A DNA stretch of 64,000 nt from Candidatus Moanibacter sp. Its GTDB lineage: Bacteria > Verrucomicrobiota > Verrucomicrobiia > Opitutales > UBA2987. The notes under the pieces are model-generated. The model was not told where the DNA came from and did not search any database. It saw only the letters and a list, made by a program, of their open reading frames with translations. Positions 1-64,000 of this stretch are shown here, in pieces. The translations under genes were made by a program, and so were the position numbers. Every line of letters starts with the position of its first letter. Positions within the stretch are counted from its first letter, which is position 1. The stretch covers positions 64,001 to 128,000 of the forward strand of contig CBDCEW010000103.1 of the NCBI GenBank assembly GCA_965215885.1. The letters run 5' to 3'.

Positions 1-290
1 ACGGTGAGCGGATTTCTTACTAAACCGGAGAGATCATACAACAGCATATAGCCTAACCGACCCCCCACTAGAGTCCCAATGGCAAGAGTCAAAATGAACG
101 ATATCTGCTGATCAGGATCAAAAGGAGAACGCTTTTTCCGGAAATAGAGTGAAAGAAGCCATCCTGCGATCAGAAATCCCGCTACGTAAGAGAGCCCGTA
201 CCACCGAATGGCCAGATTCTTGTAAATAGAGATAATAACCGGATCCAGATCGTGCACCCAGTATCCCGGCGAGAGTGCGGCTTCTATCAT
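1..290 (-). CDS. lgt: Prolipoprotein diacylglyceryl transferase, 5' part (runs off window start)
   Basis: Manual translation from ATG at 290: MIEAALSPGYWVHDLDPVIISIYKNLAIRWYGLSYVAGF...GTLVGGRLGYML. IRWYG and GGRLGY are Lgt signature motifs. Confidence 0.9.
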   Translation of the reverse strand, partial: MIEAALSPGYWVHDLDPVIISIYKNLAIRWYGLSYVAGFLIAGWLLSLYFRKKRSPFDPDQQISFILTLAIGTLVGGRLGYMLLYDLSGLVRNPLT

Positions 291-553
291 GGCTCTTCCA
301 CTCGAGCGTATTTGATGAGCGGGTTTGGTTCCCCTTCCACTGCCACTCTGCGGTAGTAAGTGTTTAGCATTATTTGACGCTGCCCCGGTCTTGCGCCGGG
401 GTGGTGCGCGTTTCTTGCTACACACCGGGTTCCTCTACCGACCCCCTCTCGCCCCAGTCCCGGCGTGCCGGCAGTTGGAAATCGTAGGTTGCTTCTTCGT
501 TCCTCCTCGCAATGACACAGAATTGAAGCTGAATGAATTGCGTAAGCTGCCTG

Positions 554-1591
554 CTAGGTTCCTGCTACCCTCTTTTCCTCTGCCCGATTCCTTGCCAGCT
601 CGCGCATATCCACCGCAACATCCGTATCCTCGTAGATTTCCCTGCCTAAAATATGTTCCACAATGTCTTCCACCGTCACCACACCCACTGTGGAGCCAAA
701 CTCGTCAACTACCACGGCGAGCTGTTGATGCGATTTTAGGAAGTGCTGGAGAGCGCCCGCCGCTTTGGATGTTTCCGGGACAAAGGTGACATCACCCATC
801 AATTCTGCCACTCTTTTCTGATGCTCGTCATCAGCGCGGGCCTGGAGAAGATCCCGCCTGCGCACCTGACCGACAATATTATCGACATTCTCCTCAAAGA
901 CGGGCAGGCGAGCAAACCATATGTTCTTATCCTCTCTGAATAGCTCGTCGATCGTCAAATCCGCCTCCAGGGCGGTCACGACAGTGCGCGGCGTCATAAT
1001 CTCGCTGATCTGAACGTCGTCAAGGGAGAGAGCGTTAAGTATCATATCTCTTTCGCTCGTCGTAAGCGACCCCTCCTTGGCATGCTTTTCGGCCAGAAGC
1101 TTTATCTCTTCCTCCTGGTCGTCAGCCGGCTCTGCGCTCTCCCGGTCTACCATTAATCGGATCGAGCGCATTGACAGATAGGCCAGCGGGTACATCGCAA
1201 ACCGAACAAACTGCAGGGGGTAAACAAGATGCTTCCGCAGAGTACGGCGATAAATCACACCCATGTTTTTGGGCAGGATCTCCGATAGGAAGAGAATCCC
1301 CAAAACCATAAAGAATGAAATCACGCCGACAAATTCTCCCGCCACATTCGCCGCCACAATAGCTACCCACATGGCCCCTAGGGTGTTTGCGATCGTATTG
1401 AGAGTAAGTATTGCAGAGCTTGTCAGTTCGATGTCTCTCTTATACTTCTCTAATAACACTCCGCGCTTCGGAGTGCTCTTTTTGAGAGCTTCGATTTCAG
1501 CCGCTGTCGTGCTGAGTATAAACGCTTCCAGCAGTGAACAATACCCGGATACACCCAAGGTAAAGCAAACTGGAAGAATAAGCTCCGTCAT
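554..1591 (-). CDS. CNNM/CorC-HlyC family membrane protein (DUF21 + CBS pair)
   Basis: SLLEAF, NTIANT, EILPK TM region, then IMTPR and VVDEFG CBS motifs. Confidence 0.9.
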   Translation of the reverse strand: MTELILPVCFTLGVSGYCSLLEAFILSTTAAEIEALKKSTPKRGVLLEKYKRDIELTSSAILTLNTIANTLGAMWVAIVAANVAGEFVGVISFFMVLGILFLSEILPKNMGVIYRRTLRKHLVYPLQFVRFAMYPLAYLSMRSIRLMVDRESAEPADDQEEEIKLLAEKHAKEGSLTTSERDMILNALSLDDVQISEIMTPRTVVTALEADLTIDELFREDKNIWFARLPVFEENVDNIVGQVRRRDLLQARADDEHQKRVAELMGDVTFVPETSKAAGALQHFLKSHQQLAVVVDEFGSTVGVVTVEDIVEHILGREIYEDTDVAVDMRELARNRAEEKRVAGT

Positions 1592-1904
1592 GATGGTGGC
1601 AGCGACTCTGGAAGCGAGCGCTACCGTAATATATCATAGGTAGATTAGATTTTGTTAAAATCATCATACACGGGAAATGACAAGAAAATCTTTATCCAGT
1701 AATGAACCCCCTTCCGAAAACAGTTTGGGATTCAAAGTAAGGACTTGCATTTTACAGACCACTGATCTTCAGTGTCCTCTCCTCAATTTCCCGATCCCAG
1801 CCATATTTTCACGAATCTCGAATGACATCTCCGAGTGAACCCTGGTCGGGCGCTTACAGTTCGTGAAAGACTTTATTTTCCCGGTAATTATTCTAAAGGA
1901 CAGT

Positions 1905-2228
1905 ATGAGCACGTTCAGCATCGCCTACCCCCTACCGGCACTCGCCCAGGCTGAAGGAGGCGGTCCGGGTGGTGGCTTCATTATTATCTTTTATGTCATG
2001 TTATTCGCCGGTCTCTGGTTTCTGCTCCTTGCTCCACAGCGAAAGAAACAGAAGGATCACGAAAAGCTCCTTTCCGCTTTGGGGACAGGCGACAGGATCA
2101 TCACTTCGGGCGGCATTTACGGAGAAATTACGAACGTAAAGGCCGACCGCTTTATCCTCAGGATTGCCGATAACACAAAGATTGAGCTGAGCAAGAGCGC
2201 GGTCCAAAACAAAATCGAAAAACAATAG
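1905..2228 (+). CDS. yajC: Preprotein translocase subunit YajC
   Basis: FLLLAPQRKKQK...GDRIITSGGIYG motif; directly upstream of secDF. ATG 1905 with upstream AAGGA preferred over the ORF-track start at 1863. Confidence 0.93.
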   Translation: MSTFSIAYPLPALAQAEGGGPGGGFIIIFYVMLFAGLWFLLLAPQRKKQKDHEKLLSALGTGDRIITSGGIYGEITNVKADRFILRIADNTKIELSKSAVQNKIEKQ

Positions 2229-2234
2229 CAAGAC

Positions 2235-4844
2235 ATGGCCGGCAGCATTATCTGGAAAGTTGCGTTATCGATCACCGTGTTAGCTTGGGCAATTCTGAAC
2301 ATTATTCCGGTTCAGGACACCCCTTTTGAAGACTACATCCAATCACAGGTAACCACCGATATCGAACGTTTCGAAAGGCTGCATGAGAAGTCCCTGGCGC
2401 GCCTCAATTCGAGTGAGGCCCCCACCTATTTCGTAGCCTTGAAGGAAATCGTGGAAGAAGAGTCGATTGATCTACAGAGCTTCTTTCCCGAAATAGATGC
2501 CAGCGATATCAGAAACCTGAAGAAACGAAACAATATCCTTCTCGATGAGATTCTCGACCGGTCTCAGGGAAAAGTAAAACCCGGCCTCGATCTCAAGGGT
2601 GGGATTTCCTTCACCTTTAAGGTTAAGGAAGAAGCCGAGGAAACTGTAGAGGGTGTAGAAGGGGAGGAAGAGGCTGCACCGAGTCAGGCCCAACGGGATT
2701 TTGCAAGAAGCCAACAACTCGATCAAGCCATCGAGATACTGCGAAAACGAATCGACGGACTCGGCGTCGCGGAACCTGTTATTCGCCTGTTAGGAGAGGA
2801 TCACATCGAAGTGCAGATGCCGGGGATATCCATTGTCGAGAATCCCGATGTAGGCGGTAAGATCGCCGCTCCCGCAAAATTGCAGTTCAGTCTTACCCAC
2901 CGCACCGCCAACCCTGCCGCGCAACTGGAGCCGCCGGTTGGCTACCGTGCAATGATTCAGAAAGTCGAGGACCGCCGCACCGGTGAGATCACGGATCTTC
3001 CTTATTACATTAAGAAAATCCCGGTCATGGAGGGCGACATTATTGAAGACGCTTTCGCTGCACCCACTGAGTTTGGAGGTTACCGGGTTCTGCTCAGATT
3101 CACCTCGGAAGGCGAGGAACGTTTTGCCCAGGTCACGAAGCGAATCGCCGATGAAAACGAGCGTACCCGGACAACAGGTCAACTGGCCATTATTCTGGAT
3201 GGAGATCTCTACAGCGCGCCCACCGTTCGCGAGGAAATCAGGGGGGGCGCCGAAATCACCGGACGTTTCACGCAACGCGAAGCGCTGGAACTGGCCAATG
3301 TTTTAAATAATCCCCTCAAGATCGGTCTCGAGATTGAAGAAATGAATGTTATCGGTCCCTCCCTGGCCGAGGATGCACGGGATGCTTCCTTCTCCGCCTT
3401 CAAAATTGGGGCCGGTTTGGTCATCGTCTTCATGATTGTCTACTACGTGGCCGCAGGAATGGTAGCTGTCATATCAGTATCGATCAATATCATCATTGTC
3501 TTCGGCACGCTCTCCAGCATCGGCGCAACCGTCACCCTTCCCGGCGTAGCCGCTCTCGTTCTTACTCTCGGTATGGCGGTAGACGCCAACATTCTCATCT
3601 TTGAGCGTATACGAGAAGAGCTCAGGGAGGGTAAGCCGCTAACGACAGCCCTCGTGACCGGTTACGAAAAGGCTTTCTCAACCATCGTGGATGCGAACGT
3701 CACCACTCTTATCACGGCATCCATACTTATCTGGTTGGGAACGGGAGCAGTTCGCGGTTTTGGCGTAACCCTCGCAATCGGGATCGTCGCCTCAATGTTC
3801 TGTGCCCTCCTCGTGAGCCGCGTATTGCTCGAGATCCTGATCAATCCCGGTCTCATTAAACGGATGCTGTCAAAGTCCCTTTTGCGGAAATCCGACGTGC
3901 CGTTTCTCAGCTACAGCAAACCCGCTTTCATCGCGTCCTGGTGCATTGTCCTGGTCGGAATTGGTGGAATCGCGATAAACAAGGACAAAATCTTCGGAAT
4001 TGATTTCCTCGGCGGCGAGGAACTTACCTTAAACTTTGCTGAGAGACTCACTTCGCGGGAAATCGAGGCGGTTGCTAAAAATGCGAATCTGGGTGAGGTC
4101 AATACTTTGTATCAGACTACCATTGGACAACATAGGGATACCCTCAAACTTCAGACCGAACAGGATAAAGGCGAAGAGGTGCTGGCTGCCTTAACCGCGA
4201 TGCATCCCGAAGCCAAACTTGAGCTGCTCGGAAAATCGACCATTAGCCCTTCGGTCGGAAAGGAGGTTACCTGGAGCGCCATTTCCTCAATCAGCCTGGC
4301 GCTGCTCGGCATCCTGCTCTATGTGGCTCTGCGTTTCGAAATCGGATATGGGGTAGGAGCTGTCGTTGCCACTTTGCATGACATATTGATGAGTATTGGA
4401 CTCTACGTCCTTTTTGGGAGCTTCGAAATCGGTAGTGGACAATTCACCGCTCCCATGGTGGCGGCGGTCCTCATGATCATCGGGTATTCGCTCAACGACA
4501 CCATTGTCGTTTTTGATCGCATCAGGGAGGAATTGTTACTCAATCCCGGCCATAGACTGCAAGAGATCATCAACCTCTCCGTCAATCGAACCCTCGCGCG
4601 AACAATCCTTACCAGTGTCACCACCCTCCTCGCAACTTTTTCGCTTTACCTCTTTGGGGCCGGCGTAGTCACAGATTTCGCGCTTGTGTTTATTATTGGT
4701 ATCTTTACCGGCACATTCTCTTCTATTTTCATCGCCAGCCCCGTCTTTTATTGGTGGCACAAAGGCGACCGCCGCCATGTCGAGGAGCGCCATGATATCA
4801 TGCCGAAATATGAGTGGGAAACCTCAAAGAAGCCGGCTCGTTGA
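2235..4844 (+). CDS. secDF: Fused protein translocase subunit SecDF
   Basis: GLDLKGG, RIDGLGVAEP, GMAVDANILIFERIREE (SecD) and GIDFLGG, GYSLNDTIVVFDRIRE (SecF). Confidence 0.96.
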   Translation: MAGSIIWKVALSITVLAWAILNIIPVQDTPFEDYIQSQVTTDIERFERLHEKSLARLNSSEAPTYFVALKEIVEEESIDLQSFFPEIDASDIRNLKKRNNILLDEILDRSQGKVKPGLDLKGGISFTFKVKEEAEETVEGVEGEEEAAPSQAQRDFARSQQLDQAIEILRKRIDGLGVAEPVIRLLGEDHIEVQMPGISIVENPDVGGKIAAPAKLQFSLTHRTANPAAQLEPPVGYRAMIQKVEDRRTGEITDLPYYIKKIPVMEGDIIEDAFAAPTEFGGYRVLLRFTSEGEERFAQVTKRIADENERTRTTGQLAIILDGDLYSAPTVREEIRGGAEITGRFTQREALELANVLNNPLKIGLEIEEMNVIGPSLAEDARDASFSAFKIGAGLVIVFMIVYYVAAGMVAVISVSINIIIVFGTLSSIGATVTLPGVAALVLTLGMAVDANILIFERIREELREGKPLTTALVTGYEKAFSTIVDANVTTLITASILIWLGTGAVRGFGVTLAIGIVASMFCALLVSRVLLEILINPGLIKRMLSKSLLRKSDVPFLSYSKPAFIASWCIVLVGIGGIAINKDKIFGIDFLGGEELTLNFAERLTSREIEAVAKNANLGEVNTLYQTTIGQHRDTLKLQTEQDKGEEVLAALTAMHPEAKLELLGKSTISPSVGKEVTWSAISSISLALLGILLYVALRFEIGYGVGAVVATLHDILMSIGLYVLFGSFEIGSGQFTAPMVAAVLMIIGYSLNDTIVVFDRIREELLLNPGHRLQEIINLSVNRTLARTILTSVTTLLATFSLYLFGAGVVTDFALVFIIGIFTGTFSSIFIASPVFYWWHKGDRRHVEERHDIMPKYEWETSKKPAR

Positions 4845-4850
4845 ACGATC

Positions 4851-6566
4851 ATGCGCTGGAGATACACTCCTCTTCCCTCATCGCAGGTTCATAGACTCGG
4901 CCGACAATTCACCCTCAGTCCAATTGCATCAAGCCTCCTTGCCCGACTCGGCCTAACCGAGCCCGAGGAAGTCAAGACCTTCATCAAGCCCCTCTTACGG
5001 AATCTCTCCGATCCCTTCGAATTGAAGAACCTGGACAGGGCAGTCCATCGTCTACGCCAGGCAATGAATTCTGGGGAAGATATCCTCATCTTTGGTGATT
5101 ATGATGTAGACGGAGTGACGAGTATCGCGCTACTTATCGGTATCCTCCAGCAATTCGGAACCTTTCCCCGCTATATTGTCCCGAAACGGTTAACCGAAGG
5201 CTATGGACTCTCTCGAGTTGCCATTGACCGTGCCATCGAAAAAGGGCGGCCCGGATTACTCATCGCAGTGGATTGCGGCACCAACGCTCATGATGAAGTG
5301 GCCTACCTCAACCAGCAGGGAATCGACGTTATTATTATCGATCATCACACCTCAACGAAAGAGCATGCGCCCGATTGCCTCCTGGTAAATCCCCACCTCT
5401 GCGACAACCGAAATGCCCCCTGGTCGGAACTCTGTAGCGTAGGACTCGTCTTTAAACTGATCCACGGTCTCTTAAAACAGTTGCGGCAGGAAGGCGACGG
5501 CACGGCCTTGGAAATTCAACTTAAGGACTATCTCGACCTTGTTGCCCTCGGAACGATTGCCGACCTGGTCCCCCTTCGGGGGGAGAATCGTATTCTGGCG
5601 AAGGCTGGCCTGAGAAGCCTTCGCAATTCCCGGCGGCCTGGGTTAAATGCTCTCTTTGAAGTGAGCCGAATCAATATTGGTGAGGAGGTCTCACCCTTCG
5701 ACGTCTCATTCAAACTCGGCCCCCGTATTAACGCCAGCGGCCGCCTCGCGGACGCCAGCCTTCCTATCGAAATGCTTTTGAGTAAAGACTGGCGTCACTG
5801 TAATGAAGCCGCCCGCAAATTGGACGATTTTAACAGTGAAAGGCAACATATCGAGAGAAAGATTTCTCTCGAGGCCGAGGAAGTTGTCGCCACCCAACTA
5901 TTGGGCGCCGAGGGATACGTTCTTTACAATAGAGATTGGCATCCCGGAGTTGTAGGGATTGTAGCGAGCCGATTGGTGCAGAAATTCCACCGTCCCAGTA
6001 TCGTTCTGGGAACTGAAGGTGATCTCGCCAAAGGTTCCGGTCGCAGTATTCCCGGTATCAATCTGGTAGACGTGCTCCAGTCTTGCGACAGTTGCCTTTA
6101 CGACTGGGGTGGGCACCCTATGGCAGTGGGACTCTCTCTACTCCCCGATCAGGTACCTCGCTTCCAGGAAAAATTCGACGATGCGATTAAGAGGACCCTC
6201 GGTGGGAGGGTTCCGGAAAAGGAAATCCAAATCGCCTGCTGGATCAGTATCGAAGATGTCAGCAGCAGGCTGCTCGACGAGATGACTATTTTTCAACCGT
6301 TTGGCCAGGGAAATCCCGAACCTGTCTTTGGTCTCCAAGACACTATTTTGAGAAGGCCGACCGAAGTATTCGGGAAGGGTCACTTTCGCTTTCGCCTGGA
6401 TAGCGGCTCCAGCGAACCCATTTCCGGAGTGGCGTGGAAGCAGTCCGGAAATCGCCCTTCCCCCGGTAAACCAATCGATATGGCTCTCAGAATCAACTGG
6501 AACGTTTGGAAGGGCCGCAAATCCATTCAGGCCGAGCTCGTTGACTGGCGCCCCTCTTCCGCTTAG
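4851..6566 (+). CDS. recJ: ssDNA-specific exonuclease RecJ
   Basis: GDYDVDG, VDCG, IDHH, GTIADLVPL, GPRINASGR, KGSGRS, GGHPMAVG motifs. Confidence 0.96.
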   Translation: MRWRYTPLPSSQVHRLGRQFTLSPIASSLLARLGLTEPEEVKTFIKPLLRNLSDPFELKNLDRAVHRLRQAMNSGEDILIFGDYDVDGVTSIALLIGILQQFGTFPRYIVPKRLTEGYGLSRVAIDRAIEKGRPGLLIAVDCGTNAHDEVAYLNQQGIDVIIIDHHTSTKEHAPDCLLVNPHLCDNRNAPWSELCSVGLVFKLIHGLLKQLRQEGDGTALEIQLKDYLDLVALGTIADLVPLRGENRILAKAGLRSLRNSRRPGLNALFEVSRINIGEEVSPFDVSFKLGPRINASGRLADASLPIEMLLSKDWRHCNEAARKLDDFNSERQHIERKISLEAEEVVATQLLGAEGYVLYNRDWHPGVVGIVASRLVQKFHRPSIVLGTEGDLAKGSGRSIPGINLVDVLQSCDSCLYDWGGHPMAVGLSLLPDQVPRFQEKFDDAIKRTLGGRVPEKEIQIACWISIEDVSSRLLDEMTIFQPFGQGNPEPVFGLQDTILRRPTEVFGKGHFRFRLDSGSSEPISGVAWKQSGNRPSPGKPIDMALRINWNVWKGRKSIQAELVDWRPSSA

Positions 6567-6762
6567 GAATCTGTCGGCCTTAGCTTTCTGAGTTTGCGGA
6601 AAAAGTCAGCCATCCGGATGTGTTACTGAAGCTTACCAACTGCTACTGCCTCGCTCTCTTGTTATACATTTAACAAAAATGTTAAATAAGACCAGATTCT
6701 CAATTAGAATCCCTTACTCTCATATTCGCTGCTGTCTCCAGGAAGCTAAGTCCCACAGGCGA
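6566..6762. repeat. Miniature inverted-repeat element, family B (longer subtype)
   Basis: Starts GGAATCTGTCGGCCTTAGCTTT and ends with degenerate AAGCTAAGTCCCACAGG. First ~55 bp resemble the reverse complement of the element ending at 27614. Confidence 0.6.
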
Positions 6763-8274
6763 TTATCCTGCCAGCTTCTCGTCCAGGGTTTTTATCACTT
6801 CCTCTTCCGGCATTCGCACCTGCTCGGTTGAGTCGCGATCGCGAAGGGTCACCGTCCCGTCTTCGAGTGTGTCGAAATCAATCGTTATACCGAAAGGCGT
6901 CCCGATTTCATCCTGGCGCCGATAGCGGCGCCCGATGGCGCCTGATGCGTCGAAGAACACATTCCAATGCCGTTGGAGCCTTTCAAATATTGCTCTCGCC
7001 CTTTCAACCAGCGGCGGCTTATTCCTCAGGAGAGGAAAGACCGCCGCTTTGTATGGCGCGATGCGCGGGTGCAATCTCAGCACGACGCGCCGTTCCCCAT
7101 CGACTTCATCGACGTCATAGGCGGCGCACATCAGGGCCAGGAACGTCCGGTCGACGCCGAGAGCGGGTTCGATAACGTGGGGAACGTACCGCTCCTTGCG
7201 CTCTTCGTCGAAATACTCAATTGCCTTTCCCGAGTGCTCCCCATGTTGCCTCAGGTCGTAGTCGCCACGCGCCGCGATACCTTCCAGTTCCTGGACGCCA
7301 AACGGATATTTGAACGTGATATCCGTAGTCGCCCGGGAGTAGTGAGAGAGTTTCTCCTGGGGATGCACGTCTTCACCCAACAGCTCTTGAGGTATTCCAA
7401 GTTCCACAAACCAGTTCAGCCGAATGTCTATCCACTCCCGGTGATACTTTGGCCACGCCTCGTCATCCGGGGGAATAAAGTACTCCATCTCCATTGCCTC
7501 GAATTCCCGCGAGCGAAAGATGAAATTTCTCGGCGTGATTTCATTGCGAAATGATTTGCCGATCTGCGCGATGCCGAAGGGTATCTTAACGCGGCTCGTA
7601 TCGACGATGTTCTTGAAATTCACGAATATGCCCTGGGCCGTCTCCGGCCTCAGATAGGCGATCGCGGTCTCATCCCGCAGCGCCCCCACATAGGTTTGAA
7701 ACATCAAATTGAAATCTCGTGGAGGGGTCAGCGACCCGGGCTTTCCAGTAGCGGGTGAAGGGATCAGAGCATACTCTTCGGGGCGAGCTTCGGTATACTC
7801 TTTTAAAATGACATCTTCGAGCTTCCCCTGTTTGGAAAGCTTACGCTTCAGTTCGTTAGCTTTCCCTTCCGCCTCCTCCTGCATTGCGACGGATTCCACA
7901 ACCGATAAATAACCGATTCTCTCTCCCTCGACAACAACGGGAGAGAAAAAGAGCTGGTCCGCACGAAAACGCATTTTCGATTCCCTACAGTCCACCATGG
8001 GATCGGAAAAGATATCGATGTGCCCGGAGGCCTCCCACACTTTAGGGTGCGTGATTATCGAAGAATCCAACCCTACAATATCATCGCGGCGGTGCACCAT
8101 ATCACGCCACCAGGCCGCCTTTATGTTGTTCCGCATCTCGACTCCGAGCGGGCCGTAGTCGAAGAACCCGTTGATCCCTCCGTAAATCTCAGAAGACTGA
8201 AATATAAACCCGCGTCGTCTGCACAATGAGACGATTTCCTCCATCGATGGACTATCCTGCGAGCGCTCCGGCAT
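6763..8274 (-). CDS. glyQS: Glycine--tRNA ligase (alpha2, eukaryote-type)
   Basis: [55 protein letters not shown]. Confidence 0.96.
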
Positions 8275-8320
8275 TTTAAGCGCCCAAAGGTTTGGTGCAT
8301 CTTATTCGTGCGTCAAGCAC

Positions 8321-9367
8321 CTATTCAAAACTCAATTCGAGCTGTCTACGCTCCTCTTTTCTCTCCTCCCGAAAGCGAACGCCGGCGCCCAGGAGGCGAA
8401 CTTTCTGGTCGCTTCGCAGGTAGGCTACGCGTAGCAATTCTCTGAATATTCCAAACGATGGTTTCTTGCAGAGACACTCTTTCGTCGTCTGCCGAAAGTC
8501 AGCGAATTTCACTTTTACAAAGGCCTTCACAACGGTGCGATCTGCTGCCTTTTTTTCCAGATCTTCCAATAGTTCAGAATAGAGGCTTTGAAGCGCTTCG
8601 ACACACTCTCCCATGTCTCCAAGATCATCTTCGAACGTGCGTTCGTTGCTCATCGATTTGCGCAAGCGATGCGGCTCTACGGCGCGGTCGTCTCGCCCCC
8701 GGCAGAGATTGTATAATTCCTCTCCAAATTTTCCGAAGTATCGAAACATCTCCGAAAGTGACAATTTCTGAAGCTGCCCACAGCTGTTAATCCCCATTTC
8801 TCTCAGCCTCGCAGTGCTCTTTGGACCAATTCCCCATATCTTACTCGCTGGTAACACTTTCATGAATGAAGATACCTCATCAGGAGTCACCGCGAATTGG
8901 CCGTTCGGCTTGCGCCAATCGCTGGCAATTTTAGCCAGTAGTTTGTTCGGCGCAATACCTGCGGATGCGGTCAGGTCAGTGTTTTCATGAATCTTCCTCC
9001 GAATCTCCTTCGCCACCTCCCAACCATAACGATCCAGAAGAGAGACATCCAAATATGCCTCGTCCAGGGACAGTGGTTCAACAAGCGGAGTGTAACTCAG
9101 AAGGATCTTGCGCATTCGTTCGGACTCCCTGCGATAGAGGCTAAATCGGGGAGACAGGAGTGTCAGGTCGGGACAAAGTTGAAGAGCCTTGAACGTGGGC
9201 ATGGCAGAGGCACATCCGAACTTACGCGCTTCGTAATTGCAGGTAGTCAGCACCCCTCGCCCTGAGCGACCACCTACCGCCACCGGTCTGCCCGTCAGCT
9301 CCGGTCGCTCCCGGACCTCGATTGCTGCGTAAAAGCAGTCCATATCGATATGGATGATTTTTCGCAC
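8321..9367 (-). CDS. dinB: DNA polymerase IV
   Basis: HIDMDCFYA, YEARKFG, SLDEAY, AKIASDWRKPNG, VRLLG. Confidence 0.96.
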   Translation of the reverse strand: MRKIIHIDMDCFYAAIEVRERPELTGRPVAVGGRSGRGVLTTCNYEARKFGCASAMPTFKALQLCPDLTLLSPRFSLYRRESERMRKILLSYTPLVEPLSLDEAYLDVSLLDRYGWEVAKEIRRKIHENTDLTASAGIAPNKLLAKIASDWRKPNGQFAVTPDEVSSFMKVLPASKIWGIGPKSTARLREMGINSCGQLQKLSLSEMFRYFGKFGEELYNLCRGRDDRAVEPHRLRKSMSNERTFEDDLGDMGECVEALQSLYSELLEDLEKKAADRTVVKAFVKVKFADFRQTTKECLCKKPSFGIFRELLRVAYLRSDQKVRLLGAGVRFREERKEERRQLELSFE

Positions 9368-9374
9368 CGCTCTA

Positions 9375-9492
9375 GGAATCTGTCAGTCTCATCTTCGTCG
9401 GAATCTCCGTCTCTCACCTGAATATCCGCACCTCAGGGATATTTAGAAAAGCCTGTCCCGAACCTGCCGAGTGGCTTAGTCCGACAGATTCC
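9375..9492. repeat. Miniature inverted-repeat element, family B (94-bp subtype plus small insertion)
   Basis: TA-GGAATCTGTCAG...CCGACAGATTCC-TA; core resembles the reverse complement of 23644-23737. Confidence 0.75.
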
Positions 9493-9544
9493 TAAACCAA
9501 TGTGCTTGAATCGGACCTGATTTCCAATATCCTTTCTCCCTCTT

Positions 9545-11398
9545 ATGTGCGGCATAGTCGGATACGTAGGCCGACAGAATGCGAGACCGATTCTGTTGGA
9601 AGGACTCAAGAGGCTCGAGTATCGTGGTTACGATTCGGCCGGTCTCGCCATGTGCGGAGAAGAAGGCCTAAGCCTCGTTAAGAAGAAAGGCCGCGTCAAT
9701 GTCCTGGCCCGCGAAGTAAGCAAAACCGGTATCGATGGACAGAACGGAATCAGCCACACTCGATGGGCAACTCACGGCGAGGTAAGCGATGCCAACGCTC
9801 ATCCGCATCTGAGTCACGACGAGAAAATAGCCCTCGTTCACAATGGCGTGGTCGAGAACTACCTGAGCATAAAGCGATTCTTGCTCGAGAAAGGGTGCTC
9901 GTTTAAGTCCGACACCGACACTGAGGCTCTCGCCAACCTGATCGCCTACCACTACGACAAGGAAGATTCAAGCAACGGAAAAAATCGCTTTCTCGAGAGT
10001 GTGCGAAAGAGTCTCCTGCACGTCGAGGGAACCTATGGCATTGCCGTGATCTGCACCGACTTTAAAGGCGAAATCGTCGGGGCTCGCAAAGGTTCACCGC
10101 TCGTCGTCGGTATCGGCAATGGAGAGAATATGCTGGCCAGCGACGTCACCGCCTTCGCCGGACGCACCCAGAACGTCGTCTACCTCGACGATGGCCAGAT
10201 CGTGCACTTGGGCGAAGATGATTTTTTCGTCCTCACTATCGCGGACGAAACGGTTCATCCGGTAATCAATAAGGTCGACTGGGAAATTGAAGAGTCTGAG
10301 TTGGGTCGCTTTGAGCATTATATGGAAAAGGAGATCTTCGAACAACCCGTAGCCCTCGAAAACAGCATGCGGGGACGTTTCTCCGACGATGGCTCGACCG
10401 CGAAATTCGACGGTCTCGACAATATCGATCCGAGGGAACTTCGGCAGATCGACCGTATTCTGTTATGCGCCTGCGGAACCGCATGGCACGCCTGTCTCGT
10501 GTCCGAGTACCTCGTCGAGCGCTATGCGCGTATCCCGGTGGAAGTCGAGTACGCCTCGGAATTCCGCTATCGCAACGCACCCCTCGACAAAAATACTCTC
10601 GTTTTTGTCATCAGCCAGAGCGGCGAAACCATCGATACGTTAGAGGCATTGAGGGAGTCGAAACGCAAGGGTTACCGCACCCTCGCCATAACAAACGTCG
10701 TGGGTTCTACCATCGCGCGGGAGGCAGATGCCGGAATATATCAGCACGCCGGTCCCGAGATCTGTGTGGCATCGACTAAGGCTTTCACTTCCCAGCTCCT
10801 CCTCTCCTCCATGATTGCCCTCTACCTGGGCAGACTTCGGGACCTCAGCTTCACTGACGGTACGGCTATGGTCAAGGCCCTCAAGCAGGTGCCTGCCCTG
10901 GCCAGTCAGGTGCTGGATCAGGCTGACCGGATCAGGAAGATTGCGGAGAAATATGCCGACTGCGATGATTTCCTGTTTCTCGGTCGGCAGATTATGTTTC
11001 CCCTTGCCCTGGAGGGAGCGCTGAAGCTCAAAGAGATATCTTATATCCATGCTGAAGGTTATCCCGCGGCCGAAATGAAACACGGCCCGATCGCTCTTAT
11101 CAGCCCGGAGTGCCCTACTCTCTTCATCGCCAACAAAGGCGAGATTTTTAAAAAGAGCCTCGCCAATATTGAGGAGATCAAAGCCCGCCACGGACCGATC
11201 ATCGCCATCACCTCAGCCGGAAAGGATTTTCCCCCCGGCCTCGCCGAAGACGTCATTAAGATACCCGAAAGCCATGAATGTATCGAGCCCATCCTGGTGA
11301 GCATTCCACTCCAGCTTCTGGCCTACTATATCGGCGTCATACGCGGCTGCGATGTCGATAAACCACGAAATCTGGCTAAGTCGGTTACGGTTGAGTGA
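9545..11398 (+). CDS. glmS: Glutamine--fructose-6-phosphate aminotransferase
   Basis: MCGIVG, LEYRGYDSAG, HTRWATHG, SQSGET, VASTKA, PRNLAKSVTVE. Confidence 0.98.
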   Translation: MCGIVGYVGRQNARPILLEGLKRLEYRGYDSAGLAMCGEEGLSLVKKKGRVNVLAREVSKTGIDGQNGISHTRWATHGEVSDANAHPHLSHDEKIALVHNGVVENYLSIKRFLLEKGCSFKSDTDTEALANLIAYHYDKEDSSNGKNRFLESVRKSLLHVEGTYGIAVICTDFKGEIVGARKGSPLVVGIGNGENMLASDVTAFAGRTQNVVYLDDGQIVHLGEDDFFVLTIADETVHPVINKVDWEIEESELGRFEHYMEKEIFEQPVALENSMRGRFSDDGSTAKFDGLDNIDPRELRQIDRILLCACGTAWHACLVSEYLVERYARIPVEVEYASEFRYRNAPLDKNTLVFVISQSGETIDTLEALRESKRKGYRTLAITNVVGSTIAREADAGIYQHAGPEICVASTKAFTSQLLLSSMIALYLGRLRDLSFTDGTAMVKALKQVPALASQVLDQADRIRKIAEKYADCDDFLFLGRQIMFPLALEGALKLKEISYIHAEGYPAAEMKHGPIALISPECPTLFIANKGEIFKKSLANIEEIKARHGPIIAITSAGKDFPPGLAEDVIKIPESHECIEPILVSIPLQLLAYYIGVIRGCDVDKPRNLAKSVTVE

Positions 11399-11558
11399 CT
11401 CCGTGAGCGTGTCGCACCTCATCCGACACGCTCACGGAATCAGGATTTTTCTCGATTCGAAGCGTTCTGTGTTTGAAAATTCCCGTTCTGCTCAGCGGGA
11501 CTTCTTCTCCGTAGTAAGTTTGTTACGCGCCCAAGGTCTTTGAGCTGCCCTGACATCG

Positions 11559-13052
11559 ATGAATATACTACCAACCAGAGCCGATTTTCTCGAACTGTCG
11601 AAGAAGGGTAACCTCATTCCCGTATACACAGATCTGATGGCCGACTTCGAGACGCCGGTTTCCGTGTATTCGAAACTGAATCGTTCCGGTCCCGCCTATC
11701 TCCTCGAATCGATTGAAGGTGGAGCCAACCTCTTTCGCTACTCCTTCATCGGCTGTCAACCGCGTAAGATATTCAACGTCTACTGGGACCACACCGAGGT
11801 GGAGGAACGCAATGGAGAGTTTATAACAAGGGATACTCCGGACGATCCTCTAACGATTATTGAAGAGGAAATGTCTTACTACAATCCGGTACGCCTGGAA
11901 GGAATGCCGCGCTTTATCGGGGGCGCAGTAGGATTTCTAGGTTACGAGTATATCTCGTGTGTAGAGCCCACTGTACCCCTTCCGGAGAGAGATCCCCATT
12001 GTATGCCGGTTCTCCACTTCATGATTACCGACACGGTGGTGATTTTCGACCGCGCCAATCAAACTTTGCGCCTTCTCATAAACTCACACATCGAGAACGA
12101 TCCGGAAAAAGCGTATGAAACCGCGGTTTCCGACATAGAAAGACTCTATCAAAGCCTTCAACAGGAGCGCTCCCTCGCACCCGTTCCTTTAGGCGCACTC
12201 GGAAAGATTGAGATTCCGCAAAGCAATTTTGCAAGAGAGGACTTTGAGGACCTCGTCCGAAAGAGCAAAGAGTATATCAAGGCGGGCGATTTCATTCAAG
12301 TTGTCCTGTCGCAGCGCTTTGAACAGGAGTTTTCGAATTCACCTCTCGATCTCTACCGCGCTCTTCGCACGGTAAACCCCTCCCCCTATATGTTCCTCTA
12401 TGAAACAAACGCATTTTCGCTCGTAGGGGCCTCCCCTGAAGTACACGTCAGACTGACAGACGGACTCGCCGAGGAGCGGCCGATTGCGGGCACTCGCCCG
12501 CGGGGAGAGACGTCCGAAGAAGATCTCGCTTTCGAGCGCGACCTTCTGGCCGACGAAAAAGAAAGGGCTGAACACCTAATGCTGGTAGATCTCTCTCGCA
12601 ATGATCTCGGGCGCGTATGCGATTTCGGCAGCGTTTCCGTTCCCGAATTTATGGTCGTAGAACGATACAGCCACGTCATGCACATTGTTTCTCAAGTGGA
12701 GGGCAAATTGAGCAGCGATAAAACCCCCTACGATCTTATGCGTGCCACATTTCCCGCCGGAACCGTCAGCGGCGCGCCCAAAGTGCGGGCAATGCAGGTG
12801 ATCGCCGAATTGGAGAATGAACGGCGTGGGCCTTACGCCGGCGCCGTCAGTTATTTCAGCTACGATGGAAATCTGGACTCCTGCATCGCTCTCCGTACCG
12901 CATTAATAAAAGACGGGCGCATCTTCATTCAATCCGGCGCGGGACTCGTCGCCGACTCCCAACCGGAAACGGAGTATGAAGAAACCCTCAACAAAGCCAA
13001 AGCCATGTTTTCAGCTGTCGCCCTGGCCGGAGAAATATCACCGATATCCTGA
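11559..13052 (+). CDS. trpE: Anthranilate synthase component I
   Basis: LLES, NPSPYM, PIAGTRPRG, KERAEHLMLVDL, FPAGTVSGAPK. Confidence 0.93.
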   Translation: MNILPTRADFLELSKKGNLIPVYTDLMADFETPVSVYSKLNRSGPAYLLESIEGGANLFRYSFIGCQPRKIFNVYWDHTEVEERNGEFITRDTPDDPLTIIEEEMSYYNPVRLEGMPRFIGGAVGFLGYEYISCVEPTVPLPERDPHCMPVLHFMITDTVVIFDRANQTLRLLINSHIENDPEKAYETAVSDIERLYQSLQQERSLAPVPLGALGKIEIPQSNFAREDFEDLVRKSKEYIKAGDFIQVVLSQRFEQEFSNSPLDLYRALRTVNPSPYMFLYETNAFSLVGASPEVHVRLTDGLAEERPIAGTRPRGETSEEDLAFERDLLADEKERAEHLMLVDLSRNDLGRVCDFGSVSVPEFMVVERYSHVMHIVSQVEGKLSSDKTPYDLMRATFPAGTVSGAPKVRAMQVIAELENERRGPYAGAVSYFSYDGNLDSCIALRTALIKDGRIFIQSGAGLVADSQPETEYEETLNKAKAMFSAVALAGEISPIS

Positions 13053-13222
13053 CACGCCCTCCTATGTCAAAGTCGTCAAATACTTCGAACCGATCGGCAT
13101 CGGTGCGTGTCTCTTTGCTCTACATAGCCAAATTTCCCCAGACACAATATGAAACCGAGTAGATCTTTCGAAAGAGGCATAAAATACGACAGGCTGCTGG
13201 GAGCGTCATTAAGCCTCTACAA

Positions 13223-14335
13223 ATGAGCGCAAGAGACGTTAAAGCTGCCGATGCTGAGCGAGACCTGAGTGAGACGCAGGCCCCTACCTCGAGCGCGTCG
13301 GACTCTCCTCCTGAGACCGGTGATGTCGATGAGATCAAAGTGAAGCGTCAGCCGTCCGGTGATCTCGATTCACAGCTCAGGCTCCAGGATCTGTATCCTT
13401 CCGACAAGAGCGCCCTGAAACTCTACTTGAACGAGATCAGTCAAATTTCACTCCTTTCGCTCGAGGAAGAGACCGCCCTGGCCCGCCGTATTAGGAGGGG
13501 CGACGAAGATGCCCGCATGCACATGATCAAGGCGAATCTTCGCCTCGTTGTCAAAATTGCCCGCGACTATTCCAACTTCGGATTGCCTCTGCTCGACCTT
13601 ATCAGCGAAGGAAACATAGGTCTTATTAAGGCGGTCGAACGCTTCGATCCGGACAAAGGCGGGAAACTCAGCACTTACGCCGCTTGGTGGATCAAGCAGA
13701 GTATCAAACGCGCCCTGGCAAATCAAAGTAAGACCATCAGACTGCCCGTCCACCTTGTCGACAAGATTGCAAAATTGCGCAAGGTCGCACTCTCCCTCTC
13801 AGAGGAACTGGGACGCGAGCCTTCCGATGACGAAATCGCCTTCGAAATGGGGCTGCCTGTAAATAAGGTCTCCCATCTGAAGAGCGTCAGCATCCGTCCC
13901 ACGTCTCTGGATGCGCCCATCGGTGACGATCACGGAACTGAATTTGGAGATCTCGTGGGAGACGAGAATGCCATCAACCCTTTTGAGTACCTCCGGAGTA
14001 AATCGATTATTCGCGACATCAACAGAATGATCGACCAGCTCGACTCCCGGGAAGCTCAGATCGTGCGCATGCGTTTCGGGCTCGACGGAGAAAAACCCAG
14101 GACGCTGGAAGAGGTAGGCCAATACTTCCATATTACCAGAGAAAGGGTCCGTCAGCTCCAAAATATGGCCTTGGCAAGAATGCGAAAGTTAATTGCCCGC
14201 AAGGAACACCAAAGATCGACCGAGGAAATACGGGAAGAGCAGCTCCGGGAAGAGCGAATGAAAGTGCTGCGGGAATTTTACTCGGCAAGTTCTGTGGACG
14301 ACATTTCAAAGCCGGACATTTCACACACTTCGTAG
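13223..14335 (+). CDS. Sigma70 (RpoD/RpoS-like) sigma factor lacking region 1.1
   Basis: ANLRLVVKIA, DLISEGNIGL, STYAAWWIKQ, TIRLPVH, TLEEVG, TRERVRQ. Confidence 0.92.
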   Translation: MSARDVKAADAERDLSETQAPTSSASDSPPETGDVDEIKVKRQPSGDLDSQLRLQDLYPSDKSALKLYLNEISQISLLSLEEETALARRIRRGDEDARMHMIKANLRLVVKIARDYSNFGLPLLDLISEGNIGLIKAVERFDPDKGGKLSTYAAWWIKQSIKRALANQSKTIRLPVHLVDKIAKLRKVALSLSEELGREPSDDEIAFEMGLPVNKVSHLKSVSIRPTSLDAPIGDDHGTEFGDLVGDENAINPFEYLRSKSIIRDINRMIDQLDSREAQIVRMRFGLDGEKPRTLEEVGQYFHITRERVRQLQNMALARMRKLIARKEHQRSTEEIREEQLREERMKVLREFYSASSVDDISKPDISHTS

Positions 14336-14484
14336 CGAGACCGCGTAGATTGCTGCGTATCAAAGCCTTTCCGCAGCACGGCGGGCGACAGCGTGTTGGA
14401 ACCCTCTGAGGTCGCCGGGTAAGGGAAGGCTTTGAGACGCAGTGAGATCCGCGGTCGTAGTAGAAGCTTTGTTAAATGTTCGGG
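14312..14484 (+). repeat. ~174-bp palindromic element, family A, copy 1 (a 28-bp start of another copy follows at 14489-14516)
   Basis: CCGGACATTTCACACACTTCGTAGCGAGA...AAATGTTCGGG; near-identical to five other copies. Confidence 0.9.
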
Positions 14485-14530
14485 TTAACCCGGACATTTC
14501 ACACACTTCGTAGCGAAGTCCGACAGATTC

Positions 14531-16195
14531 CTATTTCGTCGCCTCGTCCAGAATATCGCCCAGACTTGTCAGCTCGTCACGTCCGATTGATTCATACGCT
14601 GCTGTTTCCGCCGCAAGTTGCTCTGAGTCATAATTGGCCGCCTTGATGCTGAGTCCGATTCGTCGATCATCGCGATCAATCTGAATAACACGAGTCGTAA
14701 CCTCCATCCCGTGCTGCAACACGTCCTTCACTTTCTCAACCCTCTCCTCACTTATCTGGCTAATATGGACGAGTCCATCGATGCCATGGTCCAGCTCGAC
14801 GAATGCGCCATAGGAAGTCATTTTGCTCACCTTACCCGTCACCACATCCCCGATCTTGTAGAACGTATCGATTTCGCTCCAGGGATCACTTGTGAGTTGC
14901 TTCATTCCCAGTGAAATGCGCTGACTCTCGGCCACCACATCGAGGACTATGGCATCCACTTCCTCTCCCTTTCTTACGATTTCACTGGGATGATTTATCT
15001 TGCGCGTCCACGACATGTCAGAGACATGAATCATGCCATCTATGCCTTCCTCAAGTTCGACGAATGCTCCGTAACTGGTGAGATTGCGTACTTTCCCTCG
15101 AACTCGTGCTCCCACCGGATAATTGTGCTTTACCATATCCCACGGATTTTGATCAAGTTGGCGCACACTGAGGGATATCTTTTGGTCGTCCTTCTGAATG
15201 CCCAGAACGACGGCGTCGATCTCTTCTCCAACTCTTAAGACCTCGTTGGGTTTGTTGATCCTCTTAGTCCACGAAAGCTCTGTCACGTGGACGAGACCTT
15301 CCACACCTTCCTCAAGCTCCACAAAAGCGCCGTAGGGTACAAGATTTACCACCTTTCCCCGGACCTGCGCGGTCACCGGATACCGCGTCTCTATACCTTC
15401 CCAGGGATTCGGGGTCGTCTGTTTCAGTCCCAGCGAAACCCGTTCACGGTCGCGGTCGACTTCAATTATCATGATGCTCACTTCTTCGCCCACCTTAACC
15501 ATTTCACTCGGATGGGAGATCCGCCCCCAACTCATGTCCGTTATGTGCAGCAGACCGTCCAATCCGTCCAGGTCGATGAATGCGCCGTAATCAGTGATGT
15601 TCTTAACTACTCCCCGTCGGACATCGCCGGGTTTTACTTCCGCCAGGAGTTCCCTCCGTTTTATCAGTCGTTGTTCCTCGATCAGTTCACGCCGGGAAAC
15701 TACGATGTTTTTCCGATCCTGGTTGATCTTCAGCACCTTAAAATCAAACGTCTGCCCAACGTATTGATCGAGATTCTTCGGTGGTTGAACGTCGATCTGC
15801 GAAGCGGGCAGGAATGAATCAACTCCAATGTTTACAATCAATCCCCCCTTAACTTTTGCCTTTACCCGGCCCGAAACTACCGAACCTTCCTCACACTTCG
15901 CCAGGATCTTCTCCCAGTTCTTTTTCTGCTCCGCCTTTTCGTAAGACAATATCGGGTTGCCGTCGCGGTCTTCCAGCCGCTCCAGGAATACCTCGATTTC
16001 TGCGCCGATCTGAAGCTCCCCTACATCGACAAATTCCGATGCGGAAATTCCCCCTTCCGCCTTGGCGCCGATATCTATGACGACTTCATTCTCTCTTATT
16101 TCAGTTATCGTACCGAGAACGATAGCGCCCTCTTTCAGGTTCTCAAAGCTGCTCTCGGCAAGCAATTCTTCCATAACGGAGGAACTCATAGGCAA
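14531..16195 (-). CDS. rpsA: 30S ribosomal protein S1
   Basis: Six S1 repeats (YGAFVEL, DGLLHITDMSW, RISLGMKQ). Confidence 0.97.
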   Translation of the reverse strand: MPMSSSVMEELLAESSFENLKEGAIVLGTITEIRENEVVIDIGAKAEGGISASEFVDVGELQIGAEIEVFLERLEDRDGNPILSYEKAEQKKNWEKILAKCEEGSVVSGRVKAKVKGGLIVNIGVDSFLPASQIDVQPPKNLDQYVGQTFDFKVLKINQDRKNIVVSRRELIEEQRLIKRRELLAEVKPGDVRRGVVKNITDYGAFIDLDGLDGLLHITDMSWGRISHPSEMVKVGEEVSIMIIEVDRDRERVSLGLKQTTPNPWEGIETRYPVTAQVRGKVVNLVPYGAFVELEEGVEGLVHVTELSWTKRINKPNEVLRVGEEIDAVVLGIQKDDQKISLSVRQLDQNPWDMVKHNYPVGARVRGKVRNLTSYGAFVELEEGIDGMIHVSDMSWTRKINHPSEIVRKGEEVDAIVLDVVAESQRISLGMKQLTSDPWSEIDTFYKIGDVVTGKVSKMTSYGAFVELDHGIDGLVHISQISEERVEKVKDVLQHGMEVTTRVIQIDRDDRRIGLSIKAANYDSEQLAAETAAYESIGRDELTSLGDILDEATK

Positions 16196-16476
16196 AATCT
16201 CTCTTCCTTTCCTACTCGGTCTTTTTCGTCTGTTCTCTTATCGGCTGTAATTTATCCCACAAAAGTAATTCCGGGCCAAATTAACACCGTTTCAATTGAA
16301 TAGCTCTTAAAAATCCAAACGATGCGAACTTTAACCGGACCCTGGGGCACTGAAACTGCCCTGGAAATAGGGGAAAGCGAATGAAACTGAAGTTTAATCC
16401 CAGGTCCTGCAAGCAAAAAACCAGTGCCGAGACTTCACCCTATTGTTTCAAGAATTCGAGAATGAAATGATGGGGA

Positions 16477-17361
16477 TCAGTATACTACTTTATTGAGCGG
16501 ATACTCGATTATACCTTCTGCGCCCTCCTCTTTTAACAAGGGGATGATCTCCCTCACCACCTTCTCGCTGACAATCGTGTCGAGTGCCACCCATCTTTCG
16601 TCCGCCAACCGGCTAACTGTGGGGTTCCTCAAAGCCGGAAGTCTCTCCAGCAATCGGTCGAGATTTTCTTTTCGACAGTTGAGCTTCAGGCCGACCTTCT
16701 TGCTGGCCTCCAACGCCGCTTGTAGCAGCATCGCGATCTCTTCAATCTTGCGGCGCTTCTCCGGAATTTCCCAGCTCTCCCTGTTCGCAATCAGCTTTGT
16801 GTTCGTAGTAAGTAACGTATCGATTATGCGTAGTTGGTTTGCGCGTATCGTACTCCCCGTCTCCGTGATTTCGACTATCGCGTCAACCATCTCCGGAACT
16901 TTTGCTTCCGTCGCGCCCCAGGAAAATTCGACTTCGGCCTCAACCCCCTTTTCTTTTAAAAAACTCTTCGTAATATTGACCACCTCTGTCGCAATCCGTT
17001 TCCCCTGCAGATCTTCTACCCTGATCACCGGCGAACTCTCCGGTACTACCAGCACCCATTCTGCCCGCAGGGTAGAATCTCGATTGTAGATCAGATCGCA
17101 GACTTCCACCACATCCGACCCGTTCTCCACTACCCAATCATATCCGCATAGTCCGCAATCGAAATAGCCGTGCTCAACGTAACGGCTCATTTCTTGCGAT
17201 CGCACGAACTTGCCATCCACATCAGCGTCATCGATCACCGGCCGATAGGACCGCGAACTCCTCGTAATGGCCCATCCGGCTTTCGCAAAGAGCTGAATCG
17301 TGGCTTCTTCCAAGCTGCCGCTTGGCAATCCCAGCATAAGCAATTTGTTTCCTTCTGACAT
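16477..17361 (-). CDS. hisG: ATP phosphoribosyltransferase (long form)
   Basis: GLPSGSL, RIATE, SWGATEAK, DAIVEITETGSTIRAN, C-terminal ACT-like domain. Confidence 0.93.
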   Translation of the reverse strand: MSEGNKLLMLGLPSGSLEEATIQLFAKAGWAITRSSRSYRPVIDDADVDGKFVRSQEMSRYVEHGYFDCGLCGYDWVVENGSDVVEVCDLIYNRDSTLRAEWVLVVPESSPVIRVEDLQGKRIATEVVNITKSFLKEKGVEAEVEFSWGATEAKVPEMVDAIVEITETGSTIRANQLRIIDTLLTTNTKLIANRESWEIPEKRRKIEEIAMLLQAALEASKKVGLKLNCRKENLDRLLERLPALRNPTVSRLADERWVALDTIVSEKVVREIIPLLKEEGAEGIIEYPLNKVVY

Positions 17362-17718
17362 ACGTGATTACCTTGGATTCTGAAACAGTATCCGCAATTG
17401 TGAAGCGAAAAATATCAGCAAACGTTCACGTTTATCAAGGCTCCTCGGAAGCGGTTTCTCTGAACCTGTTTAGCGGTATCCGAAATCCCCCGGCCTTGCG
17501 CGCCGCAGGGGATCATTAGGATTTCGTGCTATACACGGACTGAGATTCCCAGACGAATTGTAAAAAAATAATAAAAATATTGTAAAAATCCCTGAAAATC
17601 TGTTTATTAGAAAATTAATAAGAATTACGGATATGGGCGCAAACAGGTGTGTGACTTGAAATTCTCGACATTGAAGGAGGTCACGAGACTCAGGCGCAGA
17701 TCGTAAAAACCTAATTAG

Positions 17719-18468
17719 ATGGCTGCCAAACCCAAACCTCTAGTCCTGATCGTCGAGGACGAGAAAGAATTGGCCATGCTCATCGCGGAACAGTTGGAAA
17801 TGGCCGGAATGATGACTCAAGTATATCATCGGGCCTCAAACGTTCCTCGCTTTCTAAGTAAGAATTTTGCCAACCTCCTTCTCCTCGATGTCAATCTGCC
17901 GGATTCAACCGGTTTCGCCCTCCTGGAGGAACTTAAAAAGGAAAATATCCAGGTTCCAGTGATCTTCCTTACGGCCAGCACTTCGGAAGTTCACAAAGTT
18001 AAAGGGTTGGACATGGGCGGCGATGATTACATTACCAAACCTTTCAGTTTCCCGGAGCTTATCGCCCGCATACACGCAGTCCTTCGACGTGCCGAAACAG
18101 CTCAAGACTTCCACATTACCAAAAACGCCAAACTGAATCAGGAGGTCTTTGAGTTTTGCGGCGCCGACATTAATCCCACCCGTTTGGAAGTATCCTTCAG
18201 CGACGGTAAGACCATAAAGATCGGTCGCAAAGAGCTGGGAATTCTCACCTACCTGGTATCGAACAAAGGAACAGTCCTCACCCGCCGCAGCCTCATTCAT
18301 GCCGTCTGGGGCATCCATGCCGATGTCAGAAGTCGCTCCCTCGATCAATACATCGTAAAAATCAGAGATGCATTTACGTCGCACGGATGCGAACTCGAGA
18401 GCTTCCAGACGATACACGGCGTAGGATATATCTACGACCCTGAAGGAACAGGCAGCCCCGTCGCCTAG
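17719..18468 (+). CDS. OmpR/PhoB-family response regulator (orphan)
   Basis: LIVEDE, LLDVNLPD, GGDDYITKPF receiver domain and winged helix ending TIHGVGY. Confidence 0.93.
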   Translation: MAAKPKPLVLIVEDEKELAMLIAEQLEMAGMMTQVYHRASNVPRFLSKNFANLLLLDVNLPDSTGFALLEELKKENIQVPVIFLTASTSEVHKVKGLDMGGDDYITKPFSFPELIARIHAVLRRAETAQDFHITKNAKLNQEVFEFCGADINPTRLEVSFSDGKTIKIGRKELGILTYLVSNKGTVLTRRSLIHAVWGIHADVRSRSLDQYIVKIRDAFTSHGCELESFQTIHGVGYIYDPEGTGSPVA

Positions 18469-18833
18469 AAATCCTTCTAACACTGTTTCTCTCCCCAATT
18501 CCGTTATAAGTCTGCAAATTCTCACTCCATCCACCCCGGCCGTCCGTCTTCGCTCCGCTCTTCCGAGACATGCCGGACACCCATCCCCGAGATCGGATCT
18601 ATTCACTGCGGGGTTAGTTGATCAAGTTCCCCTCCTGGGAGGGGCAAGGGGTGGGTTTATTCGAAGCCGATATTCGTCTTGATAAAAAATGTCCGCCAAT
18701 CGCCCGCGAATCGGCCCGCGGTGAGCACAGTCGAATCCGCCGCAATGCACAATCACACCCAGTCAGCGGAATACTTCCGCGAATACCGAAAAGCCTGTCC
18801 TGAGCTTGTCGAAGGACTAACTCCGAAAGATTC

Positions 18834-21479
18834 CTAGCGCCTTCCGTCAAATCTCCGATTCACCGCACCTCCCGGTGTGACCATCGCGGGATTCTGAAAA
18901 AGCGCACCCGGATCTATGGAGCGAAATTGCTGCTGTGCCGGCGAACCTCCCGGACTTATCAGATTGGCGGTCACGAATATCAACAGATTGCGTTTCTGCG
19001 ACGATTCCCCTTTCGATTTAAAGAGCCGGCCGATCAAAGGAATGTCACCTAACACAGGTACTTTATCTTCCACGGTTTGAACCTGCTCACGTGTCAGCCC
19101 CCCCATCACGACGGTCGCGCCATCCCAAATCGTCACTTCCGTTCGCACCCGCCTCACCGAAAAAATCGGCTGAAAAAATCCTGCCGGCACCGTAACATTA
19201 ATACTGCCTGAGATTGCCACGCTGGGACCGCCATACTCGACAAACCCCTCAAATTCCGTCACCCGTGGCTCAAGCAGGAGACTGATGCTATTGTCGTCTT
19301 CCACGGTCGGTGTGACTTCCATTTCAACGCCAATATTCCTCACCACGAAATCCTGTGGAGTGCCTGCGGTAATCGTTACTCCGGCGGCTCCAGTATTGCT
19401 CGCCCCACTCCCCACTTCGGATTCGATATCACCGAAAGATTCCGGATATCGAAACTCCTGCGCAACCACGATCTCAGCCGTCTTGCCCGACAAAACCGTA
19501 ACTTTCGGGGCACTCATCAAGTCACTTCCCTCTTTGCGGGAAAGAGCGCGAATAACCGCATTGACCTCCCAGGCCCCAATCACCCCGGATATCTCGGCCA
19601 GATTCCCCGCTTCCTCCCCCAAATCCAAGGCATTGGGTAGAATCGGTGCGGCATTGCTCGCAATTTTCTGCGCGTTTAAAAGTATGTCCGTCTCGGCCGA
19701 GTCGACACTAAACGCGTCCGTAAGCGATCGATTGACCGTTTGATAATTGTCCCCGCTATTGGTTATTGCCCATTTTACGCCAAGCTCTTCCAAATCACCC
19801 TGTCGCACCTCTAGAAACTTTGCTTCGATCTCAACTTGTTTGATCTCGCTGTAACGACGCAATATATTGCGCACCTTTTCCAGGTTTCGCGTCGTATTCG
19901 TTACAATCAATTGCCCGTCTGCTAATGCAAGGTTAGCATTCGGCACTCCATCGAATGGTACGCCGGCTCGTTGCAAAAAGCTCTTTAGCGCCTCTTCCTC
20001 CCCCCCATGCGATCTCGCCACACCGGACTGCGTTTCAGGGACGGGAGCGAAAGGATCGTATGATACTGAACGGGAACCGTATTTGGCCCCAATCCCTGTA
20101 AGCCGAATTATCGTAGAACGGGAAATAGGATAAAATTCAGTCTCCAATCGAATTCCCCCGCCCATTCCCTGTCGGACCACAACGGCATCAGCTTGAATGT
20201 CGTATTCGTAACCTGCCGATTCAACGACGAAATCAAGAATTCGATTCAGCGGTAGATTTCGTAAAGTAATGTTCACCGTCGGATCGCTCCCCGCCGGATC
20301 CAGCATTACAAAATTAACGCCCTCTCGTTCTGGATCGTAGTCGACCGATAGCTCCGACAGAGTGTCGATTACCCGGCTAAGGGCGACACCGCCAAAACTC
20401 ACCCGGGGCAGGACTATTCGCTGCAACTTCTCTCGTAGTCCGTTCTCCTCCTCGCCTCCTCCCGCACCGGATTCACGATCGAAAACCTGAGGTCGCTGCC
20501 ATCCCTGGCCCACCTCATGGAGCATTTCACCTTTTGTTTTGTATCGATCCAATCGTCCAACCTCTTGCCTCTCTTCCGCGATTCTGGCCTGGTAATGCTT
20601 CGCCTCGACGTTCCCCGGGTCGGCGGCCTCGATCTGAGCAAATGTTCCTTTCGCGGCCTCCAAATAGCCTCTTTCGAATTGAGATATTCCCAGCGCCGCC
20701 AGTTCTTCCAACTCCCTCTCTCTTTCATCGAGAGCGGGTGAATACTCTCTCAGGGAAGCTCGCTCCGTTCCTCGATCCCTTCCCGCAAGCTTTCTGGAGA
20801 GACTCTCCGACCGCTCGTCACGTCCACCCAGCTTCTCAAACCTGGCCAGCAGGTTGCGCGATCGATCGACTTCCTTCGCGAAGTAGGCTTCCTCGGCCTG
20901 TTCAAATATAATGTCGCGTTTCAACGATTTCAGCTCATCCAACATAGGAGCTGTTTTGATTGAAACCGGCAACGTCTCAAGGGCTCGATTTATAATTGCC
21001 AGCGCCACCTCATACTCTCCCGAAACCATGAGCTCTTCTGCCGACACACGCGCAACCTGAGCCTCCTCTAATGCCAGCTCCTGCCTCTCCGCTTCCGCCT
21101 TCACCATGGCATCGAGGGCATCGATATCCATTCCAGCGGAAACCGAACCCGTAATCGGGCTCCCTTCGACACTGGGAAAGCCCGGCGGGGTATTATTCGG
21201 GGAGACCAAATCTCCCTCTCCCGTGACTGCCGCCATGTCGATTCTTTCATTCACCCCACGAAGGAGCCGCTCCAAATTTGGATCGCTCGGGTAGGCGTAG
21301 CGCAACTGTTCGAGGAACTGTCTCGCCGTCACAAGATCGCCCGCATCGCGAGCCCTCAGTGCCGCCGCCATGAGTTCGAATTTCTCCTCGCTTCCGATTT
21401 CTGCGCATGAGACACCCGTAGGAACACTCAGCTGAACGAGCAACCCCAGCACAAGACAGGAAAGATAGGAATACTTCAC
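18834..21479 (-). CDS. Secretin with N-terminal TPR-like region (Amuc_1098 / GspD-PilQ-like)
   Basis: Signal peptide; QVEIEAKFLEV, DLMSAPKVT, DKVPVLGDIPLIGRLFKS, NLLIFVTA. Confidence 0.9.
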   Translation of the reverse strand: MKYSYLSCLVLGLLVQLSVPTGVSCAEIGSEEKFELMAAALRARDAGDLVTARQFLEQLRYAYPSDPNLERLLRGVNERIDMAAVTGEGDLVSPNNTPPGFPSVEGSPITGSVSAGMDIDALDAMVKAEAERQELALEEAQVARVSAEELMVSGEYEVALAIINRALETLPVSIKTAPMLDELKSLKRDIIFEQAEEAYFAKEVDRSRNLLARFEKLGGRDERSESLSRKLAGRDRGTERASLREYSPALDERERELEELAALGISQFERGYLEAAKGTFAQIEAADPGNVEAKHYQARIAEERQEVGRLDRYKTKGEMLHEVGQGWQRPQVFDRESGAGGGEEENGLREKLQRIVLPRVSFGGVALSRVIDTLSELSVDYDPEREGVNFVMLDPAGSDPTVNITLRNLPLNRILDFVVESAGYEYDIQADAVVVRQGMGGGIRLETEFYPISRSTIIRLTGIGAKYGSRSVSYDPFAPVPETQSGVARSHGGEEEALKSFLQRAGVPFDGVPNANLALADGQLIVTNTTRNLEKVRNILRRYSEIKQVEIEAKFLEVRQGDLEELGVKWAITNSGDNYQTVNRSLTDAFSVDSAETDILLNAQKIASNAAPILPNALDLGEEAGNLAEISGVIGAWEVNAVIRALSRKEGSDLMSAPKVTVLSGKTAEIVVAQEFRYPESFGDIESEVGSGASNTGAAGVTITAGTPQDFVVRNIGVEMEVTPTVEDDNSISLLLEPRVTEFEGFVEYGGPSVAISGSINVTVPAGFFQPIFSVRRVRTEVTIWDGATVVMGGLTREQVQTVEDKVPVLGDIPLIGRLFKSKGESSQKRNLLIFVTANLISPGGSPAQQQFRSIDPGALFQNPAMVTPGGAVNRRFDGRR

Positions 21480-21559
21480 CGGCTACACTCGGAAACTAAA
21501 CGGAGCGCCGCACATCTACCTCTAAGAAGACTGCATTAAGGTCAGCAATACCCAGTGCC

Positions 21560-22387
21560 TCATTGGGTAAGCAAGAGGGTCCTCGTATCGGTTTCATCGC
21601 TTTGCGCTCCACTCTTTTCCAGAGTTACGTTTTGATTTACAAGATCAATCTTTCGCAATGCGAGAATTATATCGCCCACCTCCATCACCGCGCCCTCTCT
21701 CAACTGAAAATTTCGCGAACCAGCTCTCGTCGATCTCAGTATCGCCTCCACTCCAGGATAATAGGTGGGTTCCTTTCCAAGCGTATAGATTCTCCCCTCA
21801 CGTATGTCAAAAACCCCTAACGCGATATCTTCAACGACGTAGGGTGTCCGTCCTGCTTCTTCAGGATGGATCAGATTTCGATTGATCATGAAAGAAAGAA
21901 TAGTGAATTCTTCCTCCGAAAAGTGGTCATTCACACGCCCGCGCAAACCCCTCTCCATCTCTCTTTCTTTAATCAACACCGTGTAATCACCTTCTTCGCC
22001 CACATAACCCTCAAACAGCAATCGGTAGGGCCTCCGAGCGAAGCCCACCAACTCGACTCCAAACTCGTTTTCCGTTTCTTCCGATTGCAGGGGTGGCTCC
22101 AGGGTGAATGTATTCGTTTCGCGACTGTAGTACACGATCGGCGGTGTGAAGACTTCGAATATCGCCTTTTCATCCCAGGATTGCCTGGCCGGTTCTCGCC
22201 ATTGCCTCTCCGCCCTCGCCGTATCAACAGGCATTATTGTCCTATAAGGACGATCTACCAGGACCGAACCAGATACCTCCTCCACTTGCCCCTTTCGACC
22301 ACTCGCGCCCAATACGTACCATATTGAGCTGACCAGGAGTAGCGTTACACTGCCTCCTGCAAGTCCCTTGCTTAATCCGTCTCGCAT
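21560..22387 (-). CDS. Amuc_1099-like membrane-anchored pilus-system protein
   Basis: N-terminal TM segment and FEVFTPPIVYY. Call rests mainly on position between the secretin and the Amuc_1100-like gene. Confidence 0.55.
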   Translation of the reverse strand: MRDGLSKGLAGGSVTLLLVSSIWYVLGASGRKGQVEEVSGSVLVDRPYRTIMPVDTARAERQWREPARQSWDEKAIFEVFTPPIVYYSRETNTFTLEPPLQSEETENEFGVELVGFARRPYRLLFEGYVGEEGDYTVLIKEREMERGLRGRVNDHFSEEEFTILSFMINRNLIHPEEAGRTPYVVEDIALGVFDIREGRIYTLGKEPTYYPGVEAILRSTRAGSRNFQLREGAVMEVGDIILALRKIDLVNQNVTLEKSGAQSDETDTRTLLLTQ

Positions 22388-22401
22388 TTGTGTCCCTCTA
22401 G

Positions 22402-22575
22402 CCCGGACATTTCACACACTTCGTAGTGAGACTGCGTAGGTTGCTGCGTATCGGTGCCTTTCCGCAGCACGGCGGGCGACAGCGTGTTGGAACCCTCTGA
22501 GGTCGCCGGACAAGGGAAGGCTTTGAGACGCAGTGACATCCGCGGTCGTAGCAGAAGATTTGTGAAATGTTCGGG
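22402..22575 (+). repeat. Family A palindromic element, copy 2
   Basis: CTAG-CCCGGACATTTCACA...TGTGAAATGTTCGGG-CTAG. Confidence 0.93.
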
Positions 22576-22583
22576 CTAGCACG

Positions 22584-23564
22584 CTATGAGCCTTTGTCGG
22601 GCATTGTCCCTACAATGTATTCGACGATTACGGAAAACTCCGAGTAATTCTCTTTAACGATGAGTATCGCGGAGGAGTCTTCCCCCCTACCTGCATCGCC
22701 GGAGAATCCAAACGGCGAAGGCCCGAGTAATTCTCTCCCTCTCTGCTTTCCCGTTTCTGATACCGGTTTCACCTCCACACCGCGAACGACATAAGGCCTC
22801 TCGAAATGGTTCAAGCTGTTCAGGAACTGGCGTAGCGTCCTCGTTTGACCCGTATATACCAACCGAATACCTAACGTATCGATAATGTCGGGAATACGCG
22901 CCGACACTTTCTCATCGATTTCAAAGAGATCCTTGCTTATGAACGGCTTCGAGGAATCTGCGGCACTCCCCCGCGCAGGATAGACCGGTTCTCTCTGCAC
23001 CTCAACAATCTCCCTCGGACCAGCTGCATAGAGCAGGTCCATCAAGAAGCGAATCAGCGACCGCTGCAAATCCACCACCCTGAGAACTTCGGGGGAGGGG
23101 CCTTCACCCGATTCGACAAATTCATCGAAGCCAAAATTCTCATCCTCTTTTACTCCGATTCCCAATTCGCCGGCGCTCTTTCGTAGTTCTTCCACCAGGC
23201 TTACAATCCTGAAATAGACATCCTCAGAATCGATCGGAGTCGATTCTATCTCTATCTCATCAGATAGATCTCGCCTCAGTTCACTTCGACTTGCTTCCAG
23301 GCGAGCCTCAAGCACATCAGAATTTATTCGCGCGCGCTCCCGATTTGCTTTCATGGGCGCAGGACTTCCATGCGACACCTCTCGCAGCAATCGTACTCTC
23401 TCCGATAGCATACTTTCCAATTCGCTACTCTCGCCCGCCAATGCGATTGTCCAGTACACCTCAGCGACGCACCCAGAAACAATGACTGCCACCAGAAGAG
23501 CAAATACCGGATTTTCCCTCAACCATCCCATTTCTCTTGAACCTGATTTTCGCATTGCGAGCAC
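22584..23564 (-). CDS. Amuc_1100-like (PilO/GspM-like) pilus-system protein
   Basis: N-terminal TM, coiled coil, FGFDEF...GP, LRQFLNSL...YVVRGVEV; cluster position. Confidence 0.7.
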   Translation of the reverse strand: MLAMRKSGSREMGWLRENPVFALLVAVIVSGCVAEVYWTIALAGESSELESMLSERVRLLREVSHGSPAPMKANRERARINSDVLEARLEASRSELRRDLSDEIEIESTPIDSEDVYFRIVSLVEELRKSAGELGIGVKEDENFGFDEFVESGEGPSPEVLRVVDLQRSLIRFLMDLLYAAGPREIVEVQREPVYPARGSAADSSKPFISKDLFEIDEKVSARIPDIIDTLGIRLVYTGQTRTLRQFLNSLNHFERPYVVRGVEVKPVSETGKQRGRELLGPSPFGFSGDAGRGEDSSAILIVKENYSEFSVIVEYIVGTMPDKGS

Positions 23565-23643
23565 TCTTGGGCTACTCTTCCAAAAAAATCCTGTTTCATC
23601 TACTTGACTCCGTTTGCGCCAAAGCGCTGAAATATCCGGGCTA

Positions 23644-23737
23644 GGAATCTGTCGGACTTAGCATTCCTAACATTTCCATGGTGCATATTTCAAGGTGACG
23701 GCTCGACATTCCGATCCAGATGAGACCGACAGATTCC
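23644..23737. repeat. Family B miniature element (94 bp)
   Basis: GGAATCTGTCGG...CCGACAGATTCC, preceded directly by an isolated family A right end (GAAATATCCGGG-CTAG). Confidence 0.8.
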
Positions 23738-23988
23738 TCGGAAGAAAATGAACCTGAGATTTGAGACATTTTGCCATATCTATTCCTTTCTCGAATACAA
23801 ATCTGATGACGAAAGATTGTCGCTGGCGGGTTGATCGTATCAAAATGGCCCATAGCGAAACCGCTGTGCAACAATTCGTCCTCCTTCCCACAAATCTCAG
23901 GTTCATTTTCTTGATTCTAGTCCCGGCTGGCCGGGATCGGAACGAAACCGGGTAATTCTTTTAAAGACGCATAAATTCCGACAGGCTG

Positions 23989-25704
23989 CTAGAGCGGTCT
24001 ATCCGGGCTGATCTTTAGTTGAAATTCAAACCGGAGCAGACCCGTATCTGAAGTATCGAAACGAATATTCTCAACGCCTGAAATGAAGGCGGATTCGGTG
24101 ATTTTGCCCAGCACCCGTTTGACCCGCTGCTGCACATTGTTACTAACCTTGGCAAGTGGATTTTCGCGATCGAGCATGCGCCCCACTACGCGGAGCCGGT
24201 CGATCCTTCCCTCCCGATGAGTTTTACTACCCTTTCCCTCAAGTCTCTCAACATCCTCGTCGTCGAAAGCCACCAACCCACTCTCATCCTCGCGAATGAT
24301 TTCAAGTTTCTCCAACCAGACATCTTCGACCTCGTGGAGACGATCTTGAAGATCGACAAAAAATTGCGCCCAATTCGATCGCGAATGAAATATTCTCTCA
24401 ATCTTCTCGATCTCTTCGGCAAGGTCAGCCGATTGCCTGCTCCAGCGGGCTATCGCTTCCTCGTTTTCCAGCAGTGGAGCGAGCTCCCGCTCGACCATGC
24501 CCAGTTCCCTCTCGTGATTAATCGCCAGGCTGCGATAGTGCAAGACCGGCAACGCGAACGCGGCTGCCGAAATCAAACCCGCTGCCACCAGGGTGGGCTT
24601 TCGTCGCTTCAAACGCTGCCTGCGCGCAAACGATTCCGGCAGTAGATTCACTGTAGACGAGCGTCCCGCCCTCTCCAATTCGGCAGCCCCAATCAACTCG
24701 CTGTCCTGCATCAGGTTGGCTCGATACTTCTCAAAATCGATTCCTTTGCCAGGGACGACGTGATTAGCCGGACTGAACGACTCGACTTTCATATTGAGAG
24801 AGCTTTCGAGGTGCTCCGCGAGTCCCGGCAATCGAGACCCGCGCCCGCATAGAAGCATTCTTCTCGGAACTCTGCCCATTTTTTCTCCCGTTGCGCTCGC
24901 CAGAGAACGCCCTATTTCCGCGGACAACCTCCTTTTGAACAGAGCCGCGCTTCGTTCCATCTCTTCCTCGAAACGATCTGCTCCGGTCTGTTCTCGACCC
25001 TCCGAAAAACGGGCGACTTTCCGCTCCTCGGCGCTTGAAAATGATTCACCGGTGAGACGGGCCAGATTTTCCGTAACGAAATTCCCACCCACCGATACGC
25101 TGCGGATGAATAGTTCCTTTCCTTTCATATAGAGCAGTTCTGAGGTCCTCGCTCCCACGTCTATAAACACGATTTCTTCTTGCTGTCCCCCCTCGCCCGT
25201 TCCCAGTAGCGTATGATAGGAGAGAACCGGAGCGGGTAGCACGGCTTCCGGACTGAATCCTGCCCTGTATATCTCTTCACAGAATTCCTCGGAGCCTTCG
25301 AGTTTCTCCGCCACTACCACCATCTCAATCTCGATGCCATCGTCAGCAAATATCTCATATCCCCATACGACTTCCGAAAGGGGGTAGGGAATGTTCTGCT
25401 GCGTTTCGTAAGCAATGGCTTGGGCTTGCTTCGAGCGCTCCACCACGGGTACCTCGATAATCTTGCTTAGCACTCGAAAGCCCGGGACGATTAAGGTCGC
25501 CGCTCGATTCAACCCCCCTTCACCGGCCAAGTCCTGAAGTGCACCAGCCACGGCCGGGAGCCAGTCGCTCTCCACGGAATAATCATAGGAGAGTTCCCTC
25601 CTGAGAATTCCCTCCATTCTGAGCTCCCCCTCAGAACTCCTTTGAAATCTCCCCGCCGAAACATGGGTCGTTCCGCAATTGATTATCGTTTTCTCCCTGC
25701 CCAT
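23989..25704 (-). CDS. PilM-like actin-fold protein with C-terminal PilN-like part (Amuc_1101-like)
   Basis: QQNIPYPLSEVVW, IDVGAR, GGNFVT, LCGRGS, then VNLLP + TM + coiled coil and VWLEKL. Confidence 0.8.
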   Translation of the reverse strand: MGREKTIINCGTTHVSAGRFQRSSEGELRMEGILRRELSYDYSVESDWLPAVAGALQDLAGEGGLNRAATLIVPGFRVLSKIIEVPVVERSKQAQAIAYETQQNIPYPLSEVVWGYEIFADDGIEIEMVVVAEKLEGSEEFCEEIYRAGFSPEAVLPAPVLSYHTLLGTGEGGQQEEIVFIDVGARTSELLYMKGKELFIRSVSVGGNFVTENLARLTGESFSSAEERKVARFSEGREQTGADRFEEEMERSAALFKRRLSAEIGRSLASATGEKMGRVPRRMLLCGRGSRLPGLAEHLESSLNMKVESFSPANHVVPGKGIDFEKYRANLMQDSELIGAAELERAGRSSTVNLLPESFARRQRLKRRKPTLVAAGLISAAAFALPVLHYRSLAINHERELGMVERELAPLLENEEAIARWSRQSADLAEEIEKIERIFHSRSNWAQFFVDLQDRLHEVEDVWLEKLEIIREDESGLVAFDDEDVERLEGKGSKTHREGRIDRLRVVGRMLDRENPLAKVSNNVQQRVKRVLGKITESAFISGVENIRFDTSDTGLLRFEFQLKISPDRPL

Positions 25705-25733
25705 ACTATATCAGCTGGAATTCTTCTTCTTTT

Positions 25734-27217
25734 GGGTCTACAGCAGAATCTGTGGGTGGGTAACGTCGCTTACAAGAGGAAATAGAGTCGGTGAGCACAA
25801 GGAGAAGTCAGGGCGCTGCCCTGAATCCCGCTCCTCCACAGCCGGAGGGGCTGGTCGGTGTTTTCTTTGCATATGGGATTGAAAGGTTGAAGCACCGGGC
25901 CGTTCCGAGGATGAAAGTAGTACCGAAAATACATCCTGAACACGGAGGACCCAGTGCTCATCAAAACGCTACTGAATCGGTGCTATTGGCTCAAGAGCTT
26001 TGTTTACGCAAAGGCGAGTATGGAAATGGTGAAATCGGTGGAGGCGATTGTGGTGCAGATTGAGCCGCGCAAGAATAGTCGGGTGTGCTGTTCGGGGTGT
26101 GGCCGGACGGCCAGCGGCTACGACCACATGAGCGAGGCGAGGCATTTTGAATTTGTGCCCTTGTGGGGGATGAAGGTGTATTTTCGTTACCGCATGCGGC
26201 GGGTCAATTGCCGGCGGTGCGGGGTGAAGGTCGAAGAGGTGCCCTGGGCCAAGGGCAAGAGTCATCTGAGTTGGCCAATGCAATGGTTTCTGGCCCAGTG
26301 GGCGAGGCGCTTGAGCTGGGAAGAGACGGCAAGGGTTTTTCGCACGAACTGGCGCAACGTCTTCGAGTCGGTCGAGGCGATGGTGCGTTGGGGGCTCAAA
26401 CGGCGCGATATGAGCGGGATTGAGGCGATCGGAGTCGATGAGGTGCAGTATCATCGAGGCCATCACTATCTCACCGTGGTCTACCAGCTTGACGAGGGGC
26501 GGCGGCGGCTATTGGGCGTATTCAATAAGCGCAACGTAAAATCGCTCTTGCGTTTTTTCTGGGAATTGGGAGCGCAAAAGAGCAGCCAGATCCTCTACGT
26601 CTGCTCGGATCTGTGGAAGCCTTACCTCAAAGTGATCAAGAAAAAGGCACCCCAGGCGCTGCACATCCTCGATCGCTTCCACTTGGTAGCCAACCTGAAC
26701 AAGGCCCTCAATGAGATTCGTGCTGCGGAAGCCAGGCGATTGCAACGGGACGGCTACATCAACGTGCTGGTCAAAAGCAAATACTGTTTCTTCAAAAATC
26801 CGCAAAATCTCACCCCCACCCAACAGATCCGCCTCAAGGAGGTGCTCCAATACGATCTGAAGAGCGTGCGGGCCTATCTACTAAAGGAGAGCTTTCAGCT
26901 CTTGTGGCATTATAAAAGTCCCTACTGGGCCCAATGGTATCTGAAAAAATGGTGCACGCGCGCCATGCGTTCGCGCCTCAAACCGATCAAAAGGTTCGTG
27001 CGCTCGGTGCGCAAACACGAGCCGCTCATCCTCAACTGGTTTCGGGCCAAAAAGGCCTTTTCCTGCGGCATTGTGGAGGGCTTTAACCGCAATATAAATC
27101 TCACTATCAGAAAAGCATACGGCTTTAAGAGCTTCGAAGTGCTTAAGATCGCCCTATTTCATACCATGGGCGACTTGCCTGAACCCGAAATAACCCACAG
27201 ATTCTGCTGACGAGGCC
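25734..27217 (+). mobile_element. ISL3-family insertion sequence
   Basis: IR core CAGCAGAATCTGTGGG / CCCACAGATTCTGCTG; (C)TTCTTTT duplicated on both flanks (7-8 bp). Confidence 0.9.
25954..27210 (+). CDS. ISL3 transposase
   Basis: Zn finger CSGC..CRRC, IGVDE, CSDLW, LDRFH, VEGFN...AYGF. Confidence 0.93.
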   Translation: MLIKTLLNRCYWLKSFVYAKASMEMVKSVEAIVVQIEPRKNSRVCCSGCGRTASGYDHMSEARHFEFVPLWGMKVYFRYRMRRVNCRRCGVKVEEVPWAKGKSHLSWPMQWFLAQWARRLSWEETARVFRTNWRNVFESVEAMVRWGLKRRDMSGIEAIGVDEVQYHRGHHYLTVVYQLDEGRRRLLGVFNKRNVKSLLRFFWELGAQKSSQILYVCSDLWKPYLKVIKKKAPQALHILDRFHLVANLNKALNEIRAAEARRLQRDGYINVLVKSKYCFFKNPQNLTPTQQIRLKEVLQYDLKSVRAYLLKESFQLLWHYKSPYWAQWYLKKWCTRAMRSRLKPIKRFVRSVRKHEPLILNWFRAKKAFSCGIVEGFNRNINLTIRKAYGFKSFEVLKIALFHTMGDLPEPEITHRFC

Positions 27218-27369
27218 TTCTTTTAAATCGGGTTCTTCTAATTTGGCAATTTCTGTCCAAACGGCGAAATAGTTAGATACCCCTCAGCTTGCTGCCCGGA
27301 GTTTTCATTATCAATCCCTTTCCGTGACGGTTTCGCCGGAGTCCGGAGATTATTGAAATGTCCGAACTA

Positions 27370-27614
27370 GGAGCCGGTCGGACTTTGTCCGCAGGCTCCT
27401 AGACGAAATCCCATGTTGTTGCCCCTGGGCTGCAATAATGGCATAGGGATGCACTGGACGGCACTTTCACCCGATTCGATTGAGTCACCGCTCTGCCGAT
27501 GCCGCTCGGCAGAGCGTCTAGGAAGATGTCGGTGGTCCAATCCCCCGCATTCCACGAAAGCACCCAGATGTTCGTTTTTTCGGCGAGTTTAGAAAGCTAA
27601 GTCCGACAGATTCC
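27370..27614. repeat. Family B miniature element (longer subtype)
   Basis: TA-GGAGCCGGTCGGACTT...AAGTCCGACAGATTCC-TA. Confidence 0.65.
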
Positions 27615-27631
27615 TAACGAATATAAGCTGG

Positions 27632-28246
27632 TCATTCTCTCATCTTTTCCCGCACCAGGAAGAAGGGCGTTTCAAAAATAGGCACCAGAATCCCATCATT
27701 CTCCTTCGCTCCCAACGATACCCTGGACCTGAAATTGGACACTCTGGATGCGTCGCTCAAATTCGACGAAACATGCTCGCGGCGCGTTGGCACTGCCTTT
27801 TCATCCACAAAAAGCTCGATCAGGAACGCTTCTGGTTCGCGACTCAGCCTATCCCGCTTTATTACTTCAGGGGGTAGGTAGAAAAACAGTTTCCGCTTTT
27901 CACCCTGTTCAATCGTCGGAATCGTCGCATCGCACTGGAAATACCGAAACTCCTTCGCATCGCGGGGTCCTGCCGCATACGCCAGATTGAGCACTGCTCT
28001 AACCCTCCCGGAAAATCGCGAATCACGAGCATTGGGACTCCGGTTCCGTCCCCCCGCAACCTCCACTTCGATCTCAATCCAATCTTCCCGCATCCCATCG
28101 AGCCGGTCCCTCCGGAATTGAACACTCGAGACGCTCACCGGATCCTCCTGGGCGCCGGCGCTCACAGCGAACAACCCCAGGGATATCAAGGAAATAAAAA
28201 CACCTGAAAAGAGTGGGGCCGGCGGCCAGTCGAACCTTGCTTTCAA
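27632..28246 (-). CDS. Amuc_1102-like exported pilus-cluster protein
   Basis: Signal peptide; WIEIEVEV, FYLPPEVIKRD, NDGILVPIFETPF; first gene of the cluster. Confidence 0.65.
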   Translation of the reverse strand: MKARFDWPPAPLFSGVFISLISLGLFAVSAGAQEDPVSVSSVQFRRDRLDGMREDWIEIEVEVAGGRNRSPNARDSRFSGRVRAVLNLAYAAGPRDAKEFRYFQCDATIPTIEQGEKRKLFFYLPPEVIKRDRLSREPEAFLIELFVDEKAVPTRREHVSSNLSDASRVSNFRSRVSLGAKENDGILVPIFETPFFLVREKMRE

Positions 28247-28408
28247 TCGAACCTTTCGGATTTATCTCGAGCAAACTGTACAATTCACACACTTCGTTCC
28301 GAGATTCCCGGCAAGCCGGGACTGTGGAGATTCAGATCTTGTTAGATTTCCCGGTTGGAGGTCAACCTTCCGGCTCCCTGATCCAGCTCGGTGGGAGAAG
28401 CTTCTAAT

Positions 28409-28448
28409 TTCGACGTTCGATGTTGAATGTTCGATGTTGGACGTTCAC
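28409..28448. repeat. Degenerate 7-bp tandem repeat (TTCGATG-like)
   Basis: ttcgacg ttcgatg ttgaatg ttcgatg ttggacg ttca. Confidence 0.75.
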
Positions 28449-28937
28449 TATCGGGATCCAGTTAGCCTTTGTCGCATCATCAGCACCAGCATTCATTCCG
28501 TCGTTAATCATTCACCAATTGTTTAATCCATAATCTGGTTTCCATCCAGCGACCCTTTGATCTACTCCTTACTCTCATCCGCTCCCAGAATCCTCCAGTA
28601 ATATTGTCCCAAATGACTCTGCCTTCCTCTCTCCTCTTTGTCCCGGCTTGCCGGGATCTTGGCGTGAGAATTTTTTCCCTTTACTATCCGCTGCTCACTC
28701 TCCCCATCCGTGGTACTGCGGAGTCCCGGCGCGCCGGGATGGGCCACTCTTCCTTTCATATTCCTCTTCGTTTGCTTCTGTTCAACTCTCGGTGGTCCTC
28801 TGTGCTTCTCGGTGATCTCTGTGGCCCCTCTTCAGTCCCAACCCCCTAATTTCCTCTCCCCTCTTTCTCTCTGTTTCCTTCTGTTCAATTCTCTTTCCCA
28901 CGTAAGGACCTCCCATTCAAACCTCCAAAAAAACAAA

Positions 28938-29435
28938 ATGAGCGCCTCCCTTCCCTACAAGATTAGCGTCCTCCTCTTTATCCGCGACTTCTCCGGCCGC
29001 CTCCTCCTTATGAAACGCAAGAAAGAGCCCAATCTCAACCTCTGGAGTGGAATCGGCGGTAAGCTCGAAATGGCAATCGGCGAAAGCCCATTTGAGTGCG
29101 CCATTCGCGAATCATACGAGGAAGTGCGATTACAACTCACCGAATCCGACCTCCATCTCTTCTGTATGATCGCCGAGAAAAACTACGAGGCCAATTCGCA
29201 CTGGCTCATGTTTCTTTTCGATTGCAAAAAGGCCGTCCCCTCCCTCCCTCCGGATATCTCGGAGGGCGAATTCGGATTCCACGATCCGAATCACATCTAC
29301 GACCTTCCCATTCCCCAAACCGATCGCGAGGGCCTATGGCCTACCTATTTTGAACACCGCCACGGCTTCGTCGCCATGCGCGCAAATTGCCATCCCCATT
29401 CCAGTCCCGAAATCCTCATCGAAGAACGACTCTAA
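28938..29435 (+). CDS. NUDIX hydrolase (MutT-like)
   Basis: GGKLEMAIGESPFECAIRESYEEVRL Nudix box. ATG 28938 preferred because the upstream extension is low-complexity repeat. Confidence 0.9.
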   Translation: MSASLPYKISVLLFIRDFSGRLLLMKRKKEPNLNLWSGIGGKLEMAIGESPFECAIRESYEEVRLQLTESDLHLFCMIAEKNYEANSHWLMFLFDCKKAVPSLPPDISEGEFGFHDPNHIYDLPIPQTDREGLWPTYFEHRHGFVAMRANCHPHSSPEILIEERL

Positions 29436-29821
29436 CCCGCTTTCTCAATCCAACTCCTCCCCTTTCCCATCGTGCTCTCACGTCGATCTTCCCATTCCGA
29501 TATTCGATTACGAATATGACTAGCTGGCAACCCACTCGAATGTCGTTGTCGTAATCGTAGTCGATTGTCGGTTCGACTACGAACCGTCTCCCCGCGTCTC
29601 CGTCTCTCTCCAATCCCCCTCTCCCATCGTGACTCTCAATCGTGATCTCCTGTCGATCCTTTCACCTGGGAACTGGTTTATCAAGTTTCCCTCCCACGGA
29701 GGGGTCAGGGGTGGGTCACCCCAAGCCAGTTTCCGCCTTTAAGAAACGACCCAGGATTTCAGGTCAGTCTGGCCGCTGGCGCGTTCCTTGCCGGATCAAA
29801 CAGGGGCAGAACTTGGCAAGA

Positions 29822-29886
29822 CGAAATGCTCCTGCATTCCGCTACGTTCCGATTCGAAGGGTGTAGCGGAAAGCGGAAGCTTTTCG
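29822..29886. repeat. Inverted doublet of GTAG-type REP-like units
   Basis: Reverse complement of GTAGCGGAATGCAGGAGCATTTCG at 29822-29845, and GTAGCGGAAAGCGGAAGCTTTTCG at 29863-29886; another unit at 44083-44106. Confidence 0.7.
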
Positions 29887-29966
29887 ATGGTGTCGCCACC
29901 GAATTGATCCATAATAGACCGTCCCGCCCGTCATTCCGCTCTGCCCTACGGCAGAGAAGCATTCGA

Positions 29967-32594
29967 TCACTCATCTACCACTACCGTCTGCCCATCGGTT
30001 AGGAAATAGTCATCGGGATCAGCGGCAAAGGTGTCGGTGACAGGAGCGAGTCTCCCGTCAGCGAGATCCGGGCGCAATGAAATATCGCTGATCGAACGCT
30101 GCCCATCCGTAGCCCTGAAGGGAAAAGGATAAACGAGATCGTTAGTATCGATCTGAAAAGCGCCGGTGGCGTCAGCCAGATCGCCACCATTGATGAGAAT
30201 CTCTGAGATGGCGGAATCGGGACTGATCCGTATCCGAGGGACGGCCGTACCTGAAGGTCTGATATTGCCAACGAAGAGAAACAATCCCACCCGAATGTCG
30301 TCAGCATCGACTCCAATTTCACCTGACGTGGCCTCGAATCTCGCATTGGCCGCATTGATTCCTCCAATGTCTGCCTGCTGCCCAACCGGTGCCACCACTC
30401 TTATCAGCCTGACATCGGCAATACCGTCGACGTCGCCACTGAACGTTTGGGAGTTGATGAGTGAAACATCGACTCGATTCACGTCATTGCCCAGTGTAAA
30501 GGTTGAAAAGAATGTGAGGGGCGTCGGATTCTCAATCGTAAAGGTCGGCAGACCCTGTGCGTATGTCGTCCCTGGCTGGTTGTAGGGTGACGGCGCCGCT
30601 GCCTGGAAATTCTCCAGACTGATTGTGAGCGTCGTGCTCGGCTCGTCGCTGCCGTATTCCGCGAACATGAGATCGCCCCCCGGATCAAGAAAGGAGATGC
30701 GCGTTATCGTTCCGGGCACCGATGAAAATATCGCTTCCGAACTACGAATCTCGAACCCATTATAGACGAAGCCCTGAAAGAGCGTGCCGTCGTTTACCAG
30801 ATCTGCAGTTCCCGAAAGCAGGAGACTCTCTGCTCCCGCGGAACCCTCCTGCGCCTCAACAATGCTCGCTGGACCAAAGGGAAAGAGCCGTTCTACGTTT
30901 CGCGCCTGCACCTGCACCAGGTGGCTGCCGACTGTCGAAGGACTGAAGAAAAACGTTGTCGAGGTCGTCAGATCGGTTTCGGTTACACCCGTAAGCTGCT
31001 GTGAATTGGTAATCGAAATGTTATCAACGTACCAACCCGTTCCGATATCTGTTCCCGTAAACGCCGTGCCTCCCGTAAAGTCATAGACCAAACGAATGCG
31101 TATGACATCGCCCGCGAAGGAAGCTAGCGACACCGATCGCTGAACAAAGCTCGTCTCGCCCGGCTGAGAAGCACCGGCCTGTGTGAATATGTCCTGCCAT
31201 GATGTTCCCTCGTCCGTGGAAGTCTGGACCCGTGCAATCTGGTTCGTTGTCGCGACCCCTAAACGACTCGAGAATTCCAGCTGGCTTGATGCCTCGATAA
31301 GGATACTCGCATCTAGAGTGATTGTGGTATCGGTAAAGTCCGGGTTTGCGAGATGAAACGCGTTACTGCCGCCTCCCGGAGGGACAACCGAACCCTGAAT
31401 TATCGAATAGCCGGGATCTACCGGTTCAATCGTTACATCGGCGTCGCTTTCAGCGTTCTCAGAGAAGTCCTCGTTCGCCAGGAGAGCTTGCCTCAATCGA
31501 TATCCCGTCGAGCCTCCCACAGTAGTAAACGTGAACCCGTTCGCAAAGTTAACGAATACTTCAGCAGGTGGCGAAACGGTGGGAGCGCTGTAGGCGGGTA
31601 AATAGTCAATCCCAGCGTTTTCATCGTTAGCCACTTCGACCGTACCCATCTCCTCAGCGAGATTGGGTCCAGAGAAGGTCACCGTATACGTCCCGTTCCC
31701 GGCAACAGGAACCGAGAAGCCTCCCGACTGAGCCGTAACAGCGGAGAATGCCGCACCCGAGACATCGACCGCAATACCCCCAAGACCCTCTCCAATGTCG
31801 TAGAATTCATTTCCGTTAATGTCATAAAATGCCGCTCCGGTAATGAACGGACCGGAGCCGGGCTGGCTTCCGAAGTCCTGCGTGATTACAAAAGGCCCTA
31901 CCGTGCTGCCCCCCACCGTATTGGTGCCAACAACAATCCCCAGTCCCACCTCCCGAAAATCGGCGTTGTGAATGCTCGTGCGATGTCCCGGCGGATCCTG
32001 CATCCCATCGATGCTTTGACCCGTCGCACTCTGCCCCCAATCGATATCGAGCCCTGCATGCCCTTGCTCGACCGAAGCGCCAAATGCAAAGATATTCTCC
32101 GCGCGAGTGCCTAAACTGCTATACCCAAAATCATCGATTCGGTCGAACGTACCCCGACCATCGCTGCCGGTGTGGTCCTGGAAGGCATTCGTAAACATGT
32201 CGTTGCTGTGAAAGCGAGCTGCGTCGACTAAGAGCGTGTTCATCGACAGAGGCTGCGTTGATTGATCCAGGGTGGCGAACTGGGAAACCATTGTATTCAA
32301 ATTGACCATGAAAAAATCTATCACGGATACGATCTCAGGATCTTCGTTGTTGTTGACGATGTCTACAAACCGCTGCGCCTCGGCATTGGCATCTTCCCGC
32401 GCCCGGTTAATCAATTCGAGCAGCAGATGCTCCTCGTCCGTCGGTTCTCCGATCAAGTAAATGGAGGACCCCCCAGACGGCACGGATGCTCCACTTGGCG
32501 AAGCAAATTGCTCCACCGTCTCTTCTACTGGAGGAGGACCGGGCGGTGCCTGCTGCATCTTTAATTCCGCAATTGGAGCGGCTTCACTCTCTCC
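29967..32594 (-). pseudogene. 5'-truncated acidic extracellular CAP (SCP) domain multidomain protein
   Basis: LLELINRAR, AARFHSNDM, HTGSDG, AENI, GHRTSI, FREVGLG, TQDFG. The ORF-track GTG start (32597-32595) belongs to the ISAs1 terminal repeat, and there is no signal peptide. Confidence 0.8.
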
Positions 32595-33512
32595 CACGGT
32601 ATTTTGATTCTCGGAGCATTAGGTGATGATATTGATGGCCTTATGTAAGTTAAAGACGAAATCATCACAGAGTGCGGGAGTGGATTCAGCGCCCATGGAA
32701 GACTTGAGGCTGAGAACCAGTTGCCTGCATGCAGCAAGAATTCTGGCTGCGTGGGAGTAAGAATTATGATTACGGATCATACATCGATCTTCATCGAAGA
32801 AGCGATCCCTGGGGTAATGATTTTTATTTTCGATCGAGCAATGGTTGCGAATTTTCGAGAGGAACTGTTGAGGGCTCAAATCGGCGGGATCGAGACTGCT
32901 TACGTAGTAAGAGCGTTCAGAGGAAGGTTCAGCTTTGTTTGGATAATGGAAGGTGCGTTGCACACAGGCGAACTGGCGGGCATGGGGCAGGCCGGCAGAG
33001 GGAGCGCTTAGAGAATGGGTTGCTATTTGACGTATTTCGAGTCGCCCATGGTCATTGTCCACGGTTTGGTGGAGAAAAAGGGGGTGGAGCTGAAGAGATT
33101 CTGAGCGTATTGATGCATGTTGGGCTGATTGTCTTTAATTTGAATAACATAGTCAGCACTGAGTTCTTCGACGACGATGTGGGCAGTTTCTTTTTGATTA
33201 TGCATGGCGTCGAAGGTGAAGGTGGAGCCGTCCAAAATGGGCATCTTTCGCAAGAGAGTCTGGGCGGCGGTGATCTCGTTGGATTTATCGGCGGTAGCGA
33301 CTTGGGCTAAGGTTTGAGCGCTTTGGTGATCGACTGCGGCCACCAGGTGCAGAGCCTTTGATTCTTCGGTGTTTGTGCCTTTGAGGGTCTTGCCGTCGAC
33401 GGCAATATCGCGGGGCAAACAGCCGTCTTGTAAGCAGATGAATTCGGTGAGGGTTTTATCGAAGAGCTCGGCCTTTACGTTTTGCAAGACCCGATAGAAG
33501 ACATCATAGCAA
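32595..33512 (-). mobile_element. ISAs1-family element, 3' fragment cut by the adjacent IS
   Basis: Near-identical reverse complement of ~45098-46003; right IR CACGGTATTTTGATTCTCGG; ORFs 33023-33487 and 32619-33062. Confidence 0.9.
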
Positions 33513-35429
33513 GACCTTATCCGAAAAGCTACTAATTGGCCGCAAAGAGGCGCAAAAGGCGCAAGAAAAACTTGAGAAAAATCATTTTTTGGCTTGATAA
33601 AAAGTGTCGCAACATGCTAGTGTTTAACAACCTAAGATTAAGAAATGAGTTAAACATGCCAACATGTGCGACAGAGGAGAACAAAAGCGATAAGACGCCC
33701 CTTAGCAACCTCATTCTGCCGGTTCCAGACACGGATTTCCGTGATTTTCTGGATGAAGTTGAAGAATTGGCCGGGTTCGCGGCGCAAATCATCGAGGCGA
33801 TCGAGAAGGATCTGGACGCCCATGCGCGTGAGAAGAAGAAACTTCGATTGGAAGATCGAAGGTTCTTTGAAGGGCGCACAGCGGAGCTGCCGGAGCTGGA
33901 CATCGAGGAGGAGAATATTCTGGCTGCTGAATTGAATCTTGCGGTAGGCCGGCCGCGGATGCCGGCTTATGCGGTATACGTGTTCGTGATGATTCGTGGG
34001 TTTCTCGGTTCGTTGACCACGAAACCGGCACGGCGGTTTGTGCGCGAGTCGATGAGCTTGTACGGATTTCTTCAGAGGCGGGGACTGAGGATGCCGGCGG
34101 TGACGACGATTCTGGAGAACGTGAACCTGGTCAGCCATAGGACCCGCGAGCTGATCTTTGATAAACAGATTGGGTTTATCCTCCAGGAGCAATGGGACGA
34201 TTTCGGGAAGCTGACGATCGACAGCACCTCGGTGAAAGCAAACAGCTGCTGGCCCACCGATGGGAGGATTCTGAGCGGTCTTTTGATGCGGGCCAATCGT
34301 TTGGGTCAGAAGTTGCATATATTCGGGCTGGAGGATTTTCGCAAAGGATGGGTTGGGCGTTGGCTGCAGGAGATGGACAAGCTGGAGTTTCAGATTTGTC
34401 TGGCCGCGGGCAAACCGAAGTCGAAGGGCAAGCTGAAGAAACACTACCGGCGGTTGCTCAAGCGGGGCCGCAAGGCGGCCGACTCACTAACGGGGGAACT
34501 GAGCCATCTTGAAGAGGGCCTGTCGATGGATTCACTGCCTCCCACTCGCCGGGAGCTTCTGGAGCGGGCATTGAGCCAGATCAGGCGCGATATTGCCGAC
34601 GCCAAGCGGGTTGTTGAGTATGCTCATGATCGGGTGTTTCACGAAAAGAAGCTACCGTCCACACAGAAGGTCCTGAGCCTCTCGGACGGATCGGCGGCCT
34701 ACATCAAGAAGGGCAGCCGCAATCCAGTGATCGGGTACAAGCCACAACTGGTTCGCAGCGAAAACGGTTTTGTCACCAGCCTGATCGTACCGCAAGGCAA
34801 CGCGGCAGACTCCATTGAGCTGGCGCCGGCCATCGGCGATTCGATCAAGCGCACCGGTGTCATTGCTGAACTGGTCAGCACCGATGACGGATATGCTTCG
34901 GCGAAGGGACGCAAGGAGGTGCTGAGCATGGGGGTAAAGCAGATCAGTATCAGTGGGGCGAAGGGCAAGAAGTTGACCACCCCCGAGGACTGGGAGAGCG
35001 AGGCGTATCGCGAGGCACGCCGCGATCGCTCCGCAGTGGAGTCGCTGATGTTCACGATTAAAGATGGATTTGCCTTTGGCGAACTCGGCCGCCGCGGCAT
35101 CGATGCGGTAGGCGATGAACTGCTCGAGAAGGTTCTGGCCTACAACTTCTGCCGCATCATACTGATGAAGAAACGCCGAGGGGAGGAACTGGAACAGGCA
35201 GCCTGAATCTGACCGCTTTGAAGCTCAGAGAAAAAAGCACCACGGGATGAGTATGCCTCCAGACAGCGGCAAATATACGTATTGTGCAGCAAGCCACGCC
35301 GATGGCCGCTCAATACCTGCTCATCGGCAGCGCCGGCAGCCTAAAACCCGAAACCTGCCAGCCATAGGCTGGTCCGCCCGTGGCGGAGAACCTTAAACCG
35401 CCCGCTCGAAAGGCTTTTCGAATGGGGTC
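33513..35429 (+). mobile_element. 1917-bp IS5/ISNCY-like insertion sequence, copy 1 (no target duplication)
   Basis: IRs GACCTTATCCGAAAAGC / GCTTTTCGAATGGGGTC; duplicated at 35824. Confidence 0.9.
33656..35206 (+). CDS. DDE transposase (IS5/ISNCY-like)
   Basis: TIDSTSVKANSCWPTD, STDDGY, RSAVES, AYNF; start uncertain. Confidence 0.85.
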   Translation: MPTCATEENKSDKTPLSNLILPVPDTDFRDFLDEVEELAGFAAQIIEAIEKDLDAHAREKKKLRLEDRRFFEGRTAELPELDIEEENILAAELNLAVGRPRMPAYAVYVFVMIRGFLGSLTTKPARRFVRESMSLYGFLQRRGLRMPAVTTILENVNLVSHRTRELIFDKQIGFILQEQWDDFGKLTIDSTSVKANSCWPTDGRILSGLLMRANRLGQKLHIFGLEDFRKGWVGRWLQEMDKLEFQICLAAGKPKSKGKLKKHYRRLLKRGRKAADSLTGELSHLEEGLSMDSLPPTRRELLERALSQIRRDIADAKRVVEYAHDRVFHEKKLPSTQKVLSLSDGSAAYIKKGSRNPVIGYKPQLVRSENGFVTSLIVPQGNAADSIELAPAIGDSIKRTGVIAELVSTDDGYASAKGRKEVLSMGVKQISISGAKGKKLTTPEDWESEAYREARRDRSAVESLMFTIKDGFAFGELGRRGIDAVGDELLEKVLAYNFCRIILMKKRRGEELEQAA

Positions 35430-35432
35430 TTA

Positions 35433-35773
35433 CTAGAAAAATCGGATCGTTTGCGACCCGCCTGCATGCGGGCGTGTTCTTCATCGGTGCAAGCAGCATT
35501 CAGCGGAACATCCGTCGTACCTTCATTTGGACGAACCAGTTCATTGCTCAACATATAGTTTTCCACTTCTTCTCCACTGACGTCTGCCAGCATCACACCG
35601 TCGATGTCCACGCAGGGAGAAAGCGTTTGGCCGGACTTCTCTACCATCTCGGCATAGATCTCAGGATTATTGATGATATCCTTATCTTCATACTCGAGAC
35701 TGTACTTGGCAAAGATTGCCCGCACACCTTTGCTCCATCCACACGTAGGTTTCAAATAAGCCGTAACTTTCAT
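35433..35773 (-). CDS. Glutaredoxin-like protein, apparent 1-nt frameshift near the C-terminus
   Basis: AYLKPTCGWS, SGQTLSPCVDIDG. A plausible native end SQTIRFF* lies in another frame (TAG 35435-35433); as read, the ORF runs into the IS to 35393. Confidence 0.8.
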
Positions 35774-35823
35774 AGTTTAATAATTCTACAGTTTATGAAT
35801 TTGTCTGCAACTTCACTTTTCTA

Positions 35824-37740
35824 GACCTTATCCGAAAAGCTACTGATTGGCCGCAAAGAGGCGCAAAAGGCGCAAGAAAAACTTGAGAAAAATCATTTTT
35901 TGGCTTGATAAAAAGTGTCGCAACATGCTAGTGTTTAACAACTTAAGATTAAGAAAGGAGTTAAACATGCCAACATGTGCGACAGAGGAGAACAAAAGCG
36001 ATAAGACGCCCCTTAGCAACCTCATTCTGCCGGTTCCAGACACGGATTTCCGTGATTTTCTGGATGAAGTTGAAGAATTGGCCGGGTTCGCGGCGCAAAT
36101 CATCGAGGCGATCGAGAAGGATCTGGACGCCCATGCGCGTGAGAAGAAGAAACTTCGATTGGAAGATCGAAGGTTCTTTGAAGGGCGCACAGCGGAGCTG
36201 CCGGAGCTGGACATCGAGGAGGAGAATATTCTGGCTGCTGAATTGAATCTTGGGGCAGGCCGGCCGCGGATGCCGGCTTATGCGGTATACGTGTTCGTGA
36301 TGATTCGAGGGTTTCTGGGTTCGTTGACCACGAAACCGGCACGGCGGTTTGTGCGCGAGTCGATGAGCTTGTACGGATTTTTGCAGAGCGGGGGACTGAG
36401 AATGCCGGCGGTGACGACGATTCTGGAGAACGTGAACCTGGTCAGCCATACGACCCGCGAGTTGATCTTTGATAAACAGATTGGGTTTATCCTCCAGGAG
36501 CAATGGGACGATTTCGGGAAGCTGACGATCGACAGCACCTCGGTGAAAGCAAACAGCTGCTGGCCCACCGATGGGAAGATTCTGAGCGGTCTTTTGATGC
36601 GGGCCAATCGTTTGGGTCAGAAGTTGCATGTCTTCGGGCTGGAGGATTTTCGCAAGGGATGGGTTGGGCGTTGGCTGGAGGAAATGGACAAGCTGGAGTT
36701 TCAGATTTGTCTGGCCGCGGGCAAACCGAAGTCGAAGGGCAAGCTGAAGAAACACTACCGGCGGTTGCTCAAGCGGGGCCGCAAGGCGGCCGACTCACTA
36801 ACGGGGGAACTGAGCCATCTTGAAGAGGGCCTGTCGATGGATTCACTGCCTCCCACTCGCCGGGAGCTTCTGGAGCGGGCATTGAGCCAGATCAGGGGCG
36901 ATATTGCCGACGCCAAGCGGGTTGTTGAGTATGCTCATGATCGGGTGTTTCACGAAAAGAAGCTACCGTCCACACAGAAGGTCCTGAGCCTCTCGGACGG
37001 ATCGGCGGCCTACATCAAGAAGGGCAGCCGCAATCCAGTGATCGGGTACAAGCCACAACTGGTTCGCAGCGAAAACGGTTTTGTCACCAGCCTGATCGTA
37101 CCGCAAGGCAACGCGGCAGACTCCATTGAGCTGGCGCCGGCCATCGGCGATTCGATCAAGCGCACCGGTGTCATTGCTGAACTGGTCAGCACCGATGACG
37201 GATATGCTTCGGCGAAGGGACGCAAGGAGGTGCTGAGCATGGGGGTAAAGCAGATCAGTATCAGTGGGGCGAAGGGCAAGAAGTTGACCACCCCCGAGGA
37301 CTGGGAGAGCGAGGCGTATCGCGAGGCACGCCGCGATCGCTCCGCAGTGGAGTCGCTGATGTTCACGATTAAAGATGGATTTGCCTTTGGCGAACTCGGC
37401 CGCCGCGGCATCGATGCGGTAGGCGATGAACTGCTCGAGAAGGTTCTGGCCTACAACTTCTGCCGCATCATACTGATGAAGAAACGCCGAGGGGAGGAAC
37501 TGGAACAGGCAGCCTGAATCTGACCGCTTTGAAGCTCAGAGAAAAAAGCACCACGGGATGAGTATGCCTCCAGACAGCGGCAAATATACGTATTGTGCAG
37601 CAAGCCACGCCGATGGCCGCTCAATACCTGCTCATCGGCAGCGCCGGCAGCCTAAAACCCGAAACCTGCCAGCCATAGGCTGGTCCGCCCGTGGCGGAGA
37701 ACCTTAAACCGCCCGCTCGAAAGGCTTTTCGAATGGGGTC
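35824..37740 (+). mobile_element. 1917-bp IS5/ISNCY-like insertion sequence, copy 2
   Basis: Same IRs as copy 1; 6-bp target duplication TTTCTA on both sides. Confidence 0.92.
35967..37517 (+). CDS. DDE transposase (IS5/ISNCY-like)
   Basis: Near-identical to 33656-35206. Confidence 0.85.
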   Translation: MPTCATEENKSDKTPLSNLILPVPDTDFRDFLDEVEELAGFAAQIIEAIEKDLDAHAREKKKLRLEDRRFFEGRTAELPELDIEEENILAAELNLGAGRPRMPAYAVYVFVMIRGFLGSLTTKPARRFVRESMSLYGFLQSGGLRMPAVTTILENVNLVSHTTRELIFDKQIGFILQEQWDDFGKLTIDSTSVKANSCWPTDGKILSGLLMRANRLGQKLHVFGLEDFRKGWVGRWLEEMDKLEFQICLAAGKPKSKGKLKKHYRRLLKRGRKAADSLTGELSHLEEGLSMDSLPPTRRELLERALSQIRGDIADAKRVVEYAHDRVFHEKKLPSTQKVLSLSDGSAAYIKKGSRNPVIGYKPQLVRSENGFVTSLIVPQGNAADSIELAPAIGDSIKRTGVIAELVSTDDGYASAKGRKEVLSMGVKQISISGAKGKKLTTPEDWESEAYREARRDRSAVESLMFTIKDGFAFGELGRRGIDAVGDELLEKVLAYNFCRIILMKKRRGEELEQAA

Positions 37741-37781
37741 TTTCTAGTGATCGAAAGACTCCTGCCAAGGAAAAATTCCTG

Positions 37782-37875
37782 GGAATCTGTCGGACCGTGC
37801 TTCTCTAATTTCCATGAGCTACGGAATTCCAGGTGAAGGATGGAGATCCCTACGAAGATGAAAACGACAGATTCC
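37782..37875. repeat. Family B miniature element (94 bp)
   Basis: GGAATCTGTCGG...CGACAGATTCC; colinear with 23644-23737. Confidence 0.75.
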
Positions 37876-37949
37876 TTCTTAGTCCCGGCAAGCCGGGGTA
37901 TCTGTTTCGAATATAGGAGAAAGTCCGTTCCCGACTTGCCGGGACTACC

Positions 37950-39343
37950 TTACACCTTCCCCGACTTTCGCCAACGATATAAAGTGGTGGGGTGTATTCC
38001 CAACTGCGCCGCCACCCAGGTGAGATCATGCCCGTTCTCCCTTAATAATTGTTTTGCCAGGTTCATCTTTTCACGCTTGCTGGGAATCCCGTAGCGACCC
38101 ACCACGTCTTCCATCTTCTTCTCGCGCGCCCGCCTGTTCAGGGACAGACCATCAACCCCCCGCCTGCCTTCACCGCCCATTCGCGATTCGGGCCTCTTCG
38201 GTAGATCCCACCAGGCGTTTCGCATGATAGGACCGTCATAAAGAATGGCCAGCCGGTCGATTGCCTGTTTCAACTCACGAACGTTCCCGGGCCAGTCAAA
38301 TTGCTGAAATTTATATATTAACTCAGGATCGAGACTCTCAAAATTCTTCCCGTAACGTTCCGCCGAGTCTTTTATGAAAAGGTTAGCGAGATCGGGAATG
38401 TCTTCCGTGCGATGTCGAAGTGGGGGTATATGCAGAATCACTTCGGATAACCTGTAATAGAGATCCGCACGAAACTCACCATTGTCTACTGCCTCTTCTA
38501 ATTCTCGGTTAGTTGCCGAAATCACACGCACATCACACTTATACTCTTTTGTGCTCCCTACCCTGCGCGCATGATGCGTCTCCAGAAATCGGAGCAGCTT
38601 CGGTTGGAGCGCCGTATCCATCTCTCCGATTTCATCGAGGAAGAGCGTGCCCCCGGCCGCCTCCTCCACCAGACCCGGTTTGTCCTTCACTGCACCCGTA
38701 AAAGCCCCCTTCGACACTCCGAATAACTCCGATTCCATTAAGTCCTTGGGGATCGCGGCACAATTGACGGCAACGAAACACAATTGACGGCAACGAAACT
38801 GCCTTTTCCCGCCGCCGAATGGAGCGCCTCCGCCACTCGCTCTTTACCCGTTCCCGATTCGCCCGTGATGAGCACGGTAGCATCGGTGGGCCCCAGCCGC
38901 TGCACCGATTCACCCAGTGTCTTTATGGCCCCCGATCGCCCCGTCAAACGGTTCGAATCGGTCTGAGCATTACCGCCGTAGAGCTGCCACCATAACTGCT
39001 GTGAATGGCCGCCATAGTTTATCGCCTCCTCCCAACGCTCATCCTCATCACTCACCATCACGACATCATGCGCACCATCACGCGCCGCCGCCATGATCTC
39101 CCTCGTTCCCAGTTCCGAACCAAACACCACATAGCACCTTCCCGCCCGCGCCAATCGCACCCGCAAGTTCGGCCATTCTTCAGAACTCATCATGTCGTAG
39201 GAAACGAGGTAGACCCGATCCGCCTCCAGTCGGTCAACTGCCTTAATGACGTCAGCTTCGTCCACTTGCACACCGAATCCGAGCAACTGTAAACGCTTCA
39301 ATAGCGAAGAATTTCGCTGTGAACTGATAACCGATACTTTCAT
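37950..39343 (-). pseudogene. Sigma54-dependent (NtrC/Fis-family) activator split by a 20-bp tandem duplication
   Basis: GESGTGKE in ORF 38738-39343; [29 protein letters not shown] and Fis HTH in ORF 37950-38783. CACAATTGACGGCAACGAAA occurs twice in tandem at 38759-38798. Confidence 0.9.
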
Positions 39344-39367
39344 TTAATCGCCCCTAACCCCGACTGG

Positions 39368-39542
39368 CCCGGTTATTTCACACACTTCGTAGCGAGACGG
39401 CGTAGATCGCTGCATATCATAGCTTTTTCGCAGACCGGCGGGCGACAGCGTGTTGGAACCTTCTGAGGTCGCCGGACAAGAGAAAGCTTTGAGATGCGGT
39501 GAGATCCGCTGTCGTAGCAGAAGGTTTGGTGAAATATCCGGG
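39368..39542 (+). repeat. Family A palindromic element, copy 3
   Basis: CCCGGTTATTTCAC...GTGAAATATCCGGG-CTAG. Confidence 0.9.
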
Positions 39543-39779
39543 CTAGCACCATGGGAGACAAAGTCCCTGTATGTATTTAGCGTGCCTTTGATTACTGGCT
39601 CGTAGTCCTCAATCATTAAACTCGTTCTCTTTCAAAATAACTGCGCTCATTCTGCAATGCAAGCGCAATGAACTAAGCCCCCGAATTTGCATTGCAAAAT
39701 CAACCGCGGACGCCCCCAGATCCTTCTCCCGCTATCGAATTCCGAGGCAGTTGCCGGTATGAACTAAATACGTCTTAAT

Positions 39780-39937
39780 AAATACCCCCTTAAGAATCTG
39801 TCGGAGTTACAAACTTTGAGATTCTTCATCGCAAACCTTGTCCCGAACCTTGTCGATCAAATACCCCCTTAAGAATCTGTCGGAGTTACAAACTTTGAGA
39901 TTCTTCATCGCAAACCTTGTCCCGAACCTTGTCGATC
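39780..39937. repeat. Exact 79-bp tandem duplication
   Basis: AAATACCCCCTTAAGAATCTGTCGG...CCTTGTCGATC at 39780-39858 and 39859-39937. Confidence 0.9.
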
Positions 39938-40482
39938 TTTACTCTTCAAACAAATCCGCGGACTTGGCTCGGCGCAGTGCAGCGAAGACGGCTCGAATCC
40001 GTGGTCAATTCCTCTTTATTCGTATTACTATCAGTCAGAACTTATTTTTTTGAACACGTTTTGGAGTGTACCATGTTGGTATTCAAAGCTGTGGAGTCGA
40101 CAAGGTTCGCGACGAGGTTCGGGACAAGGTTACCAGGGTATTCCAAGTCTCCTTCTCAATTCGATCAAAACTGTCTACACGGTTTACCCGCTCAGAATTC
40201 AGCGGAGCAAACCTCGTCCCGATCCCGCTCAGCGCGACCCGAACCTTGTCCTAAACTGCGAATGCATTGAGGTCGGAGCAAAGCTCAATTTTGCCAGTAT
40301 GCCGGGATTCGATGTTTTTGATCCGTTGCCTTCTCCAATCCGTTGAAAATCCCTCTTCATAGAATCCGCAGTGTCCTCGAATCTACGGGTCTTCCTCAAA
40401 AATTCGCGTCCATTTGTGTGAATTCGCGGTTCTCTTTTTCTTTTTTGGATGCGGCTTTGCTGCGCTGAGGCCTCCTTGCTCG

Positions 40483-40581
40483 ATCGCGGGATAAACCCGC
40501 TCCTACAACCCTCACGGGTAGTCGAGTTGAATCTGAACTCCTAATATCCGGCAGGTTGTAGGAGAGGCTTTACGCCTCGAT
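40483..40581. repeat. Inverted doublet of GTAG-type REP units
   Basis: Reverse complement of TGTAGGAGCGGGTTTATCCCGCGAT at 40483-40507, and TGTAGGAGAGGCTTTACGCCTCGAT at 40557-40581. Confidence 0.8.
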
Positions 40582-40623
40582 TCTCTGTCCCTTCTTCTGT
40601 CCCCTGAACTCTTTCCTCTTTAC

Positions 40624-42150
40624 TCAATACGCCTTCGCAAAGAGGACCCTCGCACGACTCCGCTCGCCGGTAAAGATGCAGCGGCCCTCTTCTTCGGAAT
40701 CCTTGATCCCTATGCATCTAATCGTTACTCCGAGGTCCTTATTCACCCGCTCCTCTACACCGGGATCTCCATTCCAGTGAGCCATCGCCCAACCCCCATG
40801 AATCTCCGGTTTCTCTGCATTATCGGGTGTGAAGAAGTCGTAGAACTGCTCTTTTGAGTCGATCCGGACGCAATGCTCCTTTTGGAAGCATTTCGCCCGC
40901 TCATAGAGCGATTTCTGTATATCATTGAGCAATTCACCAATCGAGCCAATGAATTCCGGCCGCGACTGGCTGTATCGTTCTCTGTTGCCCTTATCCCTTC
41001 GGCCGACGTAGAGCGAATCACCTGCAATATCTCTTGGCCCCACTTCGACCCAAACCGGAATGCCCTTCTTCACCCACTGCCACATCTTCTCGCCACCACG
41101 AAGATCGCGATCGTCCAGGACAACCTCCAGAGGCCGACCATCCCAGGTCAAATCGGACAACTCTCCTTTCAATTTCACACAGTATTCCATCACCGCCGCC
41201 CGTGAGTCTTCTTTATGGGCAACAGGCAATATCACGATCTGCGAAGGAGCGAGGCGCGGAGGCAATACAAGCCCGTCATCGTCCCCATGTGTCATAACGA
41301 GAGCGCCAATAAGACGGGTGGAAACACCCCAGGATGTCGTCCATGCATGAACTCGATCTCCCTCTTCGTTTAGAAAAGTGATATTGCTTCCCTTGGCGAA
41401 ATTCTGCCCCAGAAAATGGGACGTTCCGGCTTGAAGGGCTTTGCGGTCCTGCATCATCGCCTCGATCGTCAAGGTAGTTACGGCGCCCGGAAATCTCTCC
41501 AACTCCGTCTTCTCGCCCTCTATCACCGGCATAGCCATATGATTCTCACAGAATTCCGCGTAAATCCCAAGCATCCGATTTGTCTCCTCCATGGCCTCCT
41601 CCGAGGTGGCATGCACGGTGTGCCCTTCCTGCCAAAGAAACTCGGATGTGCGCAGAAAGAGCCGCGGGCGCCTCTCCCACCGCACCACGTTGGCCCATTG
41701 GTTAATCAGCAGGGGCAAGTCACGATAGCTCTGAACCCATCTCGAAAACATCTCGCCGATTATCGTTTCGGAAGTCGGTCGAACGATCAGCGGCTCTTCC
41801 AGGGGCGAAGCCGGGACGAGCTCTCCGTCCGCGTTCCGCTCCAGTCGGGAGTGAGTCACTACGGCGCACTCCGTTGCGAATCCCTCGACATGTTCGGCCT
41901 CCTTTTCCAGAAAACTCTTGGGAATGAATATGGGAAAGTATGCGTTAGTGTGCCCCGTCGCCTTGAACCTGCGGTCAAGCTCTCGCTGCATGTTCTCCCA
42001 TAAGGTGTATCCCCAGGGTTTGATGACCATGCAACCGCGAACGGGCGAATTCTCCGCCAGGTCGGCTGCCCGAACCACCTGTTGATACCATTCCGGATAA
42101 TCCTCCGACCGTGTTGGAGTTATCGCGTTTCTCTCTTTCTTTTTCGCCAT
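40624..42150 (-). CDS. proS: Proline--tRNA ligase (archaeal/eukaryote-type)
   Basis: VRPTSE, QWANVVRWE, EFLWQEGHT, QAGTSHFLGQNF, WGVSTRLIG, C-terminal FAKAY. Confidence 0.96.
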   Translation of the reverse strand: MAKKKERNAITPTRSEDYPEWYQQVVRAADLAENSPVRGCMVIKPWGYTLWENMQRELDRRFKATGHTNAYFPIFIPKSFLEKEAEHVEGFATECAVVTHSRLERNADGELVPASPLEEPLIVRPTSETIIGEMFSRWVQSYRDLPLLINQWANVVRWERRPRLFLRTSEFLWQEGHTVHATSEEAMEETNRMLGIYAEFCENHMAMPVIEGEKTELERFPGAVTTLTIEAMMQDRKALQAGTSHFLGQNFAKGSNITFLNEEGDRVHAWTTSWGVSTRLIGALVMTHGDDDGLVLPPRLAPSQIVILPVAHKEDSRAAVMEYCVKLKGELSDLTWDGRPLEVVLDDRDLRGGEKMWQWVKKGIPVWVEVGPRDIAGDSLYVGRRDKGNRERYSQSRPEFIGSIGELLNDIQKSLYERAKCFQKEHCVRIDSKEQFYDFFTPDNAEKPEIHGGWAMAHWNGDPGVEERVNKDLGVTIRCIGIKDSEEEGRCIFTGERSRARVLFAKAY

Positions 42151-42265
42151 CTTCAATATCTAACAACGGATGCCTTCAACTACAGACCAATAAATAGGTT
42201 ATCCAGGTAAAAAGTCCACCCACCGATCCCCGCACTCGCGATTCCGTGGCACGCGGAATCGCGTC

Positions 42266-42368
42266 TAGGAATCTGTCGGGCCTGGGACGTGTTTAGCGAG
42301 ATAGAAAAGTTCCGGTTCGAGCTTTGCAGCTACCACGCTAAACACGTCCCAGGCCCGACAGATTCCTA
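42266..42368. repeat. Family B-ended perfect hairpin (33-bp arms)
   Basis: TAGGAATCTGTCGGGCCTGGGACGTGTTTAGCG (42266-42298) and its exact reverse complement (42336-42368). Confidence 0.9.
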
Positions 42369-43064
42369 ACGTAGCTCGTATTTTGAAACTGTCGAAATCA
42401 GCCTTTCGGCCGCTGGCGTAATCGCACCAACATCACCGTAGAGAATCGCGTCAACTCTTACCTTCTTCCCTCCCCCGTGGTAGACCTTATTCGCCCTCTT
42501 GTTCGGAAGAATCAGACCCCCTTCAATCGAGATACCGGCATAGAGACCCTTGGAATTACTGTAGACGAACACCGGTGGCAGTCCCGCCTTGGCGTCAGTT
42601 TCCACGCCTACCGGTCCGGCCGCCGCCGCCGCGTCCACCCCAATTCGAAAATGTGTATCAGCCAGCTTCTTCATCACTTCCGGATCCATAATCACGAGAA
42701 TAATGGATATCTGGTGCCCTCCGAACTGGAATCCGAAACTGCCCTCTCCCAACCTGATGAAAGCGGGCGGACTCCATGCGCGCGTGACAGGGTCGCGCGC
42801 CAACGCTACTCCATTGCCCCCTTTGGCTCCACCGAAAAATGCGACTTGATATTCTCGAATGATTACAATCCCTTCCGCCCTCCGCAGAACATACCCCGGA
42901 ACCCGGGTCCTGTGTATGCGCATCAGTTCGTTAAACTGGTCCGTTAGCGTCGAGATACGCGTATCCAAGTGTGCCACTTCCAGTCCCGGCAGCGATACCG
43001 GGGAAAAAACGCAGAGGCCCAAAGCGCAAATAAGGTTCCACCTCATCCTCAATAGCTTCATCAT
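42366..43064 (-). CDS. Lipid-binding SYLF (Ysc84) domain protein
   Basis: WSPPAF, GSFGFQFG, AAAGPVG, YSNSKGLYAGISIEG; signal peptide. The ORF-track start lies inside the family A repeat, so ATG 43064 is preferred. Confidence 0.88.
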   Translation of the reverse strand: MMKLLRMRWNLICALGLCVFSPVSLPGLEVAHLDTRISTLTDQFNELMRIHRTRVPGYVLRRAEGIVIIREYQVAFFGGAKGGNGVALARDPVTRAWSPPAFIRLGEGSFGFQFGGHQISIILVIMDPEVMKKLADTHFRIGVDAAAAAGPVGVETDAKAGLPPVFVYSNSKGLYAGISIEGGLILPNKRANKVYHGGGKKVRVDAILYGDVGAITPAAERLISTVSKYELR

Positions 43065-43088
43065 ATACCGTAATTTAGAAACGATTAG

Positions 43089-43262
43089 CCCGGACATTTC
43101 ACACACTTCGTAACGAGACGGCGTAGATTGCTGCGTGTCAATGCCTTTCCGAAGCGCGGCGGGCGACAGCGTGTTGGGACCCTCTGAGGTCGCCGGGTAA
43201 GGTAAGTCCTTGAGATGCAGTGATATCCGTCGTCGTAGTAGAAGGTTTGTGAGATGTTCGGG
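43089..43262 (+). repeat. Family A palindromic element, copy 4
   Basis: TTAG-CCCGGACATTTCACA...TGTGAGATGTTCGGG-TTAG. Confidence 0.9.
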
Positions 43263-43439
43263 TTAGTGGACAACTGTTTCACAGAAATCGGACTTTTTCA
43301 ACGATTTCGTACCTATAGGAACACTGCCACCTGCATACCCCGAATCGTAAATACGCCGCAGTATAGTTTCAAACTTCGTTCCCCCGATCAAACAGAGTCT
43401 CAGTTGAGATTCTCTCCTTCATCGCTCGATCACCGCTAG

Positions 43440-43613
43440 CCCGGACATTTCACACACTTCGTAGCGAGACTGCGTAGGTTGCTGCGTATCACTGCCTTTC
43501 CGCAGCACGACGGGCGACAGTGTGTTGGAACCCTCTGAGGTCGCCGAGCAAGGGAAGGCTTTGAGACACAGTGACATCCGCGGTCGTGGCAGAAGGTTTG
43601 TGAAATGTTCGGG
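43440..43613 (+). repeat. Family A palindromic element, copy 5
   Basis: CTAG-CCCGGACATTTCACA...TGTGAAATGTTCGGG. Confidence 0.9.
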
Positions 43614-44109
43614 CAATGAACCGTGGTATGGCTACTGCACCCGTGGGTATTTTTTTAAAGATCTGTCCCACGGTGGGCTACGCCCCATCCCACTGTGTCT
43701 GCCGGATTATTCAAGTCTCCAGCTCGAATACATCCTCACTCATGTTTCCCTCCTTCATGCATCGATAACCGTGTGGAACCATGGTATGGCTACTGTCCCG
43801 CTCAGCGAGATGGGCACACTCTTTGCCATTTCCTCTCCACCTCGGACTTCCTCATCGTCCAAACGCTTCAGATTCCGCAATATCTACTTTCGAATCTCCC
43901 GCCTCTTCTACAGTCGATTCTCCCTGCGCGTCTTTCGGCCAGTGGCGGCCGTCGCCTCTTCCCCAGCAAGAAGCCACGGAACAGCCGAACTCAACGATAA
44001 TAAGCCGAAGAGAATAACTCGAGTCACCTTAGTGAATTATTAGACAGGAAGCCCGGATCGCAAACCCTGAAATCTCACAAGGGTAGCGGAAAGCGGGAGC
44101 TTTTCGATC

Positions 44110-46003
44110 CAGGGTAAAAGGATTCCAGGAAGCAACTAGCTGATAAGCAAGAAGATAAAAAAAGAGCTAAACAAACCCGAGGAAATCAGTCATGTTAAGA
44201 TGGGATGAAAGACAAAAAATCTTACCAACTGAATCCTTCGATAGATCGTTTAACTCTGCGTCTGGTCCTGCCCGAAGAGCAGGAGCGATTCAATGATCTA
44301 TTGAAACAACATCATTATTTACACAGTGCGGGCAGCGCAGGAGAGACCCTGCGCTATGTGGCGCAGATCGACGGGCAATGGATGGGCCTGCTCTTGTGGG
44401 GGGCCGCATCCTACCGGCTGACGGATCGAGACGAATGAATCGGGTGGGACGGGGCGCAACGGCATGCACGATTGAAACTGGTAGTACAGAACCGGCGTTT
44501 TCTGATTTTGCCCGGGGTGGATCTTGCAAATTTGGCCTCCAAGACGTTGGGTATGTGCCTGAGAGTCTTAGCCGATCACTGGCAGGAGGCTTTTGGCTAT
44601 CGTCCCTTAGTAGCGGAAACGTTCGTGGACCCACAGATTCACCGGGGCACTTGCTACGAAGCGAGCGGGTGGACGCCCTTGGGCTTGAGCGCGGGATATG
44701 GCCGCCAACGCGAAGATTTCTATCAACGCCATGAGCGTCCCAAGCAGATCTGGGTCAAACCCCTCAAGGCTAATGCCCTTGAGCTTTTGCGCGCTTCAGG
44801 GCCATTGCCCGCGGCACAGAGCCAGGCGCTCAATGAAACCGATAACTCCCATGCGGTCTGCCTCAAAGTGGAACAGATGAGCAGCCTGTGGGAACGCTTC
44901 AATCAGATAGAAGACTTCCGTCGTAAAGCGGGCCTTAGATATCGGCTCGCCACGGTCCTGAGCATGATTGTGCTCGGCACGATGTGCGGCAAACAGACCC
45001 TCAAGGGCATCGTGCGCCTGGCCCATCATCTCAATCAAGCCCAATTGCGCGCCTTACGCTCCTGGAAAAACCCCAAAACAGGCCGCTATAAGGCCCCTTG
45101 CTATGATGTCTTCTATCGGGTCTTGCAAAACGTAAAGGCCGAGCTCTTCGATAAAACCCTCACCGAATTCATCTGCTTACAAGACGGCTGTTTGCCCCGC
45201 GATATTGCCGTCGACGGCAAGACCCTCAAAGGCACAAACACCGAAGAATCAAAGGCTCTGCACCTGGTGGCCGCAGTCGATCACCAAAGCGCTCAAACCT
45301 TAGCCCAAGTCGCTACCGCCGATAAATCCAACGCGATCACCGCCGCCCAGACTCTCTTGCGAAAGATGCCCATTTTGGACGGCTCCACCTTCACCTTCGA
45401 CGCCATGCATAATCAAAAAGAAACTGCCCACATCGTCGTCGAAGAACTCAGTGCTGACTATGTTATTCAAATTAAAGACAATCAGCCCAACATGCATCAA
45501 TACGCTCAGAATCTCTTCAGCTCCACCCCCTTTTTCTCCACCAAACCGTGGACAATGACCATGGGCGACTCGAAATACGTCAAATAGCAACCCATTCTCT
45601 AAGCGCTCCCTCTGCCGGCCTGCCCCATGCCCGCCAGTTCGCCTGTGTGCAACGCACCTTCCATTATCCAAACAAAGCTGAACCTTCCTCTGAACGCTCT
45701 TACTACGTAAGCAGTCTCGATCCCGCCGATTTGAGCCCTCAACAGTTCCTCTCGAAAATTCGCAACCATTGGTCGATCGAAAATAAAAATCATTACCCCA
45801 GGGATCGCTTCTTCGATGAAGATCGATGTATGATCCGTAATCATAACGCAGCCAGAATTCTTGCTGCATGCAGGCAACTGGTTCTCAGCCTCAAGTCTTC
45901 CATGGGCGCTGAATCCACTCCCGCACTCTGTGATGATTTCGTCTTTAACTTACATAAGGCCATCAATATCATCACCTAATGCTCCGAGAATCAAAATACC
46001 GTG
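44110..46003 (+). mobile_element. ISAs1-family element with DUF4338 N-terminal fusion
   Basis: IRs CAGGGTAAAAGGATTCCAGGAAGCA / TGCTCCGAGAATCAAAATACCGTG; no target duplication. Confidence 0.85.
44205..45979 (+). pseudogene. DUF4338-ISAs1 transposase (in-frame TGA at 44436; -1 shift near 45530)
   Basis: HHYL, LRYVA, RRFLILP, NLASK, ETFVDP, GTCYEASGW (DUF4338); AVDGKTLKG, TFDAMH, IKDNQP, HGRLEIR, HWSIEN, RDRFFDED (ISAs1). Confidence 0.85.
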
Positions 46004-47551
46004 GAGCGCTTCAAAGTCGCGCGTCAGATTTTTGCGCCCGTGGGTTTGACGGCGTTTGCGCTTGGAGGTGCGCCAGGTGCCTTCCAGCTCATTGGTCGTG
46101 CGTACGCTGTCTGGATGGGCCGGTGGGGGAAGCAGCCGCTGCCAGTATTTGTCCAGATGAGTGACCACGGTGCGGTAGAGTTTGGCTTTCGAGGGGTTGG
46201 TCAGGGAGGCGCCTTTTTGGCGATATTGGGCACGCAGCAACTGGAGAGCCTCGGTGAGCTCAGCGGCTTGTCCTGCTTGCAACAGATAAGGGTCGCTTAA
46301 AGGGCAGGGGCCGCTGGCGCTGAGCCAAAGGGCATCGCGCAAAGCGCTGAAAATGCAAAAAGCGTTTTCATAGATAGTAGCGGCTTCGATGACGAGGGCA
46401 TCAGCCAGATACTGCTTCAACCCGGTCGAAAGATGAAAGAAGCTTCGCAGAACAGAGCAACTGGCAGGAGCGCGGGCAAGCCACTGCTCCAGGGCGGCAT
46501 GGGCGCGCACGACCCGCCGATGCCAATAAAGCAGGTAAGGATCGAAGGGAAAGCCCTGGCGGTGACCGTCGCAGGGATAATCCAAAATCCACAATTGCAG
46601 GGCCATGAGCAGTTCCCGTGCAAGGGTGGGATCGAAGGGCACTGCGAGCGCTTTGGCGGTGAGCAAATCGGCCAGGACGAGGGCGTGTTTTTCACGGAGG
46701 GCGTCACGGAGCTTTGCGGTGATGTGTTTGCGTTGCTCGCGCATGCGCTCCATGAGCTTCAATTGCCGCAAGCGCCCGTTGAGCATCTGCTGGGGTTTTC
46801 GATAAAGCTGTTCGCCCACATTGCGGGCGAAATGATAATGGCAGACGCCATGGGGGGCCTGGAAGGTTTCGCTCTCGCAGGCCTTGCTGATCTGAGCGCT
46901 TAAATCATGATAGACATGGTGGGGTTGGCCAAAAGCCCGGGCCGCCCGGGCAAAACAGCCACTGATCGTTTCGCTCTGTTCGGAAGGCATTTTCCAGCTG
47001 CCCAAAAGGATCCCTTCGTCGGCTTCCTGAACAGCGAAGAAAACCGGCGTCTGCGGTTCCACGGTCCCATCCACCAGCCAGCGCAGGCAAGGGCGAGCGC
47101 TCAGGTAATCTTTAAGCACCGGAGCGGCCGCGGCGTGCAGCCGACCCAGATAAAAAAGAAACTTCTGCTGCATCTCATAGAGGCTGCTTTGAGCAATCTG
47201 CAGCTGCCCCGGGCCCTCGCGCAGTTCCCTGTGCACCTCTTTGAGGGTGGCGTTTTCGCACAAACATCGCTTGCCCACATAGGCAATCAGATCGTAAGCG
47301 TAGCGACTATGCGAGGGCACGATCTGTTCCAGGCGAGCAGAACGGTAGCTGTTGCGGTGGCTCCCTTGCCCCTGCTCGCGCACAACTTCCACCGCCTGGA
47401 AGCATCCATAGGAGAAACTGACCACCTTGCGGCGCAGGGTCTTGCGCACCTCTGAAGGACCCTCTTCGTCCTCCCGGGCATCGAAGCGATAACTCGTTTG
47501 CGCAGGCACAGCCCCCACCGTTTGCAGGGCCCGTTCAGCCTCTGCCCGCAA
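46004..47551 (-). CDS. Unclassified DDE transposase ORF B (IS256/Mutator-like motifs), 3'-truncated by ISAs1
   Basis: LVDGT, YHDLS, CHYHFARNV, RTTNELEGTWR. Confidence 0.7.
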
Positions 47552-47568
47552 ATCATGTAACAGCTCCG

Positions 47569-48270
47569 CTACCGCGATCGTTCCGGTTTTTTTTTGAGCG
47601 AGTAAAACGCCATCACCCGCTCAATTTGCTCCCCGCTCAGCTCTACTCCCTGCTCTTGCATAAGCTCGACAAGCTCCTTGACCCCGGCCTCGGGATGGCC
47701 GATACAGGCGACCAGCAAAGCGATCACGACCATCGTTTCGAGCCCTTCGGGAGCTGCCTGCAAAGCGCCCCCGGGGTCCCCTGCCTGAACTTGTGCCGCT
47801 GTTCTTCGCCCTTGCCGCCGCTTTTTCTGTTCGGCCCCGCCCTGTTCCCCGGCCGAGACATACACGCAGTGACGCCCTTCATAGTATCGACTCAACCGCT
47901 TCTTTCTACAAAGCACGCTTATGGGGTTGTGCACCCGTACCCCAAGGAGGGTCTCCAACTCAGCCACCGTGTAGCCGCAAAGCGAAGCTCCCACCACCGC
48001 CTCCACGGTCTCCTCCAAGGTGCCGTGGCGCGAAAAGCGCCCCTTGCGAAAACGCCACAAACCGGCCCCGTCAAAGCGCGGAATGTCTTTCAAGCTCAGG
48101 TAGCCACAATTGGCATTGTAACTGGAGTAATGGCCATATTTTTGCAAAGCCCGATAGACCGTTCGCCGCGACACCCTCTGCTCCTTCATCAGCCTCCACA
48201 CCGTGCTTACCCGATCCCGCCGTACCGCTTCGACCACCTCCCTCTCTTTACGCGAAAGCTCTTCTTGCAT
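47569..48270 (-). CDS. Transposase-associated ORF A (HTH-like), ends in an A9 slippery site
   Basis: VSRRTVYRAL HTH-like segment; IPRFDGAGLW, FSRHGTL; ends LKKKPERSR. Confidence 0.65.
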   Translation of the reverse strand: MQEELSRKEREVVEAVRRDRVSTVWRLMKEQRVSRRTVYRALQKYGHYSSYNANCGYLSLKDIPRFDGAGLWRFRKGRFSRHGTLEETVEAVVGASLCGYTVAELETLLGVRVHNPISVLCRKKRLSRYYEGRHCVYVSAGEQGGAEQKKRRQGRRTAAQVQAGDPGGALQAAPEGLETMVVIALLVACIGHPEAGVKELVELMQEQGVELSGEQIERVMAFYSLKKKPERSR

Positions 48271-48590
48271 GCACCGGCACAGTATGGAAAGGAGGCAAAA
48301 CTGCAAACTCTATTTTACATACAATGCCAATACCAACTTTCTCCAGCTCCCTTCGCTTCTACTCAATTGCCACCAGAAATCAACTCCCCGTTCAAAGCGC
48401 TTTTGTAACTGATTAATACTCAACAAGTTTCTAACTGACAACAAACCTGCAGGAAAAGCTCTCTACCTCTAACGAACCCACACACAACAATCGTTGAAAC
48501 TCCATTCTGGCATACTATGTAATCAATAGAATCTTGCAAGTGCCTGAATAACATTTACTTTGGGTTCTCCAACCCAATTTCGTAATTATG

Positions 48591-48770
48591 GGTCTTGTGC
48601 CGGGGTGGCGCGCGTTCCCTGCTATTAACCGTGTGCCTCAACCAACCCCTCCACCGGTCCTTTCTCGCCCCAGCCGTGTTCAAGCTGGGGCGAGAAAGGA
48701 CCGGTGGAGGGGTGCGCGGTCACAATCGCCTATTGTAGCTGTATACCGTGCGCCACCTCGGCACAAGACC
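48591..48770. repeat. 180-bp nested palindrome
   Basis: Outer GGTCTTGTGCCGGGGTGGCGC / GCGCCACCTCGGCACAAGACC; inner perfect 30-bp arms 48645-48674 / 48684-48713. Confidence 0.88.
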
Positions 48771-48884
48771 GGGGCAGCCTCAAAAACGCTAAACAGGCAC
48801 AATCAGCGAAGGGATCCGGCTGCAATTCTCAGCAAATATGAGGATCCTACTGAACACCGAATGCGCAGTGCCCTTCGCGCCCAT

Positions 48885-50739
48885 CTAGTCCTAAAATAAG
48901 CGCGTTTAAAGGTTGAACAGGAAACTTCGTTATTCCTAACGTTATTTGCCATGCTGGCGGTAGTTTTGCCGCCGCCACCCTTGGGCTGGTTTCATGTTTT
49001 GCTTTTTTTGAGTCATATCCGTTCTGTTTTAACGTTAGTTCTGTCCCCTTTTTTGGATACGCCGACAGTCCTTCCGTTGTGGCTGTGCGTTCGCGGTTAC
49101 TTGATCTGCTACCCAGGCGACATAGATCGGAATCGCTCCCAGGTGCTGATAAAATCTCCCATCCACTCGTTCCAGCTTAAAAGCCGATAAACAATTCGGC
49201 GCCCGCTTCGGATGATTTGCGCGGGGAGCAAGATGATGGCGTGAAGGAAGCGCCGAAACTCCATCTTCACGATCTCCAACCCCCGCAGGCGGTTGGGCAT
49301 GAGTAATCCATACCACGCCTTCAGGTTCCAGGCCAATGCTGTCATTACCATATAGGCCCAATTGCTCAAAAGATCATCCACGGGCATACGCATCGCATTA
49401 ACCCCGTTTTTGAGTTGCTCAATAACGTTCTCCTGATCGCAGCGTTGATTCGCAAAGGCGACCACCTGCTCCTTAGTCAGGTCCCTACGATTTGTGATAT
49501 AAAAAAAGTAGCGGATCTCATCAAAGAGCACTACTTCGCCCTTTTGCACACTGATGTTCTTACGCACCACCACCATCCGATAGGTCTTTTTGCACTTGTT
49601 GGGCCGATAGTCCAACTCGGCCACACTTTCTGCCTCCAGCACCTTGTTTTCAAAACCCTTCTGGTGCACGATCCCTTCCTTCACTCGCGGCGCTTTAGCT
49701 CTCGATTCGGTCGCTATTTCATGCTTGGGCAACCGCTCCAGTTCGCTCCAGGCCGTCTCTCTGAACTCCTCGGCCAGTCCCACCACTTTGGGATGCGCAT
49801 CCATTCCGAAGATAAATCCCGTTCCTTCTTCATCCCACCGATCGAAGTTTTCTGTCAACGAAAAGTCCGTATCCCCTCGCAAGCAGATTTTCCCCGCATG
49901 CGCACGCACAAGTTCCACCGCCCGATCAATCCACTTTACGCATCCCTCATGGCTAGTCTCATTGCCCGGTCGATTCACCATGTAGAGCACTTCCCTGGTA
50001 TTTGCCAAACTCACGATCAGCGGTGCATAGCCCCAGATCCCCTTATAGCTTATTCCCATACCCCCTTTGCACTTCCCTCTCGTCTGCGCTATCGTCCCGT
50101 CCACATCGATGAACGCCTCCTCCATGAATCCTTTTGCCTGCTTGTTCCACACCCCTTGCCGTATCCGGTTGATCCCTTCCATCAATTTTTCGATCGCGCC
50201 TTCATCAAAGCGTCGGGTGAAGTCTCCACTGGTCGTCGGATCCGGTATCCTCTGCGCTCCTAAGGCATTCAGAAAAACCTCGTCCTTGCGGCGCAATTCG
50301 ATGTCTTCGAGCCGGATCCCTCCCAATAATGCGTTGTAGGCTATGTTGAGCACATGATCACTCTCATGATACGGCAGGTGGCGCTTGAGCAACTGCACGC
50401 TCTGGTCGAGCTCTTCCACCAACCCCAGTCTCTTCACCATCAGGTGAATCGCTCCTATCCCTCCACAACTCACCCCTTTGCCTCGTTCGGCCGTCTCGTA
50501 GTGGATGTTGCTCGCTTTGAACATCGGTTTGGCCTGTTCAGGCCAGCCCCGATTTCTAAGCCGATGCTTTATTCTTCTCTTGCTATTGTGGAGGTTCTTG
50601 CGGTATCTTCTTTTCACTCGAAACGTCCTTTTTTTCTGGGTGGTTTTTTTGGTCGATTAACAGTTTTCCCAGTATCTAAGCGCGTTTCGAGCTTTTTATT
50701 GCGTTAGGTATATTCCAATCACACTTGTTCGAGGTCTAG
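48885..50739 (-). mobile_element. IS1380-family insertion sequence
   Basis: Imperfect IRs CTAGTCCTAAAATAAGCGCG / CACACTTGTTCGAGGTCTAG; CTAG may be the target duplication. Confidence 0.75.
49109..50617 (-). CDS. IS1380 transposase
   Basis: IDVDGT, GYAPL, RPGN, LRGDTDF, NQRCDQENVIEQLK, ALAWNL. Confidence 0.9.
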   Translation of the reverse strand: MKRRYRKNLHNSKRRIKHRLRNRGWPEQAKPMFKASNIHYETAERGKGVSCGGIGAIHLMVKRLGLVEELDQSVQLLKRHLPYHESDHVLNIAYNALLGGIRLEDIELRRKDEVFLNALGAQRIPDPTTSGDFTRRFDEGAIEKLMEGINRIRQGVWNKQAKGFMEEAFIDVDGTIAQTRGKCKGGMGISYKGIWGYAPLIVSLANTREVLYMVNRPGNETSHEGCVKWIDRAVELVRAHAGKICLRGDTDFSLTENFDRWDEEGTGFIFGMDAHPKVVGLAEEFRETAWSELERLPKHEIATESRAKAPRVKEGIVHQKGFENKVLEAESVAELDYRPNKCKKTYRMVVVRKNISVQKGEVVLFDEIRYFFYITNRRDLTKEQVVAFANQRCDQENVIEQLKNGVNAMRMPVDDLLSNWAYMVMTALAWNLKAWYGLLMPNRLRGLEIVKMEFRRFLHAIILLPAQIIRSGRRIVYRLLSWNEWMGDFISTWERFRSMSPG

Positions 50740-50842
50740 TGTCGTGTCACGTTAACACCTTTACACAGGTGAGAGCGCCAATGAGGAGCAGCGCAAGGCC
50801 GGCAGCCGGGTGAAGGTATTAATGGGACACGGCACTCCTCGA

Positions 50843-53332
50843 TCACGAAACACTCGATGCCGGTTGGTCTTGATTAAAGGTAAGGCGGTCGCCCTCTACT
50901 GCCACGAGGATGGGTTCACCCCTCTTCAATTCACCCCTCAGGATGGCTTCCGCCAAAGGATCTTCAAGGTGCCGCTCAACGGCCCGGCGAAGGGGACGCG
51001 CGCCATATTTCGAATCGTACCCATTATCGATTAGAAAGTCCCGTGCTTCTTCCGACACTTCCAGAGAAATATCCTTCTCATTGAGCCTCAACGATACCTT
51101 TCCCAGCTCAAGTTTCACGATTTTGAGCAAGTCATCTCGTGTTAATATCCGAAAGACGATCAGCTCGTTCACCCGGTTAAGAAACTCCGGTTTAAAGACC
51201 TTCTTCGATTCCTCCAGGATTTTTTCCTTAAGCTTTTCGTAACTGTCATCATCACCGCCGGGCGAATCAAATCCTAGAGAACCGGATCTTTGCAGTGTTT
51301 GCGCACCTACGTTTGAAGTCATAATGATGATCGTATTGCGAAAATCCACCGTCCGGCCCAGACTGTCTGTAAGCCGTCCGTCTTCCAGAACCTGGAGCAA
51401 AAGCTGCACCACATCGGGGTGCGCCTTCTCAATTTCATCGAACAAGACTACGCAATAAGGTCTGCGTCGCACAGTCTCGGTGAGTTGTCCCCCCTCTTCA
51501 TACCCGACATATCCGGGAGGCGAACCGATCAACCTCGAAACCGTAAACTTTTCCATGTACTCGGACATATCGAGTTGAACGATAGAATCCTGGTCGCCAA
51601 AGATTTTCTCCGCCAGGACTTTCGCAAGGTGACTCTTCCCGACCCCGGTCGGGCCCATGAACATAAATGAACCGATCGGTCGCCGAGGGTCCTTCAAATC
51701 CGCCCGCGAACGCCGCAGAGCCTTGGCGATAACTTCCGTGGCGATATTCTGCCCGATCACCTCCACCTGTATCTCCGCTTCGAGTTTGAGCAGCTTCTCG
51801 GTCTCTTTCTCTTCCATGCGGCTCAGTGGAATGCCTGTCCAACTCGATACAATATGAAGCATGGCATCATCATCCACCGTAACCTGTGTCTCCTCCCGAT
51901 TCTGTTTCCAATCCTCGAGTATTTCCTCGCGTTTGGCCCGAAGCTGCTTCTCCGTATCGCGGAATTTTGCTGCACCTTCAAAATGTTGCTTGCTGATCGC
52001 CTCCTCCTTCTGCGAGCAAACTTCGTCGATTTGACGCGCCAGATCCTCCACCTCCGGAGGGCGCTTCAAGGAGTCTATACGCGCACGGGCGCCAGATTCG
52101 TCGAGCACATCAATTGCCTTATCGGGAAGGTAGCGCCCTGTGATATAGCGGTCCGAGAGTTTTGCCGCCGACTCTATCGCGCTCTTCGTGTATATCACTT
52201 TGTGGTGTTCTTCGTATTTGTGGCGAATGCCGTTCAAAATCTTAATTGTGTCCTCAACCGATGGCGCCTCTACAATCACGCTTTGAAACCTGCGATCCAG
52301 GGCGCTGTCCTTTTCGATGTACTTGCGATACTCGGACAATGTAGTAGCTCCAATACACTGCAATTCCCCTCGAGAGAGGGCCGGTTTGAAGATATTTGAG
52401 GCATCCATCGCGCCTTCCGCTGCGCCCGCACCCACAATTGTATGCAATTCGTCGATAAATATGATTATGTTCTTCGCTCGCCGTATTTCATCCATCACCG
52501 CTTTGATTCGCTCTTCAAATTGGCCGCGGTATTTCGTTCCCGCGACCATCAGCGCCAAATCCAATGTAATGACGCGCTTGTCCAACAGAATCTCGGGTAT
52601 CAGTGCGGAGGCGATTTCCTGTGCAAGACCCTCGACGATGGCTGTCTTTCCGACACCGGCCTCCCCAATCAAAACCGGATTATTCTTCGTGCGCCGGCAA
52701 AGTATCTGGATGACCCGTCGTATTTCATCTTTTCGGCCTATCACCGGATCGAGTTCGTTGTTTTGTGCCAGTTCCGTCAAATCCCTTCCGAACGCCTTTA
52801 ACGCCGGTGTCTTTAGATCCTTTTTCTCCTCCGAACCGGCACCCGCCGCGGAAGAGATGGCATCTTCGTGTTCTCCAGTGAAATTGGGATCGAGCTCGCT
52901 GAGAATCTCATTTCGGCAACGCTCGATATCCACATCCAGGCTTTTTAGAACTCGAGCTGCCACACCTTCGCCTTCTCGAAGCAGGCCCAACAGAATATGC
53001 TCCGTCCCTACATAGCTGTGATTGAGAGATTTCGCTTCCTTCCCGGCTAACGCCAGGACCTTCTTAACTCTCGGAGTGTAGGGGATGTTTCCCGTCGGCT
53101 TCGATTCTGGTCCCGTCCCTACCTGCTTTTCCACCGCCGCTCGAACCGTTTCCAAATCCAACCCCATTTTCTGCAGAACGTTCACCGCTACTCCTTGTCC
53201 CAGGTTAATCAAACCCAGGAGGAGATGCTCGGTCCCTACATAATTGTGGTGAAAACGGTCCGCTTCCTTACGTGCCAATGCGAGCACCTGCTGCGCCCGA
53301 GGGGTAAAGTTATTCATCGGTTCCAATGCCAT
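50843..53332 (-). CDS. clpC: ATP-dependent Clp protease ATP-binding subunit ClpC
   Basis: Clp N repeats, [11 protein letters not shown] middle domain, [12 protein letters not shown] ClpP loop, YGARPLRR. Confidence 0.96.
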
Positions 53333-53358
53333 TTCGCCTTACTCTCTTACTATTCTTC

Positions 53359-54447
53359 TTAAGATAAATTCTCAACCTTGTCAAAGTTAAGAAGCGGCAG
53401 TCCTTCGAATTGTTCCCGCATATACTTTGCACGGTATATATCGCGCTCACCCGGATCGATCTCACTTTTGGCCGCGTATTGAATATGCCCCGGCTGGCTC
53501 TCGATAAAGAGACGATCGATTTTCGGGCGCAGCGTTTCCTCGAGCATGTTCAAATCGACCGCCAGCCGCAGCAGCGATAGCAGTTTCATCGCTTCCGTCG
53601 AACTCAAGATATGAACATTCATCAATATCCCGTAAGCGCGCCCGATCTTATCAAATACCTTTTCAGGCTCCCTTTCGAGAAGCTTCTGACGGGCATTATT
53701 CTCCTGTTCGATTATAGAGGAGAGCACGTTCGTAATCCGCTTTATGATATCTCCTTCGCTCTCTCCCAGTGTCTGTTGATTCGAAATCTGAAATATGCTT
53801 CCGCTCGCATCCGAGCCTTCCCCAAATAATCCTCTCACCGCAATACCGAGCTGGTTAACCGCCCGTATCACTTTCTCCATCTGCTCCGAAATAATGAGAG
53901 CCGGCAAATGCATCATGGCCGATGCCCTCAGACCCGTGCCAACATTCGTCGGACAGGCTGTCAGATAACCCAGATCCGAGGCAAAAGCATAGTCGATATA
54001 CTCTTCGATCATGCTGTCCAGCTCGTTAACGGTCTTCCAGATCCGCTTAAAATTGAACCCTCCTTTTACCATCTGAATACGCAAGTGATCCTCTTCATTT
54101 ATCATTACCGCACATGACTGATCGCTACCTATCATTACTCCAGAGTTTTTCTCGCCATTCGATAGTTCTCGGCTGATCAAATGTCTCTCCACCAGCACCT
54201 GTTTCTCCAGATCACTCAGCTCTTCAATGGTAAAACACGCACCGCTATCCATTTGCGGGAGCTTGCTCACCGCCTCTAAACAAGCGGACAAAACTTCACG
54301 CCTCTGTGACTCCTTGGCCCACCCGGGAAAGGGAATATCATTCAAATTGCGAGCCAGTCGGACCCTCGTACTTAAAACCACCGGACAGTTCACTCTCGAA
54401 CCATGGGTCAGTTCTGCCTTCGCTTTGATGAGAGGACTGATACTCAT
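53359..54447 (-). CDS. mcsB: Protein arginine kinase
   Basis: STRVRLARN, INEEDHLRIQ, GYLTACPTNVGTGLRAS, QISNQQTLG. Confidence 0.95.
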   Translation of the reverse strand: MSISPLIKAKAELTHGSRVNCPVVLSTRVRLARNLNDIPFPGWAKESQRREVLSACLEAVSKLPQMDSGACFTIEELSDLEKQVLVERHLISRELSNGEKNSGVMIGSDQSCAVMINEEDHLRIQMVKGGFNFKRIWKTVNELDSMIEEYIDYAFASDLGYLTACPTNVGTGLRASAMMHLPALIISEQMEKVIRAVNQLGIAVRGLFGEGSDASGSIFQISNQQTLGESEGDIIKRITNVLSSIIEQENNARQKLLEREPEKVFDKIGRAYGILMNVHILSSTEAMKLLSLLRLAVDLNMLEETLRPKIDRLFIESQPGHIQYAAKSEIDPGERDIYRAKYMREQFEGLPLLNFDKVENLS

Positions 54448-54449
54448 GG

Positions 54450-54962
54450 CTAATCCTGTGTGTTACTCAATTTCGACTCTTTCACCTGGCTAATCTCATC
54501 TCGATACTGTGCCGCTTCTTCATAGCGCTCATCGGCGATGGCAGTCTGCAATTTCTCGTCAAGTTCGTTCAGCCGCTCGTGTAGGGAGACACGCTCCATC
54601 GCCCTCTGCGGCACTTTACCCCTGTGCAAAATCCCTTTGTGCATGCCTTGGAGCATAGGATTGACTACCTCGCGGAAATGGTCGTAACAAGCCGGGCATC
54701 CCAAACGCCCACTCTTCCTGAAATCGCTCGTTGACAACCCACATTGCTCGCACACCAGATCCCCCCCCGCAGGTTTTACCTCGGATACCAGTCCGGACTT
54801 CGAAAATAGATCTTCAAAAGACAAGCCGTCCGGATCCGTCACCCCCTTTTCCTGGGCACACTCTTCGCACAGATGCACCTTGTGGATCTTATTTTGAATG
54901 ATTTGCGTCAAATGCACGGTAGCCAGTTTATCGCAAATCTGGCACTGAATTGACTCTCCCAT
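54450..54962 (-). CDS. mcsA: McsA (CXXC + UVR domain) activator
   Basis: CQIC, LCEECA, CEQC, GRLGCPACY, HRGKVP, YEEAAQYRDEI. Confidence 0.93.
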   Translation of the reverse strand: MGESIQCQICDKLATVHLTQIIQNKIHKVHLCEECAQEKGVTDPDGLSFEDLFSKSGLVSEVKPAGGDLVCEQCGLSTSDFRKSGRLGCPACYDHFREVVNPMLQGMHKGILHRGKVPQRAMERVSLHERLNELDEKLQTAIADERYEEAAQYRDEISQVKESKLSNTQD

Positions 54963-55061
54963 CTTGGTAGACTATAGCAGCTTGTCTCCGAAATTAAAGT
55001 GAATAAAGCAATTGTGAATAAGTGGGGTTTCTCTCCTACCTCATGTTCCGCTATGCAAAAT

Positions 55062-56380
55062 CAGTACTGTCCGGTTATAAGTCAAACAACTCCAACTGTT
55101 TAGGAATGCGGTGTTCATTGAAAGTGTAATCGGTTTCTGTAAGTAGTTCAGTCATAGGAGTTTTCTCAAATAGGGTGAAGCTGAGAATCTGTAGGATTTT
55201 GTGCAAACTGATCTCCAGGCGAAGGCGTTTGCGGATGATGGCGATGAGCACATAGACGCTGACGGCAATCCAGATTTGAGTCTTCACAGCATTCTCGGAG
55301 GTGCCGAAAAAGCTCTTGATGCGCAAGTGCTGTTTGATCCATTTGAAGAACAATTCGATCTGCCAGCGTAAACGGTAAATCTGGGTGATGATTATGGCTG
55401 GGAGGGCAAACTGGTTGGTGAGAAACACGAAGCGCTCGGAACTGTCGGGGTCGAGGTAAGTGATACGCCGGAGTCTTTCGGGGTAGGCCTTGGCAGGATA
55501 GAAGCTGACCAGGGCAACGGTCTGGTCCGAACGCAGACCGGTTGATTTGTCGACCTTTTGAGAGTAGAGGCGGCGAAACTGAAAGCCGCGGCGGGCGCGT
55601 GTGACGAAGAAAGAACCGCATTGTGCGATCCGATAGAGGCGCTCGTAATGCAGATAGGCTCGGTCCATTACATAGTAAGCACCGGCCTCGGGGATGATGA
55701 GATCCAGAATGTTTACGTCGTGAACTTTTCCATCGGTAATCTCGATAAAATAAGGGATAGAGCCTCTGAGATCGAGAAGCGTATGGACCTTCACCGCCCC
55801 CTTGTGCTTGCGGAAACGTGCCCACGGGAAGAGTGATAGACATAGATCGATCGTGGTGGAGTCCAGAGCGTAGAGCGTATTGTCCAGGTCGATGCCCAGA
55901 TCCTCGTTTGAATACAAAGGACGAGCCATTGCGATGAGGACCTGTGCAAAGTCGGCGTAGATGCGCCAGTCTCGTTTCTCGTTGGCATCGGCGAGCGTGC
56001 TTTTGGATACTCCGCTTCGAATCCCTGCGTGGTATAGTTTTGGTTGTACTGCCCGCAGGCAGGTTTCGATGTCGCGCAGACTCTCCCGGTAGGTCAACTC
56101 GGCAAAACCCATGCAGAGAAATTGTTCGAAGCAACTGAACTTTTGAACTTTGTAGTCGCCTCCGTAGCGTTGGACGCAACGATGGAACTGATGGCGCGGA
56201 AGATAATCTATGATTTGAGAAAAAACGAATCGACCTGTATACATGATTTGGACCCTCGAAATTTTTGAGAGTCCACAAGGCTTTTTGCAATTTCAAGTCG
56301 AAAACAGCAGAAATCATATGTAAAATGTTGGTTATCAATCGATTAACCTGCGTTCCTAGAAAAACAACCGGACAGTAGTG
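55062..56380 (-). mobile_element. IS4-family insertion sequence, copy 1 (1319 bp)
   Basis: IRs CAGTACTGTCCGGTT / AACCGGACAGTAGTG; 9-bp target duplication ATGCAAAAT. Confidence 0.93.
55075..56244 (-). CDS. IS4 transposase (DUF4372 N-terminus)
   Basis: LDSTTI, MDRAY, YRLRWQIELFFKWIKQ. Confidence 0.93.
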   Translation of the reverse strand: MYTGRFVFSQIIDYLPRHQFHRCVQRYGGDYKVQKFSCFEQFLCMGFAELTYRESLRDIETCLRAVQPKLYHAGIRSGVSKSTLADANEKRDWRIYADFAQVLIAMARPLYSNEDLGIDLDNTLYALDSTTIDLCLSLFPWARFRKHKGAVKVHTLLDLRGSIPYFIEITDGKVHDVNILDLIIPEAGAYYVMDRAYLHYERLYRIAQCGSFFVTRARRGFQFRRLYSQKVDKSTGLRSDQTVALVSFYPAKAYPERLRRITYLDPDSSERFVFLTNQFALPAIIITQIYRLRWQIELFFKWIKQHLRIKSFFGTSENAVKTQIWIAVSVYVLIAIIRKRLRLEISLHKILQILSFTLFEKTPMTELLTETDYTFNEHRIPKQLELFDL

Positions 56381-56504
56381 ATGCAAAATATGTGCCAAAT
56401 CTCTCCGGAAGCGTCCGCAATTCTCATTTTCGCCCCAAGCCTAAGAATCGCTGGTAGGGAGCTTTTCGTCGGGTTGATTCATTAATCGGCGATATTTTCC
56501 AAAG

Positions 56505-57371
56505 CTAAAGCAATGTTCCCTCACCCGCAACTTTACCTCGAAATCTTTCCATAAACTGCTCGGTTACGGACCCCGGTTTACCTGTGCCGATTATCCGGCT
56601 GTCGACTTCCGTTACCGGTATCACCTCCGCGGCGGTCCCCGTTAAGAAGCATTCTTCAGCGACCCATAAATCATAGCGGGTCAGATCTGCCTCCTTCAAA
56701 GGGATGTCGATCTCCCTGGCGATGTCGATTGCAACCTGCCGCGTGATTCCTCTGAGGGCGCCGGCATTCGTAGGTGGAGTAATGATCGACCCCTTATGTA
56801 CGATGAATACATTGTCTCCCGTACACTCCGAGACGAAGCCCTGGTCATTGAGCATTATCGCTTCCATATACCCGCTGTTAACGGCCTCAAGTTTCGCCAT
56901 GATGTTGTTGAGGTAATTTAGAGACTTGATCATCGGTGGAAGCGCAGCCGGATTCGTTCTTCGCGAAGCAACCGTGATAATCTTGAGCCCTTCACTATAG
57001 TATTCCTCAGGGTACAGCTGAATCTTGTCGGCGATCACTATCAGCGCAGGGTCTTTGCACAGTTTAGGGTTTAAACCCAGCGTCCCGCACCCCCGTGTTA
57101 CCAATAATCGGATATAGCCGTCCTTCAGCTCGTTTGCACGGCATGTATCACATACGGCCTCCGAGATCTCCTCCCGGGACCATGGCAGATTCAGCATTAT
57201 CGCTTTCGCTGAATATTCCAGGCGCTCGAGGTGTTCCCCCAGTTTAAAGACGCATCCCTCATAGAGACGAATGCCTTCAAACACTCCATCTCCATACAAA
57301 AGGCCATGGTCGAATACCGATATCTTCGCATCGGCTTTTTCTACCATCTCTCCTCTCAGATATACCTTCAT
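56505..57371 (-). CDS. ilvE: Branched-chain amino acid aminotransferase
   Basis: DHGLLYGDGVFEG, IKSLNYLNN, LRGITR, ECFLTGTAAEV. Confidence 0.95.
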   Translation of the reverse strand: MKVYLRGEMVEKADAKISVFDHGLLYGDGVFEGIRLYEGCVFKLGEHLERLEYSAKAIMLNLPWSREEISEAVCDTCRANELKDGYIRLLVTRGCGTLGLNPKLCKDPALIVIADKIQLYPEEYYSEGLKIITVASRRTNPAALPPMIKSLNYLNNIMAKLEAVNSGYMEAIMLNDQGFVSECTGDNVFIVHKGSIITPPTNAGALRGITRQVAIDIAREIDIPLKEADLTRYDLWVAEECFLTGTAAEVIPVTEVDSRIIGTGKPGSVTEQFMERFRGKVAGEGTLL

Positions 57372-57432
57372 TGAATGTCCTGTCTCAGTCCACTCGACCA
57401 TTCAGTGTCGTGATTCATATATAACATCGCAC

Positions 57433-58751
57433 CAGTACTGTCCGGTTATAAGTCAAACAACTCCAACTGTTTAGGAATGCGGTGTTCATTGAAAGTGTAA
57501 TCGGTTTCTGTAAGTAGTTCAGTCATAGGAGTTTTCTCAAATAGGGTGAAGCTGAGAATCTGTAGGATTTTGTGCAAACTGATCTCCAGGCGAAGGCGTT
57601 TGCGGATGATGGCGATGAGCACATAGACGCTGACGGCAATCCAGATTTGAGTCTTCACAGCATTCTCGGAGGTGCCGAAAAAGCTCTTGATGCGCAAGTG
57701 CTGTTTGATCCATTTGAAGAACAATTCGATCTGCCAGCGTAAACGGTAAATCTGGGTGATGATTATGGCTGGGAGGGCAAACTGGTTGGTGAGAAACACG
57801 AAGCGCTCGGAACTGTCGGGGTCGAGGTAAGTGATACGCCGGAGTCTTTCGGGGTAGGCCTTGGCAGGATAGAAGCTGACCAGGGCAACGGTCTGGTCCG
57901 AACGCAGACCGGTTGATTTGTCGACCTTTTGAGAGTAGAGGCGGCGAAACTGAAAGCCGCGGCGGGCGCGTGTGACGAAGAAAGAACCGCATTGTGCGAT
58001 CCGATAGAGGCGCTCGTAATGCAGATAGGCTCGGTCCATTACATAGTAAGCACCGGCCTCGGGGATGATGAGATCCAGAATGTTTACGTCGTGAACTTTT
58101 CCATCGGTAATCTCGATAAAATAAGGGATAGAGCCTCTGAGATCGAGAAGCGTATGGACCTTCACCGCCCCCTTGTGCTTGCGGAAACGTGCCCACGGGA
58201 AGAGTGATAGACATAGATCGATCGTGGTGGAGTCCAGAGCGTAGAGCGTATTGTCCAGGTCGATGCCCAGATCCTCGTTTGAATACAAAGGACGAGCCAT
58301 TGCGATGAGGACCTGTGCAAAGTCGGCGTAGATGCGCCAGTCGCGTTTCTCGTTGGCATCGGCGAGCGTGCTTTTGGATACTCCGCTTCGAATCCCTGCG
58401 TGGTATAGTTTTGGTTGTACTGCCCGCAGGCAGGTTTCGGTGTCGCGCAGACTCTCCCGGTAGGTCAACTCGGCAAAACCCATGCAGAGAAATTGTTCGA
58501 AGCAACTGAACTTTTGAACTTTGTAGGCGCCTCCGTAGCGTTGGACGCAACGATGGAACTGATGGCGCGGAAGATAATCTATGATTTGAGAAAAAACGAA
58601 TCGACCTGTATACATGATTTGGACCCTCGAAATTTTTCAGAGTCCACAAGGCTTTTTGCAATTTCAAGTCGAAAACAGCAGAAATCATATGTAAAATGTT
58701 GGTTATCAATCGATTAACCTGCGTTCCTAGAAAAACAACCGGACAGTAGTG
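57433..58751 (-). mobile_element. IS4-family insertion sequence, copy 2
   Basis: Same IRs as copy 1; 9-bp target duplication ACATCGCAC. Confidence 0.93.
57446..58615 (-). CDS. IS4 transposase
   Basis: Two amino-acid differences from copy 1 seen. Confidence 0.93.
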   Translation of the reverse strand: MYTGRFVFSQIIDYLPRHQFHRCVQRYGGAYKVQKFSCFEQFLCMGFAELTYRESLRDTETCLRAVQPKLYHAGIRSGVSKSTLADANEKRDWRIYADFAQVLIAMARPLYSNEDLGIDLDNTLYALDSTTIDLCLSLFPWARFRKHKGAVKVHTLLDLRGSIPYFIEITDGKVHDVNILDLIIPEAGAYYVMDRAYLHYERLYRIAQCGSFFVTRARRGFQFRRLYSQKVDKSTGLRSDQTVALVSFYPAKAYPERLRRITYLDPDSSERFVFLTNQFALPAIIITQIYRLRWQIELFFKWIKQHLRIKSFFGTSENAVKTQIWIAVSVYVLIAIIRKRLRLEISLHKILQILSFTLFEKTPMTELLTETDYTFNEHRIPKQLELFDL

Positions 58752-59157
58752 ACATCGCACAGGTGAAAGCGCCATTAGTTGCATCGCCGACTCTATCCGA
58801 TGATCATGCGATTGAAAGTAAGAAATCAATCCCCACTTCCCCATTCGTTGCCCTTCATTCATTCGTTGCTCACTCTCCCCTTCCACCGACCACCCCTCTT
58901 CCAATCTGCCACTCCCTCTCTTTAATGAATCCGTAAGTGGCTCCTCTCTACTACTAACTCGAAAAGGTTTATTTTCTTACGAAGAAATTTCTTAACCGCG
59001 TACAGAACCCGTTGATGTTCAAGAAATATGGTTCTGTTCCTTCAAAGTGAAAGTCTCGCTAAGAAAATCTCAACGGAACATCCCGCTGAGCGGGACCGTA
59101 CGGCAGACTCTACGAGATTGCACGTTGAACAAATCCACGGTTTTCTCGAATCCGTGG

Positions 59158-59997
59158 TCAATTCTTCTTTATTCGCGTCCATTCGCGTTCATCTGCGGTT
59201 CCCCTCTTTTCCTCATTTTGGTTGCGGCTTCGCTGCGCTAAGAAATCCGTGATTACTCTCTTCTCCCGATACCTCAAGATCAACCAGAACAGGCGCTGTG
59301 CCTTCCAGTAACGCGGAATGAATTTGAACGGTTCCGCCAAACACCGCGCCAGCCAACCCAGGATCATCCGATCCATCCAGGGTGAAATAGGAGCCTGTCG
59401 CCCACTCAAGAAGGCAATCGCCGCTCCCGTACAAATAATAGCCGGATTGTATTCGAGGCGCTTCTTCAGATAATACCCCAATTTTTCCTGCACGCCGCCC
59501 CCTATGTTTACCAGAATGTAACGCGACTTCTGCTCTATCAGACGCTCCACCAAGTCCTCGTCCTCCACCTCATCCTTGGAGTAAATCGGGGCGACATAGC
59601 GACTCTCCTCCCCCACCATGATTCCCTTTTTCTCCAACCATTGTCGGTTCGCGAGGTCATCCTCCACACTCGGCATGATCCAAAAGGTTTCGCCACCCCC
59701 CTTAAACATCGCGTCTTCGATGAGTTGACTCAAGAAACGCAATCCCGACAGCCGCTCCAGCTTCTCCCCTCTAATCAGCCGCCAGCACAACACCATGAAT
59801 CCACTGTCCGTCAACGCCAGATCACATTTCTCCACCGCTTCCTGATACACTCGATCTCGCGGCAAATCCGCCAGTCCCGGACCCGATGGCACCAGCACCA
59901 ACCCCCCTTGGTGTACGCGTGCCACCGCCTCTTCCACACTCCCGGTAAAAAAGCGTATCCCAAGAATCGTCCTGAACGGTTCCTCCTTCACCCCCAA
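59158..59997 (-). CDS. WecB/TagA/CpsF family glycosyltransferase
   Basis: DSGFMV, RLSGL, IGGGVQEKLG, CTGAAI, LGWLARC..EP...PRY; the C-terminal tail reads into repeat sequence. Confidence 0.85.
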   Translation of the reverse strand: MGVKEEPFRTILGIRFFTGSVEEAVARVHQGGLVLVPSGPGLADLPRDRVYQEAVEKCDLALTDSGFMVLCWRLIRGEKLERLSGLRFLSQLIEDAMFKGGGETFWIMPSVEDDLANRQWLEKKGIMVGEESRYVAPIYSKDEVEDEDLVERLIEQKSRYILVNIGGGVQEKLGYYLKKRLEYNPAIICTGAAIAFLSGRQAPISPWMDRMILGWLARCLAEPFKFIPRYWKAQRLFWLILRYREKRVITDFLAQRSRNQNEEKRGTADEREWTRIKKN

Positions 59998-60052
59998 AGT
60001 ATCTCACTCCGGAATCCCCAGTATTGCCAACTCTTTTCTCCCTCGTGCCTAG

Positions 60053-60235
60053 CCCGGACATTTCACACACATCGTAGCGAGAATGCGTAGCTTGTTGCGG
60101 ATCAAGGCCTTTTCGCAGTCCGGCGGGCGATCCCGGCGTGCCGGGATTGGAACCCTCTGAGGTCGCCGGGCAAGGGAAGGGTTGGAGGCGCAGTGAGATT
60201 CGCAGTCGCAGCAGATGGTTTGTGAATTGTTCGGG
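60053..60235 (+). repeat. Family A palindromic element, copy 6 (extra hairpin in loop)
   Basis: CTAG-CCCGGACATTTCACA...TGTGAATTGTTCGGG with internal ATCCCGGCGTGCCGGGAT. Confidence 0.88.
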
Positions 60236-60459
60236 CCAGGTGTTTATTTTTGCAGAACTACCTGGATAAGTCGTCCAACATCCAACATAATGTCGCCGGA
60301 ATCTTAAGCCGTTCAAATACGGTTTTGGCTGCTTCAGAGGCAAAACTCATAGGGGAAATGAAAAAAATTCGCGAAAATCAGGCGAATTTTCTTCAAAATT
60401 GACTCGTAAGCCTTTGAGATTTGGAAAATTATGAGAAGCCTATATATCGTACCATAGTA

Positions 60460-61010
60460 AAGATCCTCGGGGCAAGCCCCGAGGCATTTTCAAAATAATC
60501 CCAACTCCAACTGCCCTTTATGCAATCGCTGGTAATTTGCCTCCTCACCTTGATTCGCGATATAGGCCGCGATCACGCTCTCGCTGCTGTGTTGCCCCAC
60601 CGTGTTTACGAAGTACCCTTTTCCCCAGAACTCTCCGCCCCACAGTTGCTTCTTCACCTCCGGTGCTTTCGCAAACACTTCGCGCGCAGTTACACTCTTC
60701 ACCGTCGTAACGATCCTCGTCGGACTGTAAGCCGGCACCGACTGGATCAGAAAGTGTGCATGGTCTCGATCTAATCCTATTTCCAAGAAGACAATCTCCC
60801 AGCGCTTTTCAATCTCGATGCAGGCTGCCCTCAGAACCTCGTCCACACGCTCACTCATCACAACTCGACGATACTTCGCTGCGCACACCAGATGATACAT
60901 CAGCACCGATACATTGTGACTTTTGTGGATGTAACGACTTCCCATCCCCTATCATCATATACCACTAAAGCCGAAGCAAGCTTCGGGGAATTGAACCCAG
61001 CGAGATTAAA
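60460..61010 (-). mobile_element. IS200-like element (tnpA only), boundaries approximate
   Basis: Subterminal hairpins CCTCGGGGC-AA-GCCCCGAGG (60465-60484) and CCGAAGC-AA-GCTTCGG (60971-60986). Confidence 0.8.
60490..60945 (-). CDS. tnpA: IS200/IS605 Y1 transposase
   Basis: YHLVCAAKYRR, DHAH (HUH), LWGGEFW..GYFVNTVG, YIANQ. Confidence 0.95.
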   Translation of the reverse strand: MGSRYIHKSHNVSVLMYHLVCAAKYRRVVMSERVDEVLRAACIEIEKRWEIVFLEIGLDRDHAHFLIQSVPAYSPTRIVTTVKSVTAREVFAKAPEVKKQLWGGEFWGKGYFVNTVGQHSSESVIAAYIANQGEEANYQRLHKGQLELGLF

Positions 61011-61088
61011 ATCGATAGCGATCACACGACTTACCACCACACCTTGCCTTCATCGCAATAGAGGATAAATCGTGAAGAGAAAGACTCA

Positions 61089-64000
61089 GTGAATTTCCTC
61101 AATCTCATTCTAAGAACAGCCACCGTAACCGCTTTAGTTTCGGCTAGCGCCTCTCTTTATGGCCAGGTTTTCACCTGGAATCTCGTTGGTGACGGAACCT
61201 GGGGCACGGCCGGTAACTGGACACCCGCTGGCGGTCCTCCCAACGCCCAAGGCGATACTGCCAATTTCGGTACTATCATCACCGGCAACCGTACCATCAC
61301 GGTCAATTTAAACGTCACAGTCGGCCAGATGGATTTCTTTCACGATACCGCCAATAGAGAGTACAATATCGTTGGCGCCAACACGATCACGTTTGATGCG
61401 TTGGCCGGAAACGCCACCCTCACCGTAAACATGCAGGACAAAAGTAGAATTGACGCCCCTGTTGTCCTCACCGACGACCTCGATTTCACAAACGCCAATA
61501 CGCAGGATTTCCGATTACAGGGCAACATATCAGGCGTTGGCAAAGGTATAAATCTGAAAGGGGGCCGTCTGACCTTCGAGGGCGGAGGCACCAGTTCCTA
61601 TACTGGGGATACAATAGTAGAAGCCGGCCAACTGCACTTAGACCGCTCGAGTTTCGATGGAGGCATTGCCGGGGACCTTGAGATTGGCAACGATGCCGGA
61701 GCCCAGGGCAGTGCCCTTGTCGATTATGCAAATGCCAACGACCAGATTTCCAATACATCGGCTGTCACGATCTTCTCCGATGGTAGACTCGACCTGACCG
61801 GTGAGAATGATCGGATCGGGTCTCTCGCCACCTCGGGAGCCACTCCACAAAATGCCCAGGTCTTTCTGGGCGGAGGTACCCTCACCGCAGGTGATGCCTC
61901 AAACACGACCTTCGCAGGAGTCATCTCTGAAACGGGCAAAATCGTAAAAGAGGGCAACGGAACCTTAATCCTGACAGGCAACAATACCTACTCGCCCACC
62001 ACCACGATCAACAACGGCATCCTCCAGATCGAGAACAATGGCGCTCTCGGCGGAACCGGCGGCGGCGACACTGTGGTCAACAGTGGCGGCACCCTCGCCA
62101 TGGCAGGCGGCATTACGACACCTACGGCCGAGTTTATCGACATCGCCGGAACGGGAGAAGGCGGGATCGGAGCGATCAGCAACACCTCGGGCTCGAACTC
62201 CTGGCGCGGCGACGTCGATCTCACCGGGAATGCCACCATCGGCGCCCAGGCCGGTACCCTCACCTTCACGAACGATAACCCCGTTGACCTGAACAGCTTT
62301 GACCTCACCCTGAAACCCGGCAGCGGAGCCTCTCTCGTCTTTGAGGGAGTCATTTTCGACGCTCCCGATTCATCCAACCTTTTCAAGGAAGGGCAGGGAC
62401 TTACCGTGTTTAAGGCTTCCAACACTTACGATGCTCTCACTACGGTTAAAGCGGGCACTCTTCAAATCGAAAACAATCTCGCTTTAGGCGCCTTCGGTGC
62501 CGGCGAAGGAACTGTCGTAGAATCCGGTGCCACCCTCGCCCTGGCAGGCGGGATCAATACACCTGACCCTGAGCTTCTCGATTTGAGCGGCACGGGAGAC
62601 ACCGGGAAAGCCGCGCTCTGGAGCCAGAGCGGAAGCAATGAGTGGGATGGCAACATCACTTTGAGCGGAACGGGCGCATCTTTCGGCGCCAATGCCGCCA
62701 GCACCTTAACTGTCGACGGTATCATTTCTGGAGGCGCGGCACAAACCGTGACCATTGAAGGTAGCGTCGTCGTTGAGTGGGCCGACCCGATGACCTACAC
62801 AGGGGCCACCAATATAACCAGTGGCACCCTGCGTTACGTGCAAACTCCAGATCAGATATCGGATTCCAGCGCGGTTACGGTTTCCGCGGGAGCGACTTAC
62901 GACCTTAACAATCTCAGTGATACGATCGGTTCCCTCGCCGGCGCCGGTAATGTCACCCTCGGCATCGCCACGCTCACAACGGGAGCGGACGATACATCTA
63001 CAACATTCAGCGGTATTATCAGCGAAACCGGAAACCTGGTCAAAGTCGGCAACGGAACCTTTACGCTAAACAACAACAATACCTACACCGGCACAACCAC
63101 GATCAACAACGGCATCCTCCAGATCGAGAACAATGACGCCCTCGGCACCGGCTTCTCGTTCGTTAACAGTGGCGGCACCCTCGCCCTGGCAGGCGGCATT
63201 ACGACACCTACGGGCGATTTCATCGACATCGCCGGAACGGGAGAAGGCGGGATCGGAGCGATCAGCAACACCTCGGGCTCCAACACCTGGCGCGGCGACG
63301 TCGACCTCGCCGCCAATGCCACCATCGGCGCCCAGTCCGGCTCCCTCACCTTCACGAGCGATGACGACGTTGACCTGAGGGGCTTTGACCTCACCCTGAA
63401 AGCAAGCAGCGGGACTTCTCTCGTCTTTGAGGGAGTCATTTTCGACGTTCCCAATTCTTCCAACCTTTTCAAAGAAGGGCTGGGACTTGCAGTGTTTAAG
63501 GCTGCCAACATTTTCGATGCATTGACAACGGTTAAAGTGGGCACTCTTCAAATCGAAAATGACACCGCTTTAGGCGCCACAGGGGTCGGAAAAGGAACTG
63601 TCGTAGAATCCGGTGCCACCCTCGCCCTGGCAGGCGGGATCAATACACCAGACCTTGAGCTTCTCGATTTGAGCGGCACGGGAGACACCGGGAAAGCCGC
63701 GCTCTGGAGCCAGAGCGGAAGCAATGAGTGGGATGGCAACATCACTTTGAGCGGAACGGGCGCATCTTTCGGCGCCAATGCCGCCAGCACCTTAACTGTC
63801 GACGGAATCATTTCTGGAGGCGCGGCACAAACCGTGACCATTGAGGGTAGCGGCGTCGTGGAGTTGGCCGACCCGATGACCTACACAGGGGATACTAATA
63901 TAACCAGCGGCACCCTGCGTTACGTGCAAACTCCAGATCAGATATCGGATTCCAGCGCGGTTACGGTTTCTTCGGGAGCGACTTACGACCTTAACAATCT
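61089..64000 (+). CDS. Large secreted protein with autotransporter-associated beta-strand (PATR) repeats, partial
   Basis: Not in the ORF track (no stop in window). GTG 61089: MNFLNLILRTATVTALVSASASLYG|QVFTWNLVGDGTWGTAGNW; repeated K.G.GTL.L...NTY...T.IN.G.LQI motifs. Confidence 0.85.
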   Translation, partial: MNFLNLILRTATVTALVSASASLYGQVFTWNLVGDGTWGTAGNWTPAGGPPNAQGDTANFGTIITGNRTITVNLNVTVGQMDFFHDTANREYNIVGANTITFDALAGNATLTVNMQDKSRIDAPVVLTDDLDFTNANTQDFRLQGNISGVGKGINLKGGRLTFEGGGTSSYTGDTIVEAGQLHLDRSSFDGGIAGDLEIGNDAGAQGSALVDYANANDQISNTSAVTIFSDGRLDLTGENDRIGSLATSGATPQNAQVFLGGGTLTAGDASNTTFAGVISETGKIVKEGNGTLILTGNNTYSPTTTINNGILQIENNGALGGTGGGDTVVNSGGTLAMAGGITTPTAEFIDIAGTGEGGIGAISNTSGSNSWRGDVDLTGNATIGAQAGTLTFTNDNPVDLNSFDLTLKPGSGASLVFEGVIFDAPDSSNLFKEGQGLTVFKASNTYDALTTVKAGTLQIENNLALGAFGAGEGTVVESGATLALAGGINTPDPELLDLSGTGDTGKAALWSQSGSNEWDGNITLSGTGASFGANAASTLTVDGIISGGAAQTVTIEGSVVVEWADPMTYTGATNITSGTLRYVQTPDQISDSSAVTVSAGATYDLNNLSDTIGSLAGAGNVTLGIATLTTGADDTSTTFSGIISETGNLVKVGNGTFTLNNNNTYTGTTTINNGILQIENNDALGTGFSFVNSGGTLALAGGITTPTGDFIDIAGTGEGGIGAISNTSGSNTWRGDVDLAANATIGAQSGSLTFTSDDDVDLRGFDLTLKASSGTSLVFEGVIFDVPNSSNLFKEGLGLAVFKAANIFDALTTVKVGTLQIENDTALGATGVGKGTVVESGATLALAGGINTPDLELLDLSGTGDTGKAALWSQSGSNEWDGNITLSGTGASFGANAASTLTVDGIISGGAAQTVTIEGSGVVELADPMTYTGDTNITSGTLRYVQTPDQISDSSAVTVSSGATYDLNN
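61980..64000 (+). repeat. Intragenic tandem duplication, period 1095/1086 bp
   Basis: AACAATACCTAC at 61980 and 63075; long near-identical DNA blocks (e.g. 62462-62755 vs 63548-63841). Confidence 0.9.

Follow-up and report, generated by a model that had tools for sequence, protein, structure and literature searches.

The 64-kb stretch of Candidatus Moanibacter sp. DNA analysed here (the window) contains six copies of a short repeat, termed family A, and each copy folds along its whole length. The locus bears on an old question about MITEs of bacteria, ERIC and bcr1 among them, namely why long folds of a single strand are retained in them and by what they are mobilised. The original prediction described family A as a non-autonomous mobile element whose single-stranded fold is conserved over its full length, and which may be a MITE or an undescribed structured ncRNA.

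Results

All six predicted + strand copies were found at the predicted sites, except that copy 1 starts one base further to the left (14311 instead of 14312; Table 1). Their identity to copy 1 is 82-93%. The sequence also contains the stem variants described for copies 3 and 4, as well as the described flanks of copy 2 (CTAG/CTAG) and copy 4 (TTAG/TTAG). Both predicted fragments exist, the second of them (23629-23640 in the prediction) being a lone end of 23628-23640 in front of a different interior. The fragment at 14489..14516 runs on into the end of another repeat and is retained in a related strain without copy 1. Near the tip of copy 6, a 16-nt mini-palindrome stands in place of 7 nt. Copy 2 was used as the reference for folds and models.

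Table 1 Family A features in the window
Feature	Position	Strand	Remarks
Copy 1	14311..14484	+	family A MITE; flanks CAAA/TTAA; missing from a related strain
Truncated left end (28 nt) of an older copy	14489..14516	+	shares a single TTAA with copy 1
Left 4-bp target duplication (CTAG), copy 2	22398..22401	.	right counterpart 22576-22579
Copy 2	22402..22575	+	CTAG duplication at either side
Left terminal inverted repeat, copy 2	22402..22416	+	right one 22561-22575; IS1380-type end
Body, copy 2	22419..22558	+	strand-specific rod with purine-rich internal loops; occurs also between unrelated ends
Lone family-A-type end	23628..23640	-	different interior behind; adjoins CTAG and a second repeat family
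Copy 3	39368..39542	+	175 bp; flanks CTGG/CTAG
Copy 4	43089..43262	+	TTAG/TTAG, non-palindromic direct duplication
Copy 5	43440..43613	+	flanks CTAG/CAAT
Copy 6	60053..60235	+	183 bp

Across the genome, we counted 143 near-full copies, dispersed and in both orientations (72 +, 71 -). The unit measures 174 bp, is bounded by terminal inverted repeats of 13-15 bp and flanked by a 4-bp target duplication (YTAR), and carries no transposase gene because it is too small to hold one. With inverted repeats, a target duplication, no transposase gene and numerous dispersed copies, the element is a MITE. At the site of copy 1, a related strain (run X7 record 25) lacks 178 bp, that is 174 + 4, which provides filled and empty alleles of one locus and the one empty site found in relatives. 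The predicted non-autonomous mobility is thus supported by the inverted repeats, the 4-bp duplication and the empty site. A plasmid search returned one chance match among 72,556 records, and a first scan of a genome collection with the exact left end gave no match. One RNA run contains the organism together with element copies, as contigs without strand, ends or level.

Within this genome alone (G000), a 4-bp duplication and a TA duplication are not separable, as 12/133 flank pairs fit only the TA model and 1/133 only the 4-bp model; 22/204 pairs in a second set also fit TA only. Among 77 cross-genome loci without a CTAG flank, 26 had identical, non-palindromic flanks compared with 6.8 expected (maximum 15 in 5000 shuffles), and only 3 had reverse-complement flanks. 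The predicted 4-bp target, written here as YTAR, held in this comparison.

The ends of family A are identical at 13/15 positions to those of two IS1380 elements (L303 and L041). The first of these is 1582 bp long and its transposase matches NF033539 with 390 bits (cut-off 180 bits). In another genome (G401), two types of MITE end each agree with a resident IS1380 element, one over 15 nt (15/15) and the other over 18 nt (18/18), and the present genome contains a 3' IS1380 remnant with an end that is 13/15 identical to family A. Direct repeats of 4-5 bp are expected of IS1380-type elements, and the duplications of family A fall in this range across genomes. The body is unrelated to IS1380 loci (0/7 tested). 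An intact cognate transposase was not found in this 90%-complete genome, which holds only three fragments of that IS1380 clade, nor in the incomplete assembly G405 with its 89 end matches. Judged by the shared ends, family A is very probably mobilised in trans by IS1380-family transposases. The earlier reading can be narrowed, since IS1380-type MITE is a better name for the element than stand-alone ncRNA gene.

The window itself contains an IS1380-family transposase (49109-50617). The ends and the 6-bp duplication of this element are unlike those of family A, so it remains true, as predicted, that none of the transposases in the window has the ends of the repeat. Several other candidates were rejected as partners. 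An 840-bp element with family A ends proved to be a copy split by a group II intron, and the ORF that separates copy 2 from the lone end (22584-23564) is single-copy and has no Pfam match. Other ends were found on both IS630 copies of the genome, an abundant 515-aa IS1380 with a 6-bp duplication, a 556-aa ISNCY-like element and the RAYT-like genes. None of the 19 Y1 loci read (29 matches) was bracketed by the repeat; one has a family A copy ~200 bp downstream. Locus L302 was not counted as an IS1380 partner because the frame examined matched no NCBIfam family. A scan for TIR pairs over IS1380 loci was too noisy and was not used.

Folded as RNA, copy 2 forms a single unbranched rod of -90.3 kcal/mol (z -7.3, equalled by 0/200 shuffles), compared with -65.3 kcal/mol (z -4.7) for the opposite strand. 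The + strand of the element folds better in 133/133 copies with RNA and DNA parameters alike, the difference between the strands being 21 kcal/mol with the former and 8 with the latter. Same-branch co-changes numbered 30 versus 6.4 (maximum 17 in 2000). Among 30 subfamilies from many phyla, which are ~51% identical, double changes occurred at 43/55 pairs, and 90.5% of the paired cells could pair, compared with 68% when shuffled and 30-44% when slid. The strand defined by motif was the better-folding strand in 117/119 cases. This covariation bears out the prediction of a full-length single-strand fold. At inner pairs, changes on internal branches led to G.T rather than A.C in a ratio of 33:5. 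Since this excess is absent at unpaired sites (25/1913 G.T-type vs 25/2135 A.C-type changes), the asymmetry of the fold is not a mutation bias. The rod fold is under selection and specific to one strand.

Unpaired bases are A or G at 955/1249 positions in the 30 representatives. GA-rich loops of 2x3 nt recur in the body, the loops are conserved across phyla, and some unpaired bases of the body are near-invariant. Applied to the 133 raw copies, RNAalifold gave a collapsed consensus because some copies have replaced segments. Rfam comparison revealed 0 matches in the window at gathering score, and 4 weak matches in 20 homologous loci, none of them on the element.

Relatives of the family are present in many bacterial phyla, and the same body lies between unrelated ends at 24/29 loci read, which suggests that the body has a job of its own. 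For these other end types, a search for transposases revealed only a loose likeness at 13 DUF772 loci and none at 5 viral loci.

With respect to replication, the folding strand coincides with the C-rich strand in 105/158 copies of this genome and in 35/46 of genome G006, dnaA being on the G-rich strand in both. The orientation thus leans 2-3:1 toward one replication strand in two genomes, but no bias was seen in G404 with its weak skew (22/38) or in pooled loci (44/86). More tRNA genes, too, are found on the C-rich than on the other strand (27 versus 16), which weakens the assignment to leading and lagging strand. The predicted common orientation of the copies holds locally, where six of six agree (p ~0.09 under a local 2:1 bias), whereas over the genome as a whole orientation is biased and not fixed.

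Discussion

We propose that an IS1380-family transposase, supplied in trans, would cut out and insert the gene-less element, and that the body would retain its ability to fold on one strand because multiplication takes the element through a stage of single-stranded DNA. Copies with the folding strand on the lagging-strand template would fold more often and be mobilised or lost more often, so that copies in the opposite arrangement would come to be in excess, as observed. We assign this proposal as a whole a probability of roughly 45%. Its parts differ in strength. Selection on the fold probably serves the life cycle of the element and not the host, since the orientation of copies relative to neighbouring genes is not consistent among phyla. 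To take the folded molecule as DNA laid bare at the replication fork, and not as RNA, is a tentative choice at slightly less than even odds, and the replication-strand bias could simply mean that hairpins of any kind are lost passively. Because DDE transposases work on ends that are double-stranded, no known step requires the fold.

Alternatively, the body of an IS1380-type MITE might act as an RNA, either its own or cut from read-through transcripts, that aids spread, for instance because a host protein or the transposase binds to it. We regard this as rather unlikely, even though RNA typically shows G.U-type pairs, purine-rich loops and GA-rich 2x3 loops such as those that recur here, the strands differ most in folding with RNA parameters, the near-invariant unpaired bases suggest a putative binding site, and independence from flanking genes suits a self-contained RNA. 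Against it stand the lack of an Rfam match and the replication-strand bias, which an RNA role in itself does not predict.

It is improbable that the fold is a by-product of arm-to-arm copying (template switching) that keeps the arms complementary while the structure is unused. Such copying could account for 15 double Watson-Crick changes on terminal branches, some of them in adjacent columns; the body is also frequently altered or deleted although the ends are retained, and a 158-161-bp class has identical ends around another body. However, copying would yield a perfect palindrome on both strands and erase G.T pairs and loops, whereas the loops persist from phylum to phylum and only paired sites on propagating branches show the asymmetry.

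Selection by the host on mRNAs, with the fold as a terminator, stabiliser or RNase III site as in ERIC or Correia, is very unlikely. Such roles have been reported for other MITEs (PMC2229807), and copies in this genome are enriched in gaps between convergent genes (68/156 vs 22% background). Yet nearby genes do not preferentially read the folding strand, neither across phyla (38 versus 31 for the other strand) nor in this genome (51 versus 80), and sites are not fixed between strains. That the element moves as ssDNA through a REPIN/RAYT-type HUH enzyme, or at TA through one of the IS630 type, and resembles IS1380 by chance is scarcely credible, because the 29 Y1_Tnp and 2 IS630 matches in the genome and the flank pairs fitting TA only are opposed by the lack of family A ends around the 19 Y1 loci read, the different IS630 ends, the non-palindromic 4-bp direct repeats and the exact end sharing with IS1380 elements.

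A MITE that is probably moved by IS1380 enzymes and has a selected single-strand fold can be compared with several known systems. Integron attC sites have AAC/GTT core boxes and form direct arrays after cassette genes; copies of family A are dispersed in both orientations, and their left flank ends in G, not A, in 126/133 cases. Attachment sites as described in PMC5371416 serve as a working analogy, from which family A differs by target duplications and by having no cassette array and no integrase link. With IS1380-family insertion sequences (NF033539, PF13701) it has terminal inverted repeats and short direct repeats in common; it lacks their transposase, and its body is unrelated. IS1247 of this family is listed with a 5-bp direct repeat (PMC3281130), compared with 4 bp here, and piggyBac, for which IS1380 served as outgroup, is described with TTAA targets and CCC ends (PMC10813416). 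Among the titles listed for publications on IS1380 with MITEs, none describes such a family.

The bcr1 repeat of the Bacillus cereus group (~155 bp) is likewise dispersed and non-autonomous, lies between direct repeats and shows compensatory changes within its single-strand fold (PMC3184786). By its description there, it is set apart by a cruciform, 5-bp repeats and confinement to one species group, whereas family A forms a single rod with 4-bp repeats and IS1380 ends across phyla. ERIC, RUP, Correia/NEMIS and YPAL resemble family A as intergenic MITEs of 100-200 bp with long stem-loops, but are described as mostly duplicating TA, with RUP tied to IS630 (PMC2229807); family A has a 4-bp duplication, IS1380 as partner and neither the TA duplication nor the IS630-like ends of IS630-type MITEs.

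One related family is already listed in Geobacter, in 2009 and without a mechanism (PMC2700814). The reverse complement of these 'predicted short RNA elements' of Geobacter metallireducens (Gmet_R1001-R1024) matches, by eye only, the body at locus L393 including the apical stem; as listed in that source, they are ~113 nt long, with no IS1380 ends and no analysis of mobility, fold or mechanism. The MRSC-65-2 motif likewise consists of one long stem with covariation, is present dozens of times per genome in diverse phyla, and is possibly DNA (PMC11109978). It differs by motif: its description includes repeated UYCCGG, whereas none of the 119 cross-genome copies of our family has this sequence more than once on the folding strand (two or more in 0/119, compared with 7/119 on the other strand). 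The supplement of the same paper lists 250 mobile or repeat motifs, and the family may already be among them.

For the biology of bacterial MITEs, a likely transposase family has now been identified through exact end matches inside single genomes. Since, in addition, the fold is conserved across phyla at ~50% identity, the question of why such folds are kept is now open to direct experiment. The family also marks an annotation gap, with at least 100 copies per genome and no Rfam model. The occurrence of the body between other ends makes it conceivable, though we hold this only tentatively, that it is a functional module open to reuse, whose single strand would fold and present repeated GA-rich loops to a candidate protein, and to which several unrelated transposon families would each have fitted their own ends. 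If so, these gene-less elements would multiply thanks to their body, and MITE amplification by DDE transposases would include an unrecognised single-stranded step or RNA partner in many phyla.

Copies, mobility and target site

All six family A copies of the window were present at the coordinates checked (Table), and the stem variants and flanks quoted for them were found in the sequence. A BLAST search of the whole host genome (6.36 Mb in 105 contigs, 90% complete) returned 219 loci, 143 of them near full length. The shared orientation described in the original prediction holds within the window (6/6) but is local only, as 72 near-full copies lie on the + strand and 71 on the - strand across the genome. 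Both ends are kept in 133 copies, 101 of which have CTAG on each side. Rfam gave no match to the family.

Positions of family A copies and associated features (window coordinates unless a contig of the host genome is named)
Feature	Position	Strand	Remark
Family A copies	14311-14484, 22402-22575, 39368-39542, 43089-43262, 43440-43613, 60053-60235	+	all intergenic
~92-bp TA(G)-ended repeat	23642-23738, 6564-6588, 9373-9494, 37780-37876		weak folding
79-bp tandem duplication	39780-39937		exact
GTAG-footed REP-like palindrome	29863-29888, 44083-44108		two copies
16-nt palindrome	60131-60146		in copy 6
IS1380 element	48890-50734		515 aa
Other IS elements	33512-37724, 44100-45600, 55062-58700, 25954-27210, 60490-60945
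Group II intron inserts	C103:131484-132319, C91:21771-22611, C49:14814-15649, C90:117680-118391		in family A copies; the first lies a short way to the right of the window
RAYT-like Y1 genes	C30:23356, C89:24005, C59:10306, C36:22995, C104:142587		and others

Family A is a real element, and its reading as a mobile one gained an empty site: related-strain contigs fuse window position 14308 to 14487 (run X7 record 25), with 178 bp absent, equal to one element plus 4 bp. Neighbouring tandem copies have a single tetranucleotide in common. Because CTAG is palindromic, duplications of 4 bp and of TA are inseparable in the host genome (n=133; 1 informative case favours 4 bp versus 12 for TA, many being one mutation off CTAG). 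Among homologues, 77 of the 204 listed loci, counted without de-duplication, lack a CTAG flank; 26 of these 77 have identical non-palindromic flanks, where 6.8 would be expected and 5000 shuffles never exceeded 15. Flank pairs are reverse complements in 3. The target duplication of the family is 4 bp, with consensus YTAR, and the homologue flanks thereby bear out the 4-bp YTAG target first proposed.

Several other repeats were observed. The end of the ~92-bp repeat is a frequent insertion site of family A copies. The 16-nt palindrome, which has a variable 2-nt loop and occurs at 283 sites genome-wide, 61 of them near family A copies, replaces element segments of 7-111 nt at a few recurrent breakpoints, and likewise replaces segments in other repeats and in the related genome G006.

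Candidate transposase

IS1380 enzymes very probably act in trans on family A ends by cut-and-paste, judging from end sequences. A 1582-bp element, L303, combines family-A-type ends with a transposase passing NF033539 (390 bits versus a cut-off of 180), and similar ends occur in 2 more relatives out of 9. Two MITE end types of another carrier genome, G401, agree base for base, over 15 and 18 nt, with the termini of two IS1380 elements residing there. Contig C104 of the host carries a 3' IS1380 remnant, an end of which agrees with family A at 13/15 positions; no intact member of its clade was found in the 90% complete assembly. The carrier G405 gave 89 end matches and no PF13701 hits. Set beside these end matches, movement by another enzyme class is very improbable. 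The statement that no transposase in the window shares the ends of family A stands: an IS1380 element is present, with ~20 copies in the genome, but it falls in a different clade and has different ends, and its duplication is mostly 6 bp (target NCTAGN) versus the 4-bp target of family A.

IS630, whose ends do not match family A, and RAYT-like genes, which gave no match to it, were rejected as movers. About a dozen RAYT-like Y1 proteins of 320-350 aa are encoded, with no REP-like repeats seen in the 260 bp flanking their genes. The IS load of the window is very high, comprising two tandem ISNCY-like, two IS4-like (DUF4372), ISAs1-like, ISL3 and IS200-like elements.

Distribution, body and ends

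Full-length DNA matching was limited to 1 of 60 relatives (G006, 85-89% identity), with no further match among 400 genomes of the order, 5 of which had short end matches. A pattern of two ends 158-188 bp apart, which itself imposes ends and length range, retrieved at least 84 loci in genomes and at least 120 in metagenomes. According to record titles, the matches listed include Planctomycetota, Verrucomicrobia, Acidobacteriota, Nitrospirales, Hydrogenedentota, Gemmatimonadetes, Myxococcota, Desulfobacteraceae, and Alpha- and Gammaproteobacteria. Lengths cluster at 173-180 bp (133/204 listed loci) and 158-161 bp (47/204). Since the covariance model was positive in 2 of 150 genomes sampled from the host's phylum, the distribution is patchy, as would be expected of a horizontally moving element. 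The 158-161-bp class (L079, L129, L145, L227, L232 and others) has the same IS1380-type ends around a different rod body.

The body of family A is not bound to IS1380-type ends. In the phylum of the carrier G404, an interior-only model matched 34 of 151 genomes. Among 29 loci inspected, one per genome, 5 had IS1380-type ends and the remaining 24 had different ones, which fall into at least three types. The latter appear to be MITEs of other families; no transposases for their end types were identified among the loci examined. The apical stem motif occurs in 19/36 IS1380-ended versus 18/23 other-ended loci, the inner loop module in 6/36 versus 12/23, and the outer module in 32/36 versus 3/23. 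A purine-rich loop of predicted 2x3 geometry, with RA facing GCA, is repeated along the rod. The interior model matched 0 of 18 loci among the 158-161-bp class and IS1380 elements themselves. Compared by eye, the Geobacter Gmet_R1001-R1024 family resembles the body. Structured MITEs with compensatory changes are already known, as passages of PMC3184786 (bcr1) and PMC2229807 (ERIC) describe. The literature searched contained no account of a rod family with IS1380 ends, nor of a body shared among several end types; such elements may be listed in ISfinder or in the PMC11109978 supplement.

In four family A copies, an ORF-less group II intron (RF02005; 169 and 165 bits for the two copies tested) lies 13 nt from one end, in the strand opposite to the element. 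As the three intron-bearing copies with a complete body represent different subfamilies, the intron likely homes repeatedly into the MITE end.

Selection on the rod fold

The rod fold of family A is under selection and specific to one strand. Copy 2 forms a single rod much more stably than its shuffles do, and the + strand surpasses the opposite one (RNA z -7.3 versus -4.7; DNA z -5.0 versus -3.2); + is the better folder in 133/133 host copies. In a tree of 94 distinct copies, from which 4 duplicates and 35 copies carrying a mini-palindrome insert were left out, paired columns co-change on one branch 30 times versus 6.4 for shuffled pairings. Across genomes, 119 copies forming 30 groups at <80% identity (median 51%) were oriented by two short loop motifs, and the better-folding strand agrees in 117. 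When copy 2 and 29 group members were aligned, 43/55 pairs had changed on each side. Pairing is kept in 90.5% of cells, versus 68% after shuffling and 30-44% after sliding, and the unpaired loops include several nearly invariant bases. The co-changes and double-changed pairs substantiate the full-length single-strand fold originally predicted.

At inner Watson-Crick pairs, changes to G.T versus A.C (+ strand) number 33:5 on internal and 52:27 on terminal branches. Unpaired sites have no excess (25/1913 versus 25/2135 internal; 16/1959 versus 34/2177 terminal), nor do single-copy variants (8 versus 14). The filter on the fold therefore acts on lineages still copying, and mutation bias is not the cause.

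Replication strand and proposed role

The C-rich strand carries the folding strand in 105/158 copies of the host genome and in 35/46 of G006 (3 near skew switches left out); G404 has no detectable strand lean (22/38; 43 left out for weak skew). Given that the G-rich strand carries dnaA in the host as well as in G006, the folding strand probably avoids the lagging-strand template, resembling attC bottom strands in sedentary integrons as described in PMC5371416. The orientation of tRNA genes gave no support for the leading/lagging assignment.

Action of the fold as RNA, in which the + strand of copy 2 also folds better, is less likely, and a fold arising as a by-product is improbable. A role for the host is more doubtful still: copies favour convergent gene gaps (68/156), but they are not consistently oriented relative to flanking genes (38 versus 31 across phyla; 51 versus 80 in the host genome), and this speaks against a role in host mRNAs.

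It is likely that the fold is selected in the element's own cycle. An IS1380 transposase would cut and paste family A via its ends, and the fold would serve that cycle, tentatively (probability about 0.45) as single-stranded DNA at the replication fork.
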